Assembly (NCBI GenBank): GCA_022563755.1
Contig: JADFMT010000003.1
Span: forward strand, 1 to 40,654
Origin: Patescibacteria group bacterium
GTDB taxonomy: Bacteria; Patescibacteriota; Minisyncoccia; HO2-45-28
DNA length: 40,654 nucleotides
Direction: 5' to 3'
In this document: positions 1 to 40,654 of the stretch, piece after piece
How the letters are laid out: the number at the start of each line of letters is the position of its first letter
How positions within the stretch are numbered: the first letter of the stretch is position 1
Translations under genes and position numbers: made by a program
The notes under the pieces: model-generated
Seen by the model: the letters and a program-made list of their open reading frames with translations, nothing else
The model's database searches: none
What the model was told of the DNA's origin: nothing

Positions 1-1
1 C

Positions 2-331
2 GAGATTGAGCTCGCAGATACCTCAGAAAAAAGGGTTCATGGCCTTTCCGGAAGAGATAAACTTTTTGAAAACCAAGGGATGCTCTTTATATTCGATAAA
101 CCGGATTTTCATTCGATTTGGATGAAAAATATGCATTTTGCACTGGACATTATTTGGATCGATGAGGAATGGCGAGTTACAGATATTACGAAAAATGCTC
201 TGCCAGAATCGTTCCCTCAAACATTTCAACCCACCTCCCTTACAAAATACATTCTTGAAGTCAATGCCGGATTTACAGAGAAAAACCGTATCAGGATTGG
301 AGATCGGGTCGAGGGAATAAAAAAAGAATAA
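2..331 (+). CDS. DUF192 domain protein (5'-partial)
   Basis: Frame is open from the window edge: EIELADTSEKRVHGLSGRDKL..GMLFIF..IWMKNMHFALDIIWID..YILEVNAG..IRIGD, the typical DUF192 motif series. Confidence 0.9.
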   Translation, partial: EIELADTSEKRVHGLSGRDKLFENQGMLFIFDKPDFHSIWMKNMHFALDIIWIDEEWRVTDITKNALPESFPQTFQPTSLTKYILEVNAGFTEKNRIRIGDRVEGIKKE

Positions 332-333
332 TA

Positions 334-420
334 GGCGGGATGCCGGAGTGGTTTAACGGGGCGGTCTCGAAAACCGTTATATCCGAAAGGGTATCGGGGG
401 TTCGAATCCCTCTCCCGCCG
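334..420 (+). tRNA. tRNA-Ser(CGA)
   Basis: Acceptor GGCGGGA/TCCCGCC, anticodon arm GCGGT-CT-CGA-AA-ACCGT, long variable arm, T-loop TTCGAAT, discriminator G, no CCA. Confidence 0.95.
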
Positions 421-450
421 CATCTAACAGCTAGCACGAGGTAGTATCAT

Positions 451-1113
451 ATGACGACAAAAAAAGAAAAAGACAGGCAAAGAAAATATGACTGGGTTGT
501 TTTTGCTCAGAGTTATTTCTTGATAGCAAAGTTGGCCTGTCAAGAATTGTTAAATACTGAAGAAAAAAAGCACAGCAAAGTCAAAGGTAAGGATTATTTT
601 TATCAGCCAGCAGATTTGTTCGTGCCAATTTTGTTTAATATAAAACATGGAACCGAAGTCTTTGTTAAGGCCTTAGGTCTTTTTGCGTATGGGGAGTATA
701 GAGAAGGTCATGATATCCATCATCTATTTATAGAAGTTAAACAAAAAATATCAGATCAAAAAATATCTCCTCCTATAGAAAAGAAATACTATGACGCAGT
801 AACAAATGAGGACATTACTAATTCTCAGAAAGATTTGGATGATATTGAACCTCTTATTCTTTATTTTTACAATCTAGAGATATTAAAATCAAAAATCGGA
901 CAATACTACTCAATTAAAGATACCCAAAATGATTTTCTAAGATACCCAGATAATAAAGCAACGGTTCAAATTGATTGGGGCACTGTGCTAAGTAGTCGAA
1001 TTGAAGTAACTGACATAAAAGATATGCTTAGCAAATTGGATGAATTACTTGAATTATTCAACAAAGTTGGATACTTGTACGCGGTTCTAGATCGATCTAA
1101 CAGAATCACTTAA
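451..1113 (+). CDS. Hypothetical protein, HEPN-like helical fold
   Basis: 220-aa AT-rich ORF. LFNIKHGTEVFVK, GHDIHHLF and FLRYP resemble the H-x-E-x-LK / H-x-L / RYP pattern of HEPN proteins. Confidence 0.6.
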   Translation: MTTKKEKDRQRKYDWVVFAQSYFLIAKLACQELLNTEEKKHSKVKGKDYFYQPADLFVPILFNIKHGTEVFVKALGLFAYGEYREGHDIHHLFIEVKQKISDQKISPPIEKKYYDAVTNEDITNSQKDLDDIEPLILYFYNLEILKSKIGQYYSIKDTQNDFLRYPDNKATVQIDWGTVLSSRIEVTDIKDMLSKLDELLELFNKVGYLYAVLDRSNRIT

Positions 1114-1122
1114 GAATCTTAT

Positions 1123-1159
1123 GTGCACGAGAACATTAGTTTTGATAAAATAAAAATAT
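1123..1159 (+). repeat. Ser-array junction repeat S1 (includes extended -10)
   Basis: GTGCACGAGAACATTAGTTTTGATAAAATAAAAATAT aligns without gaps to 1654-1690 and 2070-2106. Confidence 0.8.
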
Positions 1160-1649
1160 GAATAACAAAAATATAGTTATCTATTTACTCATATTACTTT
1201 TGGGAATTTCTGTATACTTAAATTTAAAAGACGACAATTCCCAAAGAAAATATATAGAACAAAATATTAAAGCAGAAGAAGCTTTTGGAAACCAAATTGG
1301 TGAGTTACCACTCTTCTCTTCTGCCTGTTTCCCAACTTACAAACAGGTTTGTACTTATGGTGAATGTGAAATAATTACAGACTTAGGAACATCTTTTAGT
1401 CTTTTGGATAATCTTAATACAGACCAGCGTACCATCTCTCGTTGTGATTCTAATGGCTGTGATACTTACGATGCTCAATATTATGCTTCTGGTTTATATG
1501 AAAATTATCAAGCAGAACAGCCGCGTGGATTTTTTCTCAAAAAAGAAAATAAATCCCTTGTTGATACAGAAACTACATCGTATACAGAAGTGGCCACTCA
1601 GGGAGTAACGACTTTTCTATATTCTGGGTATTGCAAGGATGTAAAATAA
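1158..1649 (+). CDS. Hypothetical membrane-anchored or secreted protein
   Basis: N-terminal hydrophobic helix (IVIYLLILLLGISVYL) followed by a domain with six Cys; AT-rich. Confidence 0.75.
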   Translation: MNNKNIVIYLLILLLGISVYLNLKDDNSQRKYIEQNIKAEEAFGNQIGELPLFSSACFPTYKQVCTYGECEIITDLGTSFSLLDNLNTDQRTISRCDSNGCDTYDAQYYASGLYENYQAEQPRGFFLKKENKSLVDTETTSYTEVATQGVTTFLYSGYCKDVK

Positions 1650-1653
1650 CAAA

Positions 1654-1690
1654 GCGCACGAGGACCTTAATTTTGATAAACTAAAATAGT
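1654..1690 (+). repeat. Ser-array junction repeat S2 (includes extended -10)
   Basis: GCGCACGAGGACCTTAATTTTGATAAACTAAAATAGT, 33/37 identical to S3. Confidence 0.85.
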
Positions 1691-1706
1691 CAATAAAATT
1701 ACGAAA

Positions 1707-2027
1707 ATGAAAAAGAATGCTCACATAGAAGAACAAAAAAAGGATTCGAGTGCGCCCAATAGTAGACCTGCGTTCGTTAGAATTGCTCCAGGTGCAAAGG
1801 TAGATGGTCTCACTATGGTAGATAATACAGCAATAGGTGACGCTGATTTTCTAGACAACCAAGGAGAACTTAAAGACGCAACACTTGAAGGCAATAAACA
1901 TATTGTTCCAAATAACACAATCTCAAAAAGAGCCCTATGGAAGAGACCAGAAATAGTAATCCCTACAATAATAGCTATTATTTCAATCCCTTGGTGGCCT
2001 AGCATTTTCCGTTTATTATTTAAATAA
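1707..2027 (+). CDS. Hypothetical protein with C-terminal transmembrane helix
   Basis: 106 aa, directly behind the S2 promoter motif; C-terminal IVIPTIIAIISIPWW. Confidence 0.7.
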   Translation: MKKNAHIEEQKKDSSAPNSRPAFVRIAPGAKVDGLTMVDNTAIGDADFLDNQGELKDATLEGNKHIVPNNTISKRALWKRPEIVIPTIIAIISIPWWPSIFRLLFK

Positions 2028-2069
2028 ATGTAAGACATAGTTATTAAATTAGACTACTAATTTTCAAAT

Positions 2070-2106
2070 GCGCTCGAGGATCTTCGTTTTGATAAACTAA
2101 AATAGT
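2070..2106 (+). repeat. Ser-array junction repeat S3 (includes extended -10)
   Basis: GCGCTCGAGGATCTTCGTTTTGATAAACTAAAATAGT. Confidence 0.85.
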
Positions 2107-2114
2107 TAAAATAA

Positions 2115-2165
2115 CCTTACGGGGCTTGATCGGCCACGGTTCCAGCCCGAGGTAGCCCGCCATGA
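2115..2165 (+). repeat. 51-nt imperfect hairpin element, copy A
   Basis: CCTTACGGGGC...GCCCGCCATGA; same length and ends as 2747-2797. Confidence 0.7.
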
Positions 2166-2195
2166 TTATTTATTATCGAAGGTAATCCACAGCCT

Positions 2196-2693
2196 ATGAA
2201 AGAGTTACTAATTCAAATTCAAAAAGGACTTGATACAAACTTATATTTTCTGGCTCTATTTACTGCCTTAGCTATACCTGATATATGTGGTGCTTTGAGT
2301 TCGGAAAATGGAGAAACAGACGGCCAAAAGTATAAAGCTTGGTTCGACCAGTATATTGCGCCTAAATATATAAATTTTACTGATGGTGCAGACTGCTATC
2401 GGTTTCGTTGTTCTCTATTACACCAGGGCAGATCTCAACTCAAAGATAGTAAATTTAGTAGGATTTGGTTTATAGAACCCGGCACGACTAGTGTGGTGAT
2501 GCACGATAATACTTCAAACGATACTCTAAATATTGATGTGGGGGTATTTTGCAAAGATATTATTGCCGGTGCAGAAGAATACCTAAGCAAGAATGAACAA
2601 ACGGATTTATATAAAACAAATTACGATAAATTCGTCCGCAGATACCCAAATGGAATACCCCCTCTTATTACAGGCGTTCCTGTAATTGGCTAG
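2196..2693 (+). CDS. Hypothetical protein, HEPN-like with RxxxxH motif
   Basis: LAIPDICG near the N-terminus, Y..WF..Y, and YRFRCSLLHQG (R-x4-H, the HEPN RNase signature). Confidence 0.65.
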   Translation: MKELLIQIQKGLDTNLYFLALFTALAIPDICGALSSENGETDGQKYKAWFDQYIAPKYINFTDGADCYRFRCSLLHQGRSQLKDSKFSRIWFIEPGTTSVVMHDNTSNDTLNIDVGVFCKDIIAGAEEYLSKNEQTDLYKTNYDKFVRRYPNGIPPLITGVPVIG

Positions 2694-2746
2694 TATTAAG
2701 CCGACCCACGTGCCTAAATTTTTCTTTGGAAAAATCTTCTAAAAAC

Positions 2747-2797
2747 CCTTACGGGGCCTCACTTGTGGTGGCACTAGACCCAAGTGGCCCGCTATGA
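2747..2797 (+). repeat. 51-nt imperfect hairpin element, copy B
   Basis: CCTTACGGGGCCTCACTTGTGGT-GGCACTAG-ACCCAAGTGGCCCGCTATGA, a bulged stem-loop. Confidence 0.7.
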
Positions 2798-2882
2798 CAA
2801 ATTAAAATGCCTTGCTTTTTTGTATTGCTTATATAAAATTAATACGGCAATTAACTTCGCACATTTATAAAGAGGATTTGAA

Positions 2883-3992
2883 ATGGCCAGAGGAGAATAT
2901 GCCCAGGCAGGAGTTGATTATACGAAGATTGAACCCTTTAAACAGGCAATGATGGAAGTGGGCAGAAAAACGTTAGCTTTCCCCAACAAACGAGATGTTT
3001 TTGTGGAAACACACGCTCACGGTGCTGTCCATGAATATCGGGGCTCAAAGCCTCACGGTTGGGCCAATACACAAGAAGGCTTAGGCAATAAAAACTGGAT
3101 TGCAGAGTGGATGTACCAGAATGATGGTACAGGAAACACTTATTACGAAGGAATTGGGATTGATGCGGCTTTAATGGCAGTAAATGATGTTATTGCCCAA
3201 GGGGCAATGCCCGTGGTTTACACTGATGAAGTTGCCGCAGGCGATAGCGAATGGTTTGAAGACGCCAAGAGGGCAGAAGATTTGGCGAGAGGGTATTATC
3301 GTGTTTGCAAAATGGTTGCAATGGCTTTGCCTGCGGGCGAATCATCGTCTCTGCGTTATCTCGTCAACGCAGAACCACCGGTTAAAAGTGCTCCTGTCTT
3401 GAGCGGCTGCGTAACGGGTATTATTGTTCCCCGAAGCCGCCTGATTACAGGAGAAAACCTTCGGGCAGGAGATTGTATTTTAGGTGCGCCCTCTTCAGGA
3501 CTGCACGCCAATGGTATTTCTCTTGTTATTAAACGCGCTCTTCCACTTCCAGACCAGTTTCTTACGAAACTACCGAATGGCAAAACATTAGGAGAGGAAG
3601 CTCTTATTCCTACTCGCTCTTATGTTGCTTTGGTTGAGGCATTATTGAACGAAGAGATAGAAATACATGCCCTCCTTCCAGGAACAGGAGACGGCGTAGG
3701 GAAGGTTGCTTTTGATAAACGACCCTTTACCTATCGGATTTATGACTGGGTTCGCGTGCCGCCCCTTTTTCAATTTATGCGAGAATTGGGAGTTACTCTG
3801 AAAGATTGTCTCAAGACTTTTAACTGGGGGGTTGGCTATTACATCTTTGTGCCACCCTGCGAGGTCACGCGAGCAATTGATATTGGTGACAAAGCGGGTT
3901 ATGAGGTAGTTGAGGTCGGAAGAGTTGAAGAAGGAAAACGGCAGACTATCTTTGAGCCTGAAAACATTATTTTGCCTCCTCCGGGCCAGTAG
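2883..3992 (+). CDS. purM: AIR synthase / phosphoribosylformylglycinamidine cyclo-ligase (divergent PurM family)
   Basis: YAQAGVD, MAVNDVIAQGA-P, SSGLHANG-SL, L-PTRSY and TFNWGVG motifs. Confidence 0.8.
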   Translation: MARGEYAQAGVDYTKIEPFKQAMMEVGRKTLAFPNKRDVFVETHAHGAVHEYRGSKPHGWANTQEGLGNKNWIAEWMYQNDGTGNTYYEGIGIDAALMAVNDVIAQGAMPVVYTDEVAAGDSEWFEDAKRAEDLARGYYRVCKMVAMALPAGESSSLRYLVNAEPPVKSAPVLSGCVTGIIVPRSRLITGENLRAGDCILGAPSSGLHANGISLVIKRALPLPDQFLTKLPNGKTLGEEALIPTRSYVALVEALLNEEIEIHALLPGTGDGVGKVAFDKRPFTYRIYDWVRVPPLFQFMRELGVTLKDCLKTFNWGVGYYIFVPPCEVTRAIDIGDKAGYEVVEVGRVEEGKRQTIFEPENIILPPPGQ

Positions 3993-4014
3993 CTTTATTC
4001 ACTTTTTAGTACAC

Positions 4015-4040
4015 ACCACCTTATACGGGTGGTTTTTATT
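4015..4040 (+). terminator. Intrinsic terminator after purM
   Basis: ACCACC..GGTGGT stem followed by TTTTATT. Confidence 0.65.
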
Positions 4041-4095
4041 TAATTGATTTTGAGAGATTCGGGTGATATGGTTAAAAGCAAAGAAATGATCCGTT

Positions 4096-4875
4096 ATGAA
4101 AGCGCGTATTGACCATTATCTTCGCTTGGCATTCGAGCATACCGAATCACGCGTGTATCACGTCGTGAATGATACCCTTGCTATTATTATCGTGATTGCG
4201 GTAATCTTGGTAATTTTTGAATCCATAGAGGGTGTATATCTTCGTTACGGGAAAATTTTTGATATAAGCGAGATAATCATTGTAGGTGTTTTTACGCTCG
4301 AATATATCACCTATATCTATCTTGCTCCTAAGAAAAAGAAGTATTTATTTAGCGCCTTTGGAATCATTGATCTTCTTGCGATTCTGCCGACCTATCTTGG
4401 ATTTATCTTCCTGCCATTCGCCAACTTCAGGGTTCTGCGTGTCCTGCGGATCGTGAGAGTATTGCGGCTGCTGCGACTTTTACGGCTGCTTAAATTGCTT
4501 TCTTATACAAAACGACGCCACCCGGGAGAACGGATAACGTTCAAGGAGTTCCCGTGGTACACCATGGAGATTTATTTTTTTGCGCTTCTCTCGGTTGTCG
4601 TCATCGCAGGAACTTTCATGTACCTTGCCGAGCAAAACGTTTCAGGATCCCTTTTTACAAACGTCCCGCAAGGTATGTGGTGGGCAATTGTCACTTTGAC
4701 AACGGTGGGATATGGAGACATGGTCCCGCAAACAATATTAGGACGAATCATTGCGGCGCTCACTATGATTTCCGGACTCATGCTTTTTGCGCTCTTAATC
4801 AGTGTCGTGGGGAAAATCATGAAAAAAATTCTCTTCGGATCCCCGGATGAAATCACGGTAAAAGAAAAAGAGTAA
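4096..4875 (+). CDS. Voltage-gated potassium channel (ion transport family)
   Basis: TTVGYGD selectivity filter, WWAIVTLT pore helix, IIDLLAILP S3 segment and Arg-repeat S4. Confidence 0.93.
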   Translation: MKARIDHYLRLAFEHTESRVYHVVNDTLAIIIVIAVILVIFESIEGVYLRYGKIFDISEIIIVGVFTLEYITYIYLAPKKKKYLFSAFGIIDLLAILPTYLGFIFLPFANFRVLRVLRIVRVLRLLRLLRLLKLLSYTKRRHPGERITFKEFPWYTMEIYFFALLSVVVIAGTFMYLAEQNVSGSLFTNVPQGMWWAIVTLTTVGYGDMVPQTILGRIIAALTMISGLMLFALLISVVGKIMKKILFGSPDEITVKEKE

Positions 4876-4909
4876 AAACGCCTTTGATTTTTTGTGATTT
4901 TGCGCTATA

Positions 4910-5395
4910 GTGATGAACATGGTTCTTGAAACCTATACACCATTTATCCTTATGGGGATTGGGGGCGCGCTTTTCTTGATAGTCGCCGCACTCGTGTGGC
5001 TAATAATGCTTGAGATGCGGCTTCGGAAATTGTTTCGCGGCCGAAGGGGCATAGATTTAGAAACGCTCATGCAAGAGATCCAAAAAGATTTAGATGCCAT
5101 TTTGCAAAAGGGCATTCAAGTGGACGCTGTTCTTGAAAACATGGAAAGCCGCCTGCGCCAAAGCGCGCGCCACATTGGACTTGTGCGGTTTAACTCGTAC
5201 GGCGATACAGGCGGAGATCAAAGTTTTGCACTCGGAGTGCTCGATGAACGACGTAGCGGTTTCGTAATCTCAAGTCTTCATGGACGTGACTCCACCCGGC
5301 TCTACGCAAAACCGATCGTCCGAGGCGAATCTTCATATCAATTATCCCACGAGGAGAAACAAGCAATTCAAAAAGCGCTTTCAAGCGACGCTTAA
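4910..5395 (+). CDS. DUF4446 family protein
   Basis: N-terminal TM helix, coiled coil, GLVRFNSYGDTGGDQSFAL, GFVISSLHGR..RLYAKPI..LSHEEKQA. Confidence 0.85.
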   Translation: MMNMVLETYTPFILMGIGGALFLIVAALVWLIMLEMRLRKLFRGRRGIDLETLMQEIQKDLDAILQKGIQVDAVLENMESRLRQSARHIGLVRFNSYGDTGGDQSFALGVLDERRSGFVISSLHGRDSTRLYAKPIVRGESSYQLSHEEKQAIQKALSSDA

Positions 5396-5403
5396 TATGA
5401 TTC

Positions 5404-6951
5404 ATGACTCCAAAAGCCAACCAAGAGAAAAACAAAAATTTGGTAACTCGACCACCAATTGTAGTGGTAATGGGCCATATTGATCATGGAAAAACCACGT
5501 TACTTGATTCGATTCGTAAAACCAATGTAGTTGAAAAGGAATCCGGAGGCATCACTCAGCATATTGGTGCCTATGAAGTGACCACGAGCACTAAGGAAGA
5601 GGAGACCCGTAAAATAACCTTTCTGGACACACCCGGCCATGCAGCATTTTCAAAAATGCGTTCTCGTGGTGCCCGGGTTGCGGACGTTGCGATCTTGGTA
5701 GTTGCAGCAGACGACGGGGTTAAACCTCAAACAAAAGAAGCACTGGATGCGATCAAGGAAGCGGATATCCCATTTGTTGTTGCGCTTAATAAAATCGACA
5801 AACCCGAAGCAGATCCCGAGAAAATCAAAAAAGAACTCTCGGAGGCAGATATTTTAATCGAGGAATGGGGCGGCAAGATACCGTTCGTTCCTCTCTCGGC
5901 AAAAACCGGGCAGGGGGTGGACGAACTTCTTGAGATGATTCTTTTGATAAGTGAGCTTGAGGATTTAAAAGCCGATCCTCGAGCACGGGCATCCGGCGTG
6001 ATTATTGAAGCCCACCGCGATCCAAAACGAGGCAACACCGCAACCCTGATCATTCAAAACGGAACGTTGCGGCAAGGCGAATTTATTGTAAGTAAAAATA
6101 CCTATGCACCCGTAAGAATTTTTGAGGATTTTTTGGGAGATAAAATCGGGGAAGCTACTTTCAGCCAGCCAGTACGCGTCGTGGGATTTTTACAGGTCCC
6201 AGAGATTGGCTCCATGTTTATAACGGTTGACTCTAAAAAGGCGGCTGAGACTGAAATAAAGGGGGCATCGGTGCCAGCCGAAATACCGCCGAAGACAAAG
6301 ACCATATCAGAGGACTCCAAAGAAAAACAAAAGTCCTTTGAAATTCCTATTGTGCTTAAAGCAGACGTTGCTGGATCTCTGGAGGCGCTCGAAGATGAGA
6401 TTAAAAGGCTTGGGGACGGGCGTTTTATGCTCACCATTTTACAAAGTGAGGTAGGCGCGGTAAGTGAAAATGATATGAAAATGGCCTCGGGTTCTCCAAA
6501 TGTTCTTGTTGTTGCATTCCGGGTGAAGATTGAAAAATCCGCCCAGGACATGGCTAAACGGTTTGGAATAACTCTTAAAACATTTGATGTTATTTACGAA
6601 GCTACCGACTGGCTAAAAGAAGAAATCGAGAAACGCCTACCAAAAGAGACTATTGAAAAAATCTTTGGACGCGCTAAACTATTAAGGATTTTTAAAAAAG
6701 AGGGTGAACGACAAGTAGTTGGCGGCAAGGTAAAGGAAGGTGCGATTCTCTTAGGGAAAAAATTTCGCGTTGTACGCAGGGGAAATATGCTAGGCGAGGG
6801 GCGAATTATTGAACTCCAACATCAAAAGGCAAAGACCTCAAGCGTTGAGGAAGGAAAAGAATTTGGCATTTTAACAACCTCTAAAATAACACTTGCCCCG
6901 GGAGACGAGATTGAAATTTTTGAGGAAGAAGAAGTTAAACCCAAGCTTTAA
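5404..6951 (+). CDS. infB: Translation initiation factor IF-2 (short form)
   Basis: [39 protein letters not shown]. Confidence 0.98.
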
Positions 6952-7286
6952 TGACAACGAAACGTCTTGAGAGAACCCGCTCACTTCTAAAACGTTTAGC
7001 TGCCCAGTTTATTGCCCGTAACGTCTCCCTTACAGGGGTCTTGACAACGGTCACAAGGGTTGAGATTGCATTAAGCTTCGATACGGCAACGATTTTTTTA
7101 AGCATTTGGCCGAGAGAAAAAGAGAAAGAAATGATGTCCCTACTTTACGCGGCACGAAAAGACTTCTGGGCATATCTTTCTCGTAACCTTAAAATGAAGC
7201 ATATGCCGTCGTTTCGCTTTGAGATTGACGAAGGCGAGAAAGCTAGAATTCGCATTGAAGAAATTTTACAAAAAGAAAAGAAATAA
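6951..7286 (+). CDS. rbfA: Ribosome-binding factor A
   Basis: Follows infB with a TAATG overlap; TVTRVE..ATIFLS and P..RFEID..RIEEIL pattern. Confidence 0.85.
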   Translation: MTTKRLERTRSLLKRLAAQFIARNVSLTGVLTTVTRVEIALSFDTATIFLSIWPREKEKEMMSLLYAARKDFWAYLSRNLKMKHMPSFRFEIDEGEKARIRIEEILQKEKK

Positions 7287-7287
7287 T

Positions 7288-7359
7288 GGTCTGGTAGCCA
7301 AGTGGCAAGGCAAGAGTCTGCAAAACTCTTATACGGGGGTTCGATTCCCCCCCAGACCT
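7288..7359 (+). tRNA. tRNA-Cys(GCA)
   Basis: GGTCTGG/CCAGACC acceptor, AGAGT-CT-GCA-AA-ACTCT, discriminator T. Confidence 0.95.
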
Positions 7360-7427
7360 CCCTAGAACAATCTGCAAAGCAGATTGTTCTGGCAATCAAT
7401 TCGCTTAGCGAATTGATTTAGCCAAAC

Positions 7428-7509
7428 GCCCGGGTGGCGGAATTGGTTTACGCAGCGGACTTAAAATCCGTAGCCGCAAGGCTTGTGGGTTCGAATCCCA
7501 CCCCGGGCA
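7428..7509 (+). tRNA. tRNA-Leu(TAA)
   Basis: GCCCGGG/CCCGGGC acceptor, GCGGA-CT-TAA-AA-TCCGT, long variable arm. Confidence 0.95.
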
Positions 7510-7519
7510 TATAACATAC

Positions 7520-7601
7520 GCCCCCGTGGTGAAATTGGCAGACACGCATGGTTTAGGACCATGTGCCGAAAGGCTTAGAGGTTCGAGTCCTCTCGGGGGC
7601 A
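7520..7601 (+). tRNA. tRNA-Leu(TAG)
   Basis: GCCCCCG/CGGGGGC acceptor, CATGG-TT-TAG-GA-CCATG. Confidence 0.95.
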
Positions 7602-7606
7602 CATAT

Positions 7607-7678
7607 GGGCGGCTAGCTCAATGGTAGAGCGCTCGGTTTACACCCGAGAGGTTTCAGGTTCAAATCCTGAGTCGCCCA
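7607..7678 (+). tRNA. tRNA-Val(TAC)
   Basis: GGGCGGC/GTCGCCC acceptor, CTCGG-TT-TAC-AC-CCGAG. Confidence 0.95.
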
Positions 7679-7727
7679 CAAAAAGGGATGATATTGATGG
7701 ACCGGGATATCATGGTATAATGAGTAT

Positions 7728-8000
7728 ATGAAATTCGAAAAACCGAAGGAGGGCCAGCATATCGGGGGCGGAACCCCTCTAAAAGAAGCTCTAAAGGAGA
7801 CTAGGCAAGTCGCGCAAGAACGAACAGCGTATGAAGAAGAAATGAGAGAAAAAATAGAGAAAGCAAAAAAAGAAGGGGATTCTAAACTCTATATAGAACT
7901 CAATGAGGAACTTAAGAGGAAAGAGAAAGAATTTATACAGCAGGAAACTAAGATTGCAAAACCCGTTGCCGGAAGCAGAGGGTACAAACTGCCTGAATAG
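7728..8000 (+). CDS. Hypothetical charged helical protein
   Basis: 90-aa E/K-rich ORF preceded by TGGTATAAT extended -10 only 6 nt upstream of the ATG. Confidence 0.75.
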   Translation: MKFEKPKEGQHIGGGTPLKEALKETRQVAQERTAYEEEMREKIEKAKKEGDSKLYIELNEELKRKEKEFIQQETKIAKPVAGSRGYKLPE

Positions 8001-8015
8001 TTAGTATATAAAATT

Positions 8016-8087
8016 GCCGCGGTAGCTCAGTGGTGGAGCGCTTGCTTGAAGAGCAAGGCGTCGGGGGTTCGATTCCCTCCCGCGGCA
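8016..8087 (+). tRNA. tRNA-Phe(GAA)
   Basis: GCCGCGG/CCGCGGC acceptor, CTTGC-TT-GAA-GA-GCAAG, T-loop TTCGATT. Confidence 0.95.
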
Positions 8088-8379
8088 CTCAAAACAAAAA
8101 GAATGGCATCGCGTCATTCTTTTTGTTTTGAGTTGATGATAGAAACAGGAATCGAACCCTACGAAAGGGGGTACCAGCCGCGAGGCTCTTTCGCAAAGCG
8201 AAAAGCCCCGTCTCCGGGGAAAACTGTAGTTTTCCCCGTGGCGGAAAACAGCGAGACTGAGCTTGTCGAAGCCGAGCGCTAGAAATCCTTCGACACTGAG
8301 CTCAGGACGAAGTGCCGAAGGATTTCTAGGGAGGACCATAAGCGACGACGGGTTCTAGGAGCGCAGCGACGGATTCCCT
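8088..8379 (+). repeat. tRNA-linked structured element, copy 1 (Phe-type)
   Basis: A/T hairpin, then GGAATCGAACCC, a ~100-bp core shared with 15164-15443 and 20074-20352, then GGGTTC..GATTCCCT. Confidence 0.9.
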
Positions 8380-8403
8380 ATATTGAAAAAACCATTGCTT
8401 TTA

Positions 8404-8432
8404 TTGACATCCGTTTAGAGTTTTGGTAGAAA
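8404..8432 (+). promoter_or_regulatory. sigma70-type promoter
   Basis: TTGACA-N17-TAGAAA with an upstream TG dinucleotide. Confidence 0.5.
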
Positions 8433-8503
8433 GACTATGGCGTACCTTTTAAAAACCAACAACCAAGAAGGCCTGACAATATCGAACCTTGAAAGGAGAT
8501 ATT

Positions 8504-8827
8504 ATGTCCAAAGTCAGCGAACAGCAGTTCTGTGAGATCCTTCAGCCCAAGCTCGGCGATTCGTGGGATCGCGCCCTGACCGTCTTCCGTAACTACGGCG
8601 AGATCTTGGCGTATGACGTAACCAACGTCCTACTCCATGCCGCCGACCAGGGAAAGGCGGATGAGGTGCTCGGCATTCTGGAGAAACACTATGAGAGCCA
8701 TCTCCAATTTCAGCACCCGGAGATCCGCGGCACTATCGAGGATCGCCTTCTCGGCGTCAATCCCACCCAGAATATGTTTCTTCGCATCTGCCAACAGACG
8801 TTGAGTCTCCAGCCGTCTCCGGCGTAG
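8504..8827 (+). CDS. Hypothetical protein (GC-richer than neighbours)
   Basis: AAAGGAG Shine-Dalgarno before the ATG at 8504; has its own promoter and terminator; codon style differs from flanking genes. Confidence 0.75.
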   Translation: MSKVSEQQFCEILQPKLGDSWDRALTVFRNYGEILAYDVTNVLLHAADQGKADEVLGILEKHYESHLQFQHPEIRGTIEDRLLGVNPTQNMFLRICQQTLSLQPSPA

Positions 8828-8855
8828 TGATGCCAGATGATACACGCGAGAACCC

Positions 8856-8901
8856 GGTCGGGTTCCACAGCACAATCGTGGAACTCGGCCATTTTCTTTT
8901 T
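8856..8901 (+). terminator. Intrinsic terminator
   Basis: GGTCGGGTTCCAC/GTGGAACTCGGCC stem with T-rich tail, between convergent genes. Confidence 0.7.
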
Positions 8902-8926
8902 GTTTGTATGTTTTGCGGATCGGTGA

Positions 8927-9415
8927 TTATTCGTGTTTGATTTTGAGTTTTTGTACCCGTTTTTTGTCGAGTTTAGGAAGACGGATGGTTAGAAGACCAT
9001 TCTTGATTGAAGCTTCTGCAGTTTCCACATCAATTTCCTGCGGGAGCATAATAGCCCGTGAAAACGACCCCCAATAGAGTTCTTGATGAAAATAGCGATC
9101 ATCCGAGACCTCGCGGTGTTTTTCACGCCTCCCCTTAATAGTTACCATGTCTCGAGTAATCGAAACATCTAACTCCTCCGGTTTTAGACCGGCAACTATG
9201 GATTGCATCACAATCTCGTCAGGCGTCTGATATACATCGGCCATAAGCTGTCCCTCACCCTCAACCGGAGGAAGCGGACTTTTTCGCCCCGGGGTGCCTT
9301 GAGCCACGGCCGCATCTGCCGTTACCTGTTCTTCACCGCGTAAAGTGGGTTCGTCGTTGTCTGCCGGATACGATCCGGTGAGTCGTTCAAAAAATAGTCG
9401 TCGATCTTTAGGCAT
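8927..9415 (-). CDS. Hsp20/alpha-crystallin small heat shock protein
   Basis: DVYQT..GLKPEELDVSI..TIKGRR..ELYWGSFSRAIMLP..ASIKNGLLTIRLPK. Confidence 0.95.
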   Translation of the reverse strand: MPKDRRLFFERLTGSYPADNDEPTLRGEEQVTADAAVAQGTPGRKSPLPPVEGEGQLMADVYQTPDEIVMQSIVAGLKPEELDVSITRDMVTIKGRREKHREVSDDRYFHQELYWGSFSRAIMLPQEIDVETAEASIKNGLLTIRLPKLDKKRVQKLKIKHE

Positions 9416-9459
9416 ATATTATTTAATATATCAAATTATAGCTGAATAAATAAATTTCA

Positions 9460-10173
9460 TCAGTGGATAAGTTTTTTTAGCTTCTCAAATGATAGAATAA
9501 GAATCATCCCTCCCAGCCATACCACAGAAAAAATATAAAGAAGGCTGGATCCACCTCCTATTAGTATAAAAAAATTGAAAAAAGTATGCAAGAGGGTTGC
9601 AAGGGAAATTCCCCAAAACACGTTACGCAGCCGATGCTCGGGATGAAAAAATGAATATGCAACCGAAAACCCTACAATGGCTGAAGTGAGAATATGAAGA
9701 AGCGTAGCCCCCACAAAGCGCAGATGAATGGCTACGAAACCACTGATAAACTCGTGCTGAAAAACATTAAAAAGCATAAAAATGTTCTCTACGGCCGCAA
9801 ATCCAAGTGCGGCCGTAATCAAATAGATAGGTGCATCAATAGGCTCATCAAAAAAGGGTTTTCGCAAAGCGGCCCAATAGGCAGCCCCGTACTTCAAGAC
9901 CTCCTCAGCACCCGCCCAAAGAAAGAGAAGAAAAAACGATGGAAGAGCTCTTGGCCAGAATCCGAGCGCAATGCCCGCGCCGTATATAATCTCCTCTAAA
10001 ATTAAGGCAATGGGCACGGCTAGAGCACCTGCAACAAACGTCAAAAACAAAATCCGCTTGGGCTCAGGATGAGGATCCTCGCGCAGCCAAAACCAGAGCC
10101 AAACGCCAGCGGCCAAAAGTCCGCCCGCAAACGCAAAAAGACCGGCTATGGGGCTGGCAATCACTTGGGCCAC
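9460..10173 (-). CDS. PrsW family glutamic-type intramembrane protease
   Basis: D-HPEP, AEEVLKY, ALGFAAVEN, LLH, LHTFFN; multiple TM helices. Confidence 0.92.
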   Translation of the reverse strand: MAQVIASPIAGLFAFAGGLLAAGVWLWFWLREDPHPEPKRILFLTFVAGALAVPIALILEEIIYGAGIALGFWPRALPSFFLLFLWAGAEEVLKYGAAYWAALRKPFFDEPIDAPIYLITAALGFAAVENIFMLFNVFQHEFISGFVAIHLRFVGATLLHILTSAIVGFSVAYSFFHPEHRLRNVFWGISLATLLHTFFNFFILIGGGSSLLYIFSVVWLGGMILILSFEKLKKLIH

Positions 10174-12386
10174 GACTCAACCATTAAAAGATCCTTGCTG
10201 CTCGCACGAACCGCTTCCCATATATTCTCTGTAATATGGGGTAGAAACGGATGGAGCAATCTCAGGCAGTCCGTCAATACCAAGACTAAAATCTCTTGCG
10301 TGCGTGTTTTAAGCGCGGGGTCGCCCAGCTGCTTTTTTGAGCTCTCTAAATATTGATCACAGAAATCATGCCAGAAAAAATCATACAGTTTGTGAAGTGC
10401 GTGCCCAAATTGATAATGGTCGATGTGACGGGTTACTTCTTTTTTTGTTTTTTTAAGAGACTCCAAAATTTTTCGGTCTTCTTTCGTTTTAGGATGCGGT
10501 TTTTTAAAGTAGTCCCCCCTCGCCCCCGCTTCGCCAAGGCTACGCAGGGCGAGCAAGGCTTCGGGGGGCGACTCATTCCGTTCGAGAACGAATCGAGCCG
10601 CATTCCACATTTTATTTAAAAATTTCTTCCCTGCAACCAGCGCTTCCTCAGACCAATGGATGTCCTGCGTACCCATGGTTTGCCACGTAAGTCCAAAGCG
10701 AAGCGCGTCCGTTCCATACTTCTCGATCATGACTATTGGATCTACAACATTACCAAGACTTTTAGACATCTTCCGGCCTTTTTGATCAAGCACCGTGGCA
10801 TGAGTATAACTTGTTTTAAACGGGCTCTTTTTGGTAAATTCAAGACCCGAGAAAACCATGCGCACGATCCAGAGAAAAAATATTTCGCGCGCCGATGATA
10901 TCATATCCGTAGGATAAAAAGTTTTTAGATCCTTGGTTTTTTGAGGCCACTCAAGGGTTGCAAACGGCCAGAGGGCTGAAGAAAACCACGTATCAAGCAC
11001 ATCCGGAATTTGCTTGTAGCGAGCGTCACAATGCTTGCATGCGGGTTCTGTTTTTGAAACAACCATGTCAATACATTTTTCAATATCTTTTTCTCTCCCG
11101 CGCTTTGGAATACATACGGGATCATGTTTCCAAACCGGCAGACGGTGACCCCACCAGAGTTGACGCGAGATATTCCAGTCCTTCACCTGTCTTAACCATT
11201 CAAGAAAGATCTTCTTTCGCTGCGGCGGAATAAAGGTAATTTTCTCTCCCCGAACCACCTGTCTCGTTTTTTTAGCAAGCTCGCGCATGGAAAGAAACCA
11301 CTGCAACGAAACCAGAGGTTCAATGATGGTTTGACACCGTTCGCATCTGCCAATCCGATGGATATATTCCTCTTCTTTCTCAAGCAGCCCCGCTTCTCTT
11401 AATGCCTCCACCACCTTTTTTCGGCATTCAAGCGTCTTCAATCCCATGCAAATGGAACCGGCCTCTTTTGTCATTCTTCCCTGCTGGTTAATCACCTCAT
11501 ACGATAGAAGTTTATGACGGAGCGCAATCTCAAAATCTAAAGGATCGTGTAGAGGAGTTATCTTTACAGCCCCCGTTCCAAACTTCTGGTCAATCTCTTT
11601 GTCGGCAATAATCGGAATCGTTCTGTCTTTAATCGGAAGTCTTGCCTTTTCGCCAACAAGATTTTTGTAGCGAGGATCGCTCGGGTGAACCGCAACCGCA
11701 GCATCTCCCAGCATGGTCTCGGGCCGCGTTGTGGCAACCGTGATAAAGCCGCCTGCTTCGAGTGGATATTTGATGAACCAAAGACTTCCTTTCTCTTCTA
11801 CGTGTTCCACTTCGAGATCAGAAATAGATGTTTGGCATCGGCTACACCAATTAATGATCCGTTTTCCCTGATAAATCCATCCTTTTTTGTAGTAGTGCTC
11901 GAATGCTGCCTTCACGGCTTCTTGGTACTCATCATCCATGGTGAAGCGGCCTCTAGTCCAATCACACGAAAGACCCAACAATTTTAACTCTTGATCAATG
12001 GCGTCCCCATTTTCTTTCATCCACTGCCACATTTTCTCAAGAAACTTTTCTTTCCCCAAATCAAATCGCGTCTTGTTTTCTTTTCGAAGTTCCCGCTCCA
12101 CAACATATTGCGCAGCAATACCGGCATGATCTTTGCCGGGCAAAAAAAGGGCTTTGTATCCTTGCATGCGTCGCTTACGAATAACGATGTCGGAGAGGAT
12201 ATTTTCCAGTGCATGCCCAACATGAATATGGCCCGTAATATTGGGTGGGGCCATCATAACGGTAAAGGATTTTGGACGCTTGCCGGGTAATTTGTCGGGA
12301 TTAAAATAACCGCTTTTTTCCCATTTTTTATAGATATTCTTCTCTACCTTGTTAGGGTCGTAGGGTTTGGAGAAATCTACTTTCAT
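10161..12386 (-). CDS. valS: Valine--tRNA ligase
   Basis: PPNITG-IHVGH, DHAGIA, ATTRPETMLGD, DWNISRQLWWGH, DVLDTWFSS, KMSKSLGN; no C-terminal coiled coil. Confidence 0.97.
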   Translation of the reverse strand: MKVDFSKPYDPNKVEKNIYKKWEKSGYFNPDKLPGKRPKSFTVMMAPPNITGHIHVGHALENILSDIVIRKRRMQGYKALFLPGKDHAGIAAQYVVERELRKENKTRFDLGKEKFLEKMWQWMKENGDAIDQELKLLGLSCDWTRGRFTMDDEYQEAVKAAFEHYYKKGWIYQGKRIINWCSRCQTSISDLEVEHVEEKGSLWFIKYPLEAGGFITVATTRPETMLGDAAVAVHPSDPRYKNLVGEKARLPIKDRTIPIIADKEIDQKFGTGAVKITPLHDPLDFEIALRHKLLSYEVINQQGRMTKEAGSICMGLKTLECRKKVVEALREAGLLEKEEEYIHRIGRCERCQTIIEPLVSLQWFLSMRELAKKTRQVVRGEKITFIPPQRKKIFLEWLRQVKDWNISRQLWWGHRLPVWKHDPVCIPKRGREKDIEKCIDMVVSKTEPACKHCDARYKQIPDVLDTWFSSALWPFATLEWPQKTKDLKTFYPTDMISSAREIFFLWIVRMVFSGLEFTKKSPFKTSYTHATVLDQKGRKMSKSLGNVVDPIVMIEKYGTDALRFGLTWQTMGTQDIHWSEEALVAGKKFLNKMWNAARFVLERNESPPEALLALRSLGEAGARGDYFKKPHPKTKEDRKILESLKKTKKEVTRHIDHYQFGHALHKLYDFFWHDFCDQYLESSKKQLGDPALKTRTQEILVLVLTDCLRLLHPFLPHITENIWEAVRASSKDLLMVESWPK
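10511..10573. repeat. REP-like palindrome in frame within valS
   Basis: TCGCCCCC..CTTCGCCAAGGCTACG..GGGGGCGA inverted repeat encoding SPPEALLALRSLGEAGARGD. Confidence 0.65.
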
Positions 12387-12390
12387 TTCC

Positions 12391-13545
12391 CTATTTTATC
12401 ACTTTTTTTTGCCCAAAAGAAAGACGGCCATCTGCTCTCAATTTTTTGGGTTTTGTAAAATCTTTTTTAAGCGCATGAAAATAGCTAGCGGCTGCAATCA
12501 TGGCTGCATTGTCACCCGTAAATGCGCCTTCTGGATAAAGAAAAGATATTTTAAGTATTTTTTTAAGTTCTTTTTGAAGATGCTTATTAGCCGCTACCCC
12601 ACCTCCTAAAATAACGGTTTTTGGATTGAATTTTCTAACGGCTTTTAAGGTTTTTGCAACCAAAACCTCCACTGCTGCATCTTCAAATTCTCGAGCAACC
12701 AATGCCTTATTTAACTTCGGATTTTCCCGAAGCGCATACAGTACTGCGGTTTTCAATCCCGAAAAACTAAAATTAAAATCCGGGGATTTTATCATCGGCC
12801 TTGGAAGTTTAATGTTCGACGCTCGGTGTCGAACCGTTGAAGCGAGTTTTGCCACTTTAGGACCGCCGGGAAACGGCAAACCCAAAAGCCGTCCCACTTT
12901 ATCAAATGCCTCACCCACCGCATCATCCAGAGTTTCGCCAATGATTTTATAATCCAGCCACTTTTTCATGAAAACGAGTTCCGTATGCCCGCCGCTAACC
13001 AAGAGCGCAATCGCTGGGAAGTGAATTACCGGAAAAGACGAAGTGTCTTTGGCCGTGGCGACTCCGGCTGGCTGTGCGATCCTTAATTTGGTCGGAACGA
13101 CCTTTAGAGATATAGGGGCGGAGCCACGGGCAGATGACATCTCGTCTTTATGTAACAAAACAGAGGCTATATGTCCCTCCATATGATTCGCTGCAACAAT
13201 CGGCTTTCTATATTCTTCCGCAAGCCCACGCGCAAAATTGATCCCTTCCCAAAGACATGGTTCAAGTCCGGGTCCTACCGTTACCGCAATAACATCGGCG
13301 TTTTGTATCTTATGTTTAGTGTCTTGTATTTTTTTAAAAAGAATTGGCAAATTACGTTGATGCTCTCTTTTTGCAAGACGAGGAACCACGCCGCCAAAAG
13401 GGGCGTGGGTTTTCACTTGGGAAGAAACGAGATTTATTAAAATATCAAAACGCGGCTTTGAAAAACCACCCTCGGCTTCGATTACCACAAGAGCTGTCTC
13501 ATCACATGATGTTTCAACGGCAAAAATTTTCATAAATTTCCTCAT
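12391..13545 (-). CDS. tsaD: tRNA N6-adenosine threonylcarbamoyltransferase TsaD
   Basis: ETSCDET, GGVVP, GPGL, NHMEGH, SGGHT, DDAVGEAFDK, FSFSGLKT, GGVAAN, DNAAMIA. True start may be 13533. Confidence 0.97.
   Translation of the reverse strand: MRKFMKIFAVETSCDETALVVIEAEGGFSKPRFDILINLVSSQVKTHAPFGGVVPRLAKREHQRNLPILFKKIQDTKHKIQNADVIAVTVGPGLEPCLWEGINFARGLAEEYRKPIVAANHMEGHIASVLLHKDEMSSARGSAPISLKVVPTKLRIAQPAGVATAKDTSSFPVIHFPAIALLVSGGHTELVFMKKWLDYKIIGETLDDAVGEAFDKVGRLLGLPFPGGPKVAKLASTVRHRASNIKLPRPMIKSPDFNFSFSGLKTAVLYALRENPKLNKALVAREFEDAAVEVLVAKTLKAVRKFNPKTVILGGGVAANKHLQKELKKILKISFLYPEGAFTGDNAAMIAAASYFHALKKDFTKPKKLRADGRLSFGQKKVIK
13034..13149. repeat. ~116-bp inverted-repeat element in frame within tsaD
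   Basis: AAAGACGA..GTGTC..CCGTGGC pairs with GCCACGG..GACAT..TCGTCTTT; adds about 38 aa between HMEGH and FPAIALLVSGGHT. Confidence 0.7.
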
Positions 13546-13564
13546 ATAAAGATTATCATAAAGA

Positions 13565-13588
13565 AAGTCCCAGGAATTCCTAGGACTT
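13565..13588 (-). terminator. Hairpin after the 13594-14544 gene
   Basis: AAGTCCTAGGAATTCCTGGGACTT followed by TCTTT on the minus strand. Confidence 0.55.
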
Positions 13589-13593
13589 AAATA

Positions 13594-14544
13594 CTAAGAA
13601 GATTTCAGGAAAAACCGAATGCCAAAAAGTTTACGATTCATCTCTTGGCCCGCTAAACCCACGCGCATTGTGCTATCCGGGCCATTATAGTCCTCGTAAA
13701 ATAAAGAAAGTCCGCTTAGGCGTTTTTTAGACAAAAACATATCATATGCAACACCAAAAACGTAAGACTTGTTGCCTTTGCGGCTCTCTATATGACCGCT
13801 TGCGGAAAGATCAGATACCGGATTCACGCGATAGACAAACCTTGGTGCGCCAAAAAGGGATCGATAAGATTTTCGCACATCCCGATTAAAGAACGAACTA
13901 AATACATCATCAAATTTCGCTTCCCACAAAATCGCATCGAGCCGATATTCAAACGTGAACTTTGGAGCTATCTGCCACTGATGAGCAAAACGGCAAAATA
14001 CGAAATCCCGCGCGCTTATCTCACTAACGTCGATCTTCCGGTTTTCAACAAATTTTCTTGTCTCGCTACTTTCCAGTCCGCCGAACGAATGATGCTGATA
14101 TCCGCAACCAACAAACAGCTCTGGCCGAAAATACCACCGGATATCAAATCCGAGACTCCAAATAGAGGCCCTAACAGATTCCTCTTCGCCCTCGTTAAAG
14201 AAGACTCGGTTTCCGCCCCGCCAAACCCAGGCGAGTTGCTCCGGCCACCAATCGCATATTCCTAAAGCGCGTGTTGGGAGAAGCGAAAGGAGTGGAAACC
14301 CAAACCATGCGCCCTCAATGCTTCCTTCTCTAGAATACAAACCGTTTAAACGACCCTCTAAATCCGCTTTTGTCAAAAGGGGCTCAAACCGCACCTCATC
14401 AAACGAGAAAGACTTTCGGTATTTTGAATACGAAGAGACATAGCATTCATCGTCGTCCGCTTCCCTCGCAAAAGAGGTTGCGGGAGCGACGATTGAAAAA
14501 ACGAGCAGGGTCACAAGAACCCACCAATATCTTATTTTTCTCAT
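13594..14544 (-). CDS. Hypothetical exported protein, beta-barrel-like
   Basis: Signal peptide (..APATSFA), GAGGAGG Shine-Dalgarno, TTGACG-N17-TAGCAT promoter, amphipathic aromatic beta-strand patterns. Confidence 0.75.
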   Translation of the reverse strand: MRKIRYWWVLVTLLVFSIVAPATSFAREADDDECYVSSYSKYRKSFSFDEVRFEPLLTKADLEGRLNGLYSREGSIEGAWFGFPLLSLLPTRALGICDWWPEQLAWVWRGGNRVFFNEGEEESVRASIWSLGFDIRWYFRPELFVGCGYQHHSFGGLESSETRKFVENRKIDVSEISARDFVFCRFAHQWQIAPKFTFEYRLDAILWEAKFDDVFSSFFNRDVRKSYRSLFGAPRFVYRVNPVSDLSASGHIESRKGNKSYVFGVAYDMFLSKKRLSGLSLFYEDYNGPDSTMRVGLAGQEMNRKLFGIRFFLKSS

Positions 14545-14645
14545 CTCTCTACCTCCTCTACAGGTGTAAATGAGCGATTTTTACTACCCCAATGCTATCA
14601 AAATAGGCTTCGGACGTCAACGAGTCTAAAATATTACTTCTTTAT

Positions 14646-14697
14646 GTGCATTTTAGGAGAACAGGTTATTTATGGTGAGTTTGTCGAACTAGAACCT
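14646..14697. repeat. Gly-array junction J5, interrupted by a 23-nt REP-like insert
   Basis: GTGCATTTTAGGAGAACAGGTTA[tttatggtgagtttgtcgaacta]GAACCT. Confidence 0.75.
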
Positions 14698-14720
14698 GTT
14701 TTTTTATATAAAATGTGAAG

Positions 14721-15053
14721 TTAAGGAGTTAGTTTCCATTCTCCCTCCACATGCTTAGCAACTGAATGTCCACCGACTGGAATGCCTTCTTGATCAAAAA
14801 AAGTAACGTGAATAGCGGTAATCGAAGCCTGCCCTTCTGAGTATTGTCCCTTTCTCATGTATGAGTACTCTGTATCTCCATCTTCTCCAGAAACTTTGAT
14901 GTCCCACAGGTAAAGACCGCGTTCATCTTCAAGTTTTCGTACGTCTTCATATCCTTCCTTCCCGACTAATTGTTCAAAAACTGATTGTACCTCTTCTGGG
15001 GTGGGAATAGCCCCTGGTCCTTTTTCAAAAGTGTTTGGTGATCCTTCATGCAT
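14721..15053 (-). CDS. Hypothetical acidic protein
   Basis: 110-aa ORF lying between two junction motifs, with a near-leaderless promoter. Confidence 0.8.
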   Translation of the reverse strand: MHEGSPNTFEKGPGAIPTPEEVQSVFEQLVGKEGYEDVRKLEDERGLYLWDIKVSGEDGDTEYSYMRKGQYSEGQASITAIHVTFFDQEGIPVGGHSVAKHVEGEWKLTP

Positions 15054-15083
15054 ATTTAGATAATACTACAAACCTTATGTTCC

Positions 15084-15121
15084 GTGTATTTAATAAAGCT
15101 ATGTGAAATGTTAGAACCTCT
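15084..15121. repeat. Gly-array junction J4 (degenerate)
   Basis: GTGTATTTAA...GTTAGAACCTCT; the last 12 nt are identical to J3. Confidence 0.55.
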
Positions 15122-15163
15122 ACCAAATTACTGAAAAACCGTTTAGTTTTCAGAAAAACCAGT

Positions 15164-15443
15164 GGGAGAATCCGCTTCCCTGCCTGCCGGCAGACAGGGC
15201 TAGAACTCGTCGTCCCTCGACTTCGCTCGGGACTCCCTAGAAACCGAGGGGGTTTCTAGCGCTCGTCCGCCAGCTGGCGGACTCACTGTTTTCCGCCACG
15301 GGGAAAACTACAGTTTTCCCCGGAGACGGGGCTTTTCGCTTTACGAAAGAGCCTCGCGTCTGGCACCCCCTTTCGCGAGTTCGATTCTCTAACTCATCAA
15401 ATCAAAACAAAAAGAACGACATAAAGCCGTTCTTTTTGTTTTG
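15164..15443 (-). repeat. tRNA-linked structured element, copy 2 (Gly-type)
   Basis: Same hairpin and core as copy 1. Read on the minus strand it carries GAGAATCGAACTC, GAGTTC and GATTCTCCC, matching the tRNA-Gly T-arm. Confidence 0.9.
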
Positions 15444-15473
15444 TGCACTTTAGGGGAATAGGTTAGAACCTCT
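15443..15473. repeat. Gly-array junction J3
   Basis: GTGCACTTTAGGGGAATAGGTTAGAACCTCT, 28/31 identical to J2. Confidence 0.85.
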
Positions 15474-15619
15474 CTTAAGGCATTAACTGATTATTCTACA
15501 TTTGAAATGGTAACATTTTTAGTAGCGTTATTCCCATAGCACCTCGACCCGATATTAAATTGACACTCTCTACCACTTTTTGCATTATAAACTAAGTATA
15601 TAATTTAACTAATAATGCT

Positions 15620-16597
15620 TTGAAAAAGTATACTTTAAAAAGAGAAATACAAATCCAGAGATTTAAGAATAATCCTTTATTGGAGCCAGATCAATCTCAT
15701 GCCTGGATGAGTAAGAATGTATTTAACTGCGGGGTTATTATTGACGATGACGGCTTCTATAAAATGCTCTTTCGTGGTTCTTGGACTGAAGATCAGTCAA
15801 TGTCTGATTTGGGACTTGCAATCAGCGTTAACGGAAAAAAATGGTATGTTCTGGATAAACCAGTTCTAAAGTGTGGATTTAATAAGTTTTGCACATATGG
15901 CATTGACGACCCAAGAATTGTGAAATGGATTGACGGTTGGAAATATATTTTTGCAGCAATTCGCCCGTATAAGAAGGAATATAGAACAGTAGGTATTTTT
16001 AGAACAAAAAATTTCTTAGAATATGAGTGGGTTGGAATGCCATTCAACTTCGAAGATGTAGATGCTTCTATTTTCCCTGAACCAATTAACGGTTGGGCAT
16101 ATTTACTTCATAGAAAAGCTCCGCATATATGGATTTCTCGAACGAAAGATATGAGTTTAGAAAGTGGCTGGCAGGATATCCAAATTTTGATCAATAAAGA
16201 CCAATTTTATCGGCATCCTGAACATGGTGTTCTGCCTGACAAAATAGGTATTGCCGGACCACCAATAAGAACTCCCAAAGGTTGGCTGTTAATTACACAC
16301 GCGGTTCATCGATGGGACAAGAAGATAACAAGGTACTCTTTTCTTCTCAACCGGTCATACTCACTTAGCTTTGTAGTACTTGATTTAGAGAATCCTACAA
16401 AGGTTCTCTACGTCCACCCAAAACCCATATTATGGCCGGAGGAAAGACATGAAATTGTGGGCCTTATTCCAAATGTGGTCTTTAGCTGCGCCACTGTTGA
16501 TACCGGAGGCGATTCACTCTATATCTACTGGGGTGGAGCCGACACGGTAATTTGTGGTGGTAAACTTATGAAAAAAGATCTACCAATGTGCTATTAA
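15620..16597 (+). CDS. Predicted glycosidase/phosphorylase, GH130 (DUF377)-like beta-propeller
   Basis: NPLLEP..VFNCG, GIDDPRI, FPEPING, LHR, PPIRTPKGWLLITH, LDLENP, PNVVFSC, YIYWGGADT; TTG start; AT-rich. Confidence 0.88.
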   Translation: MKKYTLKREIQIQRFKNNPLLEPDQSHAWMSKNVFNCGVIIDDDGFYKMLFRGSWTEDQSMSDLGLAISVNGKKWYVLDKPVLKCGFNKFCTYGIDDPRIVKWIDGWKYIFAAIRPYKKEYRTVGIFRTKNFLEYEWVGMPFNFEDVDASIFPEPINGWAYLLHRKAPHIWISRTKDMSLESGWQDIQILINKDQFYRHPEHGVLPDKIGIAGPPIRTPKGWLLITHAVHRWDKKITRYSFLLNRSYSLSFVVLDLENPTKVLYVHPKPILWPEERHEIVGLIPNVVFSCATVDTGGDSLYIYWGGADTVICGGKLMKKDLPMCY

Positions 16598-16606
16598 ACC
16601 CTCTCT

Positions 16607-16638
16607 GCCTACTTCTAAATTTAGAAGTAGGCTCTTTT
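16607..16638 (+). terminator. Intrinsic terminator (perfect 26-bp palindrome)
   Basis: GCCTACTTCTAAATTTAGAAGTAGGC followed by TCTTTT. Confidence 0.7.
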
Positions 16639-16639
16639 A

Positions 16640-16670
16640 GTACACTTTAGGGGAACAGGTTAAAACCTCT
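16640..16670. repeat. Gly-array junction J2
   Basis: GTACACTTTAGGGGAACAGGTTAAAACCTCT. Confidence 0.85.
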
Positions 16671-16744
16671 TTTAGAAGCAGAGTTTAAGCCCCCCCCGTT
16701 TTTTCATACTGCTTATAGTACATCCGTAAAAAATTGGCGTGTTT

Positions 16745-18142
16745 TTATGGTGCGTACACATAATACACCCTCCCCTTATAGTCGTCTGTGAAGAAAAACG
16801 AATTTACATCATTTTGTAAAATATCGACTGGCCGCCCGAAGCGCTCTATGTCTCCGGTTGGCTGATCGGAATGTGCGTAAGCGGTGCTAATAAGCCACCC
16901 AGTTTGCGGTCTCTTTTCGGTTAAAAAACCATCCATGAATACCTCTTGTTCTCCATCCTTTGATACCCTAACTATGTGATACCCTGCACCGATCTTCGGC
17001 TCAAAAGAACCATGTAGAGCAACAAGAAATGTATTTTTTAGAACTGAATGTGCATCCTTAGAAAAATATTCAATACCAAGTGGTGCCGCATGTGGCTCAA
17101 ACGCGGAAAATGAACGCGGCACTTGTGCACATGAAAATGATTGTGTCCATTTTCGGGAAGTATCGGGATAAATTTTTCCATTTAATTCGTAACAGAATGG
17201 CCATCCATAATACTCACCTTCGATGAGCTTATACATACCATCGTCCGGCGCTTGAGGTCCAAGATGATCAGCTCCGTTCGCTGTCGCGTATAATTCTCTG
17301 CCTGCCCATGTAAAACCGACTGTATTCCGCAGCCCATCTGCATAGATCCGCTTATTGCCACCATCGGGATTTATGCTATATATCATAGCGCGCATTTCGT
17401 CCTCAGGTTGCTCACACGCATTACAACCACTGCCAACAGAAACATACAACCGATTATCGTAAAATTTGATCGTACGAGTGATATGCCACACAACACTTGA
17501 TTCTCCAGGCACCTGCTTATTGGGAAATGTCGTTATTATCTCCGGATCACCTGATGGCTCTGTGTCTCCTGCGCTATATGGATACCGAACGATATGCGCG
17601 GTAAGCGCAATATATATCCACTCTTGGCCATTTTTATCAGTATAAAATGCGACGCTATTAGGTCCCCGCAATCCAGAAAGATAGGTGCTTTTTGTTTGGA
17701 ATCGCTTATTTATTTCGTCAAAATTTTCTAAAACATAGATTTTTCCCTCGTGGGAAAGATTCATACTAACGAGATCTGGCACAAACATTCTTCCATCTGG
17801 ACTCATAGCCATAAATCGTGCTTTGCCCAAACCTTCTGCCGCAACAGAGATGTTAAAATCCTCAGCAACCTCGAACATGACTTCAGTTCCGTCTTCAAAT
17901 ATGATGATCCGAGGCACAAGATTGATAGTCGGAAGTACATCACTTTTACCGTCACCGACCTTAATCTGTGTGTTATTGAGAATTGCTTCAAAATCTGCTT
18001 GTTTTTCATCACCAATGTTATCAGAGGTAGAATTATCGGCCTTGTCTGAACGAGTCGTATTGTTAAAAAGAAACACTCCGCCCATAATCAGTACCAAGGC
18101 GATGACGATTCCCATAATCAAATTTTTAACATTCATAGACAC
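16745..18142 (-). CDS. Membrane-anchored glucose/sorbosone dehydrogenase family (PQQ-type propeller) protein
   Basis: N-terminal TM helix; H-TRTI, LYVSVGSGCNAC, GLRNTVG, YGWPFC, PHAAPLG, VALHGS, GRPVD. Confidence 0.88.
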   Translation of the reverse strand: MSMNVKNLIMGIVIALVLIMGGVFLFNNTTRSDKADNSTSDNIGDEKQADFEAILNNTQIKVGDGKSDVLPTINLVPRIIIFEDGTEVMFEVAEDFNISVAAEGLGKARFMAMSPDGRMFVPDLVSMNLSHEGKIYVLENFDEINKRFQTKSTYLSGLRGPNSVAFYTDKNGQEWIYIALTAHIVRYPYSAGDTEPSGDPEIITTFPNKQVPGESSVVWHITRTIKFYDNRLYVSVGSGCNACEQPEDEMRAMIYSINPDGGNKRIYADGLRNTVGFTWAGRELYATANGADHLGPQAPDDGMYKLIEGEYYGWPFCYELNGKIYPDTSRKWTQSFSCAQVPRSFSAFEPHAAPLGIEYFSKDAHSVLKNTFLVALHGSFEPKIGAGYHIVRVSKDGEQEVFMDGFLTEKRPQTGWLISTAYAHSDQPTGDIERFGRPVDILQNDVNSFFFTDDYKGRVYYVYAP

Positions 18143-18178
18143 TTATTTTTACTATACATTAACAGAACATAATAAAAG

Positions 18179-18203
18179 GTGTACTCACAGCCGTGTTAGA
18201 ACC
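18179..18203. repeat. Gly-array junction J1 (degenerate)
   Basis: GTGTAC-N10-GTTAGAACC. Confidence 0.55.
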
Positions 18204-18333
18204 CGCAAAAGTTGTGATTTAAGAACGGTCTAAGCGCTACTCAAGCGCCAAAACTTGTATTCTGTGCGGAGCCCCTCACTTCGTTTCGGGACGCTACATT
18301 TTTCAGCCAATCGCTTCGCTCTTGGGAAAAATG

Positions 18334-18404
18334 TGCGGGTAGGGAGAATCGAACTCCCGTCATCTGATTGGCAACCAGATGTTTTGCCACTAAACTATAC
18401 CCGC
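18334..18404 (-). tRNA. tRNA-Gly(GCC)
   Basis: GCGGGTA/TACCCGC acceptor, TCTGG-TT-GCC-AA-TCAGA, T-arm GGGAG-TTCGATT-CTCCC. Confidence 0.95.
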
Positions 18405-18443
18405 AAATTTTATTGATTTTATAGTTACAAATTAGCAAATTTC

Positions 18444-19169
18444 TTATCTCGCAGCAACCGAGTCACGACGAAGAAATTCAAGGACGCGTTCTAAATCTTC
18501 TGGCGGATCGGCTTCCAGTCCAAGTTTTGCGCCCGAAAGCGTAATAAACTCCAGCTTCCAGGCATGAAGAAATTGCCTGGCAAGTTCTGCAGGACAATCC
18601 GCCGGCTGGCGGAAGCGCTTACCACTATAAATCCGATCACATACGACAGGATGACCAATGGCAGCAAAGTGCGAGCGAATTTGGTGGGTGCGGCCGGTAA
18701 CCGGTACTGCTTCTACTAATGTATAGTCTTTAAAGCGCTCCAGTACGTGATACTCTGTCACTGCCTCTCGTGTTTTACCTCTAAGTCCTTTCCCAGAAAC
18801 GCGCCGCAGAGGGCTTTTCCGGCTGCGGCCAATCGGAAAATCTATCTTTCCCTTGTCATTTTTCACCCTCCCAATCACAAGCACTAAATAGTTTTTCTTA
18901 ATACGCCTTTTTTGAAACACTTCTTTGAAATAACGAAACGAGTTTTGGTTTCTGGTAATCAGTAAAAGGCCTGAGGTGTCTTTATCCAGCCGATGAACGA
19001 TTCCTGGACGAACTGGATCCTCGCCAACATTTTTTAGTTCGGGATATTTTTCAATCAATTCTTGAATCAAGGATCCGGATTTGTGGTGAGCATCCGGGTG
19101 CACCACAACTCCGGGCGGCTTATTTACCACCACGATATCCTCGTCCTCGTAAATAATGCGCAAGATCAC
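18444..19169 (-). CDS. RluA family pseudouridine synthase
   Basis: VNKPPGVVVHP, HRLDKDTSG, TGRTHQIR, D-IY, QFLHA; no S4 domain. Confidence 0.95.
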   Translation of the reverse strand: MILRIIYEDEDIVVVNKPPGVVVHPDAHHKSGSLIQELIEKYPELKNVGEDPVRPGIVHRLDKDTSGLLLITRNQNSFRYFKEVFQKRRIKKNYLVLVIGRVKNDKGKIDFPIGRSRKSPLRRVSGKGLRGKTREAVTEYHVLERFKDYTLVEAVPVTGRTHQIRSHFAAIGHPVVCDRIYSGKRFRQPADCPAELARQFLHAWKLEFITLSGAKLGLEADPPEDLERVLEFLRRDSVAAR

Positions 19170-19170
19170 G

Positions 19171-19830
19171 CTATTTAATATACCTTGATTGATCCTGAGA
19201 TTGAGACGGCATACCCCGAAATCCCGGCAGGGTTGAAGATGGCCCTGATGGTTGTGGTTTTTGAGGCGGAGAGGATGAGAGCGGTTTTGGTTGAGGTGGC
19301 TGTGATGGCTGGGGTGATCGAGGAGGTGGAGTCGGTTGGGATGACTGAGGGCCTTGAGGTAGAGATGGTAAAGACGGCTTTAGTCCGCCAGCTGGCGGAG
19401 TAGGCTGAACCGGCGGGGTAGGTGATTTAGGAGGCTGAAATGGAGATTTCTGAGGTGGAGTCGGTTGTGGAGATGGGGACGGTCGAAACGTTGGTTGGGT
19501 GGATGGAGACGGTCTTGGTTCTGCCGGTTTAGATGGATAGACGGGTCCGATTGTGGGTGCTCGCTCATTAAACTTAACGGTTGGCTCTTTTTCTGTAACT
19601 ATTACCACCTTCTGCTTCTTTCGTTCTTGCAAAAAAACATATACGAAAGTGCCCAATGCCAGTAGTAAAACAACGTATCGCAATATACTAACGAGCGCGC
19701 CAGAGACCACAACCGTGGAATCCTGTGTAACAATCCCGCTATAGACTCCGGTTCCAAAGAAAATCAGAATATTCAACATAATCCATGCCGCCACCCCCAA
19801 AAATAGTGCTTTAATTGTTACTTTGATCAT
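19171..19830 (-). CDS. Hypothetical membrane protein with long Pro/Ser/Gln-rich tail
   Basis: Two N-terminal TM helices followed by about 130 aa of low-complexity P/S/Q sequence. Confidence 0.8.
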   Translation of the reverse strand: MIKVTIKALFLGVAAWIMLNILIFFGTGVYSGIVTQDSTVVVSGALVSILRYVVLLLALGTFVYVFLQERKKQKVVIVTEKEPTVKFNERAPTIGPVYPSKPAEPRPSPSTQPTFRPSPSPQPTPPQKSPFQPPKSPTPPVQPTPPAGGLKPSLPSLPQGPQSSQPTPPPRSPQPSQPPQPKPLSSSPPQKPQPSGPSSTLPGFRGMPSQSQDQSRYIK

Positions 19831-19831
19831 A

Positions 19832-19971
19832 CCCCGTAAAGCAAAATCGAATGTTTCTTGCTAAATTCCAAAATAACCATTCGAATCTGCTGTTATTAAT
19901 ATAAACTTGTAATAATACATAATTATACCTCGCAAGAAACTAAATTTAGCTTTCAATTTTGCCTTACGGGG
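19832..19971. mobile_element. 140-bp MITE-like element with 20-bp imperfect TIRs and CATA target duplication
   Basis: Left end CCCCGTAAAGCAAAATCGAA; right end (reverse complement) CCCCGTAAGGCAAAATTGAA; CATA at 19828-19831 and 19972-19975. Confidence 0.75.
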
Positions 19972-20002
19972 CATATATTATAGTATACCACAATGAATGC
20001 GA

Positions 20003-20053
20003 GTGCGCGCTGCAGGATTTGCCAGCCCAAGGCTGGTCCGCCTCGGGCGGAAC
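20003..20053 (-). pseudogene. 3' fragment of a different tRNA, interrupted in the T-loop
   Basis: Minus strand GTTC[29-nt double hairpin]AAATCCTGCAGCGCGCAC: T-loop, T-stem, acceptor strand and discriminator. Confidence 0.6.
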
Positions 20054-20073
20054 ACCTAATAATCTTTAAATAG

Positions 20074-20352
20074 GTGGGCGTTGGAGGACTCCGTCGCTTC
20101 CTGCCGGCAGGCAGGCGCTTCTAGAACCCGTCGTCCCTCGATTTTACTCGGGACTCCCTAGAAACCCCTCGGTTTCTAGCGCTCGCTTCGCTCGCTGTTT
20201 TCCGCCACGGGGAAAACTACAGTTTTCCCCGAAGACGGGGCTTTTCGCTTTGCGAAAGAGCCTCGCGTCTGGCACCCCCTTTCGTGGGTTCGAGTCCCAA
20301 CAAACACAATACACAAAATAACAAACACCATTAAAAAGATGTTTATTATTTT
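20074..20352 (-). repeat. tRNA-linked structured element, copy 3 (Val-type) with 18-bp tRNA 3' duplication
   Basis: Core shared with copies 1 and 2; GTGGGCGTTGGAGGACTC occurs at 20074-20091 and 20353-20370. Confidence 0.92.
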
Positions 20353-20353
20353 G

Positions 20354-20427
20354 TGGGCGTTGGAGGACTCGAACCTCCGGCCTTCTCGATGTCACCGAGA
20401 CGCTCTAACCGGCTGAGCTAAACGCCC
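20354..20427 (-). tRNA. tRNA-Val(GAC)
   Basis: GGGCGTT/AACGCCC acceptor, TCTCG-GT-GAC-AT-CGAGA, T-arm GGAGG-TTCGAGT-CCTCC. Confidence 0.95.
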
Positions 20428-20445
20428 ATTTTTATTTTGTTTTTG

Positions 20446-20517
20446 TCTCCCCGGGAGGAATCGAACCCCCATCTAGGGCTTAGAAGGCCCCCATTCTGTC
20501 CGTTGAACTACGGGGAG
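20446..20517 (-). tRNA. tRNA-Arg(TCT)
   Basis: CTCCCCG/CGGGGAG acceptor, GGGGC-CT-TCT-AA-GCCCT. Confidence 0.93.
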
Positions 20518-20552
20518 AAAACAATCTCTATAGTACTAAGAAAAATAATGAC

Positions 20553-20882
20553 TTACAACGCTGGATCGAGAGGTACAGTAGAGCGAAGGACTCTATCAAA
20601 TTCTAAGGCGCGTTTATCAATGACATCGATTACCTCGCCTAAAGCCGATTTATTAATAGAGATGCCTTCAGCCCCTAAATCCCCCGGCAAGGCTGGAATG
20701 GTTGTAGCATTAAAAATTATAAAAAGGTAGCCATTTAAAACAATCGTCCCCACGATAAAAGCAGAAGCGAGCATCAAAAACCAGCCCCAATACTTTCTTG
20801 GGTGCGCAGCCACAATTTCGATAATCTCTTTTTGAAACTCATGTGCAAGTTCACGTATCGAAAGTTTTTTTAGGTCAACCAT
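20553..20882 (-). CDS. Hypothetical single-TM protein at the end of the pilus operon
   Basis: One TM helix; ends DP; directly follows the pilO-like gene. Confidence 0.7.
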   Translation of the reverse strand: MVDLKKLSIRELAHEFQKEIIEIVAAHPRKYWGWFLMLASAFIVGTIVLNGYLFIIFNATTIPALPGDLGAEGISINKSALGEVIDVIDKRALEFDRVLRSTVPLDPAL

Positions 20883-20895
20883 AGATATAAGATAC

Positions 20896-21411
20896 TTACA
20901 TATTAAACATAAAACTTAAAAGTCGTACGCGAAACGTGCCTGTCCACCGATTCTGGCTTCGCAAAAACCGCGTCTCCTCAAATGCAATCTGATAATTTAT
21001 GTTCTCCAGTAAATGCAGAAAGGTAAATAAAGAACCAAATCTACCGGTCGCGGTAAATCGAAAAATGGGCCCGCCTTCACGGGGTCCAGAAAGAAGAGAA
21101 ACGGATTCAATCGTAAGTCGGGCCCCACTTAAATCCCCCACGCGTTCCACCTCCTTAATAAATTCAACAACCGAGCGCTCATCTACAAAAGCATTCTCAA
21201 TTTTTTTGCGGTCTTGCTCAATGTCCTGCAGGAGCCGGGTGAGTGCTCGGATATTTTTTTGTTTTAATTCTGCAGCAGCGATGTCCGCGGTTAATAAAAA
21301 GAGCGCTCGCCGGGTTTTTTGTATTTGGGAATAAAAAAACCACCATCCGCCGGCAAGTATCAGGTTGAAAATCAGTATCATTAAGATGACCTTTACAATA
21401 TTACGACGCAT
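20896..21411 (-). CDS. PilO-like type IV pilus assembly protein
   Basis: TM helix, coiled coil and ferredoxin-like G-F..L..FL..LEN segment; located after pilM and pilN. Confidence 0.75.
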   Translation of the reverse strand: MRRNIVKVILMILIFNLILAGGWWFFYSQIQKTRRALFLLTADIAAAELKQKNIRALTRLLQDIEQDRKKIENAFVDERSVVEFIKEVERVGDLSGARLTIESVSLLSGPREGGPIFRFTATGRFGSLFTFLHLLENINYQIAFEETRFLRSQNRWTGTFRVRLLSFMFNM

Positions 21412-21961
21412 TGGCTTTTTTATCTAATTCTAAAATGAACGAATACTGGATATCGACTTCTTTGAGTAAATTAGAAATCGGTGACTGGATACGGCTGAAA
21501 AGCGGATTTTTCTCAAGGGTCTCTCTAAAGCGAATCAAGGTGCTTCGGCGCAGAGCATTCCCGGAAATAGAGATACGCGCAGGCCTGGTTTTCTGGGCAC
21601 GCTCGAAAATAAAGCTGTCGATGGTAATGCCCGCGGGTCGGCTATCAATTACGGCTCTAAACTCGGGGGTAATATCAAAACGCTCCTTTTCTTTTGTGCG
21701 AAAAAGGCGAATTTCAGTATTTAACGTTTTAATCGCGGCTTCAATATCTGTAACTTGGGCAAAAATAGAACTTTTACGAATTGAATCCAGCTCACGCGTA
21801 AGTTCGTTCCTTTGAAGAGCGAGTGACAACCAAAGCGGTGCAAGAAGCAAAATATTTGCGAAAATGGTAAATGCAAACAGCGTCCCGAATGTAATGACGA
21901 AACGCTTTATGCGCCCGGCGCGAATGCTTGATTGATGTTCTGGCGGCAGAAGATTGATCAT
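21401..21961 (-). CDS. pilN: PilN domain protein
   Basis: N-terminal INLLP PilM-binding motif, TM helix, coiled coil, ISG-A..L..F...LE...F. Confidence 0.85.
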   Translation of the reverse strand: MINLLPPEHQSSIRAGRIKRFVITFGTLFAFTIFANILLLAPLWLSLALQRNELTRELDSIRKSSIFAQVTDIEAAIKTLNTEIRLFRTKEKERFDITPEFRAVIDSRPAGITIDSFIFERAQKTRPARISISGNALRRSTLIRFRETLEKNPLFSRIQSPISNLLKEVDIQYSFILELDKKANAS

Positions 21962-21963
21962 GA

Positions 21964-23085
21964 TTATTCGCCCTCAAGTGCCCGCAAGCCCAACCCAATG
22001 GCTGTACTAAACTCGAGCGATTCGTTTGAGGTAATTTCCGGAATATAGTCTTCAAATGATGCAACGTTCACCCAAGGATTTCCATGCGTCACAGGCAGCT
22101 TTAGTTGTTGAGATAGATACTCTTTAAACCCGATCAGGTTTGCATCTCCGCCCGAAAGGATGATGCCCGATATCTCGGGCGAAGATTTATGAATATGTTC
22201 GGCATGGGTGTTCCAAAAAAGCCGATGGCGTTCAATTTCACTTGCTACTGCCGAGACGATCGGCAGGATTGCATTAAAGACCGCCTCATCTTCCTTGGTT
22301 TTTATCATTCCTTTTTCCTTTTTAATGCGCTCGGCCTCCTTTGGCGTAACCTTGAGTGTTCCCGCAATGGCTTGATCCAAAGATTCCCCTGCAATAGTTA
22401 CGGTTGAGCTGAACCGAACCACCTCCCCCGAGACAATCACAAAACTGGTTCGCGTCTTTCCAAAATCCACGATCATGACCGGGGTATCGGTGCCGCCGGC
22501 CGGAATCAAGGCGCGATTCAAGGATTGCGTCTCCATCGTAAAGGCAATCGGCACTAACCCCGCATCGGTATAAGCCCCTAGGTAACTTTCGACAAGAACC
22601 TTCGGGAACGCGTACACTAAGATATCTACGTGGTCCGGGTTTTGCTCCGTTATTATGGTTTGCCGAGATCGGATTCCTGCAGCAGGCAACATTTCAAAAT
22701 CAAAAATGACCTCTTCCGCAGGCAACGGAATATATTCTTCGAGCACAAGCTCAATTGCTTCTCGAATATTTTGAGACTCCATTTTTGGAAGCTGAATAGC
22801 GCTTACAAACGCCCGTTCCTCTGGTAATGCCGCAACGATGTTACGAATGCCCAACGGTTTAAAGAAAGAGGCCAGAAAAGTTGCCAATTCATCTTGCTCT
22901 TTAATCTGACCGCTTGTGATCAAACCTGGATCTAATTTTTTTTTTCCAAAACGCTTCAAACGAAACCCTTTGCGAGTATTTTTAAATTCAACAAATTTAA
23001 TGGAGCGATCTGAAATGTCAACGCCGATCACTGGAAAATCAATGTAGCGAGGCGGAGGAAACAAATGATAGAAAAAAGACATCAA
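21964..23085 (-). CDS. pilM: Type IV pilus assembly protein PilM
   Basis: Actin-like fold motifs GVDISDRSIK, IVDFGKTRT, EAERIKK, ILSGGDANL, AIGLGLR. Confidence 0.93.
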   Translation of the reverse strand: MMSFFYHLFPPPRYIDFPVIGVDISDRSIKFVEFKNTRKGFRLKRFGKKKLDPGLITSGQIKEQDELATFLASFFKPLGIRNIVAALPEERAFVSAIQLPKMESQNIREAIELVLEEYIPLPAEEVIFDFEMLPAAGIRSRQTIITEQNPDHVDILVYAFPKVLVESYLGAYTDAGLVPIAFTMETQSLNRALIPAGGTDTPVMIVDFGKTRTSFVIVSGEVVRFSSTVTIAGESLDQAIAGTLKVTPKEAERIKKEKGMIKTKEDEAVFNAILPIVSAVASEIERHRLFWNTHAEHIHKSSPEISGIILSGGDANLIGFKEYLSQQLKLPVTHGNPWVNVASFEDYIPEITSNESLEFSTAIGLGLRALEGE

Positions 23086-23121
23086 TTTTATTATAGCAAA
23101 TACTCAGTTTTAAACTTGTTT

Positions 23122-25014
23122 CTAAGGAATTTCTTGCCATTCCTGGATCTTCCATCCTCCAGAAGGACCAGAAGAAAAGCGGGAATTAATTAATCCTTCC
23201 TCATAGGTAACAGTGGCAGTATTATCAAGACGAAGCGCATAAGCAGTCACCTCGGTAACATTAACTCCGTTATGAATATAAATCAGGGAGTCGCCCGCAT
23301 AAAATATTGCCCCTGTTGCATTGTTATGAAGATCTATAGCGCTATTATGATGAGTACATTCTGAACGCTGAGTTCCTCCAAGACATGTATCAAGTGTGCT
23401 CAACATCATAAGATAACTTCCTTCCTCACCAGAACCATGAAACATTGTGTTATTTTGAAGATGTACCCAGCTATCTGTTAGAATAATGCAGCTCTTGTCT
23501 TCAAAAGAAGCATCGCACTTAACCGTGACACCACCCGCACTATCCATATCAATGTACCCGGTAAAATAGAGCACGCCCGTAACAATTAATGTCTGCTTTT
23601 TTGTCAAAACTAAGTTGCCGTTTATTCTTTTCGGACCTAGAGAAAGCGTTCCATCATCATCAATGACACATTCAGGAACGCCATCATCGCCGCAATTACC
23701 ATTTATGATTCCGCCTAGCTCGGCATCATTTTTCCAATCCTGTATATTACCTTCGGAGATCGGCATATTTTGAATCGACGAATCGGATTGATCAGGGAAA
23801 GCGGTGCCCGGCGTCAAAGGAGAAGAACACGTGGGGCTCGAAGGACTATTTACGAAACTTAAAGAGCTCGCATCAATGGTTTGATAATATGCATCACCAC
23901 ATATTTCACTATTCGTGATCGTGTTTGCGCGTGCATCTCCATGGATGACAACGCCATCCATCAAACTAACGCCGGTGCCTAAGAACGTCTTAAAGGTTAA
24001 ATCTCCCACGATTTGAGTCCAAGGATCATCGTCCCAATCTTCACTGTACTTACCAACGCCATTACCATATCCTTGATTACTGTCTTTGCACCATATCCAA
24101 TACTTATTAGCATTTTGTTTTCCGTCCACAACAATCCAATACGTTACACCGCTGGTAACCGTAGTTGGATCAGAAAACACTACATCAATCCAAGCATAAT
24201 CAGAACCCACTGAACTTTCTGCTAAAATCGCATTTGCAAGATCACTCCCTGCAGGCGAGCCACCACTATCAGCCGTTATTCGCACTCGGGCATTCGATGG
24301 ATTACCTACTTTCTTAATATAAAGGCTCACTTTGGCAAGAGGTTGTGTATCCGATGGTTGAAAACTCTGGGCAAAATCAATCTCTGGATTGACCTGTCCT
24401 ACAATTTGAGCCTGATTACAAACAGTTGAGCGGGCTTGATTATCTTCGGCAATCCCCGTAGCTACCGTGGCATCACCCGTAATCGTAGCGCCAGATCCGC
24501 CTGTAATAGGACCATTGGAATAAATATTGCCAGCTGTACCTCCTGCGCCTTCAATCCTGCTATTATTTCCCATAGCAACGCCTCCTTCGCCAACTTGAGC
24601 TCCGTAAAAGAAAGAAATGCCGGTCCATTCTACAAGCAAAGTTCTTACATTGCGCCTTGCATCAACCTGGAGGCCCTCAACTTCAATATCCCGTGTGTCT
24701 GTTGTCTCGCTTACCGTCGTGGTTGCTACTAACGTTCCTTCTTGGTAGACAACTTCTGACGGCATATTTTTGCCGGATTTTATGCGGTAAATTGCGTCCT
24801 CAAGAGCTCCTTCTGCAAAAATATAGCTTTGTTTGGACTTCTCTAATATCTTTGCGCTTCGTAACTCTATTGCGGCAAAGCCGCTAAACCCTCCTACCAG
24901 GGCCAGAGAAATAAACAAAAAGAAAAGAACCGTAATTAATGCCGCCTGCCCTTTCTGAGCTTGTAGCTTGTAGCTTGTAGCTTGTAGCAACTTTTTATTT
25001 TTAAATATGTTCAT
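23122..25014 (-). CDS. PilX-like minor pilin with large C-terminal extracellular domain
   Basis: QKG|QAALITVLF prepilin-like site, AEGALEDAI-R, C-terminal W-EI; Cys- and Gly-rich beta domain. Confidence 0.8.
   Translation of the reverse strand: MNIFKNKKLLQATSYKLQAQKGQAALITVLFFLFISLALVGGFSGFAAIELRSAKILEKSKQSYIFAEGALEDAIYRIKSGKNMPSEVVYQEGTLVATTTVSETTDTRDIEVEGLQVDARRNVRTLLVEWTGISFFYGAQVGEGGVAMGNNSRIEGAGGTAGNIYSNGPITGGSGATITGDATVATGIAEDNQARSTVCNQAQIVGQVNPEIDFAQSFQPSDTQPLAKVSLYIKKVGNPSNARVRITADSGGSPAGSDLANAILAESSVGSDYAWIDVVFSDPTTVTSGVTYWIVVDGKQNANKYWIWCKDSNQGYGNGVGKYSEDWDDDPWTQIVGDLTFKTFLGTGVSLMDGVVIHGDARANTITNSEICGDAYYQTIDASSLSFVNSPSSPTCSSPLTPGTAFPDQSDSSIQNMPISEGNIQDWKNDAELGGIINGNCGDDGVPECVIDDDGTLSLGPKRINGNLVLTKKQTLIVTGVLYFTGYIDMDSAGGVTVKCDASFEDKSCIILTDSWVHLQNNTMFHGSGEEGSYLMMLSTLDTCLGGTQRSECTHHNSAIDLHNNATGAIFYAGDSLIYIHNGVNVTEVTAYALRLDNTATVTYEEGLINSRFSSGPSGGWKIQEWQEIP
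24958..24988. repeat. Perfect heptamer tandem repeat (AGCTTGT)x4.4
   Basis: AGCTTGTAGCTTGTAGCTTGTAGCTTGTAGC inside the leader-peptide codons of the PilX-like gene. Confidence 0.9.
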
Positions 25015-25041
25015 TATTTTCTAATAAGCTAAAAAGCTAGA

Positions 25042-25566
25042 TCAATAGCTTCCCCGTAAAATTACTGTATTAAAAAATGATCGGCTGACTTGGTTTGAAC
25101 CCTTGCCCACCTCAAGGGTTAAACTTATTTTTGCGACCTGGGAATGCGTGGTGATAATTTTAGAGACAATAAACGAAGTCGTTGTTGCCCGAGGTGAAAT
25201 TAAATACTCGATTGGATTCGAGTCTTCTTGTAACACCAGACGACCGCTAGAGACATAGAATTGTTTTATCACGGAAGTTGAATCAGTAGCACTTCTTACC
25301 GTATTTAAGACAAGGCGAGAAGGATTTACATTTAAAATACTAGAGCCATCATTGATGCTTGAGGCAAGACGTATTTCACGCGTGATGCGTTCAAATGCGG
25401 TCTCGCCATCAAGCGTAACCCTTCGCAGAATACTTGCTTTTGTAAAGGCCGAGAACATGATTAGAATCGTATTGATCACTAATACGGAAAGCACTGCAAG
25501 GATCGCAACATAAATGACCGTCTCAATTAAACTGAATCCTTTATGAAAACGAATTCTATCTTTCAT
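25042..25566 (-). CDS. Prepilin-type minor pilin (PilW-like)
   Basis: KG|FSLIE site, hydrophobic helix, ERITREIR-A. Confidence 0.88.
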   Translation of the reverse strand: MKDRIRFHKGFSLIETVIYVAILAVLSVLVINTILIMFSAFTKASILRRVTLDGETAFERITREIRLASSINDGSSILNVNPSRLVLNTVRSATDSTSVIKQFYVSSGRLVLQEDSNPIEYLISPRATTTSFIVSKIITTHSQVAKISLTLEVGKGSNQVSRSFFNTVILRGSY

Positions 25567-26045
25567 TATTCAAGAAAAATATTTGTTATATAACTTACCG
25601 CGCTCATGGTACGTTCGTCTCCTCGCTCTTCCCACGTAACTTCTATCTCCATTCTTCTGGTATCAGGGTCACTCGTACCGCTAGATGCGATATTATCAGA
25701 AGTATCACGAAATACTTCGCGTAGGATAAACGTACGGGTAAAGATGCCATCGATCAGTTGCGACGAAATCGTTGCGCTCCACGTTCCCTCTGAAAAAATA
25801 AGGTGATAAGACATGTCTAGGGTTAAAGAAGAAATATTTGCCCATCCATCATCCCGCATCGTCTTTATGGACTCAAATCCTTCTTCAAGTAAAAATCCTC
25901 CGCGCTGACGATCCGATGACTCCAAAACGGCGCGAAAGGCAATGCGGCTGACGGTTGCGAATGCAAAAAGAGAGACTGAGATCAATGTAATAGAAATGAT
26001 GATCTCTATTAACCCGAAACCTCTGGTATGCCCTCTATTGTACAT
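25566..26045 (-). CDS. Prepilin-type minor pilin (PilV-like)
   Basis: RG|FGLIE site; EG-E..K; FTR..; V-W. Confidence 0.88.
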   Translation of the reverse strand: MYNRGHTRGFGLIEIIISITLISVSLFAFATVSRIAFRAVLESSDRQRGGFLLEEGFESIKTMRDDGWANISSLTLDMSYHLIFSEGTWSATISSQLIDGIFTRTFILREVFRDTSDNIASSGTSDPDTRRMEIEVTWEERGDERTMSAVSYITNIFLE

Positions 26046-26481
26046 AAATCAAACCGCTGGAGTTAATAATGATGGTTTTGGACTCTGAAGGATCGGCTTT
26101 AAGCCGCACGGATACGTCCCCGGACGGATTTGCGTCCCCCGTTAAGCGCTCAAAGACAACATCACTGCCAAGAATATTGATTGCAAATATCTCTACCCTA
26201 TTGGAAAGTATCAGCGTTTTATTATTTGGGGCACCCATCGTAAACGTCGCTCCTTTAAATAATACGCTGTTGGATGTTTCAAAATGAACTCCGAATTGCG
26301 AATCGCCCTCAGAAGAAAGTGTGCGCGACCGTGCTTCACGAACGAGTGTAAAAATTTCATCTACTGCACGATCAAGCTCGCGCGCATCGCGAAACGTTGC
26401 AAAGGCTCCAATAACGATGGCTGAAAGAATAATTAAAACCGCAATGGAGAGAAGTACTTCGAGCGTCGTAAATCCTCTCAT
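26035..26481 (-). CDS. Prepilin-type minor pilin (FimT/GspH-like)
   Basis: RG|FTTLE site; AR..TL; F...G; I-INSSG. Confidence 0.88.
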   Translation of the reverse strand: MRGFTTLEVLLSIAVLIILSAIVIGAFATFRDARELDRAVDEIFTLVREARSRTLSSEGDSQFGVHFETSNSVLFKGATFTMGAPNNKTLILSNRVEIFAINILGSDVVFERLTGDANPSGDVSVRLKADPSESKTIIINSSGLIYVQ

Positions 26482-26487
26482 GTCTCT

Positions 26488-26862
26488 CTAAATAATCTCT
26501 CCTAAAACTTTTTTTATCTTTTTAGTAATATCCTTCAAGTCAAATTGAGCTTTTATCAAAAAATCTTTTGCGCCGAGCGCCTTGGCTCGTTCCACCTCAT
26601 CACGCAGTCCCAGGTTTGAGAGTACGACGACCGGTATGGACGCGAGCGCTTTATCGTCTTTTATTTTTTTTAGAAATTCATACCCATCCATGCCGGGTAA
26701 AATAAGATCAAGAATAATCAGTTCGGGTTTTGATTTCTGAATTTCTTTGAATGCTTTCTCCGCGTCTGGCGCAAAGGAAACTTCGAGTCCTTCTTTTTTT
26801 AGATGATTGACCAGAAGGTCGGCCAAAAATGTATCATCTTCAATAATAAGAATTTTTGCCAT
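26488..26862 (-). CDS. Single-domain response regulator
   Basis: ILIIEDD, LIILDLILPGMDG, LSN, FLIK. Confidence 0.93.
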   Translation of the reverse strand: MAKILIIEDDTFLADLLVNHLKKEGLEVSFAPDAEKAFKEIQKSKPELIILDLILPGMDGYEFLKKIKDDKALASIPVVVLSNLGLRDEVERAKALGAKDFLIKAQFDLKDITKKIKKVLGEII

Positions 26863-26902
26863 ATGGGTCTATTCTACAATTATAAAATAAATCTTACCAT
26901 CT

Positions 26903-28117
26903 CTATAATCCCCCGACAACGGAATAGAGAGGCTGGATCATGGAGATTGCAAAAAACCCAACCGCGATTCCAATTACAATCATGAGCACCGGCTCAATAA
27001 TGGTAGAAAGCGCTTTGGTTTCATCCGCGACCTCACTCTCATAAAACGTTGCAAGCCGCAAAAGCATCTCGGACAATTTACCGGTCTCCTCACCCACTGC
27101 AATCATCTCTCCCACCAGAAGCGGATAGAGATTGCTATGACGAATAAATACCGCGGAGATGGGATTCCCTTTCTGAATCTCTTTTTTTGCCTCCTCAAGC
27201 ACTTTCTTAAAGCGGTAATTTTGGATAACGTCTCGGGTGACATCCAGTGCTTCAATAATATCAACCCCAGAGCTGATGAGCGAGGAGAGCGTGCGGCTGG
27301 TACGCGCGGAATTCATTTTTTTTATAATACCGGAGATGACCGGAAAACGCAGAAATAAATTGCCGATCATTTTTTTCCCGCTTTCTCGAGAACCTAAATA
27401 CCACAGCGCTCCAATAAAAAAGATCGCTAAAAAGAAAGCCAAAATCCCGTGATTTAAAAAGAAACTGCTGACGAAAACAATAAAGGCCGTGGTAGGAGGA
27501 AGATCAACCTCCAATTCTTCAAAAGTAACCAAAAGCGTGGGCACCACGTAAATCAGCATAATGATACCGATCATGACCATAGCGACCAGGATGACGGCAG
27601 GATAGATAAAAGCCCCTCGAACTTTGCGGCGAAGATCGTAATCTCTTTCCAATTGTTGACCAACCAGGGTAAGAGCTTCTTCTAATTTACCCGAGGCTTC
27701 TCCTGACTTTACCATCGAGCGAAACAAGGGAGAAAATACTTTTGGATGACTCTCCATTGCTTGAGTGAGCGTGCGTCCTTTGCGGATCTCTGCCCCAAGA
27801 AAAACAAGAACAGAGCTGAATTTTTTGTTCTCGGTTTGTCGCGAAAGAATATCTAAGGCTCGGATTAAAGAGACTCCTGCACCTGCCATCACGGCCAAAT
27901 TCCGCGCAAATACCATTTTCTCCTGCAAGGGAACGCGTTCAAACAAAGAAAGCAATCTCAACCCCGCGCCTTTGACTCTTTCTTTCTTATACGAAACTAA
28001 AAAATACCCTTCTTTTCGCAGCTGCCTGGCTAAATCAAACCGATCTACAGCTTCCCTGCGACTCTCAACTTCCTCTCCGCTTATCTTTTTGGCTTTATAA
28101 ATAAAGGTTGACATCAA
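26903..28117 (-). CDS. pilC: Type II secretion system F family / PilC platform protein
   Basis: F-RNLA-M--AG, GE-SG-L, GAFIYP, VGEETG-L, IEP. Confidence 0.93.
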   Translation of the reverse strand: MMSTFIYKAKKISGEEVESRREAVDRFDLARQLRKEGYFLVSYKKERVKGAGLRLLSLFERVPLQEKMVFARNLAVMAGAGVSLIRALDILSRQTENKKFSSVLVFLGAEIRKGRTLTQAMESHPKVFSPLFRSMVKSGEASGKLEEALTLVGQQLERDYDLRRKVRGAFIYPAVILVAMVMIGIIMLIYVVPTLLVTFEELEVDLPPTTAFIVFVSSFFLNHGILAFFLAIFFIGALWYLGSRESGKKMIGNLFLRFPVISGIIKKMNSARTSRTLSSLISSGVDIIEALDVTRDVIQNYRFKKVLEEAKKEIQKGNPISAVFIRHSNLYPLLVGEMIAVGEETGKLSEMLLRLATFYESEVADETKALSTIIEPVLMIVIGIAVGFFAISMIQPLYSVVGGL

Positions 28118-29865
28118 TCCCCAGTCACCCTTAAAATCTCCTCCATTGAAGTAATCCCTCGGGCCGCTTTTACCATTCCGTCTTCAAACATCGTAATCAT
28201 GCCCTCTTTACGACCCTGCTCCTGAATTTCGTCCGAGGTACTGTGTTTCACGGTCATGGATTTGATCGTCTCAGACATCTCTAGTACTTCATGGATGCCA
28301 ATCCGATCGCGGTATCCATCCGGACAGTCAGATGAACTGGAAGGTTGATAAAATTTTACGTTTTTCCAGCTTTCGCCCGCCTTAATAACCTTCTCTTTTC
28401 GCAAAACTTCAAGCAGCCGATCTGCATTTACACCTTTGCCGAGAGAGGCAAGCTCATCCGGGCCCAGGGTGTGAGATTTTTCTTTTGCGCAAAGCCGCCG
28501 GACCAAACGCTGTGCGATAATCAGATTGATGGTGGACGCAATCAGAAACGGCTCCACTTTCATCTCTAAAAGACGCGGCAGGGCACCACCGGCTGAGTTC
28601 GTATGAAGCGTGGATAAGACCAGGTGGCCGGTAAGAGCAGCATTCACCGCTAAAGAAGCGGTCTCATTGTCACGAATCTCACCAACCATAATAATGTCCG
28701 GGTCTTGACGCAGGAGTGAACGAAGACCATTGGCAAAGTTAAAGCCGATATCCGGTTTTACTTGCGACTGATTAATGCGCGCGATTCGATACTCAATCGG
28801 GTCTTCAATGGTTAAAATATTGACTCCCGTAGTATTTAACATCTCCAGAAGAGTATAAAGGGTCGTGGTTTTTCCGCAGCCGGTAGGACCCGTAGCTAAA
28901 ATCATGCCTGTCGGCCTTCGGATGGCGTGCTCAATTCGTTCCAGGCTTTCGCCGTAAAATCCGAGCTCCTCTAGAGTAAATCCTTTGACCGTTTCTGGAA
29001 GAAGACGCAGGACAGCTTTCTCTCCGTCATAGACAGGCAGAATCGAGACCCGAAACGAAATTTTCTCGCCTTCTAAATCGATCCGGAATCGGCCATCTTG
29101 AGGCAGACGGTGTTCATCAAGTTTTAGGCGTGAGAGTACTTTGATGCGCGCAATAATCCCAGGCGCAACCTGACGAGGAAGCACCATGGCATCACGAAGA
29201 ATGCCGTCAATCCGATAGCGAATCACGACTTCTTTTTCAATCGGCTCCACATGAATATCAGAGGCATGCTGAACAATGGCATGACGCAGGAGGGTCTCGA
29301 CAATCCGGATAATGGGCAGTTCCTCTGCAATTTTTTTCAAATCCTCCTCTGGAAGCGCCTCACCAGCTTCTACCGGCGAAGGCTTTATGGCGCCGGTTTC
29401 TTTTTTAATGATCTCGCCAAATTCAGCTTCTAAACTTTTTTGATACTGTCTCAGAACGCTTAAAATCGAATCTCGACTAGTCAAACGCGGCTTAATTTTC
29501 AAATTGGTTTTTTTCTTTATGAATTCAATGGCTTCTAAATCCTCGGGGTCGAGCATGGCCACCTCAAGCGAATTCCCCTCTTTGCGGTAAGCAATGATGT
29601 TGTGGTTGCGGGCGATCGGCTCAGGAATGATACTTAAAATCTCGGGGTCGATTTTCTCTGTCTCTAAATCAACAAACGGAATGCCCAAAATATACCCTTG
29701 CATGCGCCGGAAATCGTCTTCTGAAATCTTTCCTTCTTCAACTAGAACATCGCCGACGTATTTGTTGGCTGTTTGAGCTTTTTTCTCGACCGCCTCCCAA
29801 TCTTTCTCGGTGATCAAATTTGCATCCAGCAAAAAAAGCTTGAGACGCTCTGAATCTATTCTCAT
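28114..29865 (-). CDS. pilB: GspE/PilB family pilus extension ATPase
   Basis: ASDIHVEP, RLPQDGR, GPTGCGKTT, TIEDPIE, LRQDPD..GEIRD, TGHLV-STLH. Confidence 0.95.
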   Translation of the reverse strand: MRIDSERLKLFLLDANLITEKDWEAVEKKAQTANKYVGDVLVEEGKISEDDFRRMQGYILGIPFVDLETEKIDPEILSIIPEPIARNHNIIAYRKEGNSLEVAMLDPEDLEAIEFIKKKTNLKIKPRLTSRDSILSVLRQYQKSLEAEFGEIIKKETGAIKPSPVEAGEALPEEDLKKIAEELPIIRIVETLLRHAIVQHASDIHVEPIEKEVVIRYRIDGILRDAMVLPRQVAPGIIARIKVLSRLKLDEHRLPQDGRFRIDLEGEKISFRVSILPVYDGEKAVLRLLPETVKGFTLEELGFYGESLERIEHAIRRPTGMILATGPTGCGKTTTLYTLLEMLNTTGVNILTIEDPIEYRIARINQSQVKPDIGFNFANGLRSLLRQDPDIIMVGEIRDNETASLAVNAALTGHLVLSTLHTNSAGGALPRLLEMKVEPFLIASTINLIIAQRLVRRLCAKEKSHTLGPDELASLGKGVNADRLLEVLRKEKVIKAGESWKNVKFYQPSSSSDCPDGYRDRIGIHEVLEMSETIKSMTVKHSTSDEIQEQGRKEGMITMFEDGMVKAARGITSMEEILRVTGD

Positions 29866-30246
29866 TTATGGGGAGATTAAACTTTCCTTAACTTTCTCTA
29901 CCACCTCCTCCAACGAGTGATCGCTTTTTATCAGATAACACTTGGCGCCCAGCCTCATCATTTTATCAACATCCTGGCTCGACTCCAGATTCGTAAGCAC
30001 CACCACCGGAATCTGTTTTAACTCTTCCCGCTTGGATATCTCCTGCATTACTTCATGTCCGCTTTTTCGCGGAAGGATGATATCCAAAATGATCAGATCT
30101 GGTTTTTCTTCCTCGATCAGTTTAAAGCCCGCATCCCCATCAAGCGCAGATAACACCGCGTATCCCTCTTTTTCAAGTGCCTGGGAAAGCGCTTTTACGA
30201 GTGCCGCGTCGTCCTCTAAAATCAATATTTTTTTGTTATTAGGCAT
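29866..30246 (-). CDS. Single-domain response regulator
   Basis: ILILEDD, PDLIILDIILP, LTN, YLIK. Confidence 0.93.
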   Translation of the reverse strand: MPNNKKILILEDDAALVKALSQALEKEGYAVLSALDGDAGFKLIEEEKPDLIILDIILPRKSGHEVMQEISKREELKQIPVVVLTNLESSQDVDKMMRLGAKCYLIKSDHSLEEVVEKVKESLISP

Positions 30247-30297
30247 GGTTGTGATTTAAATAATTTAACATCGGTGACCTTTTTAATTTTTAATGTA

Positions 30298-31287
30298 TCA
30301 CGAGGCAAGTGGAAGAGTGAACCAAAAGGTACTTCCCTCGCCTTCTTTTGAAAGAAAATTGATTTTGCCCTCAGACGCTTCAATAAACGCTCGGGCCAAA
30401 AAAAGCCCGACCCCCAATCCCCCTCCCCGATATCGAAAAACATTGTGTGCCTTATAAAACGTACGGAAAAGTTTTTTTGCGTCTTCCTTGGGAATCCCGG
30501 AACCCTGATCCTTTATGGTCCACAAAAGATGGTTGCCTTTCTTCTGAATCGTAATTACGACCTCTCCTTTGCCAACACTGTACCTGATGGCATTATCCAT
30601 AAGATTTTCAACTACCAAGGTAATTTTTTTGGGGTCGGCAAATCCGTCCGGAAGTCCTTCGGGTGAAACCACGCGAACACCTACCTTCGAGGCCTCGGCC
30701 AGAGAGCGAAATTCCGCAACCACCTTTTCGGTTACGGCTCTTAAAGAAAAACGGCTCGGCTGGAAATCCAATTTTTGATCTTCAATTTTGCGTACTTCAA
30801 GCAGGGTATTAATTAGACGAGTCATTTTTTTGTTTTGCTCCTCAATTGCATCCAGTCCAGAGATCGTGTCTTTTGATAACGGACGCTGACCTTCCATCGC
30901 CTTCAGTAAGCCGAGATTCCACCGGATGGCGGTCAAGGGCGAGCGCAATTCGTGAGAAACAATACTTACAAATTCTGATTTTAGCTGGGATGCCTCTACA
31001 ATATTTTCAAATGAACGCACAATCGTATGGCCCACAATAAAAAGAAAGGCGGTTACCACAAGCACAATGAGTGCCGAAATTTCCGGGTCGGTAAAGCGCT
31101 GCGCAACCACATTAGTTGCAATAATTGCAACAATAATAACGAACCCCATCACCGGAAAAAGAAACTGCGGACATTGCCATAACTCTACACCAGAAGCCGC
31201 ACAGCGTTTTTTAACGTTCAAGGACTCTAAAAATCTGTCTCCTGTCATACCTTTTTTATAGCGTACCATAAATTTATTACTTGACAT
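30298..31287 (-). CDS. Sensor histidine kinase (2 TM, HisKA + HATPase)
   Basis: SHELRSPL H-box, NLMDNAIRY N-box, DQGSGI G1, GLGVGL G2, G-GSTF. Confidence 0.93.
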   Translation of the reverse strand: MSSNKFMVRYKKGMTGDRFLESLNVKKRCAASGVELWQCPQFLFPVMGFVIIVAIIATNVVAQRFTDPEISALIVLVVTAFLFIVGHTIVRSFENIVEASQLKSEFVSIVSHELRSPLTAIRWNLGLLKAMEGQRPLSKDTISGLDAIEEQNKKMTRLINTLLEVRKIEDQKLDFQPSRFSLRAVTEKVVAEFRSLAEASKVGVRVVSPEGLPDGFADPKKITLVVENLMDNAIRYSVGKGEVVITIQKKGNHLLWTIKDQGSGIPKEDAKKLFRTFYKAHNVFRYRGGGLGVGLFLARAFIEASEGKINFLSKEGEGSTFWFTLPLAS

Positions 31288-31309
31288 ATAATAGATATGA
31301 AGATAAGCT
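31281..31309 (+). promoter_or_regulatory. sigma70-type promoter for nusA
   Basis: TTGACA-N17-TAAGCT, overlapping the start of the divergent kinase gene. Confidence 0.55.
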
Positions 31310-31367
31310 GTTTATATTCTGATCTTGTCCGCCGCGCGCGGGCATTATTTATAAAAATAAGTACATT

Positions 31368-32597
31368 ATGCTATCTGACCTCAAAACCGTTCAAGCAGCA
31401 CTCGAGCAGCTCGAAGTTGAGCGCGGAATCTCAAAAGAAAAAATATTAGAGACCATTGAGATGGCACTCGCTGCTGCCTATAAAAAAGATTACGGCAAAC
31501 GCGGACAGATTGTTCGGGCTAAATTTGACTTGTCTTCCGGTAAAACTACCTTTTCTCAGATTAAAATCGTCGTGGATGACAGTATGCTCAAACCAGACGA
31601 GGAGACCCCGGATGAGGCCGAATTAGAACAAGAACAGAAGGAAACCATCCGTGAAACACAAGAAGAAAAAGAAGAAAATGAGGAAGTCCTCCAACACAAA
31701 GTCCGATTTAATTCCGAACGGCACATTATGATCGAGGAGGCTAAGAAAATAAAAAAAGGCGTGAAACCCGGAGAGGAACTTATCTTTCCGCTTGAAGCCA
31801 AGGACGACTACGGCCGCATTGCAGCACAAACGGCAAAACAAGTCATCATCCAGCGCATCCGGGAAGCTGAGCGGGAATCGGTTCATGGCGAGTTTAAAGA
31901 GAAAGAAGGGGAAGTCATATCCGGAATTGTACAGCGAATTGAGAATCGCAATGTGTTTTTAGATCTGGGCCGCACCACAGCCATTCTTCCAACTGAGGAA
32001 CAAATCCGAGGAGAACGCTACCGCATCGGCGAACGTATAAAGGCGCTTCTCTATTTAGTGGAACGCTCACAACGCGGAATCAATCTGTATTTGTCTCGCA
32101 CGCACCCGCAGTTTCTTGCCAAACTCTTTGAGCTCGAGGTTCCGGAAATCGCGGCCGCTACCGTTGAGATTAAACAGATTGCGCGCGAACCCGGAGCGCG
32201 TTCCAAAATTTCGGTTTTCTCAAACACTCCGGGCATTGATCCGGTCGGATCGTGCGTCGGGCAAAAGGGAGTTCGTGTCAGTACAATCATCTCTGAGCTG
32301 GGAAATGAAAAAATTGACATTGTAGAGTGGGATGAAAATCCTGAAGTCTTTATCATCAATGCGCTCTCACCGGCAAAGATTTTAGACGTTGAGATCAATG
32401 AAAAAAATAAAACCGCGCGAGTTATAGCCTCAGAAGACCAACTTTCCCTGGCGATCGGCCGGGGAGGACAGAATGTACGCCTCGCTGCCAAGCTCACCGG
32501 CTGGAAAATCGATATTCAATCGCGCGAAGGCGAATCGGTAGCCCGAGCTACCGAGAAAGGAAAGGTAACCGGAGAAAACATTGAGAGTAAAGAATAA
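31368..32597 (+). CDS. nusA: Transcription termination/antitermination factor NusA
   Basis: GRIAAQTAKQVI-Q, S1 domain, AREPG-RSKI, DPVGSCVG, SLAIGRGGQNVRLAAKLTGW-IDI. Confidence 0.98.
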   Translation: MLSDLKTVQAALEQLEVERGISKEKILETIEMALAAAYKKDYGKRGQIVRAKFDLSSGKTTFSQIKIVVDDSMLKPDEETPDEAELEQEQKETIRETQEEKEENEEVLQHKVRFNSERHIMIEEAKKIKKGVKPGEELIFPLEAKDDYGRIAAQTAKQVIIQRIREAERESVHGEFKEKEGEVISGIVQRIENRNVFLDLGRTTAILPTEEQIRGERYRIGERIKALLYLVERSQRGINLYLSRTHPQFLAKLFELEVPEIAAATVEIKQIAREPGARSKISVFSNTPGIDPVGSCVGQKGVRVSTIISELGNEKIDIVEWDENPEVFIINALSPAKILDVEINEKNKTARVIASEDQLSLAIGRGGQNVRLAAKLTGWKIDIQSREGESVARATEKGKVTGENIESKE

Positions 32598-32635
32598 AAT
32601 TTTACTTTTTTCCGGTTGTCCTCTAGAGTAAAATT

Positions 32636-33160
32636 ATGAATCTATGGCATGATATTTCTTCGGGGGACGGGCAATCATTAAATGTGATTATTGAGATTCC
32701 GAAATTATCGCGCGTAAAATACGAACTCGATAAAGAAACCGGACTTATAAAATTTGACCGCGTGCTTTATTCTCCAATGCATTATCCCACCAACTACGGG
32801 TTTGTGCCGCAAACTCTCTGGGAAGACGGGGATCCTTTAGATGTTCTGGTCCTTGGCTATGAACCACTTGTCCCTCAATTGTTAATTACCGTGCGGCCAA
32901 TCGGAATGCTTGAGATGATAGATAGCGGAGAGAATGACGCAAAAATCCTTGCGGTTCCGGTCAAAGATCCGCGGTTTAAAAATACCAAGGACATCAAAGA
33001 TCTTGAGCCGCATTTGTTGGATGAGATCAAACACTTCTTCTCGGTCTATAAGGAACTCGAGGGGAAAAAAGTAGAGGTAGGAGACTGGAAAGGAAAAAAA
33101 GAAGCACTTGAGGCCGTAGACAAAGCAATTAAGCTATATAAAGAAAAATTTGCTCGGTAA
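32636..33160 (+). CDS. ppa: Inorganic pyrophosphatase (family I)
   Basis: KYELDK, DRVL, YP-NYG, DGDPLDVL, D-K. Confidence 0.97.
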   Translation: MNLWHDISSGDGQSLNVIIEIPKLSRVKYELDKETGLIKFDRVLYSPMHYPTNYGFVPQTLWEDGDPLDVLVLGYEPLVPQLLITVRPIGMLEMIDSGENDAKILAVPVKDPRFKNTKDIKDLEPHLLDEIKHFFSVYKELEGKKVEVGDWKGKKEALEAVDKAIKLYKEKFAR

Positions 33161-33162
33161 AA

Positions 33163-33195
33163 AAAACGGCGATACCCCAAAGGAATCGCCGTTTT
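33163..33195. terminator. Bidirectional terminator
   Basis: AAAACGGCGAT/ATCGCCGTTTT between convergent genes. Confidence 0.75.
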
Positions 33196-33210
33196 CGGGT
33201 TTTTGGCTTT

Positions 33211-33462
33211 TTAAATTTGTTCGCGATCTCCCTCAACCGTGCCCCCGCCAAGAACTGAATTATACCAAGTCAAAAGCTCATCAAATTTCTGCTGAGCTTT
33301 TGGCCCAAGCTCTGTTTCTCTGGAGAAATTATGCATTTCTTTTTTGCCAGGACCCGCTTCTTCTAAAAATGCCTCGGATAGAGCTCGCATTTTCCCTTGA
33401 TACATTGAAATGGCTTCATCGGTTACCCCAAACAATTCAGTTACAGCATTCCATTCCTGCAT
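33211..33462 (-). CDS. Hypothetical protein
   Basis: 83-aa ORF between a TTGACA-N18-TAGAAT promoter and the bidirectional terminator; start uncertain. Confidence 0.5.
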   Translation of the reverse strand: MQEWNAVTELFGVTDEAISMYQGKMRALSEAFLEEAGPGKKEMHNFSRETELGPKAQQKFDELLTWYNSVLGGGTVEGDREQI

Positions 33463-33593
33463 TAATTTATATACATCGGCAAGTGTAGATATATTGTCTC
33501 CCTTGAAAAGTTTTGAACATTCTTGATTTCTGTGAAAAATTCTAACATGTGTACCAAAAACTTGTCAATATGCAAAAAATATGGTAGAATTAA

Positions 33594-34616
33594 ATGATGG
33601 AAATCGTAATAAAAAACCTGCCTAAATCAGAAGTTGAGATTACCGGGGAAATCACAGCTGACGATTTTGAGCGTTCGTTCCAAAAAACGCTCCTAGAATT
33701 AAATGCAAAAGCAAATATTCCGGGCTTTCGGGCTGGCAAGATTCCTGAGAATATCCTGCTGGATAAAATTGGAATGGGTAACGCGCTTGAGCGAGCGGCG
33801 GAAATTTCACTTCAAGAAAATTACCCGAAAATTCTTCAAAAGCATAACATTGATGCCATTGATCAGCCCCGAATTACAATAACAAAATTAGCTAGAAACA
33901 ATCCGCTGGGCTTTAAAGCAATAATCGCAATTCTTCCTTCCATTTCCTTGCCGACTGATTACAAAATGCTGGCCCAAGGCATAATGAAACAAAAAGAAAA
34001 TATTACGATAGAAGAAAAAGAAATCGCAGACGCGCTGGAATACCTTAGAAAATCAAGAACCAAAAACCAAGCACCAGGTACCCAGAACCCGGAACCCGAA
34101 TTAAATGACGAGTTTGCAAAAAAAATAGGGCAACCGGATCTTCAAAGCTTAAAAAATTTACTTCGCACAAATATTCGCGAAGATAAAGAGAGAGAAGCAC
34201 GCGAAAAAAAGAGAATGGAGACCATGGATAAAATTGCAGGATCTACGCCTATCGATATTCCGGACGTTCTTATGCATGCAGAAAAAAGCAAGATGTTGGG
34301 GGAGTTAAAAGCATCCATTGAAAACATGGGGCTTAACTGGAAAAAATATCTGGATCACATAAAAAAAAGCGAGGAAAATCTGCAAAAAGAATGGCAGGAA
34401 GAAGCAGGAAAACGCGTACGGTATGCATTGGTGCTTCGCGAAATCGCGCGTATTGAAAACATTAATCCCTCGGAAGAAGAAATTGAATCCCATATAACGC
34501 GCATGATCTCGGCATATCCAGAATCTGAACGCAAAAAAATTGACAAAGCGCGGCTGAAAGATTATGCTTACGGTGTTATACGTAATGAAAAAGTTTTTCA
34601 ACTCTTAGAAAGTTAA
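33594..34616 (+). CDS. tig: Trigger factor lacking the FKBP domain
   Basis: [10 protein letters not shown] ribosome-binding motif; N-domain joined directly to PELNDEFAK and the C-domain; upstream of clpP. Confidence 0.92.
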
Positions 34617-34617
34617 C

Positions 34618-35235
34618 ATGGGTAACGCACTTTACAATTATCTAATTCCTACAGTTATTGAAAAATCCCAATTTGGAGAACGAGCCTATGATATTTACTC
34701 GCGTCTCTTAAAAGATCGTATCATTTTTGTTACGGGCCCGATCATTGACCCTGTAGCAAACACGGTCATCGCACAGCTGTTGTATCTAGAATCCCAAGAT
34801 CCAAAAAAGGATATTGAACTTTATATCAACTCCCCGGGTGGTTCGGTATCGGCTACCCTTGCCGTCTATGATACGATGCAGCATATAAAACCCGACGTCT
34901 CAACGATTTGCGTCGGCTTTGCAGCCTCTGGGGCTGCCATTTTGCTTGCGGCTGGAACCAAAGGCAAGCGTTTTAGCCTGCCGAATGCTGAGATCATGAT
35001 TCATCAAGTGATTGGATCAGCTGAAGGACAAGCAACCGACATTGAAATCTCAGCTCGGCAAATAATTCGCGTTAAGGATAAATTGAATAAAATCTTAGCT
35101 GCCCATACCGCTCAACCTTTGGAGAAGATTGAAAAAGATACGGATCGCGACTTTTTCATGGATGCGGAAGAAGCCAAAAAATACGGCCTCATCGATAAAA
35201 TCGTAAAATCAAAAGACAATATCCGCACCAAATAA
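34618..35235 (+). CDS. clpP: ATP-dependent Clp protease proteolytic subunit
   Basis: [23 protein letters not shown] (Ser), MIHQ (His), DRD (Asp). Confidence 0.98.
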
Positions 35236-35249
35236 ACGATTTTGCAAGA

Positions 35250-35277
35250 AAAATAGTCCGGCATGCCGGACTATTTT
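35250..35277. terminator. Bidirectional terminator (perfect 28-bp palindrome)
   Basis: AAAATAGTCCGGCATGCCGGACTATTTT between convergent genes. Confidence 0.75.
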
Positions 35278-35615
35278 ATTATTTTTATATGCCGCGGCCG
35301 TACAATGTGGCACGCCAACTGCCTTAGCTTGGCGATGTGTTCCATGGTTACCTCTTTCATCGGAATCTCCGAAAGAATATCGATTGTCATTTTCTCATGG
35401 CAATAGCACAATACTACTCCTTTGCTAAAAATCTCAAGCAATCTTGTCTCAAGGACCTTGTTAGAAATATCAGATTTATAGATATGGAGCTTGGTTACGC
35501 AACCCTTCCAGCAGCATTGCCGATTCTTGGGTTGTTCGTCTTTCCGCGGAGGAGATAAATCAACAAGAGAATCAATAATCTGGAAACCATTCGAATCTTC
35601 GTTATAAACACTCAT
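35271..35615 (-). CDS. Hypothetical Cys/His-containing protein
   Basis: GAGGAG upstream of the start; CCWKGC and LCYCH motifs. Confidence 0.6.
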   Translation of the reverse strand: MSVYNEDSNGFQIIDSLVDLSPPRKDEQPKNRQCCWKGCVTKLHIYKSDISNKVLETRLLEIFSKGVVLCYCHEKMTIDILSEIPMKEVTMEHIAKLRQLACHIVRPRHIKIIK

Positions 35616-35669
35616 TTCCCATTCTCCTCTCTGATTTACGAGTTTAAAGAGCTTTGCAGTATTTTAATA

Positions 35670-36899
35670 CTAAATTTCAGATTCTTCAATCTTCTCCCAC
35701 CACAAAAAACTTACGAGAGTAAAAAACGCCATAATGAAAGCGGAAAACAAAAACGGAACACCGATGCCGAATGCGTCAGCCAAAGGACCCATCCCCAAAA
35801 TACCCAAGCCAGAGCCCAACATAACTAAGGCACGATATACTCCATTCAGCTCGCCAAGGTTGGATTTTGGCATTAACCCCGTTGCCACGCCATCGAGTGT
35901 AGGAATTATAAACGCAAAAGAAAGTCCAACCAAAAAAGAAAGCGCAAAAACCCAGAGAATACTTTCGGTAAAGAAAAGCAATACCAATACCACGGTCGAA
36001 AATAAACCGGATGCCAGTAAAATCTTCCGATTACTCAAGTGGTCCGAAAGTACCGAGAGGGGCGCTTCAAAGAAAAACGGAAGCACCGCCAAGGCAAACA
36101 CAATCCCGATCTGAATCGGGTTGGCGCCCAGAGCCTTAGAAAAAAGCGGCAAAAGGACATCCTGGACCGTAAATAAAGGTAATGCCACGAGCAATGACAA
36201 AAAACCTACTAAACACAATGGGCGATTCTCTAAAAAATCACGCACGGAATCTATAAACAAACGGAGCCGTAATACGGTTAGTCCCGTCCGCAGGTTACGC
36301 GAGCCATGATGATCGGGCAAAAACAATAGAGTCACAATTAATGCGGAGAAGATAAAGAAAGGCATGATATAAAACAAAACCGGTATGTTAAAAAAGTACA
36401 CGATGACCCCGCCTGCAAGCGCGCCCACTACCAGAAAAAGATTATGAACGCCGTCAAAAAGACCGATCGATTCTGCCCGCTGATGTTTAGGTGAGTGCGC
36501 GCGAACATAAACCTCGCTGGTTCCCCAGAGGCCGGTAGCAGTAAACGAATGATAGAGACGAAGAATAGTGAATTGAAAAACGCCCTTAAAAATCGCCAGA
36601 AGCGGACCCAGCGGTAGATACAGAAACAAGAAGATGATAATAAGTTTTTTTTTGGAAAGGACGTCAGCTAAACGCCCCATGAAAACGGACAGGAAGGCTG
36701 AGAACAGGAAAAAAACAGCAATAATAAACGTGGTTTTAGTATAAGTGCCCACAATCTGGTTAAAATAAATCGCCAAAAAAGGACTTACGAGTCCCCAGGC
36801 CAGAGAATAGACTCCAAAGACCACTGAAATCCATTTTATGGAACGGGGTAGCTTTTTAAAATCTCGGGGAATGGTGGCAAGTACTCGACGAAGACGCAT
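35670..36899 (-). CDS. Major facilitator superfamily transporter
   Basis: About 12 TM helices; motif A GRLADVLSKK and its repeat LSDHLSNR. Confidence 0.92.
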   Translation of the reverse strand: MRLRRVLATIPRDFKKLPRSIKWISVVFGVYSLAWGLVSPFLAIYFNQIVGTYTKTTFIIAVFFLFSAFLSVFMGRLADVLSKKKLIIIFLFLYLPLGPLLAIFKGVFQFTILRLYHSFTATGLWGTSEVYVRAHSPKHQRAESIGLFDGVHNLFLVVGALAGGVIVYFFNIPVLFYIMPFFIFSALIVTLLFLPDHHGSRNLRTGLTVLRLRLFIDSVRDFLENRPLCLVGFLSLLVALPLFTVQDVLLPLFSKALGANPIQIGIVFALAVLPFFFEAPLSVLSDHLSNRKILLASGLFSTVVLVLLFFTESILWVFALSFLVGLSFAFIIPTLDGVATGLMPKSNLGELNGVYRALVMLGSGLGILGMGPLADAFGIGVPFLFSAFIMAFFTLVSFLWWEKIEESEI

Positions 36900-36917
36900 G
36901 ATTTAGCTTGTAGTTGA

Positions 36918-38510
36918 TTAGCTTATTAACTTCTTTAATAACGATATCCCTTCCATCTCAGAAGGGAAAGGTAGTCCCAAAAGCTCCAAAATCGTTGGCG
37001 CGACATCGCTAAGCACTCCTTTTGCTTCCTGGTAATTCTTTATAATCTCGCTTTCGGTCTGTTCTTTTCTTAACTTAATATCGGAGGCAATAATAAAAAA
37101 CGGAACCGGGTTCGCGGTATGCTTGGTGCGAATCTCGCCGGTTTGCTTGTAGAGTTTTTCCTCGGCATTACCATGATCAGCCGTGACCACCGCCGCTCCC
37201 CCAACCTCCAGGATTTTGGGAATCATCTTTCCAATTGAGAAATCCAAAACCTCAAGAGCTTTGACCGTAGCTTCAAAATTTCCGGTGTGCCCGACCATAT
37301 CGGCATTGGCAAAATTTACTAAAATAAAATCGTAACTATCCAGCGCTTCAACGACCGCATCCGTAACCTTCTCGGCCGACATCTCCGGCACCTCATCAAA
37401 ATGGGGTGCTGCGGGCGAAGGAATTAAAATCCGCTCCTCGCCCGGAAAGGGTTTTTCTTGCCCCCCATTAAAAAAATACGTGACGTGCGCATATTTTTCG
37501 GTCTCAGCAATATGAACTTGCCTAAGACCGGCCTCGGAGATCACTCGGGCCAAAGGTTGTACAATGCCCGTAAGCGGAAACGCAACCTCCACTTGGGGCA
37601 TTTTTTCATATTCTGTCATGGTAGCAAAAAAGAGATTTTGTACCTTTTTGCGTGGAAATTTATCAAAACTAGGCAGGACAAAGGCGCGAGTCAACTCCCG
37701 TGCGCTATCCTCACGGTAGTTGAAAAAAATCACCGCGTCTCCTTTTTGCATTCGGCCCACGGCCTTATCGTTTTCTTCCCCGCCCGAGACGGATAAAAAT
37801 CCGGGCTCAATAAATTCATCATGCCGATTGTTTTTGTAATTTTCCTCGACGTGAAGAGAAGCTCTCTCGTACGGCTTCCCGCTTCCTTCGGTCAGCAACC
37901 GATAAGTTTTTTCAATAAAATCCCAGTGTTCGTCGCGGTCCATGGCAAAATGCCGACCGATAACCGAGACGATACGAGCAAAAGGATAAAGCTGCTCTAG
38001 ACGCAGCTCTAAATTTGAAAAAAATTTTGCTGCCTCTTGAGGGGACGCGTCACGACCGTCTGTAAACAAATGCAAATAGACCTCTTTCAGTCCTTTTTTC
38101 TTGGCAAAATCCAGAAGCGCGTACAAGTGATCCACATAGGCATGAACCGAACCCGAAGAAAAAAGGCCCATAATATGCAGACGCGACTTTTCTTTTTTCT
38201 TATGGGCGAAAGCGTTTTTAAACGCAGGATTTTCAAAGAACGTGCCGTCCTGAATCGCCATGATAATACGCGGAAGGTGCGAGTAGATCACGCGCCCGGC
38301 CCCCATGGTTAAATGACCCACCTCAGAATTCCCCTCTTCCCCCCACGGAAGACCAACTGCAGTTCCTGAAGCCTGCAGGGTTGTAAAAGGATAGTGTTTT
38401 TCAAGCGCCTCAAAGGTAGGGCGTTTTGCATAGCGCCAGGTTGACTGCGGCGCTTTGGTGTTTACTCCGTATCCGTCAAGCACAATCAACACCACGGGTT
38501 TATAGGGCAT
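36918..38510 (-). CDS. gpmI: 2,3-bisphosphoglycerate-independent phosphoglycerate mutase
   Basis: LDGYG, GNSEVGH, DGRD, AMDRD, ETEKYAHVT, NADMVGHTG, TADHGNAE. Confidence 0.97.
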   Translation of the reverse strand: MPYKPVVLIVLDGYGVNTKAPQSTWRYAKRPTFEALEKHYPFTTLQASGTAVGLPWGEEGNSEVGHLTMGAGRVIYSHLPRIIMAIQDGTFFENPAFKNAFAHKKKEKSRLHIMGLFSSGSVHAYVDHLYALLDFAKKKGLKEVYLHLFTDGRDASPQEAAKFFSNLELRLEQLYPFARIVSVIGRHFAMDRDEHWDFIEKTYRLLTEGSGKPYERASLHVEENYKNNRHDEFIEPGFLSVSGGEENDKAVGRMQKGDAVIFFNYREDSARELTRAFVLPSFDKFPRKKVQNLFFATMTEYEKMPQVEVAFPLTGIVQPLARVISEAGLRQVHIAETEKYAHVTYFFNGGQEKPFPGEERILIPSPAAPHFDEVPEMSAEKVTDAVVEALDSYDFILVNFANADMVGHTGNFEATVKALEVLDFSIGKMIPKILEVGGAAVVTADHGNAEEKLYKQTGEIRTKHTANPVPFFIIASDIKLRKEQTESEIIKNYQEAKGVLSDVAPTILELLGLPFPSEMEGISLLKKLIS

Positions 38511-38538
38511 AGCTCCATTCTACTGGCAAGGCCGGATT

Positions 38539-38567
38539 TTGACAAAAAATAAAAGACCCGCTATACT
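38539..38567 (+). promoter_or_regulatory. sigma70 promoter for rny
   Basis: TTGACA-N17-TATACT. Confidence 0.8.
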
Positions 38568-38617
38568 AAAAAGAGTCTTTTATTTATCCATGTTTAGAAA
38601 CAACGTCTTACAATTCT

Positions 38618-40147
38618 ATGTCGTTTATGCAACCAACTCTTGTGGCGCTGGCCATCGGACTTTTCGGTGTCGCGGTCGGCTACGTTCTGCGCCACATCAT
38701 TGCCCAGCAGCAACGAAACTCCATCGAGCTCAAAGTCAAACAATTACTGCTGGATGCAAAAACCGATGCCCATAAAACGCTTGAGGGCGCAAAGCAAAAA
38801 GCAGATTCCGTACTCGAGCAAGCAAAGCGAGAAGAAAGGCAGCGTGAAACTTTGCTTCGCAAGCTAGAGGAGCGTGTAGGTCAAAAAGAGGAACTCATTG
38901 AAAAAAGGCGAGCAGCTTTTGAGGGAGAAGTGCGCACGCTTGAAAGGCAAAAACACGGTCTTGAATCGCGGATGAAAGCAATTGAATCCATTGAGGAACA
39001 AAAGAAAAAAGAACTTGAAAGGCTCGCAGGCCTATCCGAGGAAGAAGCCAAGGGAGAACTTTTAAAAAGCGTTGAGAAAAAGCATGAAACAGATATTTTG
39101 GCGCGCATGCAGAAAATCGAAACGTTTGGCCAAAAACGCCTGGAACAGCGAGCGCATGAAATTTTGGCTGCAATTATCCAACGCCTCGCATCCTCAACCG
39201 CTTCAGAAATAACCACTACAACCGTATCCATTCCCTCTGAGGACATTAAGGGAAAAATTATTGGGAAAGAGGGGCGTAATATTCGGGCGCTTGAACGCGC
39301 AGCCGGAGTTGAGGTTATTGTGGACGACACGCCGGGCTCGATTGTAATTTCAAGTTTTGATCCGATTCGCCGACATATTACAAAAATTGCGCTTGAAAAT
39401 CTTATCTTAGACGGCCGGATCCAACCGGCGCGCATTGAGGAAACAGTTGAGAAAGCAAAAGCCGAGATAGAAAAAATGATCAAGGAAGCTGGGGAAGCGG
39501 CAATTTATGAAGTCGGTGTTTTTGATATTGATCCTCGACTGACTTCGCTTTTGGGACGCCTGAAGTTCCGAACCAGTTTTGGGCAAAATGTGCTCCAGCA
39601 CTCGATTGAGATGACTCACTTGGCCGGCATGCTCGCTTCCGAACTCGGAGCAGACGTACAGATTGCAAAAAAAGGAGCGCTTTTGCATGATATTGGAAAA
39701 GCTGTAGATCACGAAGTCCAGGGTACGCATGTAGAAATTGGTCGTAGAATTCTTCAGAAATTCAACGTGGACCAACAAATAATCCAGGCGATGCAGTCGC
39801 ATCATGAAGAATACCCTTACGAGACGCTGGAATCCATTATTGTCCAGACAGTCGACGCACTCTCAGCTGGACGTCCGGGTGCGCGCAGAGACACGGTTGA
39901 CAATTACCTCAAGCGCCTGGAAGACTTAGAGCGGATTGCTGCTGATTTCGACGGCGTTGAAAAATCCTATGCGATTCAAGCGGGTCGTGAGATTCGCATC
40001 TTCGTGACCCCTGAAAAAATCTCAGATCTTGAGATGAAAAAACTGGCGCGCAGTGTTGCAGATCGGGTGGAAGAAGAGCTAAAATATCCAGGAGAGATCA
40101 AGGTCCATGTAATCCGTGAAACCCGAGCCGTAGAGCATGCCCGGTAG
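38618..40147 (+). CDS. rny: Ribonuclease Y
   Basis: TM helix, coiled coil, KH domain (KGKIIGKEGRNIR), HD domain (LLHDIGK), C-terminal YPGEIKV-VIRE. Confidence 0.98.
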   Translation: MSFMQPTLVALAIGLFGVAVGYVLRHIIAQQQRNSIELKVKQLLLDAKTDAHKTLEGAKQKADSVLEQAKREERQRETLLRKLEERVGQKEELIEKRRAAFEGEVRTLERQKHGLESRMKAIESIEEQKKKELERLAGLSEEEAKGELLKSVEKKHETDILARMQKIETFGQKRLEQRAHEILAAIIQRLASSTASEITTTTVSIPSEDIKGKIIGKEGRNIRALERAAGVEVIVDDTPGSIVISSFDPIRRHITKIALENLILDGRIQPARIEETVEKAKAEIEKMIKEAGEAAIYEVGVFDIDPRLTSLLGRLKFRTSFGQNVLQHSIEMTHLAGMLASELGADVQIAKKGALLHDIGKAVDHEVQGTHVEIGRRILQKFNVDQQIIQAMQSHHEEYPYETLESIIVQTVDALSAGRPGARRDTVDNYLKRLEDLERIAADFDGVEKSYAIQAGREIRIFVTPEKISDLEMKKLARSVADRVEEELKYPGEIKVHVIRETRAVEHAR

Positions 40148-40325
40148 AAAAAGGCTAAAAACCCTATATTTAATGAAATGTCCATGCTATCCTGAAGAGG
40201 ACCTAAAAGGTCGAGACACAAATTGATAATTGGCAGCGAGGAAAAAATGAAGAGCTTGCTTATTCATTTCGAACGAGCGAACCAATTATATGTAATATAA
40301 TTCACTAACGTTCATAATATTTGGC

Positions 40326-40601
40326 ATGAATAAATCAATGTTCATTGACGCCATTCACGAGAAGATCGGCGGGACTAAAAAAACAGTCGAGGAGGTCGTG
40401 GACGCCGTATTTGATACGATTACGAACGCCTTAAAAGAAGGCAACGAGGTATCCATTACCGGTTTTGGCACCTTTTCAGCAATAGAACGAAAGGCGCGTC
40501 AAGCTCGTAATCCCCGGACCGGCGAGCCGGTATCTGTCCCGGCCATGAAAGCTCCCAAATTCAAGGCCGCTAAAGGCCTCAAAGACGCGGTTCGGCAATA
40601 A
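40326..40601 (+). CDS. hup: HU family DNA-binding protein
   Basis: MNKS.., GFGTF, R-AR-ARNPRTGE, PKFKAAK-LKDAV. Confidence 0.96.
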   Translation: MNKSMFIDAIHEKIGGTKKTVEEVVDAVFDTITNALKEGNEVSITGFGTFSAIERKARQARNPRTGEPVSVPAMKAPKFKAAKGLKDAVRQ

Positions 40602-40618
40602 AATAAGCGATCATTCTT

Positions 40619-40646
40619 AAACGCCTCAATCTACATTGAGGCGTTT
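40619..40646 (+). terminator. Intrinsic terminator after hup
   Basis: AAACGCCTCAAT/ATTGAGGCGTTT. Confidence 0.75.
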
Positions 40647-40654
40647 GTGGTATA

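Follow-up and report, generated by a model that had tools for sequence, protein, structure and literature searches.

In G000, a 781-kb genome of the candidate-phyla-radiation type, small "additive islets" break up the conserved gene backbone at the 3' boundary of certain tRNA genes. Each islet is a series of one to six single-gene modules unrelated to one another, and the DNA past several of the tRNA genes is a zone where individual genes are turned over. In the window (the whole 40,654-nt stretch analysed here), four tRNA genes are followed by lineage-specific DNA within a backbone kept by family relatives: tRNA-Ser(CGA) (334..421, plus strand), tRNA-Phe (8016..8088, plus), tRNA-Gly(GCC) (18333..18404, minus) and tRNA-Val(GAC) (20353..20427, minus). 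Their positions, their lack of an encoded CCA and their ends (...CCGCAC / ...GGCAC / ...CCCAC) are as a preliminary description of this DNA had read them. Within the span 334-20427, that description placed accessory modules after all four tRNA genes. Comparison with family relatives shows the span to be largely syntenic conserved backbone, including the blocks DUF4446-IF2-RbfA (4910-7286), HSP20-PrsW-aaRS-TsaD (8927-13545) and pseudouridine synthase with its neighbour (18444-19830), but the tRNA flanks are indeed variable; all four carry lineage-specific DNA, although that at the Val locus consists of a folded element plus non-coding hairpins over about 250 nt, with no gene cassette. Tentatively, and with a confidence that falls a little short of even, we regard the islets as miniature tRNA-seeded additive islands, similar to tycheposons and devoid of an integrase.

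The tRNA flanks vary between relatives within a preserved gene order. The order tRNA-Ser, DUF4446, IF2, RbfA is kept in 6/6 family loci examined, where the gap after tRNA-Ser, 4489 nt long in the window, measures 119, about 260, 345, 557, 1342 or 2691 nt; the order PsiSyn, tRNA-Gly, TsaD is kept in five of five loci, where the gap after tRNA-Gly, 4788 nt long in the window, measures 2, 365, 527, 1267 or 2831 nt; and the distance from tRNA-Val-GAC to the next gene, 28 and 53 nt in relatives, is 523 nt here. Also in favour of tRNA-seeded islands are the homologues of the GH130 cassette gene found at eight metagenome loci, whose similarity spans 15629-16638 only; at three of the eight, the homologue lies about 100 nt past tRNA-Leu-CAG (two near-identical loci) or tRNA-Lys-TTT (one locus).

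Further evidence comes from a close, congeneric relative represented by contigs from two metagenomes (runs X3 and X4; ~92-93% identity), whose joints are given as the positions where matched segments meet, the letters between being not known for most. The terminator hairpin after tRNA-Phe (8087..8133) has a right arm, TTCTTTTTGTTT (8117-8128), that recurs at 8894-8905 and bounds a 777-nt segment missing in the relative. The corresponding joint there (8116 -> 8894, 12 nt being compatible with either side) represents an empty tRNA-Phe site, devoid of both the folded element and the cassette gene u112 (8489..8827, plus). Downstream of tRNA-Gly, reading along the forward strand, the window holds the cassette gene u110 (14721..15053, minus), an orphan copy of the folded element with its terminator hairpin (15402..15443; 83-86% like that after tRNA-Phe), the junction repeat D2a (15439..15477, plus; GTGCAC TTTAGGGGAATAGGTTAGAACCTCT), the GH130 cassette gene (15620..16632, plus), which has a TTGACA-N17 promoter (15560-15588) and a terminator (16607-16632) of its own, the repeat D2b (16636..16674, plus; GTACAC...) and a GSDH-like cassette gene (16745..18142, minus) of low depth in the relative's runs. 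The relative's joints here (15078 -> 18332, and 15446 -> 14702 with 26 letters between) place the u110 module between GTGC, on the side of the element's terminator, and the tRNA-Gly end, in lieu of GH130 and the GSDH-like gene. It is joined at 18332, the base preceding the tRNA-Gly 3' end, and this exact end is one insertion point that different modules have used. The other breakpoint, 15446, falls within a GTGCAC word of D2a. D2 has two strong copies (at 15439 and 16636; 87% identity), a weaker one with a longer hairpin loop (D2c, 14642..14700, plus) and, as read by eye, a fourth degenerate copy near 15100; a single gene is bounded by direct D2 repeats of 35 nt. As for the GCAC-type core proposed to open the modules, the 4-mer itself is not enriched between genes of the window (22 of 192 GCAC/GTGC occurrences are intergenic, for an intergenic share of about 12%), and GTGCAC occurs 62 times genome-wide against 48.9 expected, but the relative's breakpoints fall on the core beyond chance.

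The tRNA-Ser locus adds repeats that tie islets on different contigs together (C followed by a number denotes a contig of the G000 bin). Immediately after the anchor tRNA comes a trailer motif, ATCTAACAGCTAGCACGAGG (422..441, plus), also found 3' of tRNA-Trp (C24), tRNA-Ser-GGA (C27, C12) and a tRNA-Gln repeat (C31), hence after four tRNA genes and one tRNA repeat in total; the D3 word GCACGAGG is already present at 434. Then follow, all on the plus strand, a cassette gene of 220 aa with a weak HEPN match below cut-off (451..1113), D3 copy 1 (1120..1157; GTGCACGAGAAC... then TGATAAAATAAAAAT immediately 5' of the ATG), u163 (1158..1649), D3 copy 2 (1651..1698), u106 (1707..2027; like u163, without a family), D3 copy 3 with the hairpin hp1 of about 55 nt (2067..2170), u165 (2196..2693) and the hairpin hp2 (2745..2795; 90% identical to C30 672-733). 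The D3-hp1 unit recurs on C24, C12 and C31 (two copies); u165, set between hp1 and hp2, whose ends are alike and whose middles differ, is absent from a paralogous array on C12. G+C is low over positions 1-3000 (34-38%), the depth of u163 is about 5 in the close relative's runs, and that of the bin 997-1663, next to the 220-aa gene, is 5.6/4.8 against about 50/30 in the relative.

Both D2 and D3 are real repeats, but D3 (about 48 nt, with window copies at 1120, 1651 and 2067) is not locus-specific as first described, being found also on C17, C24, C31 and C12. A promoter-like pattern drawn from it has 11 matches genome-wide, nine of which carry the D3 upstream half as read by eye: three in the Ser islet, one on C17, one on C24 and four on C31, none of them within an ORF. 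The two matches lacking this half lie on C13 and C38, and a tenth D3 variant is on C12. C17, C24 and C31 are short or low-GC contigs, and tRNA genes or tRNA fragments are found on, or at the ends of, the D3-bearing contigs. In its right half, D3 resembles an extended -10 promoter. Most modules have a promoter of their own, often a D3 box, and a terminator. A generic two-hexamer promoter scan did not exceed chance (5 found for 11.1 expected; 12 for 11.5). We note that such a scan does not model the extended -10 box that D3 resembles. An ordinary conserved gene order punctuated by plain regulatory signals would suit this resemblance and the core, syntenic parts of the span; it is very improbable, being contradicted by relatives that differ at exactly these flanks and by the confinement of the nine D3-bearing places to the Ser islet, C17, C24 and C31. 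The preliminary description had named identical gene order in relatives, breakpoints away from the junction repeats, and motifs serving widely as core-gene promoters as findings that would count against it. Gene order is not identical at the tRNA flanks, the breakpoint at 15446 coincides with a junction repeat and core genes do not generally have the motifs as promoters; none of the three was therefore observed.

The contig C30, a second haplotype from the same bin, has other genes after tRNA-Ser and, together with the close relative, bears out the claim that one-gene modules have repeatedly been gained, lost and reordered at tRNA 3' flanks. It also introduces the possible, if somewhat doubtful, explanation that there is no dedicated system, the islets forming and changing as DNA that has been taken up recombines, whether homologously or by homology-facilitated illegitimate events. 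Portable homology anchors would be supplied by the tRNA genes, which are highly conserved, by terminators and by the D3, hp and folded-element repeats, and breakpoints would therefore pile up at the ends of homology. The upstream DUF192 gene of C30 is 92% identical to that of the window, homology ends before tRNA-Ser, the tRNA-Ser sequence itself differs and everything from it onward is replaced, which resembles flanking-homology replacement rather than insertion at a tRNA end. Equally in keeping with recombination are the mosaic sharing of junction modules by islets at different tRNAs, the short repeats flanking insertions (5 nt, TGTGC, and 12 nt), which speak against tRNA-seeded islands, and the ending of C12, C24, C27, C30, C31 and C47 at islet-type loci, as strain mixtures would give. 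PilM and PilN-like type IV pilus assembly genes are present in the window at 21401-23085, and the searches of G000 found no recombinase beyond Xer. Recombination at dispersed repeats and tRNA genes accounts for some of the data just as well. It fits less easily with the reuse of the tRNA-Gly end to the nucleotide by different cassettes, with the 35-nt direct D2 repeats around a single gene, and with the folded elements flanked by eight tRNAs' own 3' ends from the same T-loop start, a pattern not produced by plain homologous recombination.

This folded element, hereafter TLE (tRNA-linked element), is a non-coding repeat of 110-230 nt. The "T-arm-mirroring" structure reported at the Phe, Gly and Val loci is confirmed as three copies (8148..8378, minus; the orphan copy, 15166..15388, plus; 20085..20297, plus) that are 80-96% alike and each end in a T-arm-like hairpin. 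A model, R1, finds ten TLEs in G000, although it was itself built partly from G000 copies; seven adjoin a called tRNA, an eighth lies against a partial tRNA where a contig ends, and the remaining two are orphans. The element usually converges with its tRNA, lies 31-64 nt from the tRNA 3' end, and is flanked by a direct copy, 7 to 31 nt long, of the neighbouring tRNA's 3' end beginning in the T-loop (G57); its partners are Phe, Gly, Val, Met, Tyr, Lys (twice), Gln, Ser, Glu, Arg and Ala, and the flank matches the adjacent tRNA's own 3' end with an identical T-loop start for eight different tRNAs. At the Val locus, where a terminator-like bidirectional hairpin (20312..20355) separates element and tRNA, the distal boundary is the last 18 nt of tRNA-Val-GAC (20075..20092, plus); the ends of the orphan copy derive from tRNA-Gly(GCC) (13-nt T-arm identity, 9-nt distal repeat). 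TLEs are present in 52 of 151 genomes and 42 of 124 sampled genera of the class, at 1 to 20 copies per genome, and in two Omnitrophota-labelled records.

Integrase attB sites occur in tRNA and tmRNA genes, with a T-loop sublocation, and the distal TLE repeat likewise runs from T-loop G57 to the tRNA 3' end, so that the tRNA remains intact. TLE differs from such sites in that one family lies at many different tRNAs with no integrase, an inverted T-arm copy lies inside it and a 16-nt insert splits its distal T-loop copy. Bacterial MITEs and structured intergenic repeats form a class of short multi-copy non-coding elements, which TLE resembles in being short, non-coding, multi-copy, hairpin-rich, close to terminators and of a copy number that varies by genome. 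In contrast to MITEs, its flanking duplication is variable, its terminal inverted repeat derives from the target, it shows a strong preference for tRNA 3' ends and no partner transposase is present in G000; no member of the class gave a match.

It is also conceivable, although unlikely, that TLE acts chiefly as a structured, functional RNA or as a regulatory switch, that it is not mobile and that its link to cassettes is incidental. It would be transcribed towards the tRNA, with a closing helix built from local sequence, and its "copy, complement, copy" layout could yield alternative pairings (closing helix or terminator) in the manner of an attenuator. The breadth of its conservation and its strong covariation are consistent with this: pairing holds in 92.5% of cells, compared with 84.7% in shuffles and 17-61% in slid controls, 11 pairs are changed on both sides (reached by 0/500 shuffles), and one hairpin has six compensatory pairs out of eight. 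So are UUCG-type loops on the element strand, the tRNA-Lys-TTT copy in G000, G001 and G003, and the layout T, reverse complement of T, T, which occurs with non-tRNA ends too. Against an RNA role stand the range in copy number, the 96-98% identity of long-form copies at Phe, Gly, Val and Met inside G000, the lack of TLE at the orthologous loci of relatives (0 hits, 14 sources) and at the close relative's tRNA-Phe site, the lack of an Rfam match, and upstream flanks that are unrelated and hence hold no conserved promoter.

The preliminary description had termed the loci integron-like, which was not borne out. Searches of G000 for resolvase, RVT_1, Y1_Tnp, TnpB, IS110, rve, DDE_Tnp_1 and Cas1 all returned 0, and no integron integrase, transposase, reverse transcriptase or Cas1 was found; its sole tyrosine recombinase reaches 131 bits with the integron-integrase model (cut-off 265) and passes a Xer model. 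Integrons and CALINs are cassette arrays defined, in the part of the published account used here, by IntI, attI and attC (PMC4889954). The islets share with them single genes, unrelated to each other, between which lie imperfect palindromes that have a short core in common, insertion beside a fixed anchor and, as in CALINs, no integrase in cis (PMC4889954), and hp1 and hp2, with conserved ends and a variable middle, would fit such a reading. As compared with that account, however, IntI is absent, the anchor is a tRNA 3' end, the junction repeats vary by locus, integron core words were not seen by eye, and the cassettes, which have their own promoters and terminators and are found on both strands, are neither promoterless nor co-oriented. 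An integron in the defining sense was thus rejected, and an attC cluster without integrase is just as hard to credit, either being highly improbable.

The system closest to our preferred reading is that of the tycheposons, which build tRNA-seeded additive genomic islands in Prochlorococcus, most such islands being without an integrase at a given time (10.1101/2020.12.28.424599). According to the part of that report used here, these islands too lie directly beside specific tRNA genes, where newcomers insert and displace older material, are bounded by partial tRNA copies, show a strain heterogeneity that peaks next to the tRNA and reside in a streamlined host genome that is poor in classical mobile elements (10.1101/2020.12.28.424599). 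The partial-tRNA direct repeats around TLEs match this signature of tRNA-integrating elements (10.1101/2020.12.28.424599). Set against the same part of the report, the modules here are single genes of 0.3-1.5 kb rather than multi-gene elements, neither an integrase nor a replication gene of the tycheposon type is present in the G000 assembly, no partial copy of tRNA-Ser occurs in the Ser islet, the boundaries are marked by other repeats (D2, D3 and hp), and only the non-coding TLE is flanked by partial tRNAs. The variable length of the TLE repeats, the non-tRNA ends of some copies in other genomes and the absence of the exact TLE pattern from the viral contigs searched likewise weigh against tRNA-seeded islands, as does the failure of the G000 searches to reveal a dedicated recombinase; the D3 and trailer repeats tied to islets argue for them, and module boundaries share short repeats that recur at G000 islets (tRNA trailer, D3, hp1/hp2, D2 and TLE). 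Modules and TLEs may enter by site-specific recombination at or beside the tRNA 3' end, through an enzyme that would act in trans, either the single Xer-like tyrosine recombinase of G000 or one carried by transient, unassembled elements. Newer arrivals would then push older ones outward from the tRNA, as in the Prochlorococcus model, and the dispersed junction repeats could permit reshuffling between islets.

The AIR-synthase-like gene and ion channel (2883..4875, plus) are variable within the family (AIRS was found in 6/41 genomes) and yet present in the close relative. The variable gene u316 (13594..14544, minus) has a depth of about 0 across all four runs, and the close family relative G001 carries a gene 23% identical to it in the same position.

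The window is the entire contig C8 (40.6 kb) of a 781-kb assembly of 47 contigs (G000), rated 100% complete by marker genes, whose breaks fall exactly at the islets, the runs of single-gene modules found 3' of tRNA genes. Small size, a short IF-2 and type IV pilus genes are consistent with a candidate-phyla-radiation bacterium. ARAGORN and Rfam concur on nine tRNA genes in the window, including the four (Ser, Phe, Gly and Val-GAC) named in the preliminary description. That description had placed accessory modules after these tRNAs within 334-20427; the 3' flanks of the tRNAs are variable, but much of the span is housekeeping backbone according to Pfam, namely DUF4446, IF-2 and RbfA (4910-7286), HSP20, PrsW, a class I aminoacyl-tRNA synthetase and TsaD (8927-13545), and the pseudouridine synthase PsiSyn (18444-19169). 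Family relatives, with IF-2 proteins ~61-64% identical to that of the window, keep the order PilM, PilN, two small genes, tRNA-Arg, tRNA-Val-GAC, u219, PsiSyn, tRNA-Gly, TsaD, aminoacyl-tRNA synthetase, PrsW, HSP20 and tRNA-Phe, as well as a second one, tRNA-Ser, DUF4446, IF-2, RbfA, tRNA-Cys and tRNA-Leu.

Relatives differ immediately downstream of certain tRNA genes. The gap from tRNA-Ser to DUF4446 measures 119, ~260, 345, 557, 1342 and 2691 nt in six relatives versus 4489 nt in the window, and that from tRNA-Gly to TsaD 2, 365, 527, 1267 and 2831 nt in five relatives versus 4788 nt. After tRNA-Val-GAC the gap is 28 or 53 nt in relatives versus 523 nt, and between tRNA-Phe and HSP20 171 or 597 nt versus 839 nt. 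Comparison of the orthologous loci thus shows flanks differing in length and content within a conserved backbone order, and the AIR-synthase-like gene (AIRS) is patchy, being present in 6 of 41 genomes. In directly adjoining a tRNA gene and varying between relatives, these flanks resemble tRNA-seeded additive islands of the tycheposon type.

Four metagenome runs (X1-X4), whose contigs were aligned at 80% likeness, contain small shares of the window. X3 and X4 yielded multi-kb contigs ~92-93% identical to the backbone (records 17, 18, 20 and 22) and representing a close relative; X1 and X2 yielded small, mostly diverged pieces only, and parts uncovered there count as no evidence. The breakpoints of the relative were read from contigs, the sequence between most joints not being known, and a weak joint between 7509 and 8478 (side 30-36) was left out of the analysis. 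At the Phe locus, 8116 is joined to 8894 with 12 nt matching both sides; this word, TTCTTTTTGTTT, forms the right arm of the hairpin terminator downstream of tRNA-Phe and is repeated at 8894, so that the relative is without 777 nt carrying u112 and a folded repeat that we term the tRNA-linked element (TLE). At the Gly locus, 15078 is joined to 18332, the position immediately preceding the 3' end of tRNA-Gly, and 15446, within GTGCAC, joins back to 14702 via 26 other letters. Together these joints give the order TLE, terminator, GTGC, a stretch like the junction repeat D2, the u110 module and tRNA-Gly; in the same place the window has a GSDH-like gene and GH130, with u110 on the far side of the TLE. 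The preliminary description had set a GCAC-like core at module starts. The bare word GCAC/GTGC shows no intergenic enrichment and the frequency of GTGCAC is unremarkable, yet the breakpoints of the relative do fall on this core. GTGCAC as a restriction-linked hot spot was rejected, the word being neither avoided nor enriched.

Read depth in the runs of the relative is ~0 over u316 and ~5 over u163, against a backbone of ~50 (X3) and ~30 (X4). Over GH130 it reaches ~5-9 times the backbone, from which we infer that this gene is also present in other organisms of those samples. Record 17 begins at 2801, preceded by 594 unlike letters, which indicates that the Ser-locus cassettes do not lie upstream of AIRS in the relative. 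We note a further variable point, not adjacent to a tRNA, at 4865-4882, where the relative in X3 and X4 has 536 extra letters between an ion-channel gene and DUF4446. A second haplotype occurs in the same bin: contig C30 carries a DUF192 gene 92% identical to window positions 1-326, followed by a differing tRNA-Ser(CGA) sequence, a NUDIX gene, a hairpin 90% identical to hp2 and another unknown gene.

The junctions of the Ser locus carry D3, a ~45-nt unit consisting of G(Y)GCWCGARGA followed by TGRTAAAnTAAAAT. The latter box immediately precedes ATG in two copies and, judged by sequence, would suit an extended -10 box driving a leaderless mRNA; a generic promoter scan was uninformative. Genome-wide, this promoter-half pattern has 11 matches, none within ORFs, and the upstream half accompanies it at nine of them (three in the window, one each on C17 and C24, four on C31), a tenth place on C12 being a variant. 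Junction repeats had been described as locus-specific, a view that this distribution contradicts for D3; D3-type places are confined to these five contigs and are not widespread promoters of core genes, a pattern that would have counted against the preliminary description. The short word TTTTGATAAA carries no information on its own: of its 38 copies, 24 lie within ORFs. C17 bears tRNA-Gln-TTG and C24 tRNA-Trp, and fragments of tRNA-Gln and tRNA-Ser-GGA lie at the ends of C31 and C12, respectively. A 20-nt trailer recurs after tRNA-Ser-CGA, tRNA-Trp, tRNA-Ser-GGA (two haplotypes) and the displaced tRNA-Gln end on C31. The hairpins hp1 and hp2 have ~11-nt ends in common and differ in their middles. 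On C12 a D3-hp1 unit leads into the sequence that stands after u165 in the window, indicating that u165 is present in one array and missing from the other. GH130 has a D2 copy at either side, u110 is flanked by weaker ones, and the homology of GH130 to eight metagenome loci spans the ORF and terminator only, ending one base before the copy D2b; in three of the eight, two of them near-identical, the homologue lies ~100 nt after a tRNA (Leu-CAG, Lys-TTT). No cassette protein found a family in PADLOC or NCBIfam scans.

Every Ser-locus gene has its own D3 box and GH130 its own TTGACA-N17 site and terminator; GH130 is on the plus strand, the GSDH-like gene and u110 on the minus strand. On these grounds and for want of an IntI, a true integron or a CALIN was set aside as very unlikely; by eye, no integron core words were seen in D2 or in hp1 and hp2, which are imperfect palindromes.

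Contig C31 (L014, 1-18599), 19 kb long, low in G+C and ending in a tRNA-Gln fragment, probably represents a further, large islet of this type. Its unrelated genes, all on a single strand, encode TIR/ThsB-like, DUF2779 and RNase T-like proteins, a DEAD helicase, an RTX repeat protein, an M12-like protease, a redoxin, a cupredoxin and a MazG-like protein; it also carries four D3 and two TLE copies, and no recombinase or replication gene was seen among the 20 ORFs scanned.

The structured element mirroring the T-arm, first noticed at the Phe, Gly and Val loci, proved real: these are three of ten TLE copies in the genome. Seven adjoin a called tRNA (Phe, Val-GAC, Met, Tyr, Lys-CTT, Lys-TTT and Gln-CTG), one lies at a partial tRNA-Gln at a contig end and two are orphans. 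The ends of the orphan at 15166-15388 derive from tRNA-Gly, which argues that 2.9 kb with GH130 and the GSDH-like gene were inserted between that tRNA and the TLE. Read on the strand opposite the tRNA, a TLE opens with the reverse complement of the tRNA 3' end to T-loop position 57 (7-31 nt, extending 12 nt into the trailer on C2), followed by a conserved 16-nt block, GAACCY, a variable hairpin, two covarying hairpins, GACCCC, a T-arm copy, an A-rich spacer or terminator and the convergent tRNA. The T-arm copy is identical to that of the neighbouring tRNA over 16-17 nt in three cases; the partial-tRNA repeats of the Phe and Gly copies are short (7-9 nt), those at Val, Met, Tyr, Lys and Gln longer (17-31 nt), and neither the Ser islet nor the stretches between the Gly cassettes showed any. 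In two family relatives tRNA-Phe alone is inverted versus its neighbours (L083 of G005, 6130-6202; L085 of G006, 6379-6451; window 8016-8088), the flanking gene order being unchanged, a flip in place that may be related to the inverted T-arm copies.

The two ends of the TLE pair with each other. Across 14 copies from eight genomes, 92.5% of cells are paired versus 84.7% in shuffles (17-61% in slid controls), and 11 pairs change on both sides, a number reached by none of 500 shuffles. Rfam returned tRNAs only over the whole window, and a permissive scan of 20000-20360 gave unrelated families with a best E-value of 0.12; a known RNA is therefore rejected for lack of an Rfam match. Readings as a tmRNA-like, RNase P, SRP, Y-RNA-like or bridge-/omega-RNA-like molecule were considered and tentatively set aside. 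A 16-nt palindrome, TCCGCCRGCYGGCGGA, forms an optional hairpin module within TLE copies in G000, G003 and G136; the 781-kb genome contains this palindrome 12 times (window 15265-15282, 18597-18613 and 19383-19399; C2, C15, C20, C22, C25, C27, C31, C43 and C47), two of them within ORFs, those of the pseudouridine synthase and its neighbour.

A strict DNA pattern found the TLE in 7 of 201 genomes of the class and in ten stretches from species-representative genomes, labelled among others Parcubacteria, Niyogibacteria, Spechtbacterales, Saccharibacteria and, twice, Omnitrophota; the layout beside the tRNA is unchanged wherever the locus is long enough, one stretch having no visible tRNA. A covariance model extended this to 52 of 151 genomes and 42 of 124 genera, with 1-20 copies each. 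Among 26 best-hit loci inspected outside G000, 16 show a tRNA converging on the TLE, with 31-64 nt between the TLE and the tRNA 3' end, one more has an uncalled tRNA-like end, and several have non-tRNA ends arranged as target copy, body, complement, small hairpin and target. The model found no TLE in 14 other sources, including the counterparts of the Ser, Phe, Gly and Val loci in six relatives, and long-form copies at different tRNAs of G000 are 96-98% alike; together these observations argue for recent spread within the lineage. In L019/L038 (G006) and L039 the tRNA-like genes beside the TLE, not called by ARAGORN, seemingly contain long insertions beyond the T-arm region and could be tRNA genes with introns.

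The genome-wide listing of recombinases bore out the absence of an integrase from the window: the 781 kb hold one tyrosine recombinase, on C22 beside tRNA-Arg-TCG, which scores as XerC/D/A. It passes the XerA-type model (237.8 against a cut-off of 220) and reaches 131.1 bits on the integron-integrase model TIGR02249 (cut-off 265) and 82 bits on NF011946 (cut-off 435). No element-borne tyrosine or serine recombinase or replication genes were found in the 47-contig assembly, and family searches detected no resolvase, reverse transcriptase, Y1 transposase, TnpB, IS110, rve, DDE_Tnp_1 or Cas1. Several origins of the TLE were rejected accordingly: a MITE (flanking duplications of 7-31 nt, a terminal helix made of target sequence, no transposase family found), a casposon-derived MITE (no Cas1) and a bridge- or omega-RNA (its partners, IS110 transposase and TnpB, searched and not found). 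Retro-copying of mature tRNA ends was discarded since no reverse transcriptase was found and the CCA pattern is inconsistent, distal repeats carrying a CCA absent from the gene (three Gln copies in G000, Lys in G001), running into the gene's own trailer (C2, Omnitrophota) or omitting a CCA that the gene has (L034). A phage attP origin was likewise set aside, with no exact matches in viral contigs, a weak negative given the single strict pattern.

The tRNA flanks behave as hot spots, their cassettes are modular single genes and junction repeats are shared among them. As to mechanism, site-specific insertion by a trans-acting enzyme would fall just short of an even call. The rival reading, in which tRNAs and dispersed repeats anchor recombination and no dedicated system is at work, is somewhat less likely, and minor readings share the remainder. 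We also put forward, as an unlikely reading, that the TLE is a new structure-defined element that attaches at the T-loop of tRNA genes or, at times, at other hairpins at gene ends, builds its closing helix from the target, spreads without known transposase, integrase or reverse transcriptase and forms, with the D2, D3 and hp sites, a tRNA-anchored gene-capture platform. Its spread could be driven by the Xer enzyme of the host, by a protein not yet recognised or by template switching at the T-arm hairpin. Such a platform would do the job of an integron in candidate-phyla-radiation bacteria by a different mechanism.

Candidate-phyla-radiation bacteria have tiny genomes with few recognisable mobile elements, and to our knowledge the route by which they gain accessory genes is unclear. 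The locus offers a concrete one, in which single genes that bring their own expression signals are gained and lost at the tRNA 3' boundary, with nucleotide-exact breakpoints and junction repeats common to several islets. Present in about a third of the class genomes sampled in up to 20 copies, covarying and without Rfam match, the TLE may be a mobile element, whose target-templated architecture would be unusual, or a functional structured RNA, and could combine the two; either would be undescribed so far. A narrow literature search found no description of a TLE-like element or of tRNA-flank islets in these bacteria. The closest described system is that of tycheposon-driven additive islands beside tRNA genes, whose boundaries are marked by partial tRNAs and most of which are without integrase at a given time (10.1101/2020.12.28.424599). 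Unlike in those islands, the modules here are single genes, no element-type integrase was found in G000, and its islets have further junction sites and the TLE.

Fragments like the conserved end block of the TLE (…AGCGAAGCGAC…) occur in the trailers of three tRNA genes without a full element (L017 on C30, ~1255-1290; C5, just 3' of tRNA-Ala-TGC; window 18305-18325) and may be footprints of lost or partial elements. Finally, a type IV pilus/pseudopilin cluster (PilM, PilN-like and N-methyl-motif proteins) at window 21401-31287 adjoins the tRNA-Arg/Val pair and bears on DNA uptake as a possible entry route for cassettes.

Follow-up and report, generated by a model that had tools for sequence, protein, structure and literature searches.

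Positions 421 to 2797 of the window, the 40.6-kb stretch of DNA that was analyzed as a whole, hold four genes behind a tRNA gene. We see about an even chance that this segment was built up from cassettes, most with a single gene and each acquired on its own, that line up behind the tRNA anchoring them. They would have entered through site-specific recombination at the 3′ ends of tRNAs and would take their promoter from a repeated element, S. The architecture, its recurrence elsewhere, the turnover of cargo, and the match between hairpin tails and their anchors are observed; because the arrays encode no recombinase, the mechanism, from the recombination itself to the enzyme that would perform it, is one that we infer, as is promoter activity. 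The features of the segment and its flanks are as follows.

2–331, + strand: DUF192 gene, 3′ part, the conserved left flank of the slot (Pfam PF02643, E = 7e-32)
334–421, + strand: tRNA-Ser(CGA), the array anchor (ARAGORN; Rfam tRNA model, 55.6 bits)
422–441, + strand: junction J, ATCTAACAGCTA then core GCACGAGG (434–441); the same or a near-identical sequence stands behind other tRNAs
451–1113, + strand: gene 1, 220 amino acids, weakly HEPN-like
1123–1159, + strand: S1, core GTGCACGAG plus an AT-rich promoter-like stretch reaching the ATG of gene 2, without hairpin H
1158–1649, + strand: gene 2, 163 amino acids, Cys-containing, with a hydrophobic N terminus (open reading frame list)
1654–1700, + strand: S2, core GCGCACGAGG plus an AT-rich promoter-like stretch, without hairpin H
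1707–2027, + strand: gene 3, 106 amino acids, with a hydrophobic C terminus (open reading frame list)
2070–2162, + strand: full unit U3 (S3 = 2070–2106; covariance model, 99.7 bits, E = 3e-23; aligned with 35 other units)
2196–2693, + strand: gene 4, 165 amino acids, probable HEPN-fold protein
2701–2792, + strand: degenerate unit U4, with variant core S′ (GACCCACGTGCCTAAATTTT, 2703–2722) and variant hairpin H′ (2747–2792) (covariance model, E about 0.016)
2793–2813, + strand: distal linker TATGACAAATTAAAATGCCTT, the right edge of the array (identical 21 nt after H on contig C24)
2883–3992, + strand: purM-like gene (AIR synthase-related), the housekeeping right flank (Pfam AIRS and AIRS_C)

The four genes are co-oriented and, as had been proposed, unrelated: pairwise BLASTP among the four proteins found no similarity better than E = 1.9. 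GC content is 0.351 in the array and 0.445 in the rest of the window. The purM-like gene to the right matches the purM model TIGR00878 at E = 4e-45, below the model cutoff; on the left, the arrangement recurs on contig C30, where a second tRNA-Ser(CGA) slot is also preceded by a DUF192 gene. Co-oriented arrays of variable single-gene cassettes are found on contigs C31, C24, C12, and C17 as well. The genome measures 781 kb and has 47 tRNA genes, which set the background for any proximity to a tRNA.

Most of the cargo belongs to no known family. Genes 2 and 3 gave no match in Pfam, NCBIfam, or PADLOC, and gene 1 falls short of the family cutoff with Pfam HEPN (E = 8e-4), its nearest Atlas clusters carrying HEPN in 11% of their members. 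Gene 4 is probably a HEPN-fold protein: its best fold matches are HEPN proteins with modest Z scores of 5 to 6, and it has an Rx4H motif in which R71 and H76 are invariant in five relatives. A Foldseek search of gene 4 against the PDB returned nothing at E below 1.

A repeat finder recovered a single family with three 48-nt copies at 1120–1167, 1651–1698, and 2067–2114 (in that order, 75, 100, and 83% identical to the reference). Ungapped over 37 nt, S2 and S3 agree at 33 positions, S1 and S2 at 29, and S1 and S3 at 27, and the repeat that the original prediction had placed at 1123, 1654, and 2070 is confirmed. S1 and S2 were said to start 4–9 nt past the preceding stop codon, and the measured distances are 9 nt for S1 and 4 nt for S2, with 42 nt for S3. 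When up to two mismatches were allowed, TTTTGATAAAMTAAAA occurred three times in the 40.6-kb window, every time exactly; shuffled windows averaged 0.46 occurrences, and 1 of 100 reached three. The longer pattern CGAG-N8-TTTTGATAAAMTAAAA, at the same tolerance over the whole 781-kb genome, gave eight matches versus none for a reversed control pattern. All eight fall inside arrays on C8, C24, C31, and C17, which we count in favor of the cassette reading. Three of these arrays (C8, C24, and C17) start after a tRNA gene; the fourth, on C31, starts after a pseudo-tRNA end, with part of a tRNA 3′ end left at the contig edge.

This distribution bears on a very unlikely alternative, in which S would be the operator and promoter of a dispersed regulon that places ordinary resident genes under one transcription factor. 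Such a regulon would fit a −10-like box that is preceded by a conserved core bearing a dyad-like element. Scattering before conserved genes was not found, though: every copy lies in an array on C8, C12, C17, C24, or C31, and none stands before a conserved housekeeping gene anywhere else in the 781 kb, the motif being confined to tRNA-linked arrays. Also against a regulon, the distance from the core to the −10 differs between S and J contexts, and the larger unit to which S belongs is missing from all eight other genomes of the family searched with BLAST, yet is almost the same in distant classes.

The AT-rich half of S is, on its sequence, a plausible candidate promoter, because the sequence around the extended −10 varies and the −10 itself does not. 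TGATAAACT occurs in S2 and S3 and TGATAAAAT in S1, with TAAAAT lying 6 nt upstream of the gene 2 ATG. Among the 36 aligned units, read by eye, about 20 keep the extended −10 (TGnTAnAnT) and the rest have TAAAAT-type boxes, and each junction carries, shortly before the next open reading frame, a −10-like box (TGnTAAACT or TAAAAT). A two-hexamer sigma-70 scan (−35 and −10, 16- to 18-nt spacing) called no S copy because there is no −35 match. This half of S would act as the promoter for whatever stands downstream; at S1 and S2, which lack the hairpin and where the promoter-like stretch runs up to the next gene, the mRNA would probably be leaderless or near-leaderless.

Each cassette had originally been pictured as bringing a recombination site fused to a promoter, with S as the complete junction element and GYGCWCGAG as the crossover site. 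The promoter half of that picture stands as plausible; the remainder is not supported in that form. S is only the 5′ half of a 92-nt unit composed of the core GYGCWCGAGG, the AT-rich stretch with its extended −10, and a tRNA-like minihelix, H (2115–2162 in the window), and the best crossover mark is the 3′ end of the tRNA and of H. The degenerate site suspected near 2707 proved real, since the covariance model aligns 2701–2792 to the whole unit, if weakly (E = 0.016). S-only junctions such as S1 and S2 are the exception (3 of 78 model matches); the S1 match covers 1123–1168 with E = 0.0155, and that of S2 scores 26.2 bits, with E = 6e-4 in one search and 2e-4 in another. The variant core S′ is matched exactly eight times in the genome, and four of these matches follow a tRNA or pseudo-tRNA end by no more than 200 nt. 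On C12, it stands on both sides of a 379-amino acid open reading frame; H′ recurs on C30.

tRNA-like minihelices mimic the top half of a tRNA. H, a tRNA-like fold of two 5-bp stems, resembles them in its acceptor-like stem stacked on a T-arm-like hairpin, often with a G-CCA end. In U3, the acceptor-like stem pairs 2122–2126 with 2154–2158, the T-arm-like stem-loop occupies 2134–2152, and the G-CCA end lies at 2159–2162. Unlike those minihelices, H is missed by the Rfam tRNA model, and its T-loop-like loop, TTCCAGC, has a C where tRNAs have a purine. This departure from real T-loops indicates that H is not a copy of a local tRNA, a point against the cassette reading; an origin from the 3′ end of the local tRNA-Ser was rejected, as the sequences differ.

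Such a structure invites an interpretation in RNA terms, which we regard as unlikely: the unit would be a small RNA gene (promoter S, minihelix H, and a terminator), or a processing signal in a 5′ or 3′ UTR cut by RNase P or RNase Z, like tRNA punctuation, and would set the ends of island mRNAs with no role in recombination. Pair counts over 78 matches show modest covariation in H, with 85.9% of cells paired and a score, 0.151, that none of 500 shuffles reached (shuffled mean, 0.130); the competing minimum-free-energy fold, which showed no covariation, was discarded. About half of the H copies have the G-CCA end, and in one relative of gene 4 only 2 nt separate the start from the CCA of a tRNA-Gln upstream. 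Terminator-like hairpins lie within 70 nt after 13 of 51 units, compared with 28 of 530 control windows, and together with the promoter-like S they fit a free-standing small RNA gene equally well. On the other side, the single-sequence fold of H is no better than that of shuffles (z = −0.5), and the unit matches no Rfam family: an Rfam 15 search of positions 1–4200 at E values up to 10 returned only tRNA-Ser and, on the opposite strand, a match that overlaps it by chance. The change between Ser-type and Gln-type tails of H breaks the terminal pair without compensation, and an RNA role leaves the cargo turnover and the presence of J behind tRNAs unexplained. Two other readings were tried and dropped, namely a small reverse-strand open reading frame through the unit, which meets indels in the AT-rich part, and a hammerhead-like reading of another post-tRNA motif, whose core is not conserved.

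In the recurring layout, a tRNA (Ser, Gln, or Trp) is followed by J, then by variable defense-type genes, and then by the unit. In the window, the island begins at the tRNA 3′ end (421/422), and the core GCACGAGG lies where it had been reported, behind the tRNA, at 434–441, 13 nt past tRNA-Ser(CGA) as placed by ARAGORN. J, the same or nearly so, directly follows tRNA-Trp on C24, tRNA-Ser(GGA) on C27 and C12, and the pseudo-tRNA end on C31, and its occurrence behind tRNA-Ser genes in other Patescibacteria loci, distant genomes included, counts for the cassette reading. It also follows H inside arrays (C31 and loci L031, L033, and L139). Relatives of gene 4 stand directly behind tRNA-Gln in two of four other genomes, and one of those linked to tRNA-Gln is followed by a true partial repeat of the 3′ end of that tRNA. 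Among 46 distinct full-length units with at least 1,400 nt of upstream sequence, 12 have a same-strand tRNA ending within 1,400 nt (7 Ser, 4 Gln, and 1 Trp); with at least 3,900 nt available, 8 of 18 have one. The other 10 of these 18 have no tRNA within 3.9 kb, which we count against the cassette reading, and four more units have none in a further 2.7–10 kb upstream. Units lacking a tRNA are mostly those preceded by a GTCAC direct repeat.

In each of the 17 arrays whose anchor is known, the tail of H (its last 4 nt) follows the identity of the anchor tRNA. The 13 tRNA-Ser and tRNA-Trp anchors end in CCGC (one in CCGT), and the corresponding H tails read CCGC in 10 cases, TCGC in one, and CCGT in one, with one truncated; the four tRNA-Gln anchors end in CAGC, and their H tails are CAGC in three cases and CAGA in one. 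No compensating change on the 5′ strand of H accompanies the change of tail (pair 61–176 is unpaired in 26 of 71 cells), which points to exchange of DNA rather than to RNA structure. We favor a scheme in which the 3′ ends of the tRNA and of H would be att-type direct repeats, the pair that site-specific recombination leaves behind. An incoming circle with an H|J junction would recombine with the tRNA 3′ end, later-arriving cassettes would stack up, and the recombinase would act in trans. Several points weigh against this scheme: the repeat common to the tRNA and H is only about 4 nt long, no excised circle, empty site, or junction read was encountered, and recombination at the ends of tRNAs does not account for the high similarity of S1 to S3 within one array.

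Cargo turnover can be followed at slots that exist in two versions in this assembly. The tRNA-Ser(GGA) slot has one allele with a single 150-amino acid open reading frame and another with a 208-amino acid frame, a unit, and the 379-amino acid frame. Identity is 95.5% over the 89 nt formed by the tRNA and the initial 18 nt of J, and 96.3% over 245 nt of right flank. The right breakpoint of the two alleles is TATGACG, which supports the distal linker as the right edge of the window's array. Differences start right after the last tRNA base: the tRNA part has no mismatch in 71 nt, J has four in its first 18 nt, and no similarity follows. The window's own slot has a second version on C30 that carries a NUDIX gene. 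Across slots, the cargo is variable and defense-like (SLOG, HEPN, ThsB-TIR, PDC-M50, S_4TM, and NUDIX). In 400 other genomes, gene 4 relatives occur in four and gene 1 relatives in three, never in the same genome; together with the slot alleles, this shows that the genes do not always travel as one block. Cargo that does not move as a block, along with a tRNA-linked motif, supports the original proposal of a cassette array behind a tRNA.

The same alleles speak to the integron-like model of the original prediction, in which the core GYGCWCGAGG is the crossover, a circular cassette with one core and a promoter inserts at the core behind the tRNA, and H is merely content of the last, resident cassette. 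We judge this model improbable, despite a core that is the only sequence common to the post-tRNA junction and all S copies. Its case also includes the co-orientation of the cassettes, a 16-nt direct repeat (core plus flank, one base different) that brackets a single cargo gene at locus L028, the S′ copies on both sides of the 379-amino acid frame on C12, and a short dyad just 3′ of the core that subfamilies retain despite sequence change, as would be expected of a protein-binding site. If crossover took place at the core, however, the tRNA-Ser(GGA) alleles should not already differ between the tRNA and the core (4 of 18 nt, versus 0 of 71 in the tRNA); these mismatches imply that the linker moves with the cargo. 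The matching of H tails to anchors is likewise unexplained by a crossover at the core.

Exchange through the flanks is a further alternative, and one that we consider rather improbable. Homologous recombination after DNA uptake would use the tRNA, J, and the unit as homology arms and need no dedicated recombinase, consistent with arrays that encode none. The DUF192 flank of the two window-slot versions is indeed mosaic, with one mismatch in the first 165 nt followed by clear divergence over the remainder of DUF192 (mean identity over the whole alignment, 88%). Such exchange leaves unexplained, however, why the same junction set stands behind different tRNAs in different classes, why H tails match their anchors, and why units are stacked within arrays.

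No array here contains an integrase or transposase, which counts against the cassette reading, and none of 11 cargo open reading frames scanned from this genome matches a recombinase. The genome encodes a single Xer-type tyrosine recombinase (238–260 bits with the XerD, XerC, and XerA models) and no serine recombinase. Against the integron-integrase model TIGR02249, the Xer-type protein reaches 131 bits where the cutoff is 265, a further point against the integron-like model. A dif-like Xer site in S was considered and rejected, its arms being asymmetric as judged by eye only. Among 47 flanking open reading frames in other loci, a serine recombinase appeared in only one locus, split into two frames, and a fragment homologous to one adjoins the unit in a second. 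Large serine recombinases occur in four of five other unit-bearing genomes, not adjoining the units, and are absent from this genome and from one Saccharibacteria genome.

Beyond this genome, the unit is patchy yet highly conserved. Of 151 genomes belonging to the same class, the covariance model detects it in 14, and about 40 further Patescibacteria loci carry it as well. A 19-mer search pattern was too loose for high-GC genomes: most of its 116 rows were chance matches, in Actinomycetota and other high-GC genomes, and loci with GC above 0.52 were dropped before aligning. The unit had no match in a phage collection and a single chance-level 35-nt match in a plasmid collection; one IMG/VR contig carries it in the same layout. 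When the DUF192 protein was used to scan metagenomes, no relative exceeded 45% identity and none had the unit. The closest purM-like ortholog (77% identity) was discarded as an empty site, as it directly follows a different gene and has no tRNA or array upstream. Taken on sequence evidence, the best reading is of a slot family that appears patchily spread through Patescibacteria, and our literature search found no description of the element.

Several known systems offer partial parallels. Integrons comprise intI, attI, and attC cassette arrays, with the attC motif pair RYYYAAC...GTTRRRY, and their promoterless cassettes are expressed from one platform promoter. The present arrays share with them co-oriented single-gene cassettes of variable cargo at a fixed platform and a structured hairpin element of about 50 nt at cassette boundaries. 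Unlike integrons, they have a tRNA 3′ end as platform, cassettes that appear to carry their own promoter-like sequence, and a boundary element conserved in sequence and not just in structure. The genome has no integron integrase, and the ends of the 36-unit consensus show no attC-type R/L box pair, another argument against the integron-like model. Classical tRNA-targeting islands and prophages are large, integrase-bearing, and flanked by exact tRNA repeats of 15–50 nt; the arrays likewise lie just 3′ of tRNA genes, with putative direct repeats at the two ends, whereas their inserts measure 0.5–2 kb and lack an integrase. The tycheposon islands of Prochlorococcus accumulate cargo beside a few tRNA genes, tRNA-Ser among them, as stacked elements with partial tRNA remnants and defense and niche cargo, in hosts with streamlined genomes that lack the usual mobile elements (bioRxiv 10.1101/2020.12.28.424599). 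Tycheposons have their own tyrosine recombinase, often with replication genes, and flanking repeats that are true partial copies of the target tRNA, about 40 nt long (bioRxiv 10.1101/2020.12.28.424599). The likeness lies in cargo beside tRNA genes, stacked elements, partial tRNA remnants, defense cargo, and a streamlined genome without the usual mobile elements. The arrays differ in having no recombinase and mostly one gene per cassette, in a distal repeat that is a conserved tRNA-like hairpin with only about 4 nt in common with the anchor, and in the conserved promoter-like module that accompanies this hairpin.

Patescibacteria, the candidate phyla radiation, have genomes below 1 Mb with few recognizable mobile elements, and how they exchange accessory and defense genes is poorly understood. 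The junction set marks swappable slots behind tRNA-Ser, tRNA-Gln, and tRNA-Trp across classes that include Saccharibacteria and Paceibacterota, and it could serve as a practical marker of the flexible gene pool and, with most cargo lacking a known family, yield new defense genes. The 92-nt unit, absent from Rfam, is a candidate new structured nucleic-acid element. Should the junctions prove to be recombination sites, genetic tools for these hard-to-manipulate organisms might find a natural landing pad there. A more speculative and rather doubtful extension is that Patescibacteria possess an integrase-less gene capture analogous to integrons, with tRNA 3′ ends as acceptors, H (joined to J in the circle) as the cassette site, a promoter of its own for each leaderless defense gene, and a single Xer-type or unrecognized enzyme acting in trans. 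Were it true, such a platform would explain the fluid defense repertoire of these minimal genomes.

The repeat underlying the original prediction is a genuine three-copy family. A repeat finder returned 48-nt copies at 1120–1167, 1651–1698, and 2067–2114, containing the 37-nt junction repeats S1, S2, and S3 (at 1123, 1654, and 2070), each a GYGCWCGAGG core followed by an AT-rich, promoter-like stretch. Across 37 nt, identity is 33/37 for S2/S3, 29/37 for S1/S2, and 27/37 for S1/S3. The 16-mer TTTTGATAAAMTAAAA occurs three times in the 40.6-kb window, compared with a shuffled mean of 0.46; three or more occurrences arose in 1 of 100 shuffles. The predicted truncated core behind the tRNA and the unrelatedness of the four genes were likewise borne out, the latter by the absence of pairwise similarity among the array ORFs. 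S1 and S2 adjoin the previous stop codon as claimed (9 and 4 nt downstream), and S3 begins 42 nt downstream of its own preceding stop codon. The array comprises the following features:

334–421: tRNA-Ser(CGA), the array anchor
434–441: core GCACGAGG, 13 nt 3' of tRNA-Ser(CGA)
451–1113: gene 1 ORF
1158–1649: gene 2 ORF
1707–2027: gene 3 ORF
2196–2693: gene 4 ORF
2747–2792: H', a diverged copy of element H (described below), 3' of a variant core

Array GC content is 0.351 versus 0.445 in the remaining window. Eight other tRNA genes in the window (7288–8088, 18333–18404, and 20353–20517) have no junction or S module behind them.

The prediction described a 37-bp junction/promoter repeat; S is only half of a larger unit. 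In the source genome (781 kb, 47 contigs), the S pattern had eight matches (three on C8, three on C31, and one each on C24 and C17) versus none for a reversed control, and in most copies S runs on into a GC-rich element, H. Within the window, H is present only behind S3 (2115–2162). With GGGCT and AGCCC forming an acceptor-like stem of 5 bp, CCACGG-TTCCAGC-CCGAGG a T-arm-like hairpin, and, in many copies, a G-CCA end, H reads as a likeness of the top half of a tRNA. It matches no Rfam family, and the Rfam tRNA model does not detect it at E values up to 10.

A search with a 19-mer from H retrieved ~40 low-GC loci in records titled Patescibacteria group, Candidatus Saccharibacteria, Paceibacterota, or Parcubacteria; chance 19-mer matches in high-GC genomes were numerous and were left out. 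Aligned across loci, the 92-nt unit has a mean column identity of 75%. A covariance model trained on 36 units detected it in 14 of the 151 genomes sampled from the source genome's class (11 of 124 genera, 1–5 copies per genome), and BLAST against eight other genomes of the family gave no match. Strong conservation combined with patchy distribution indicates that the unit spreads horizontally. The sole viral-collection contig with a unit (IMG/VR, 6.7 kb, locus L139) carries a complete layout of GTCAC repeat, unit, and then junction; it could represent a mobile form or else Patescibacteria DNA that was misclassified.

Association with tRNA genes recurs across these loci. In the source genome, ATCTAACAGCTAGCACGA(G/A)G lies directly 3' of four anchors: tRNA-Ser(CGA) in the window, tRNA-Trp on C24, tRNA-Ser(GGA) on C27 and C12, and a pseudo-tRNA-Gln end on C31. 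A matching junction follows tRNA-Ser genes of distant genomes, and the same junction sequence also stands 3' of H within arrays, which gives the layout tRNA or H, linker plus core, promoter-like stretch, ORF(s), and unit. Upstream sequence of 1400 nt or more was available for 46 distinct full-length units, of which 12 had a same-strand tRNA within 1400 nt (seven Ser, four Gln, one Trp); of the 18 with 3900 nt or more, 8 had one. The tRNA background is 47 genes in 781 kb. The remaining units stand at the end of co-oriented operons, and the upstream stretches retrieved contain no tRNA. Units without a nearby tRNA are often preceded by the direct repeat GTCACTTTTGTCAC, which could be a binding site. 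As GTCACTTTTGTCAC(TTTTT), it lies 17–20 nt 5' of many units, chiefly those lacking a nearby tRNA (L014, L019, L021, L030, L033, L035, L049, L053, L059, L071, L073, L080, L086, L194, L196, and L197, and C31 of the source genome).

Two further arrangements were observed in the source genome. A third post-tRNA motif, similar to TCCTGAGGAGCGAAGCGACGTAGGG (C17:6813; C30:1276, minus strand; C23:4068), is found 44–46 nt 3' of tRNA-Gln(TTG) and tRNA-Ser(CGA) and ~50 nt 3' of the tmRNA gene; visual inspection showed comparable strings after several tRNA-Ala genes. At C10:1066–3892, convergent tRNA-Ser(TGA) and tRNA-Ser(GCT) genes enclose ~2.6 kb, and because a variant (S'-type) core follows each tRNA or pseudo-tRNA end, this region is probably a further slot of the S'/H' type.

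The four genes do not travel as one block. Among 400 other sampled Patescibacteria genomes, relatives of gene 4 occur in four and relatives of gene 1 in three, never together, and slot alleles differ in cargo. All three gene 1 relatives lack a tRNA within ~1.5 kb. Two gene 4 relatives adjoin tRNA-Gln at its 3' side. At one (L211:1426–1989), the ATG lies 2 nt past the encoded CCA of tRNA-Gln(CTG), so tRNA 3' processing could leave a leaderless mRNA; the other has a partial repeat of its tRNA's 3' end downstream. The tRNA-Ser(GGA) slot exists as two alleles in one assembly (C27:21437–22300 and C12, locus L132, minus strand), one with a single 150-aa ORF and the other with a 208-aa ORF, a unit, and a 379-aa ORF. 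The alleles are 95.5% identical over 89 nt of tRNA and junction start and 96.3% over 245 nt of right flank, parting directly 3' of the tRNA and meeting again at TATGACG. Such alleles between near-identical flanks account for contig breaks at these arrays and suggest two co-assembled strains. On C30 (L134:1–1800, minus strand) there is a second version of the window's DUF192–tRNA-Ser(CGA) slot. In it, DUF192 is followed by a different tRNA-Ser(CGA), and then come a NUDIX gene, a unit of the H' type, the end of a pseudo-tRNA-Ser, and one more ORF. The first 165 nt of the DUF192 flank differ from the window at a single position; beyond them the sequences diverge (mean column identity 88% across the full alignment). 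The window's contig starts at this stretch common to both.

The prediction is supported as regards a tRNA-anchored cassette array, and a promoter in S is plausible; GYGCWCGAGG is the less likely place for the crossover. In each of the 17 arrays whose anchor is known, the last four bases of H track which tRNA serves as anchor, although these arrays are interrelated and not independent events. Arrays anchored by tRNA-Ser or tRNA-Trp, with a gene 3' end of CCGC (CCGT in one case), have H tails of CCGC (10), TCGC (1), CCGT (1), and one truncated; those anchored by tRNA-Gln, with a gene 3' end of CAGC, have tails of CAGC (3) and CAGA (1). These tail changes are uncompensated in the 5' strand of H, which argues for exchange at the DNA level. 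The tRNA-to-core linker already differs between the two tRNA-Ser(GGA) alleles and is therefore part of the incoming DNA. Together with the matching tails, this places the likely crossover at the 3' ends of the tRNA and H. Because the core brackets cargo as an 8–16-nt direct repeat and subfamilies keep a short dyad beside it, the core is a candidate binding site.

There is modest evidence that H forms a hairpin, in RNA or single-stranded DNA. For the tRNA-like minihelix, 85.9% of cells across 78 model matches are paired; double changes occur in 7 of 10 pairs (18 of 500 shuffles attained this level). Covariation scored 0.151 versus a shuffled mean of 0.130 (attained by 0 of 500 shuffles; slid controls ≤0.077). 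The competing minimum-free-energy fold showed no covariation above shuffles. A terminator-like hairpin lies within 70 nt 3' of 13 of 51 units versus 28 of 530 control windows, which fits a small RNA gene and, equally, the terminator of a tRNA that an insert has pushed to its distal end. TGnTAnAnT is kept in ~20 of 36 units, as read from the alignment, with TAAAAT-type boxes in the rest. In S1, TAAAAT lies 6 nt 5' of the gene 2 ATG, and the recurrence of like geometry before other cassette ORFs suggests leaderless mRNAs. A two-hexamer promoter scan called no S copy, and S is treated as a putative promoter.

Cargo changes between loci, is mostly defense-type, and includes SLOG, Cthe_2314-type HEPN, nucleoside deoxyribosyltransferase-like, NlpC/P60, peptidase S51, S_4TM effector, SF1 helicase, NUDIX, ThsB-type TIR with PDC-M50, and DUF2779/Cas4-like families. 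Genes 1–4 of the window had no family match besides a sub-threshold HEPN match of gene 1. The gene 4 product is probably HEPN-like, as judged from a structure model (mean pLDDT 72.6) whose best matches are HEPN proteins, at a modest Z of 5–6; its Rx4H motif is invariant. The first three genes of the C31 array (L130:4656–6299, minus strand), annotated by PADLOC as PDC-M50A, a ThsB-type TIR protein, and PDC-M50B/ThsB, look like a candidate defense system carried as cargo.

A single Xer-type tyrosine recombinase is encoded in the source genome, which lacks serine recombinases. Other carriers likewise have one Xer-type gene each; four of five also encode large serine recombinases, none beside units. 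The original observation is confirmed and extended, and its interpretation supported in part only. Literature searches returned nothing that describes the junction unit. The tycheposon islands of Prochlorococcus (bioRxiv 10.1101/2020.12.28.424599) provide the closest analogue. The array is not an integron; it is a variant of tRNA-anchored cassette islands.

What the first reader, a model, noticed from the sequence alone, without database searches (positions are those of the whole stretch)
8088..8379. A ~280-bp highly structured repeat family tied to tRNA 3' ends (three copies)
Copies at 8088-8379 (+), 15164-15443 (-) and 20074-20352 (-) share one layout in the tRNA sense. It runs: long A/T hairpin, antisense T-arm, near-identical core CGAAAGGGGGTRCCAGMCGCGAGGCTCTTTCGYAAAGCGAAAAGCCCCGTCTYCGGGGAAAACTGTAGTTTTCCCCGTGGCGGAAAACAGYGAG, variable-loop stems (GAG..CGAG, CTAGAAA..TTTCTAG), GACGACG, then a sense T-arm split by a hairpin. 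The antisense arm can pair with both halves of the split arm, closing one multibranch fold. There is no conserved ORF. I do not recognise this as a described RNA family. It could be a non-autonomous mobile element or a structured ncRNA co-transcribed with tRNAs.
Basis: partly seen in the sequence, partly recalled or inferred. Interest (0 to 1): 0.85.

Follow-up and report, generated by a model that had tools for sequence, protein, structure and literature searches.

The report
Gene-end-copying structured insertion element
The three repeats are copies of a small, gene-less, tightly folded insertion element of ultra-small (Patescibacteria) bacteria that lands at the ends of tRNA and other essential genes, copies the gene's end so the gene stays whole, and seems to move without any enzyme of its own.

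Summary
The window has three copies, with cores 96% alike. This 781-kb genome has 10, and 50 of 151 sampled genomes of the class have at least one (up to 23). No Rfam family matches.

The conserved part is a core of about 125 nt with covarying stems and invariant joining strands. Its closing helix is made of an antisense copy and a sense copy of the neighbouring gene's end.

The element is not tRNA-specific. 37 of 96 copies follow a tRNA. Others sit at the 5' or 3' ends of EF-G, DnaX, Mfd, L33, NDK and other genes, always just outside an intact gene end.

Sister genomes show clean empty and filled sites. The insert is a spacer, an antisense arm and the core, plus a duplication of the target that runs to the gene's end (8 to at least 99 nt).

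No reverse transcriptase, IS110, TnpB or Y1 transposase was found. The only recombinase present in every genome checked is a single Xer-type enzyme.

G·U far outnumbers A·C in the stems, and DNA mini-hairpin motifs are enriched on one strand. Both point to a single-stranded form in the tRNA-sense direction.

The E. coli tyrT (RtT) repeats share the layout but not the core.

Earlier runs of this scan met the same family in other genomes. I found no paper describing it. The insertion chemistry is unknown.

The parts
8016..8088 (+). tRNA-Phe(gaa), host gene of copy 1; its T-arm-to-3'-end part is Y1
   Evidence: ARAGORN, Rfam tRNA 68.1 bits
8089..8145 (+). Copy 1 spacer: A/T-rich hairpin (8090-8130) plus linker. 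The same hairpin sequence recurs in copy 2 (86%)
   Evidence: D4, I3
8146..8159 (+). Copy 1 antisense arm Y' (CAGGAATCGAACCC), the 5' strand of closing helix P1
   Evidence: read; P1 pairs counted
8151..8358 (+). Copy 1 core as matched by covariance model R1 (87.9 bits): J1 CGAAAGGGGGT 8162-8172, nested hairpin insert 8173-8214, P2 8215-8238, J2/3 8239-8251, P3 8252-8279, extended P4 8280-8329, GGAG/P5/GACGAC 8330-8349, arm head GGGTTC 8350-8355
8359..8370 (+). 12-nt mini-hairpin module GAGCGCAGCGAC that splits the sense arm
   Evidence: 23 genome-wide against 1.3 in shuffles
8372..8379 (+). Copy 1 Y2: only GATTCCCT still matches the tRNA-Phe tail
15164..15443 (-). Copy 2 (orphan): hairpin 15402-15443, core 15200-15385 (96.5 bits), split arm and tail remnant down to 15164. 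No adjacent tRNA. The arms match the tRNA-Gly(gcc) T-arm
18333..18404 (-). tRNA-Gly(gcc): likely original host of copy 2, now 2.9 kb and two genes away on the same strand
   Evidence: GAGTTCGATTCTCCC, 15 of 15; the link is an inference
20353..20427 (-). tRNA-Val(gac), host gene of copy 3
20295..20352 (-). Copy 3 spacer hairpin, scored terminator-like (18 pairs), plus the outer part of the antisense arm
20121..20294 (-). Copy 3 core (R1, 121.5 bits), including the nested hairpin insert
20074..20091 (-). Copy 3 Y2 tail GAGTCCTCCAACGCCCAC, an exact 18-nt repeat of the tRNA-Val 3' part

Best explanation
This is a family of small (core about 125 nt), gene-less, strongly structured insertion elements of Patescibacteria.

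The layout of each copy is: [intact host gene ending in Y1] - spacer (often a terminator-like hairpin) - Y' (antisense of the first 9-17 nt of Y) - core (J1 GAAAGGGGGU, P2, J2/3 UGNAGGAAAACAG, P3, P4, GGAG, P5, CGAC) - Y2 (a second copy of the gene end). Y' and the head of Y2 form the helix that closes the core.

Shown here:
- It is a real insertion. Sister genomes carry X-Y-Z where others carry X-Y-[spacer-Y'-core]-Y-Z.
- The duplicated stretch starts where the arm pairs and runs to the end of the gene, so the gene survives.
- The stems covary, and they are selected on the tRNA-sense strand.
- None of the mobility enzyme families searched for tracks the element.

Inferred:
- The active form is a single strand in the sense orientation. 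It could be ssDNA, favoured by the one-strand excess of GCGNAGC DNA mini-hairpins, or an RNA read through from the host gene.
- Its Y' arm base-pairs with the target, which puts the element's 3' end (..CGAC) at the 5' edge of Y.
- Joining there, followed by host repair or replication synthesis from the freed upstream end, re-creates Y as far as the gene end. That would give a duplication with a fixed left edge and a variable right edge.
- Short conserved sequences such as the T-loop allow hops between tRNAs, after which the arms are re-templated on the new host.
- Once the element sits in a conserved gene end, it also spreads between lineages by ordinary homologous recombination.
For: Family and structure:
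- 10 matches in G000. 50 of 151 sampled genomes of the class have a match, with up to 23 in one genome. Ten genomes labelled as other classes of the phylum also have matches.
- On 96 distinct copies, 93.1% of cells are paired against 76.8% in shuffles. 22 of 23 pairs change on both sides. The covariation score is 0.492 against 0.198, reached by 0 of 500 shuffles, and slid controls score 0.05-0.17.
- G·U 135 against A·C 29 overall (P2 15:4, P4 50:6).

Insertion:
- At the EF-G 5' locus in genus g4, G006, G005 and G007 are empty. G003 and G008 are filled with a 19-nt spacer, Y' and the core, plus a 70-nt duplicate of Y. The two Y copies are identical in G003.
- The L33 locus is empty in G006, filled in G003 and G007, and holds three tandem units in G008.

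Gene-end duplication:
- 43 of 96 copies have a direct repeat of at least 16 nt starting at the 3' boundary, against 0-2 of 96 in five flank-swapped controls. Lengths were 8 to 99 nt in the looser search.

Hosts:
- 37 of 96 copies have a same-strand tRNA ending 5-67 nt upstream.
- Pfam names the other hosts: EF-G, DnaX and Mfd 5' ends (element in the opposite orientation), and EF-G, NDK, PolX, glycosyltransferase and glycosyl hydrolase 3' ends (same orientation).

Arms follow the host:
- Nearly identical cores in G000 (96%) carry arms specific for Phe, Val, Met, Tyr, Gln and Lys.
- At tRNA-Lys(ttt) the Y' arm pairs with Y2 (GATTCC), not with the resident Y1 (GAGTCC).

No enzyme of its own:
- G000 has 0 IS110, 0 RT, 0 TnpB and 0 Y1 transposase matches, and one tyrosine recombinase, which is Xer-type.
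- Five high-copy genomes, including the complete G003, have 0 of 5 with an RT, exactly one tyrosine recombinase each, and 1 of 5 with serine recombinases.

Single-strand hint:
- GCGNAGC occurs 55 times in 43 of 96 copies on the sense strand, against 2 on the antisense strand and 6.1 ± 2.6 in shuffles.
- The passages I read in PMC13037366 say this DNA mini-hairpin is very stable, nuclease-resistant and a poor SSB substrate, that related GCGNNAGC forms mark ssDNA priming sites, and that the RNA form is much weaker.

Mosaic Y1 and Y2 in G008 show spread by recombination.
Against: - No intermediate was observed: no circle, no free single strand and no RNA. The only public runs found were small-share DNA contigs.
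- The joining chemistry has no candidate enzyme. 'None found' rests on six Pfam models and on MAGs, apart from the complete G003.
- Invariant joining strands across the phylum look more like a functional RNA or a protein-binding site than like a passive DNA repeat. The model does not say what they do.
- In the G097 genus the arms are arranged differently (Y' lies upstream of Y1), and many copies there show no long repeat.
- 53 of 96 copies lack a repeat of at least 16 nt by my criterion.
- Re-templating of the arms after a hop is inferred, not seen.
- The covariation and G·U counts come from an alignment fitted to the model and from related sequences. They overstate independence.
Confidence: 0.55

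Rival explanations
1. It is a host-serving non-coding RNA of the RtT type. It would be made as the tail of tRNA and other transcripts and cut out by tRNA-processing enzymes at the copied tRNA tail. Copies would arise by local duplication and be kept because the RNA is useful.
For: - The E. coli tyrT/tyrV spacer and the three 178-bp RtT units have the same layout: a 22-nt antisense T-arm (86% complementary), the sense T-arm 5' half, a structured insert ending in GAGCGAAGCGACG, and the tRNA-Tyr tail. rttR is annotated there as a small RNA.
- Stem selection is strand-specific in the tRNA-sense direction.
- No promoter of its own was found.
- Core joining strands are invariant.
- The core and P1 are kept in copy 1, where the Y2 tail no longer matches.
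Against: - Presence is patchy: 50 of 151 genomes of the class.
- Sister genomes differ by clean presence or absence at the same site.
- Copies lie at the 5' ends of EF-G, DnaX and Mfd in the opposite orientation, where they cannot be a transcript tail of the host gene.
- One copy lies inside a long ORF.
- Numbers vary from 1 to 23 per genome.
Confidence: 0.15
2. It is an att-bearing mini-element, of the CIME or IMEX type. It would carry a copy of the gene end as its attachment site and be inserted and excised by a recombinase supplied in trans, either the host's single Xer-type enzyme or a phage or island integrase not in these assemblies.
For: - Direct repeats of the gene end flank the insert, as attL and attR do.
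- Hosts are tRNA and tmRNA genes.
- Tandem arrays occur, as with repeated integration.
- In G008 the two Y copies differ only by synonymous changes. This fits one of them having arrived with the element.
Against: - Each of six element-rich genomes has exactly one tyrosine recombinase, and in G000 it is Xer-type. Serine recombinases are present in 1 of 5.
- Targets share no sequence motif (T-arms, EF-G, DnaX, L33 and others). A site-specific recombinase would not accept them all.
- Repeat length varies from 8 to 99 nt.
- This model does not explain the antisense arm or the conserved folded core.
Confidence: 0.12
3. It is a SINE-like retroelement. A sense RNA would be copied into DNA at a nicked target by target-primed reverse transcription.
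For: - Target duplications are long and variable in length.
- 5'-truncated solo 3' ends lie next to full copies in G097.
- Some Y2 tails carry CCA where the gene copy does not: the Gln copies and the G006 Glu copy.
Against: - RVT_1 was found in 0 of 6 element-rich genomes, one of them complete.
- There is no poly(A) or other priming tail.
- The CCA cases amount to two independent events.
Confidence: 0.05

Closest known systems
E. coli tyrT-operon 178-bp repeats / RtT RNA (rttR; Rfam RF00391 as recalled and as named in an earlier scan note)
   Same: - It follows tRNA genes.
- Each unit carries an antisense copy of the host T-arm (22 nt, 86% complementary).
- The sense T-arm is split by a structured insert rich in GCGNAGC and GCGNNAGC motifs that ends in GAGCGAAGCGACG.
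- A direct copy of the tRNA tail follows.
- Units are in tandem.
   Different: - There is no detectable sequence or structure homology of the core. R1 scores at best 6.3 bits on the locus, and no RtT match appeared on copy 1 at E <= 10.
- In E. coli the structured part sits inside the T-loop split, and the position of the Patescibacteria core is a 5-nt loop.
- I looked at one locus and one host tRNA only.
- In the passages I read, no mobility is described and the mode of action is called unknown.
tRNA/tmRNA-targeting integrative elements and their integrase-less att-flanked derivatives (CIMEs); recalled
   Same: It inserts within the 3' part of tRNA or tmRNA genes, and the gene end is duplicated so that the gene stays intact.
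   Different: There is no integrase and no cargo. The size is 100-300 nt. Targets are many and unrelated, and include the 5' ends of protein genes. The duplication length varies. It has an antisense arm and a conserved folded core.
Rickettsia palindromic elements (RPEs); recalled, also named in an earlier scan note
   Same: These are small structured repeats with no transposase of their own, found in a reduced genome, and they can lie inside genes without breaking the frame. I saw one such case here.
   Different: RPEs are not described as copying gene ends or as having target-matched arms. Sequence relatedness was not tested here.
Guide-by-pairing mobile elements: IS200/IS605 (ssDNA, short guide next to a hairpin), group II introns (EBS/IBS), IS110 bridge RNA; recalled
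   Same: The target appears to be chosen by base pairing with a segment of the element, and a single-stranded folded form seems to matter.
   Different: The cognate proteins are not found: Y1 transposase 0, RT 0, IS110 0. No Rfam intron or guide-RNA family matched. None of these classes makes gene-end-length duplications.
Folded-ssDNA recombination sites (integron attC, CTX phage attP with XerCD); recalled
   Same: Structure is conserved on one strand more than sequence. In the folded strand, the closing helix reproduces the target duplex. The only recombinase available is Xer-type.
   Different: Those sites are bound by a sequence-specific recombinase at one fixed site (attI or dif). Here the targets are diverse.

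Membership tests
Any Rfam 15 family | Covariance-model match at the gathering score, or a suggestive match below it | tested here: not met
   Whole window: tRNAs only. Copy 1 at E <= 10: only the tRNA plus chance miRNA-type hits.
RtT RNA / tyrT repeats | Unit downstream of a tRNA that ends in a copy of that tRNA's 3' end | tested here: met
   this family; E. coli.
RtT RNA / tyrT repeats | Homologous sequence and structure of the unit | tested here: not met
   R1 on the E. coli locus scores at best 6.3 bits, E 0.25. No RtT hit on copy 1 at E <= 10.
MITE (non-autonomous DNA transposon) | Terminal inverted repeats that belong to the element, and a short target duplication of fixed length | tested here: not met
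   The only inverted ends are the arms, and these differ with every host. Duplications range from 8 to 99 nt.
MITE (non-autonomous DNA transposon) | A cognate transposase in the same or related genomes | tested here: not met
   IS110, TnpB and Y1 transposase models give 0 in G000. DDE families were not searched.
tRNA-targeting integrative element / CIME | Direct repeats of the gene end (attL/attR) flanking the insert | tested here: met
tRNA-targeting integrative element / CIME | A dedicated tyrosine or serine integrase available in the genome | tested here: not met
   One tyrosine recombinase per genome in 6 of 6 genomes, Xer-type in G000. Resolvase is present in 1 of 5.
Group I / group II intron | Same orientation as the interrupted gene, plus a ribozyme core recognisable by Rfam | tested here: not met
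   The element is in the opposite orientation at the EF-G, DnaX and Mfd 5' ends. No intron family matched. The host gene is intact upstream of the element.
SINE-like retroelement (TPRT) | A reverse transcriptase available | tested here: not met
   RVT_1 gives 0 of 6 genomes.
SINE-like retroelement (TPRT) | Variable target duplications and 5'-truncated copies | tested here: met
IS200/IS605-derived PATE | Y1 HUH transposase, and insertion without target duplication | tested here: not met
   PF01797 gives 0 in G000. Duplications are present.
Self-cleaving or self-splicing ribozyme (new class) | Catalysis at the CGAC|Y junction | not testable with these tools
   Only conserved joining strands and covarying stems can be shown.

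The most novel reading that the evidence does not exclude
The element is a self-targeting, protein-less mobile nucleic acid. A folded single strand would find its target by pairing its 5' arm with a conserved gene end, and insert using only its own fold (catalysis by the conserved core) and/or housekeeping replication and repair enzymes, rebuilding the gene end as it goes. On this reading the long-unexplained E. coli tyrT/RtT repeats are a relic of the same kind of element, so the kind is not confined to Patescibacteria.
Probability: 0.25. Interest if true: 0.92.

Novelty: categorically new. Interest (0 to 1): 0.82.

Why it matters
If the reading holds, this mobile element lies outside the known classes. 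It has no transposase, integrase or reverse transcriptase. Its target is chosen by a base-pairing arm. Its insertion mode leaves essential genes intact by copying their ends. And it thrives in some of the smallest bacterial genomes known.

It would also help with practical annotation. It explains many 'duplicated tRNA ends' and 'att scars without integrase' in Patescibacteria genomes, and it warns annotators about pseudo gene starts and ends.

It gives a testable origin for the E. coli tyrT repeats.

It offers a compact, apparently programmable insertion module that could be tested experimentally.

Tried and rejected
- **Shared neighbour gene.** The ORFs beside the three window copies have no common family and no similarity to each other.
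- **Autonomous version with a gene.** G097's repeat clusters lie next to SNF2, DUF4391, RhuM/Fic and Dus genes, with no recombinase there. The 1,079-nt repeat in G027 is a copy inside a long ORF, not a transposase unit.
- **Viral carriers.** One pattern scan of viral contigs gave 2 hits, and 0 of 2 were confirmed by the model.
- **Expression and variants in public reads.** Only four small-share DNA contig runs were found and no RNA holder was listed.
- **Empty site at a tRNA host.** The flanks of the tRNA-Glu locus are not syntenic in genus g4, so I could not tell whether the terminator-like spacer is native or arrives with the element.
- **Fold-back origin of spacer plus Y'.** In the Gln and Tyr copies, spacer plus Y' reads as a degenerate inverted copy of the whole tail. 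In the young EF-G insertion of G003 it does not, and the same spacer recurs in G008. I therefore dropped fold-back synthesis as the general rule.
- **Promoters.** None precedes the cores, and counts equal the shuffles.
- **Closing-helix test.** The end-helix length test was weak (median 8 against 7 bp) because swapped controls share T-arm sequences.
- **Literature.** Searches found no description of the family. The preprint 10.64898/2026.10.21.760802 (passages read) does not mention Patescibacteria. The latest version of PMC10542128 has no RtT passage. Supplementary Fig. 8 and Text S2 of 10.1101/2024.07.17.603846 bear on tyrT-region coverage and were not seen.

Full report
**1. The observation.**
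The window holds nine tRNA genes.

Copy 1 shares 94-98-nt stretches, 96% complementary, with copies 2 and 3. A profile built from the three scores E 1e-77 to 1e-93 on each.

Folded as RNA, copy 3 reaches -103.1 kcal/mol (z -4.69, 0 of 200 shuffles as good). With DNA parameters the z-score is -4.47.

Rfam 15 gives only tRNAs in the window and nothing credible on copy 1 at E <= 10.

**2. Anatomy.**
The window is contig C8 of a 781-kb, 47-contig genome.

Printing every copy in the tRNA-sense direction showed one plan:
- the host gene, whose last part I call Y1;
- a spacer, often an A/T-rich terminator-like hairpin;
- Y', an antisense copy of the first 9-17 nt of Y;
- a conserved core;
- Y2, a second, direct copy of Y.

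In this genome's tRNA copies, Y2 is interrupted after GGTTC by TAG plus a 12-nt mini-hairpin (GAGCGnAGCGAC).

An alignment of 24 cores (A1) and RNAalifold gave stems P1 (Y' with Y2), P2 and P4, and variable hairpins P3 and P5.

Over 96 distinct copies the consensus keeps these positions nearly invariant: GGGGtCGGG..CCCGtggaGGAA..gAAACCG..GGTtTc..ggaG..gcGAc. Median length is 125 nt, range 98-208.

Five G000 copies, including all three in the window, also carry a nested 42-nt hairpin between J1 and P2 (8173-8214 in copy 1). A related solo hairpin stands at C24:26107-26183.

**3. Is the structure selected, and on which strand?**
On alignment A2 (99 matches, 96 distinct), 93.1% of cells form standard pairs, against 76.8% in shuffles. 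22 of 23 pairs show changes on both sides. The covariation score is 0.492 against 0.198. None of 500 shuffles reaches any observed measure, and slid partners score 0.05-0.17.

The alignment was fitted to the model and the sequences are kin, so these figures are generous. Even so, P2 and P4 show clear swaps such as AU/GC 47:45 and CG/UA 48:42.

G·U pairs outnumber A·C mismatches 135 to 29 (P2 15:4, P4 50:6, P1 70:19). So the fold is selected on the sense strand, as for an RNA or for one particular DNA strand.

The motif GCGNAGC occurs 55 times in 43 of 96 copies on that strand. It occurs twice on the other strand, and 6.1 ± 2.6 times in shuffles.

According to the passages I read in PMC13037366, this is an extraordinarily stable, nuclease-resistant DNA mini-hairpin that binds SSB poorly. 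The related GCGNNAGC forms mark priming sites on single-stranded phage DNA, and the RNA form is much weaker.

**4. Distribution.**
Covariance model R1 finds 10 copies in G000. It finds matches in 50 of 151 sampled genomes of the class, G000 included. Counts per genome include 23 in G097, 12 in G125, 10 in G027, and 8 each in G003 and G136.

In a phylum-wide sample, 13 of 151 genomes match. Ten of these are labelled as belonging to other classes.

A motif scan of viral contigs gave two hits. The model confirmed neither.

**5. Hosts.**
Of 96 distinct copies, 37 have a same-strand tRNA ending 5-67 nt upstream. None shows the opposite arrangement.

Others follow what I read as tmRNA 3' ends (ARAGORN did not call them on the fetched stretches).

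Many lie at the ends of protein genes. Pfam names the following:
- the EF-G 5' end (G003);
- DnaX 5' ends (G083, G051);
- an Mfd 5' end;
- an EF-G 3' end with a 99-nt repeat;
- the 3' ends of NDK, PolX, glycosyltransferase and glycosyl hydrolase genes.

An L33-like 3' end is my own reading of the translation.

The orientation rule has no exception in this set. The element is co-directional at 3' ends and opposite at 5' ends. It therefore always lies just outside an intact gene end, with Y1 upstream of the core.

A direct repeat of at least 16 nt starting at the core's 3' boundary is present in 43 of 96 copies, against 0-2 of 96 in five controls with swapped upstream flanks.

The G097 genus carries a variant arranged around REP-like hairpins. 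It has short repeats and 5'-truncated solo 3' ends.

**6. It is an insertion.**
In genus g4 the EF-G 5' locus is empty in G006, G005 and G007, and filled in G003 and G008.

Base by base, the empty site reads X-Y-Z. The filled site reads X-Y-[19-nt spacer + Y' + core]-Y-Z. Y is 70 nt long and runs from about codon 20 of the gene to 8 nt upstream of its start codon.

In G003 the two Y copies are identical. In G008 they differ, and only by synonymous changes over the 20 codons.

They are also mosaics. The right part of Y1, together with the spacer, is G003-like. The right part of Y2 resembles the native sequence of sister genome G005. So the element has also moved between lineages by homologous recombination within the conserved gene.

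The L33 locus is empty in G006, filled in G003 and G007, and holds three tandem 336-nt units in G008.

**7. The arms follow the host.**
G000 copies whose cores are 96% alike carry arms specific for Phe, Val, Met and Lys. Other subfamilies carry arms for Tyr, Gln and Lys. That is too many differences in 14-17 nt for point mutation at that core divergence, so the arms must be re-templated on each host. This is an inference.

In the Val copy the arm head (GGGTTC) is the donor type, while the part that pairs with the tail is Val-specific.

At tRNA-Lys(ttt), Y' pairs with Y2 (GATTCC) and not with the resident Y1 (GAGTCC). So P1, not a Y1-Y' hairpin, is the conserved pairing.

**8. No enzyme of its own.**
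- In G000: IS110 0, RVT_1 0, TnpB 0, Y1 transposase 0, resolvase 0.
- G000 has one tyrosine recombinase. It scores as XerD, XerC and XerA, and exceeds the curated cut-off only for the XerA model.
- In five high-copy genomes, one of them a complete single contig: RVT_1 in 0 of 5, exactly one tyrosine recombinase each, and resolvase in 1 of 5.
- The genes next to the window copies share nothing.
- DDE transposase families were not searched.

**9. Mechanism.**
I commit to a guide-arm, single-strand insertion model.

The sense strand of the element pairs through Y' with the target's Y. This places the element's 3' end (..CGAC) against the 5' edge of Y, exactly as in P1. The element is joined there. 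The freed upstream 3' end is then extended on the intact complementary strand and re-creates Y. Only events in which this new copy reaches the gene's end leave a live gene. That would give the fixed left edge and the variable right edge of the duplication.

Three things are shown: the insertion, the geometry, and the strand asymmetry. Three are inferred: the pairing step, the joining chemistry and the repair synthesis.

Whether the strand is ssDNA or RNA is open. I favour ssDNA slightly, because of the mini-hairpin excess and the absence of any reverse transcriptase.

Correction of near-palindromes by template switching is a known replication process (recalled). It could re-template Y' against Y1 after a hop.

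**10. Comparison with what is known.**
An earlier scan note pointed to the E. coli tyrT repeats, and I tested that lead. The tyrT-tyrV spacer and the three 178-bp units each contain:
- a 22-nt antisense T-arm, 86% complementary to tRNA-Tyr;
- the sense 5' half of the T-arm;
- a structured insert with GCGNNAGC and GCGNAGC motifs that ends in GAGCGAAGCGACG;
- the tRNA-Tyr tail.

The layout is shared and so is the terminal motif. But R1 scores only 6.3 bits there, and the structured part occupies the T-loop split instead of the core position. So it works alike but is not a member.

The one paper passage I found on RtT calls its mode of action still unknown (10.1101/2024.07.17.603846, passages). 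The older tyrT literature is recalled, not read here.

MITEs, CIMEs, IS200/IS605 derivatives, introns and SINEs each fail at least one defining feature that I tested (see the membership table).

**11. Novelty and earlier notes.**
Four literature searches and Rfam gave no description of this family.

Earlier runs of this scan met the same kind of element in at least eight other Patescibacteria genomes and also called it undescribed. Those are unchecked AI notes and I do not count them as support.

- protein-gene hosts and the orientation rule;
- base-level empty and filled alleles;
- the strand asymmetry and the mini-hairpin excess;
- the enzyme census in six genomes;
- the direct test of the RtT comparison.

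**12. Verdict.**
The element is real, widespread and mobile, and its targeting arms copy the host gene's end. Its insertion chemistry and the role of the invariant core remain unknown.

Noticed in passing
window 8173-8214, 15321-15362 (approx.) and 20231-20272 (approx.); also G000 C24:26107-26183: A 42-nt hairpin (GCCAGACGCGAGGCTCTTTCGCAAAGCGAAAAGCCCCGTCTC type) is nested between J1 and P2 in five G000 copies. A related solo copy stands elsewhere in the genome. It looks like a second, smaller insertion module, and on the antisense strand it scores as terminator-like.
   Followed up: partly
G000 genome-wide, e.g. window 8359-8370; C23:4075; C30:4778; C30:1269; C17:6820; C10:1251; C14:3493: The 12-nt module GAGC[GA]N(1-2)AGCGA[CG] occurs 23 times, against 1.3 in shuffled genomes. 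Several copies sit in the loops of hairpins just after tRNA or tmRNA genes that carry no full element.
   Followed up: partly
window 15439-15477 and 16636-16674: A 39-nt direct repeat (87%) lies immediately upstream of copy 2's hairpin and again between the GH130-like and GSDH-like genes. Together with tRNA-Gly(gcc) at 18333-18404, whose T-arm matches copy 2's arms, this suggests that a 2.9-kb two-gene segment sits between a tRNA and 'its' element.
   Followed up: partly
window 1120-1167, 1651-1698, 2067-2114: Three copies of a 48-nt A/T-rich repeat (75-83%), spaced 531 and 416 nt apart. Not examined.
   Followed up: no
L040 (G027:C8) 1347-1587 within ORF 3-1925: A 241-nt copy of the element region, 99% identical to a second copy 1,079 nt away, lies on the opposite strand inside a 640-aa ORF with an NPPY motif. 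It does not break the reading frame.
   Followed up: partly
G000 C47:11047-11400, C31 (two copies); L033 (G006): Some Y2 tails read discriminator + CCA where the functional tRNA gene upstream lacks CCA. These are the Gln copies (one origin) and one Glu copy. This hints that a mature tRNA or a different allele was the template.
   Followed up: no
L117 (G097:C15:44000-56000) about 5400-8700: Dense clusters of several small repeat families (REP-like GTCCTCCC..GGGAGGAC hairpins and 241-, 101-, 69- and 53-nt repeats) are interleaved with element copies, between SNF2/DUF4391 and RhuM/Fic genes.
   Followed up: partly
L161 (E. coli NC_000913.3:1286500-1287800): The tyrT-tyrV spacer and the RtT repeats contain antisense T-arm copies and GCGNAGC/GCGNNAGC mini-hairpin motifs. 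I did not find this described in the passages I read.
   Followed up: partly

What the first reader, a model, noticed from the sequence alone, without database searches (positions are those of the whole stretch)
13594..18404. Cassette array downstream of tRNA-Gly delimited by a GTRYAY...GTTARAACC junction repeat
Five same-orientation junctions (18179, 16640, 15443, 15084, 14646) separate, in order, a sugar dehydrogenase, a GH130-like gene in the opposite orientation, the structured element, a small acidic protein and the barrel-like gene. J2 and J3 are 28/31 identical and J5 matches them apart from an insert. In the tRNA sense the repeat reads GGTTCTAACCTRTTCYCCTAAARTGYAC, resembling a stretched tRNA-Gly 3' end (GAGTTCGATTCTCCCTACCCGCAC). 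There is exactly one module per interval. Inference: these are att-like scars of sequential integration.
Basis: partly seen in the sequence, partly recalled or inferred. Interest (0 to 1): 0.85.

Follow-up and report, generated by a model that had tools for sequence, protein, structure and literature searches.

The report
Gene-cassette stack beside tRNA-Gly
Downstream of a tRNA-Gly gene, this tiny-genome (CPR/Patescibacteria) bacterium has stacked several swapped-in gene cassettes whose joints carry a short sequence that is almost identical in distantly related bacteria, which points to a gene-capture site whose enzyme is still unknown.

Summary
The five junctions are real, but they are of two kinds. 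J2, J3 and J5 are full sites. Read in the tRNA's direction, each is a 9-nt core (GGTTCTAAC) followed by a 19-nt tail (CTGTTCCCCTAAAGTGCAC). J1 and J4 have the core only. The motif occurs nowhere else in this 781-kb genome. It recurs almost unchanged in 22 loci of other Patescibacteria, and in 19 of these it lies downstream of a tRNA in the same orientation, usually tRNA-Gly.

In family relatives the gap between tRNA-Gly(gcc) and tsaD ranges from about 1 nt to 4.8 kb. In one relative a 2.7-kb array sits exactly between the tRNA's ...GCAC and the flank that follows it in a sister genome. One environmental contig replaces the sugar-dehydrogenase cassette with 90 other letters, with breakpoints at the J2 and J1 cores. 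The small acidic protein cassette recurs at a different tRNA-Gly in another family.

No recombinase lies in any array. Each genome tested holds at most one tyrosine recombinase; the one typed, from the window's genome, is Xer-like.

My reading is that cassettes without a recombinase gene were added one after another, by site-specific recombination, at the tRNA's 3' end. This resembles integrons, ccr-less SCC arrays and tycheposon islands in style, but it is a member of none. Its claim of a tRNA-Gly look-alike sequence is not.

The parts
18333..18404 (-). tRNA-Gly(gcc). This is the anchor of the array, and inserted DNA starts right after its ...CCCGCAC.
   Evidence: ARAGORN; Rfam tRNA model, 72.9 bits; the same tRNA lies between rluA and tsaD in G001, G003, G005 and G006.
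18264..18332 (-). 69-nt relic unit that ends in ...CTCCGCAC. It is similar to the region upstream of a small GIY-YIG-like ORF that follows tRNA-Gly in G006 and L039.
   Evidence: Read. The length was counted by hand. The GIY-YIG label is my reading of the translation and was not tested against a family library.
18195..18263 (-). P module (69 nt), which ends in the J1 core GGTTCTAAC (18195-18203). It is the first conserved module of a unit and follows ...GCAC.
   Evidence: Fifteen of 16 P copies found in other loci have the same length, and each follows a tRNA end or a J tail. BLAST matches in G002 and G003 at 74-91% identity.
16659..18194 (-). Cassette 1: a membrane-anchored glucose/sorbosone-dehydrogenase-like protein (gene 16745-18142), ending in the core GGTTTTAAC (16659-16667).
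   Evidence: Pfam GSDH, E = 5e-08. In one X1 contig it is replaced by 90 letters, with breakpoints at 16669 and 18194.
16640..16658 (-). J2 tail CTGTTCCCCTAAAGTGTAC, which closes unit A.
15462..16639 (-). Unit B: a GH130 glycoside phosphorylase gene (15620-16597, on the + strand, so reversed within the array) with its own promoter-like site (15560-15588) and a hairpin terminator (16607-16632). The unit ends in the J3 core (15462-15470).
   Evidence: Pfam Glyco_hydro_130, E = 1e-30; NCBIfam beta-1,2-mannobiose phosphorylase, below its cut-off; promoter and terminator scan; environmental contigs 96-99% alike cover it.
15443..15461 (-). J3 tail CTATTCCCCTAAAGTGCAC.
15150..15442 (+). Terminator hairpin (15403-15442) and a GC-rich multi-hairpin structured element. 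The element belongs to a dispersed family that elsewhere abuts tRNA 3' ends, so it probably marks the old neighbour of tRNA-Gly.
   Evidence: Fold z-scores of -7.3 and -8.1; six further copies in G000, and elements of this kind follow tRNA 3' ends; no credible Rfam match (best hit E = 0.0032, far below its gathering score).
15110..15162 (-). The 3' remnant of the ~110-nt noncoding module, ending in the J4 core (15110-15118).
   Evidence: Matches of 85-88% identity in G003, G006 and G028; homologous modules stand before gene cassettes in L013, L015, L021, L028, L038 and L041.
14665..15109 (-). Cassette for a 110-aa acidic protein of unknown family (gene 14721-15053). It ends in the J5 core, which a 23-nt insert (14669-14691) splits.
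   Evidence: No Pfam or NCBIfam match. The same cassette follows P at tRNA-Gly(tcc) in G374, with 84 of 110 residues identical.
14646..14664 (-). J5 tail CTGTTCTCCTAAAATGCAC, the last junction of the array.
13594..14544 (-). Barrel-like 316-aa gene. It lies outside the J-bounded array but inside the variable tRNA-to-tsaD gap.
   Evidence: A 22%-identical homologue occupies the same place in G001 and is missing in G003, G005 and G006. There is no Pfam or NCBIfam match, and only a weak Atlas lead to phage outer-membrane-protein clusters.

Best explanation
The J repeats are working recombination sites of a modular gene-capture array anchored at the 3' end of tRNA-Gly(gcc). They are not inert scars. 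Read in the tRNA's direction there are two kinds of joint.

(a) Whole units are inserted right after a tRNA-type end ...GCAC. Each unit ends in a J site, which is the core GGTTCTAAC plus the tail CTGTTCCCCTAAAGTGCAC. Each insertion therefore brings a fresh ...GCAC, and units pile up head to tail, with the newest probably next to the tRNA.

(b) Inside a unit, cassettes that each end in the core are inserted or exchanged right after another core. These are genes with their own expression signals, plus noncoding modules of about 88, 110 and 140 nt.

None of the cassettes carries a recombinase gene, so the enzyme must act in trans. The core with its arms looks like the core site of a tyrosine recombinase. 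I therefore favour such an enzyme, either the cell's single Xer-type recombinase or one brought in by a transient element.

Shown: the sites; their conservation across families; their link to tRNAs; the variable content; breakpoints at the sites; and the absence of recombinase genes. Inferred: site-specific recombination as the mechanism, circular intermediates, the order of insertion and the identity of the enzyme.
For: Site specificity. The full motif is found only at this locus of the genome. It was found in 8 GTDB genome stretches, 21 metagenome stretches and 0 viral contigs.

Sporadic but conserved. With up to 2 mismatches it occurs in 8 of 401 genomes of the class, at 12 places, 8 of them exact.

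tRNA link. I counted 27 distinct full sites in 22 loci. In 19 of the 22 loci a tRNA lies upstream on the same strand: Gly in 15, Leu(gag) in 2, Ile(tat) in 1 and Tyr in 1. The other 3 loci have only 120-410 nt held upstream.

Joint after ...GCAC. In G003 a 2.74-kb array lies between the tRNA's ...CCCGCAC and CACTTCGCCCACTCCGC, the flank that directly follows the tRNA in G006. In G005 tsaD starts about 1 nt after the tRNA. The P module follows either a tRNA end or a J tail, and 15 of 16 copies are exactly 69 nt long.

Joint after the core. An X1 contig swaps the 1524-nt dehydrogenase cassette for 90 letters, with breakpoints at 16669 and 18194. X2/X3 contigs stop matching at 16669. The 110-nt and 140-nt modules are present or absent between cores in different loci.

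Cassette mobility. The acidic-protein cassette sits after P at tRNA-Gly(tcc) in G374, a genome of another family. Its protein is 76% identical to the window's, against 58% for TsaD.

Tandem units with cargo and no recombinase. L033 holds three units at tRNA-Tyr, carrying an ABC transporter and an ImmA/IrrE-plus-Beta-protein pair.

Recombinases. Eight of 9 genomes with J have exactly one tyrosine recombinase, and the window's genome has a Xer-type one on another contig. A serine recombinase was found in 2 of 11 such genomes, in neither case near a J.
Against: No recombinase has been tied to the sites, so the mechanism is inferred from anatomy alone.

The breakpoint evidence rests on one low-depth contig (depth 3.8; its P part is only 76% like the window) plus one data set filed twice (X2 and X3).

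The 9-nt core on its own is not over-represented in the genome: GGTTCTAAC occurs 6 times, about the number expected. Only its clustering on one strand is unusual.

The left boundary of the cassette shared with G374 is blurred, because the sequences before the core (P there, the 110-nt module here) resemble each other.

No circular junction was seen. The one 'goes back' contig in X4 carries 24 letters that differ from the window, so it is better read as a relative's tail-to-P joint.

Promoter-like sites in the region are no more frequent than in shuffles: 11 against 10.6.
Confidence: 0.72

Rival explanations
1. The array is the worn-down remains of complete mobile elements, each once carrying its own integrase (for example a large serine integrase). 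They integrated one after another at tRNA-Gly and later lost their integrase and other mobility genes. On this view the J sites are fossil attR-type scars.
For: Large serine recombinases occur in related genomes next to tRNA genes. In G404 a 552-aa gene overlaps tRNA-Leu(caa). G008, a genome of the same family, has one beside tRNA-Met. A 24-residue C-terminal fragment of one lies beside a tRNA in L015. Earlier notes of this scan on other genomes proposed this reading (unchecked). Serine integrases need little identity between their sites, which would fit the short shared ...GCAC.
Against: No serine-recombinase gene or sizeable fragment lies in or beside any J array in the 22 loci; the only trace is the 24-residue fragment beside a tRNA in L015, about 2 kb from its J (tblastn). 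Pfam on ten array ORFs of L026, L033 and L040 found no recombinase either. G000, G002, G003 and G028 have no serine recombinase at all. Fossil scars should drift, yet J is near-identical across families whose TsaD proteins are only 53-69% identical. Units as small as 88 nt, and noncoding modules of 110-140 nt bounded by cores, are hard to explain as decayed elements.
Confidence: 0.17
2. J, P and the 110- and 140-nt modules are conserved regulatory or RNA elements (terminators, leaders, small RNAs). Cassette exchange then happens by DNA uptake and homologous recombination, using these modules and the tRNA as anchors. No site-specific enzyme is involved.
For: J5 and J2 form short hairpins followed by runs of T on the + strand. 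P keeps a fixed length and contains a hairpin whose two sides change together by eye. The tRNA, P and the other modules offer 70-140 nt of conserved sequence. From general knowledge, CPR bacteria are thought to take up DNA.
Against: Breakpoints sit at the edges of a 9-nt core, which is too short for homologous recombination. The first insertion next to the tRNA in G003, compared with G006, has no homology on its far side except ...GCAC. No Rfam family matched the modules in 9 loci. P joined to the tail is not structured above shuffles (z = +0.58). The motif is sporadic, in 8 of 401 genomes, which is not expected of a housekeeping signal.
Confidence: 0.07
3. The modules are non-autonomous single-strand transposable elements of the IS200/IS605 or rolling-circle kind. 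They insert just 3' of a short target word and end in the same word, which would produce same-strand tandem arrays.
For: Each module follows the word and ends in it, there is no target duplication, and all sites lie on one strand. Weak Y1-transposase-domain matches exist in G002, G003 and G028.
Against: No Y1 transposase was found in G000. I saw no hairpins near the left ends of cassettes when reading, though I did not test this systematically. Arrays are confined to tRNA ends and are not dispersed.
Confidence: 0.04

Closest known systems
Integrons, including integrase-less attC clusters (CALINs)
   Same: A reserved site collects small cassettes, mostly of one gene. Each cassette carries the recombination site at one end, all sites face the same way, and every joint shares a short invariant core. 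The cassettes have no mobility genes.
   Different: There is no integron integrase next to the array. The site is a 9-nt core plus a 19-nt tail rather than a 57-141-nt folded attC (attC size recalled, not tested). The anchor is a tRNA 3' end. There are two tiers of joint. Cassettes appear to bring their own promoters, and one is reversed.
Tycheposon islands of Prochlorococcus (bioRxiv 10.1101/2020.12.28.424599; passages read)
   Same: Cargo elements integrate at tRNA genes. New arrivals push older ones further into the island. The host has a streamlined genome with few other mobile elements.
   Different: Tycheposons carry their own tyrosine or large serine recombinase and often replication genes, and they are flanked by partial tRNA copies. 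Here no unit carries a recombinase, and the repeat is a separate conserved sequence rather than a copy of the tRNA.
Arrays mobilised in trans: CIMEs beside ICESt1-type elements, and ccr-less SCC composites at rlmH (recalled from memory; no paper read here)
   Same: Elements without a recombinase are flanked by direct repeats of an attachment site and stacked in tandem at the 3' end of a conserved gene. They depend on a recombinase supplied in trans.
   Different: In those systems the autonomous partner and its recombinase are known. Here none was found in 22 loci or in the viral collection.
Xer-dependent integrating elements (IMEX) and plasmid dif modules (recalled from memory)
   Same: Modules without their own recombinase lie between short conserved sites, and the host's Xer recombinase is the only tyrosine recombinase on hand.
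   Different: The arrays lie 33-66 kb from dnaA in the complete genome G003, not at the terminus. J is present in only 8 of 401 genomes. It is tied to tRNA ends, and it shows no long dif-type arms when I read it.

Membership tests
Integron / CALIN | An integron-type tyrosine integrase (intI) beside the array. This is not required for a CALIN. | tested here: not met
   There is no tyrosine recombinase in the window. The genome's only one lies on contig C22 and scores as XerD/XerC/XerA. Its integron-integrase scores are far below cut-off: 131 bits against 265, and 82 against 435.
Integron / CALIN | attC sites: imperfect palindromes of about 57-141 nt with paired inner and outer boxes. | tested here: inconclusive
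   No attC model was available. The conserved site is only about 28-45 nt. Some cassette ends carry an upstream inverted copy of the core 8 nt away (my reading), but its order is opposite to the attC layout as I recall it.
Integron / CALIN | Promoterless cassettes in one orientation, expressed from a common promoter. | tested here: not met
   GH130 is reversed and has a promoter-like site matching 10 of 12 positions. Cassettes in other loci also show promoter-like boxes after the core (my reading).
Tycheposon | A recombinase encoded by the element, usually with a replication module. | tested here: not met
   Family searches on the four array proteins of the window found no recombinase. tblastn with three serine recombinases found none in or beside a J array in any held locus, only a 24-residue fragment beside a tRNA in L015. 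Pfam on ten array ORFs of L026, L033 and L040 found none.
Tycheposon | Flanking direct repeats that are partial copies of the target tRNA. | tested here: not met
   J is no more similar to the tRNA-Gly 3' end than shuffled sequence is (855 of 2000 shuffles did as well). P joined to the tail gives no tRNA match at E up to 10.
Tycheposon | Integration at tRNA genes, with tandem accretion. | tested here: met
IMEX / dif modules | The site is the chromosome's dif, one per replicon, at the terminus. | tested here: not met
   In G003 dnaA is at 551.6 kb and the arrays at 585-618 kb of 837 kb. The motif is found in 8 of 401 genomes. A scan for short dif-like words in G000 found no convincing site.
IS200/IS605-type non-autonomous elements | A Y1 (HUH) transposase in the genome and hairpins near both ends. 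| tested here: not met
   There is no Y1_Tnp match in G000, and only weak ones (26-39 bits) in 3 of 4 genomes searched. Hairpins at left ends were not seen by eye and were not tested systematically.
Attachment-site-flanked elements mobilised in trans (CIME or ccr-less SCC type) | Flanked by attachment sites, with no recombinase of their own, and stacked at a conserved gene's 3' end. | tested here: met
Attachment-site-flanked elements mobilised in trans (CIME or ccr-less SCC type) | A cognate autonomous element that carries the same site and the recombinase. | tested here: not met
   None was found among the 22 loci, and there were 0 matches in viral contigs. The metagenome records themselves could not be searched whole.

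The most novel reading that the evidence does not exclude
CPR/Patescibacteria may possess their own integron-like gene-capture system. It would be a two-tier platform that lands on tRNA 3' ends, shuffles self-expressed cassettes and noncoding modules at a 9-nt core, and is serviced by the cell's single Xer-type recombinase acting away from dif. If so, bacteria with minimal genomes and almost no classical mobile elements would still have a dedicated route for acquiring accessory genes.
Probability: 0.15. Interest if true: 0.9.

Novelty: new variant of a known kind. Interest (0 to 1): 0.72.

Why it matters
CPR bacteria have genomes of 0.5-1 Mb with few recognisable mobile elements, yet their accessory gene content differs. 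These arrays would explain how glycan enzymes, transporters, proteases and defence-type genes are swapped in at a safe site without the cell carrying an integrase in each element.

The junction sequence is a ready-made probe. It can be used to harvest the cassette pool of these uncultured bacteria from metagenomes, and to hunt for the enzyme that recognises it. Six full-text searches found no published description of this in CPR. Earlier notes of this scan report similar arrays, with other junction sequences, in other CPR genomes (unchecked). The phenomenon may therefore be general in these bacteria.

Tried and rejected
1. J as part of a known RNA. Rfam at gathering thresholds found only tRNAs in the window and in 9 J loci. 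At permissive thresholds the only hit near a junction was a sub-threshold match to a Brucella sRNA model, driven by the terminator hairpin next to J3.

2. J, or P joined to the tail, as a hidden tRNA. ARAGORN at lowered thresholds called nothing at a J site in any of 25 sequences; its 3 calls were one real tRNA-Gly and two that lie clear of J. There was no tRNA-model hit at E up to 10 on the 'empty' unit of L029, and its fold is no better than shuffles.

3. J as a diverged copy of the tRNA-Gly 3' end. The likeness is not above chance.

4. J as the chromosome's dif site. Rejected on position and on sporadic occurrence. A scan of G000 for short dif-like words, recalled from memory, gave nothing usable.

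5. A recombinase inside the arrays. None was found. The attempt to search whole metagenome records failed because they are not held.

6. Two metagenome hits, L019 and L030, place the 22-mer inside what I read as 23S rRNA; tRNA-Ile and tRNA-Ala lie 2.4 kb away in L030. I treat this as a chance match, given the size of the collection.

7. The GH130 homologue in G019 (L002) is not flanked by cores, so it says nothing either way.

8. Reads. No run holds more than 0.11 of the stretch's sampled words, and the window's own strain was not found. Parts without cover say nothing. The X4 'goes back' joint (18238 to 15442) has 24 unlike letters and a depth of 3, so I do not count it as a circle.

9. Promoter scan. 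The total number of sites equals that in shuffles, so statements about cassettes having their own promoters rest on single sites.

Full report
**What is in the window**

tRNA-Gly(gcc) lies on the minus strand at 18333-18404. Between it and tsaD (12391-13545) lie four genes:
- a glucose/sorbosone-dehydrogenase-like gene (16745-18142, minus strand);
- a GH130 phosphorylase gene (15620-16597, plus strand);
- a 110-aa acidic protein gene (14721-15053, minus strand);
- a 316-aa gene of unknown family (13594-14544, minus strand).

J3 (15443) and J2 (16640) match the full 28-nt pattern exactly, with none expected by chance. J5 (14646) is the same site with a 23-nt insert. J1 and J4 share only GTTAGAACC. 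That word occurs four times in the window, all on one strand within 3.1 kb, against 0.72 expected. Genome-wide, the full site occurs only here. The bare core occurs about as often as expected, so it is the clustering that is unusual.

**The motif is a widespread, conserved, tRNA-linked site**

The 22-mer TTTAGGRGAAYAGGTTARAACC was found in 8 species genomes labelled Tagabacteria, Lloydbacteria, Parcubacteria, Saccharibacteria or Patescibacteria. It was also found in 21 metagenome stretches and in no viral contig. In a sample of 401 genomes of the class it occurs in 8, counting the window's own. It is therefore sporadic.

After removing duplicate fetches I count 27 full sites in 22 loci. In 19 loci a tRNA lies upstream on the same strand: tRNA-Gly of all three anticodons in 15, Leu(gag) in 2, Ile(tat) in 1 and Tyr in 1. 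The remaining three loci have at most 410 nt held on that side.

**Anatomy, read in the tRNA's direction**

- Right after the tRNA's ...GCAC comes a 69-nt module, which I call P. It has the same length in 15 of 16 copies and ends in the core GGTTCTAAC.
- After a core may come one of three things, each again ending in a core: a ~110-nt noncoding module; a gene cassette, often with promoter-like boxes; or a ~140-nt noncoding module.
- The last core is followed by the tail CTGTTCCCCTAAAGTGCAC.
- After the tail's ...GCAC comes either the native flank or another P, which starts a new unit.
- L029 holds an 'empty' unit, with P joined directly to the tail. L033 holds three units (3.9, 4.0 and 0.8 kb) behind tRNA-Tyr.

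In the window the order is as follows:
- tRNA-Gly
- a 69-nt relic ending in ...CCGCAC
- P with core J1
- the dehydrogenase cassette with its core
- tail J2
- the GH130 unit with its core
- tail J3
- a terminator and the structured element
- a remnant of the 110-nt module with core J4
- the acidic-protein cassette with its split core
- tail J5

The barrel-like gene follows the last tail.

**Evidence that the joints are recombination breakpoints**

(i) Synteny. rluA, tRNA-Gly(gcc), tsaD and the next genes are conserved in four family relatives. The tRNA-to-tsaD gap is about 1 nt in G005, 365 nt in G006, 1.27 kb in G001 (which holds only a homologue of the barrel-like gene), 2.8 kb in G003 and 4.8 kb here.

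(ii) An exact insertion. In G003 the array begins after the tRNA's ...CCCGCAC and ends with ...AAAGTGCAC. It is followed by CACTTCGCCCACTCCGC, the same 17 letters that directly follow the tRNA in G006, a genome of the same genus.

(iii) A population variant. One contig of run X1 matches GH130 and J2 up to 16669 with 9 differences in 315 letters. It then has 90 other letters, and it resumes at 18194 in P. The 1524-nt dehydrogenase cassette is thus replaced between the two cores. Contigs of X2/X3, which are one data set filed twice, stop matching at 16669. This rests on few, shallow contigs.

(iv) A shared cassette. In G374, a genome of another family, the acidic-protein cassette lies after P at tRNA-Gly(tcc) and ends in core plus tail. 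The alignment with the window starts at the core and ends at ...GCAC. The protein is 76% identical, while TsaD of the two genomes is 58% identical.

(v) The 110- and 140-nt modules are present in some units and absent in others, always between cores.

**What it is not**

- J is not a known RNA.
- It is not a cryptic tRNA.
- It is not a statistically recognisable copy of the tRNA-Gly 3' end. Its first letters look like a generic T-arm, and its last letters...GCAC, equal the tRNA's end. The support for a 'stand-in tRNA end' is positional: P follows either one.
- It is not dif. The arrays of the complete genome G003 lie 33-66 kb from dnaA, and most genomes lack the motif.

**The enzyme**

No recombinase gene lies in the window's array or, as far as searched, in any of the 22 loci. 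Eight of nine genomes with J that were searched have exactly one tyrosine recombinase of about 300 aa, and the ninth, only 55% complete, has none. The window's genome carries its copy on contig C22, and it scores as XerD/XerC/XerA.

Serine recombinases were found in 2 of 11 genomes with J. They sit at other tRNAs with no J nearby. Y1 transposase domains are absent from G000.

In its best copies the core with its arms reads AACAGG-TTCTAA-CCTGTT, a short inverted repeat around a 6-nt centre. This is the layout of a tyrosine-recombinase core site as I recall it. I therefore favour a tyrosine recombinase acting in trans. My rough odds are Xer-type 25%, an enzyme of a transient element 45%, and something else 30%.

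**Comparison and verdict**

The array works like an integron or like a stack of attachment-site-flanked, recombinase-less elements such as CIMEs and ccr-less SCC composites (recalled). It resembles tycheposon islands in using tRNA genes and in tandem accretion. It fails the defining tests of each family; see the membership table.

Six literature searches found no description of this in CPR bacteria. I saw listings for all six and read passages of two papers. Earlier notes of this scan describe similar arrays, with other junction sequences, in other CPR genomes. Some of those notes blame serine integrases. I treated them as leads and found no serine integrase tied to J.

I rate this a new variant of a known kind. 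The site-specific reading is likely (0.72). The enzyme is open.

Noticed in passing
window 15150-15443 (+), 8090-8288 (-), 20094-20296 (+); also G000 contigs C10, C24, C2 and C31, and probably C28 and C47: A dispersed family of GC-rich multi-hairpin elements of about 150-300 nt. Most copies examined end in a terminator hairpin, and those checked converge on the 3' end of a tRNA gene. The two strands of the closing stem copy that tRNA's T-arm and acceptor region and change with it from copy to copy. Fold z-scores are -7 to -8 and there is no credible Rfam match. Relatives have copies too.
   Followed up: partly
window 18264-18332; L045 (G006) and L039: The 69 nt next to tRNA-Gly resemble the region upstream of a small ORF of about 85 aa that looks like a GIY-YIG nuclease by eye. 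In G006 and in L039 that ORF sits directly after tRNA-Gly. Whether this nuclease has any part in opening the site is unknown.
   Followed up: no
window 14669-14691; L041 about 9612-9689 (the last tail in G003): Junction sites are themselves hit by small insertions. A 23-nt insert splits the J5 core here, and a GC-rich hairpin of about 78 nt sits inside the last tail in G003.
   Followed up: no
L058 (G404:C14) 9198-10856 and 10708-10793; L015 1171-1242: A 552-aa large serine recombinase gene overlaps tRNA-Leu(caa) on the opposite strand. A 24-residue fragment identical to the C-terminus of the other serine recombinase gene of that contig (533 aa) lies beside a tRNA in L015. This is a separate integrative system in the same bacteria that also targets tRNAs.
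   Followed up: partly
L019 2328-2349 and L030 (metagenome): The J3 form of the 22-mer occurs inside what reads as a 23S rRNA gene of another organism. It is probably a chance match in a very large collection.
   Followed up: no
G000, all contigs: Most of the genome's 47 tRNA genes do not encode CCA, and many are followed by a C after the discriminator base, giving ...CAC. That is the same ending as the J tail.
   Followed up: no
L033 616-3594 and 4296-7823: The cargo of the tandem units at tRNA-Tyr includes an ImmA/IrrE-type HTH-peptidase with a 'Beta protein' (PF14350), which may be a defence pair. It also includes a TrmB regulator with a three-gene ABC transporter.
   Followed up: partly
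window 13594-14544: The barrel-like protein has no Pfam or NCBIfam match. The protein-atlas feature search points weakly to clusters of phage and bacterial hypothetical proteins, one of them labelled phage outer-membrane protein (score 0.95, recognition below the usual level).
   Followed up: partly

Follow-up and report, generated by a model that had tools for sequence, protein, structure and literature searches.

The stretch of DNA analysed here, referred to as the window, is 40,654 nt long. ARAGORN identifies nine tRNA genes within it, and a search against Rfam at the gathering score returns only the nine tRNAs. Matches to a covariance model locate three copies of a small structured element. 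Copy 1 lies behind tRNA-Phe and copy 3 behind tRNA-Val(GAC), and copy 2 is without an adjacent tRNA. The features are as follows, with the basis of each assignment in brackets.

8016 to 8088, plus strand: tRNA-Phe(GAA), target of copy 1 (ARAGORN, Rfam)
8090 to 8130, plus strand: A/T-rich hairpin that separates tRNA-Phe from copy 1 (the spacer upstream of copy 2 is a homologous hairpin)
8142 to 8390, plus strand: copy 1, behind tRNA-Phe (covariance-model match)
8148 to 8159, plus strand: arm of copy 1, GGAATCGAACCC, antisense to the tRNA T-arm (sequence, arm scoring)
8160 to 8349, plus strand: folded core of copy 1 (covariance-model match, alignment)
8350 to 8379, plus strand: split sense T-arm of copy 1, comprising GGGTTC (8350 to 8355), a 16-nt conserved insert (8356 to 8371) and GATTCCCT (8372 to 8379)
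12391 to 13545, minus strand: tsaD (Pfam)
13546 to 15163, minus strand: distal part of the island between tRNA-Gly and tsaD, with ORFs of 110 aa (14721 to 15053) and 316 aa (13594 to 14544), and RGGTTCTAR motifs at 14689 and 15111
15154 to 15394, minus strand: copy 2, without adjacent tRNA (covariance-model match)
15164 to 15208, minus strand: split sense T-arm of copy 2, comprising GAGTTC (15203 to 15208), a palindrome-bearing insert (15173 to 15202) and GATTCTCCC (15164 to 15172)
15209 to 15376, minus strand: folded core of copy 2, with optional inserted hairpins (covariance-model match)
15377 to 15389, minus strand: arm of copy 2, GAGAATCGAACTC (sequence, arm scoring)
15402 to 15443, minus strand: hairpin spacer upstream of copy 2 (sequence)
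15444 to 18332, both strands: the 2.9 kb between tRNA-Gly and copy 2, with a GH130 ORF (15620 to 16597, plus strand) and a GSDH-like ORF (16745 to 18142, minus strand)
18333 to 18404, minus strand: tRNA-Gly(GCC), the best-matching candidate partner of copy 2 (ARAGORN, arm and sense scoring)
20073 to 20303, minus strand: copy 3, behind tRNA-Val(GAC) (covariance-model match)
20075 to 20129, minus strand: split sense T-arm of copy 3, comprising GGGTTC (20124 to 20129), an insert (20092 to 20123) and an exact 17-nt tRNA-Val 3' end (20075 to 20091)
20130 to 20285, minus strand: folded core of copy 3 (covariance-model match)
20286 to 20298, minus strand: arm of copy 3 (sequence)
20353 to 20427, minus strand: tRNA-Val(GAC), target of copy 3 (ARAGORN)

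All three copies are built from the same parts. The 5' arm is the reverse complement of a tRNA T-arm, and it is followed by a long core that is near-identical in the alignment, the mean column identity of the three copies being 75%. Some 170–190 nt past the arm the T-arm appears again in the sense orientation, as a 5' half (RGGTTC), an insert and a 3' half, with the insert falling exactly between tRNA positions 56 and 57 (numbering by eye). A sequence-only reading of this DNA had quoted nine such segments from copies 1–3, and all nine are found in the sequence.

The 16-nt insert closely resembles the last 22 nt or so of minimal cores (by eye). Few relatives have a match to a regular expression for it, so that it is specific to the subtype seen in the window; where it is missing (L169, L174 and L139), the core is joined directly to an uninterrupted tRNA 3' part. 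It may be kink-turn-like, or alternatively the repeated GCGNAGC of the element may be a stable DNA mini-hairpin. The genome has no L7Ae match that would go with the kink-turn-like reading.

Two smaller repeats are also present. The 14-nt palindrome CCGCCRGCYGGCGG has 12 sites in 781 kb, with well under one expected. Three are in the window (15267, 18599 and 19385) and nine elsewhere in the genome; it is located in loops of the element and also within ORFs, and looks like a dispersed mini-palindrome insert. The related palindrome CTGCCKGCMGGCAG lies within the inserts of copies 2 and 3. An optional hairpin module of the core (AGACGCGAGGC...GCCCCGTCT), seen in copies 1–3, also stands alone, away from any element (L007, 1137–1185; contig C24 of G000, at about 26143), and in L118, from another genome, it occupies another position within the core. 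Its behaviour is that of a small independent insert.

The fold of the core is conserved. Counted over 81 distinct sequences, in an alignment fitted to the model, which favours pairing, paired cells make up 91.9%, against 77.9% in shuffles. Changes on both sides are seen at 30 of the 32 pairs, a number reached by none of 500 shuffles, and controls in which the partners were slid gave 36–64% paired. In the outer helix, copying of the target would by itself be enough to produce covariation. For the inner helices (2–6), there are 118 G.U combinations against 32 A.C, an excess which indicates that the folding strand is the given, tRNA-sense strand. The folded form may be RNA, which the GNRA-like loops and G.U pairs suit, or single-stranded DNA, in which a mini-hairpin of the GCGNAGC kind is unusually stable. 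Optional hairpins are found at peripheral positions of the core, and a local hairpin just past the arm competes with the inner closing helix. Three sequences (L029, L076 and L087) have a second topology of about 127 nt, in which the conserved pieces come in permuted order (by eye).

A covariance model (R1), built from 14 copies, was used to find the element elsewhere. The 781-kb (0.78 Mb) genome has 47 tRNAs, one tmRNA and 10 copies of the element. Seven are located 1–53 nt behind a same-strand tRNA (Phe, Val, Lys-CTT, Lys-TTT, Met, Tyr and Gln), the longest exact repeat at these seven being 8–31 nt, and an eighth is behind the 3' part of a tRNA-Gln at a contig end. The two without adjacent tRNA are copy 2 and another copy of the Gln type, located 7 kb beyond the first. 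Twelve of 40 relatives carry the element, with 2–11 copies each; they comprise 7 of 8 genomes of the same family and 5 of 32 from other families of the class. Across a sample of the phylum it is found in 11 of 150 genomes, with 1–5 copies each, a figure that is a floor, given strict filters and a model of one subtype.

In total, 75 stretches gave 84 model matches, from which two duplicate stretches and one partial match were excluded, leaving the 81 distinct matches that were examined. A same-strand tRNA or tmRNA lies upstream within 250 nt in 45 of the 81, and within 150 nt in 42, where 17 kinds are represented; the remaining 36 have none within 250 nt, a few of them being cut by contig ends. 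Simpler searches returned less. Among the 115 stretches listed by a pattern scan of the genome collection most are chance matches, the motif being too short, and nhmmer kept at least 15 loci from other genomes, all labelled as Patescibacteria-type or just as 'bacterium'. Two motif scans of viral contigs gave 2 and 0 stretches, and the 2 failed the model. Compared with Rfam 15 at E values up to 10, copy 2 gives only chance-level matches (the best being BSnc120, with 27 bits against a gathering score of 114), and four other variants at E up to 0.01 match only tRNA and tmRNA. Full-text literature searches, judged at the level of the result lists, found no description of the element. It is an undescribed family, patchy, multi-copy and gene-less, in Patescibacteria.

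The sequence-only reading had held that three separated segments change in concert with the neighbouring tRNA. A comparison of the segments agrees with this, as does a genome-wide pairing test, in which the arms at 8 independent loci were scored against their assigned tRNAs and against 20000 random pairings. The summed score is 106, compared with a random mean of 64.9 (sd 6.1), and none of the 20000 reaches 106; the arms fit their own tRNAs far better than random ones. The assigned tRNA comes top (ties included) at 5 of the 8 loci, and second or third at the other 3 (Phe, Val and Lys-CTT). T-loops are similar among tRNAs, and the arm alone is for this reason not uniquely diagnostic of the partner.

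For copy 2, which had been said to match only tRNA-Gly(GCC), this is correct among the tRNAs of the window but not across the genome. The arm matches tRNA-Gly(GCC) and tRNA-Ala(GGC) equally well (13 each), and when all tRNAs of the genome are considered the two sense segments match Gly(GCC) and Leu(CAG) equally well (15/17). Gly(GCC) is the sole tRNA to head both lists, and it is located 2.9 kb upstream on the same strand. It is the best available assignment, with narrow margins. An element directly beside this tRNA is indeed present in another Patescibacteria genome (L118), behind tRNA-Gly(GCC).

The element is not a tRNA device. Its core recurs in relatives at the 3' ends of rpmG, alaS (at the CGGPHV motif) and uvrC, at the C-terminal zinc-finger motif of secA, and at one unnamed gene end. 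It is also found in antisense orientation at two 5' ends, that of fusA (at the AHIDAGK P-loop) and that of a GT4-like glycosyltransferase gene. The gene and motif names at these sites come from reading of the translations, and the name GT4-like from the motif alone. At these protein genes the arm is matched to the local sequence, and beyond the core the gene end is found a second time.

A common layout can be described for all of these sites. Going outward from the retained body of the gene, one first meets a segment that repeats the end of the target and makes the gene whole (U). Next is a spacer, in many cases a hairpin and in some a cargo of genes kilobases long. It is followed by the arm (A), 9–18 nt, which is complementary in reverse to the target sequence at the junction or spanning it, and by the conserved folded core. 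Last comes D, in which the end of the target is present once more, as a displaced copy. The element is about 125–250 nt in size, minimal elements being without an ORF; the duplicated segment extends as far as the gene end and measures 8 to over 100 nt. Most often the target is a tRNA or tmRNA, from the T-arm through to the 3' end, and otherwise a conserved motif close to the end of an essential protein gene. The orientation of the element is set by the gene end, not by the direction of transcription, which argues for a logic at the level of DNA. The sequence-only reading had suggested that the antisense arm might act as a guide or switch pairing with the tRNA. A tRNA-specific role does not fit with a core that also bears arms matched to protein-gene sites, and a switch acting on a co-transcribed tRNA does not fit with antisense elements at the 5' ends of fusA and the glycosyltransferase gene; together, these observations point to DNA-level integration rather than regulation of a co-transcribed tRNA.

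The arm generally fits the upstream copy better. At 30 non-tRNA sites with at least 300 nt upstream, its longest match is longer in U than in D at 22, equal at 4, and shorter at 4, and the match to U is 9 nt or more at 15 of the 30. At some tRNA loci (L162 and L083), the arm is exact to the upstream tRNA, and the downstream fragment is the end of a different or decayed tRNA; there is one reverse case (C28). An RNA origin was considered for the CCA that some displaced tRNA ends carry when the neighbouring gene lacks it, and was rejected since the reverse also occurs.

The protein-gene sites allow U and D to be compared codon by codon. For fusA in G008, 12 codons are identical, 10 differ synonymously and 0 change the amino acid; for rpmG in G003, the numbers are 7, 9 and 1; and for alaS they are 15, 15 and 8, where 5 of the 8 changing codons are the first five aligned codons at the junction (read by eye) and both copies have their stop at the corresponding position. 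Since most of the differences are synonymous, U and D are two functional alleles of different lineages that have become joined. An in-place target-site duplication at alaS, rpmG and fusA of G008 was rejected on these grounds, because the decay of such a duplicate would not spare the protein sequence. Such a duplication is possible for fusA in G003, where the two copies are identical over 70 nt; this identity indicates either a recent event or gene conversion.

Insertion is polymorphic, the fusA site being empty in the source genome. The D copy of G008 is nearest to this empty allele (8/61 differences), and the U copy of G008 is nearest to the U copy of G003 (also 8/61). In this small sample, the relationships suggest that U travels with the element and that D is the displaced resident end.

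We now return to copy 2. The gap between tRNA-Gly and tsaD is 4.8 kb in the window, and contains the GSDH-like gene, the GH130 gene, copy 2 and two further ORFs, those of 110 and 316 aa, which match no Pfam family. In one relative (G005), tRNA-Gly(GCC) is followed at once by an ORF with a TsaD-like start (by eye), and in another (G006; L218, contig C34) a small GIY-YIG-like ORF (by eye) lies between tRNA-Gly(GCC) and a tsaD-like ORF. The stretch from tRNA-Gly to tsaD is thus a variable island. The window contains 7 instances of the motif RGGTTCTAR, which joins the sense half to the start of the insert, where 2.3 are expected; 4 of the 7 are on the minus strand inside the tRNA-Gly island, flanking gene units, and these motifs may be remnants of older junctions. 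Taken together, the variable content and the flanking motifs indicate that the tRNA-Gly region has been entered repeatedly. Elsewhere in G005 (L230; contig C3, about 9080–9160), the 3' end of tRNA-Gly(GCC) is repeated over 25 nt at a distance of 40 nt past another tRNA; no core lies in between, and the repeat is preceded by sequence like the arm of another G005 element.

The sequence-only reading had concluded that copy 2 once abutted tRNA-Gly and was displaced by two later cassettes, so that new cassettes enter at the tRNA-proximal end. Proximal entry is supported by arrays at other loci in which the proximal target is intact, but the displacement of copy 2 by two cassettes stays at the level of the plausible: the 2.9 kb could equally be cargo that came with copy 2 in one event. 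One such array is on contig C31, where two Gln-type copies in tandem bracket 7 kb of accessory genes, with an intact target at the proximal end. The genes encode a ThsB-type TIR protein, a DUF2779 protein, an RNase T-like exonuclease and others, none of them a recombinase. The ThsB-type TIR, a Thoeris-like defence domain, and the DUF2779 protein of 490 aa are found at L006, 6376–6819 (contig C31 of G000).

The cores also recombine with each other. At one locus (L168; contig C32 of G008, 54012–54859), three copies are packed into 850 nt at rpmG and tRNA-Trp. The one in the middle combines one copy's arm with another's downstream flank, and tRNA-Trp is present twice. Chimeric copies such as these (L168 and L176) imply unequal recombination between cores, a process that can homogenise the cores within a genome. 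Copies 1 and 2 have homologous spacers and cores and differing arms. Differing arms on near-identical cores need either old, specialised lineages together with gene conversion, or rewriting of the arm. Imperfect inverted repeats are known in general to allow template switching; this would suffice to rewrite the arm, and is the only route for rewriting that we suggest.

The source genome, which is 100% complete by marker genes, was searched for an enzyme that might drive the element. It has one tyrosine recombinase, on another contig, and no match to RVT_1, TnpB-type, IS110-type (two families, PF01548 and PF02371), resolvase or Y1 transposase models. Over 41 genomes, there is typically one tyrosine recombinase per genome with or without the element, and Y1 transposases are found in 8 of the 13 genomes that carry it and in 17 of the 28 that do not. 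Many relatives (G007, G014, G026 and others) have Y1_Tnp genes, as ORFs of 215–290 aa with up to 9 copies per genome; the source genome has none. DUF2779 was considered as a partner and rejected, being present in 4 of the 41 genomes. No recombinase, reverse transcriptase or guide-RNA nuclease tracks the element in the genomes compared, and the 2.9-kb and 7-kb inserts contain no integrase. Neither an excised form nor a circle junction nor a transcript was observed; no RNA sequencing run was listed as containing this DNA, and for the DNA runs listed the share was only 0.05–0.08. Candidate drivers are a universal host enzyme, one of outside origin, and general recombination following the uptake of DNA.

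A parallel in layout is seen with the RtT RNA (rttR, RF00391) of the 178-bp repeats distal to tyrT in E. coli, whose function has been unexplained since their discovery. The resemblance does not extend to the sequence or the model: RF00391 has no match in the window at the gathering score, in copy 2 at E up to 10, or in four other variants at E up to 0.01. Behind tyrV in E. coli K-12 (NC_000913, 1286700–1287330; L233), there are tandem units that each end in a copy of the tRNA-Tyr 3' end. Each of the three 178-bp units has a 10-nt arm that is 100% complementary to its own tRNA-Tyr 3' copy, and over 22 nt the arm region is 86% complementary to the T-arm of tyrV. To our knowledge, this inverted arm has not been described. 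RtT differs in that its large structured insert is located between the two sense halves, whereas in the element it is between the arm and the sense half; and RtT is known only at tRNA-Tyr, with no protein-gene targets described.

Genomic islands and prophages that use the region from the T-loop to the 3' end of tRNA or tmRNA genes share with the element a direct repeat, restoration of the gene by sequence carried on the element, tandem arrays and cargo. Unlike them, the element has no integrase in or near it, is mostly about 200 nt long, and has a conserved fold and a complementary arm. Free-standing endonuclease genes of fungal mitochondria are known to replace gene ends in the manner of homing, one such site being atp6 of Allomyces. 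Here the common features are a site at a conserved motif of an essential gene, a foreign functional end upstream with the native end downstream, and hence two diverged functional copies of the gene end; the differences are that the minimal element has no endonuclease or ORF, and that an RNA or DNA fold stands in its place.

Folded or guide-bearing sites are known from integron attC, CTX-phage attP, the ends of IS200/IS605 elements with their internal guides, and the bridge RNA of IS110. With these the element may share a strand-specific fold by the crossover and an internal segment that pairs with the target or junction. Their defining enzymes, however, are absent or do not track the element. 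The guide of IS608 is 4 nt compared with an arm of 9–18 nt, and the element also duplicates the target end. This duplication also sets it apart from IS200/IS605 derivatives (PATE) and from TnpB/IscB systems, for which the genome has no Y1_Tnp or TnpB-type match. The DEDD recombinase of IS110/IS1111 is absent from the genome. Integron attC cassettes are defined by an IntI integrase and R''/R' boxes; the junctions of the element differ from the GTTRRRY box, and the tyrosine recombinase, typically one per genome, may or may not be IntI-like. Group I and group II introns and retroelements find no Rfam intron match and no RVT_1. MITEs have fixed inverted repeats and a fixed short duplication, whereas the inverted segment of the element changes with the site. 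Of the known kinds compared here, all but attC differ from the element in one or more defining features.

The reading that we consider on balance the probable one is that these are small, protein-less, site-specific insertion elements of Patescibacteria, of an integrative or homing type, consisting of a replacement gene end, a spacer or cargo, an arm and a core. On this model, the unit of U, spacer, A and core would enter as one piece at a conserved site. Within a folded single strand, either RNA or single-stranded DNA, base pairing between the arm and the junction sequence would mark or guide the site of recombination. The intact site regenerated at U would permit repeated entry, and repeated entry would lead to tandem arrays in which the oldest remnants are farthest from the gene. 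Copy 2 would then be a Gly(GCC)-specific member of an island at tRNA-Gly.

A stronger form of this, which we regard as tentative and rather unlikely, is that arm and core together form a programmable guide, of RNA or single-stranded DNA, that steers a universal host enzyme, such as the single Xer-type recombinase or one still unrecognised, to whatever site the arm is complementary to and has the linked DNA inserted there, with the RtT repeats as a relic of this principle. If true, it would amount to nucleic-acid-guided integration without a dedicated protein gene.

It is doubtful that the copies are conventional remnants, namely the attachment-site arm regions of islands or prophages whose integrase has been lost and whose arm has no role. 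The direct repeats of tRNA 3' ends and the replaced gene ends are traces that integrase-driven elements leave, accessory-gene islands do occur between target and core, and the tRNA 3' fragment without a core at L230 would fit as well. However, most copies in the genome are minimal, with 1–53 nt from tRNA to arm; one conserved fold with compensatory changes is common to the copies; and a site-specific complementary arm stands beside a conserved spacer and core. There are also up to 11 copies in a genome against typically one tyrosine recombinase, with no serine recombinase in the source genome, and the two motif scans of viral contigs gave no match.

We think it still less probable that the element is a tRNA-linked non-coding RNA, co-transcribed with the tRNA, whose arm pairs with the T-arm to control its folding, processing or repair. 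Such an RNA would be expected directly behind the tRNA on the same strand, which is where the element often is, and in one case (C10) it lies between two tRNAs without a terminator. Pairing between arm and tRNA is possible over up to 17–19 nt, the G.U excess indicates that the tRNA-sense strand folds, and the local hairpin is in competition with the inner helix. Yet the same core is found at protein genes, including in antisense at 5' ends; only 8 of the 47 tRNA loci in the genome have the element, and it was not found in 28 of the 40 relatives; a hairpin and then a run of T usually separate tRNA and element; and the displaced fragments are foreign or decayed alleles. Similarly improbable is a REP/BIME-like repeat useful to the host as a terminator, RNA stabiliser or hot spot, and spread by homologous recombination with gene-end duplicates as by-products: elements just past gene ends, conserved hairpins, the observed recombination between cores and the uptake of DNA by Patescibacteria would all accord with it, but it fails to explain arms matched to their sites, junctions precisely at conserved motifs, and an orientation set by the gene end, not transcription.

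On a cautious reading, protein-less insertion elements of this kind represent a widespread non-coding family that has been missed by annotation pipelines, and one that creates partial duplicates of tRNAs and gene ends in metagenome-assembled genomes. If the arm sets the destination, they would represent a new way for DNA to move, by means of a fold of roughly 150 nt that carries no gene and whose address can be rewritten. This would account for the variable islands at tRNA genes in ultra-small bacteria that have almost no transposases or integrases, for the duplicated ends at conserved motifs of essential genes, and possibly also for the tyrT repeats of E. coli.
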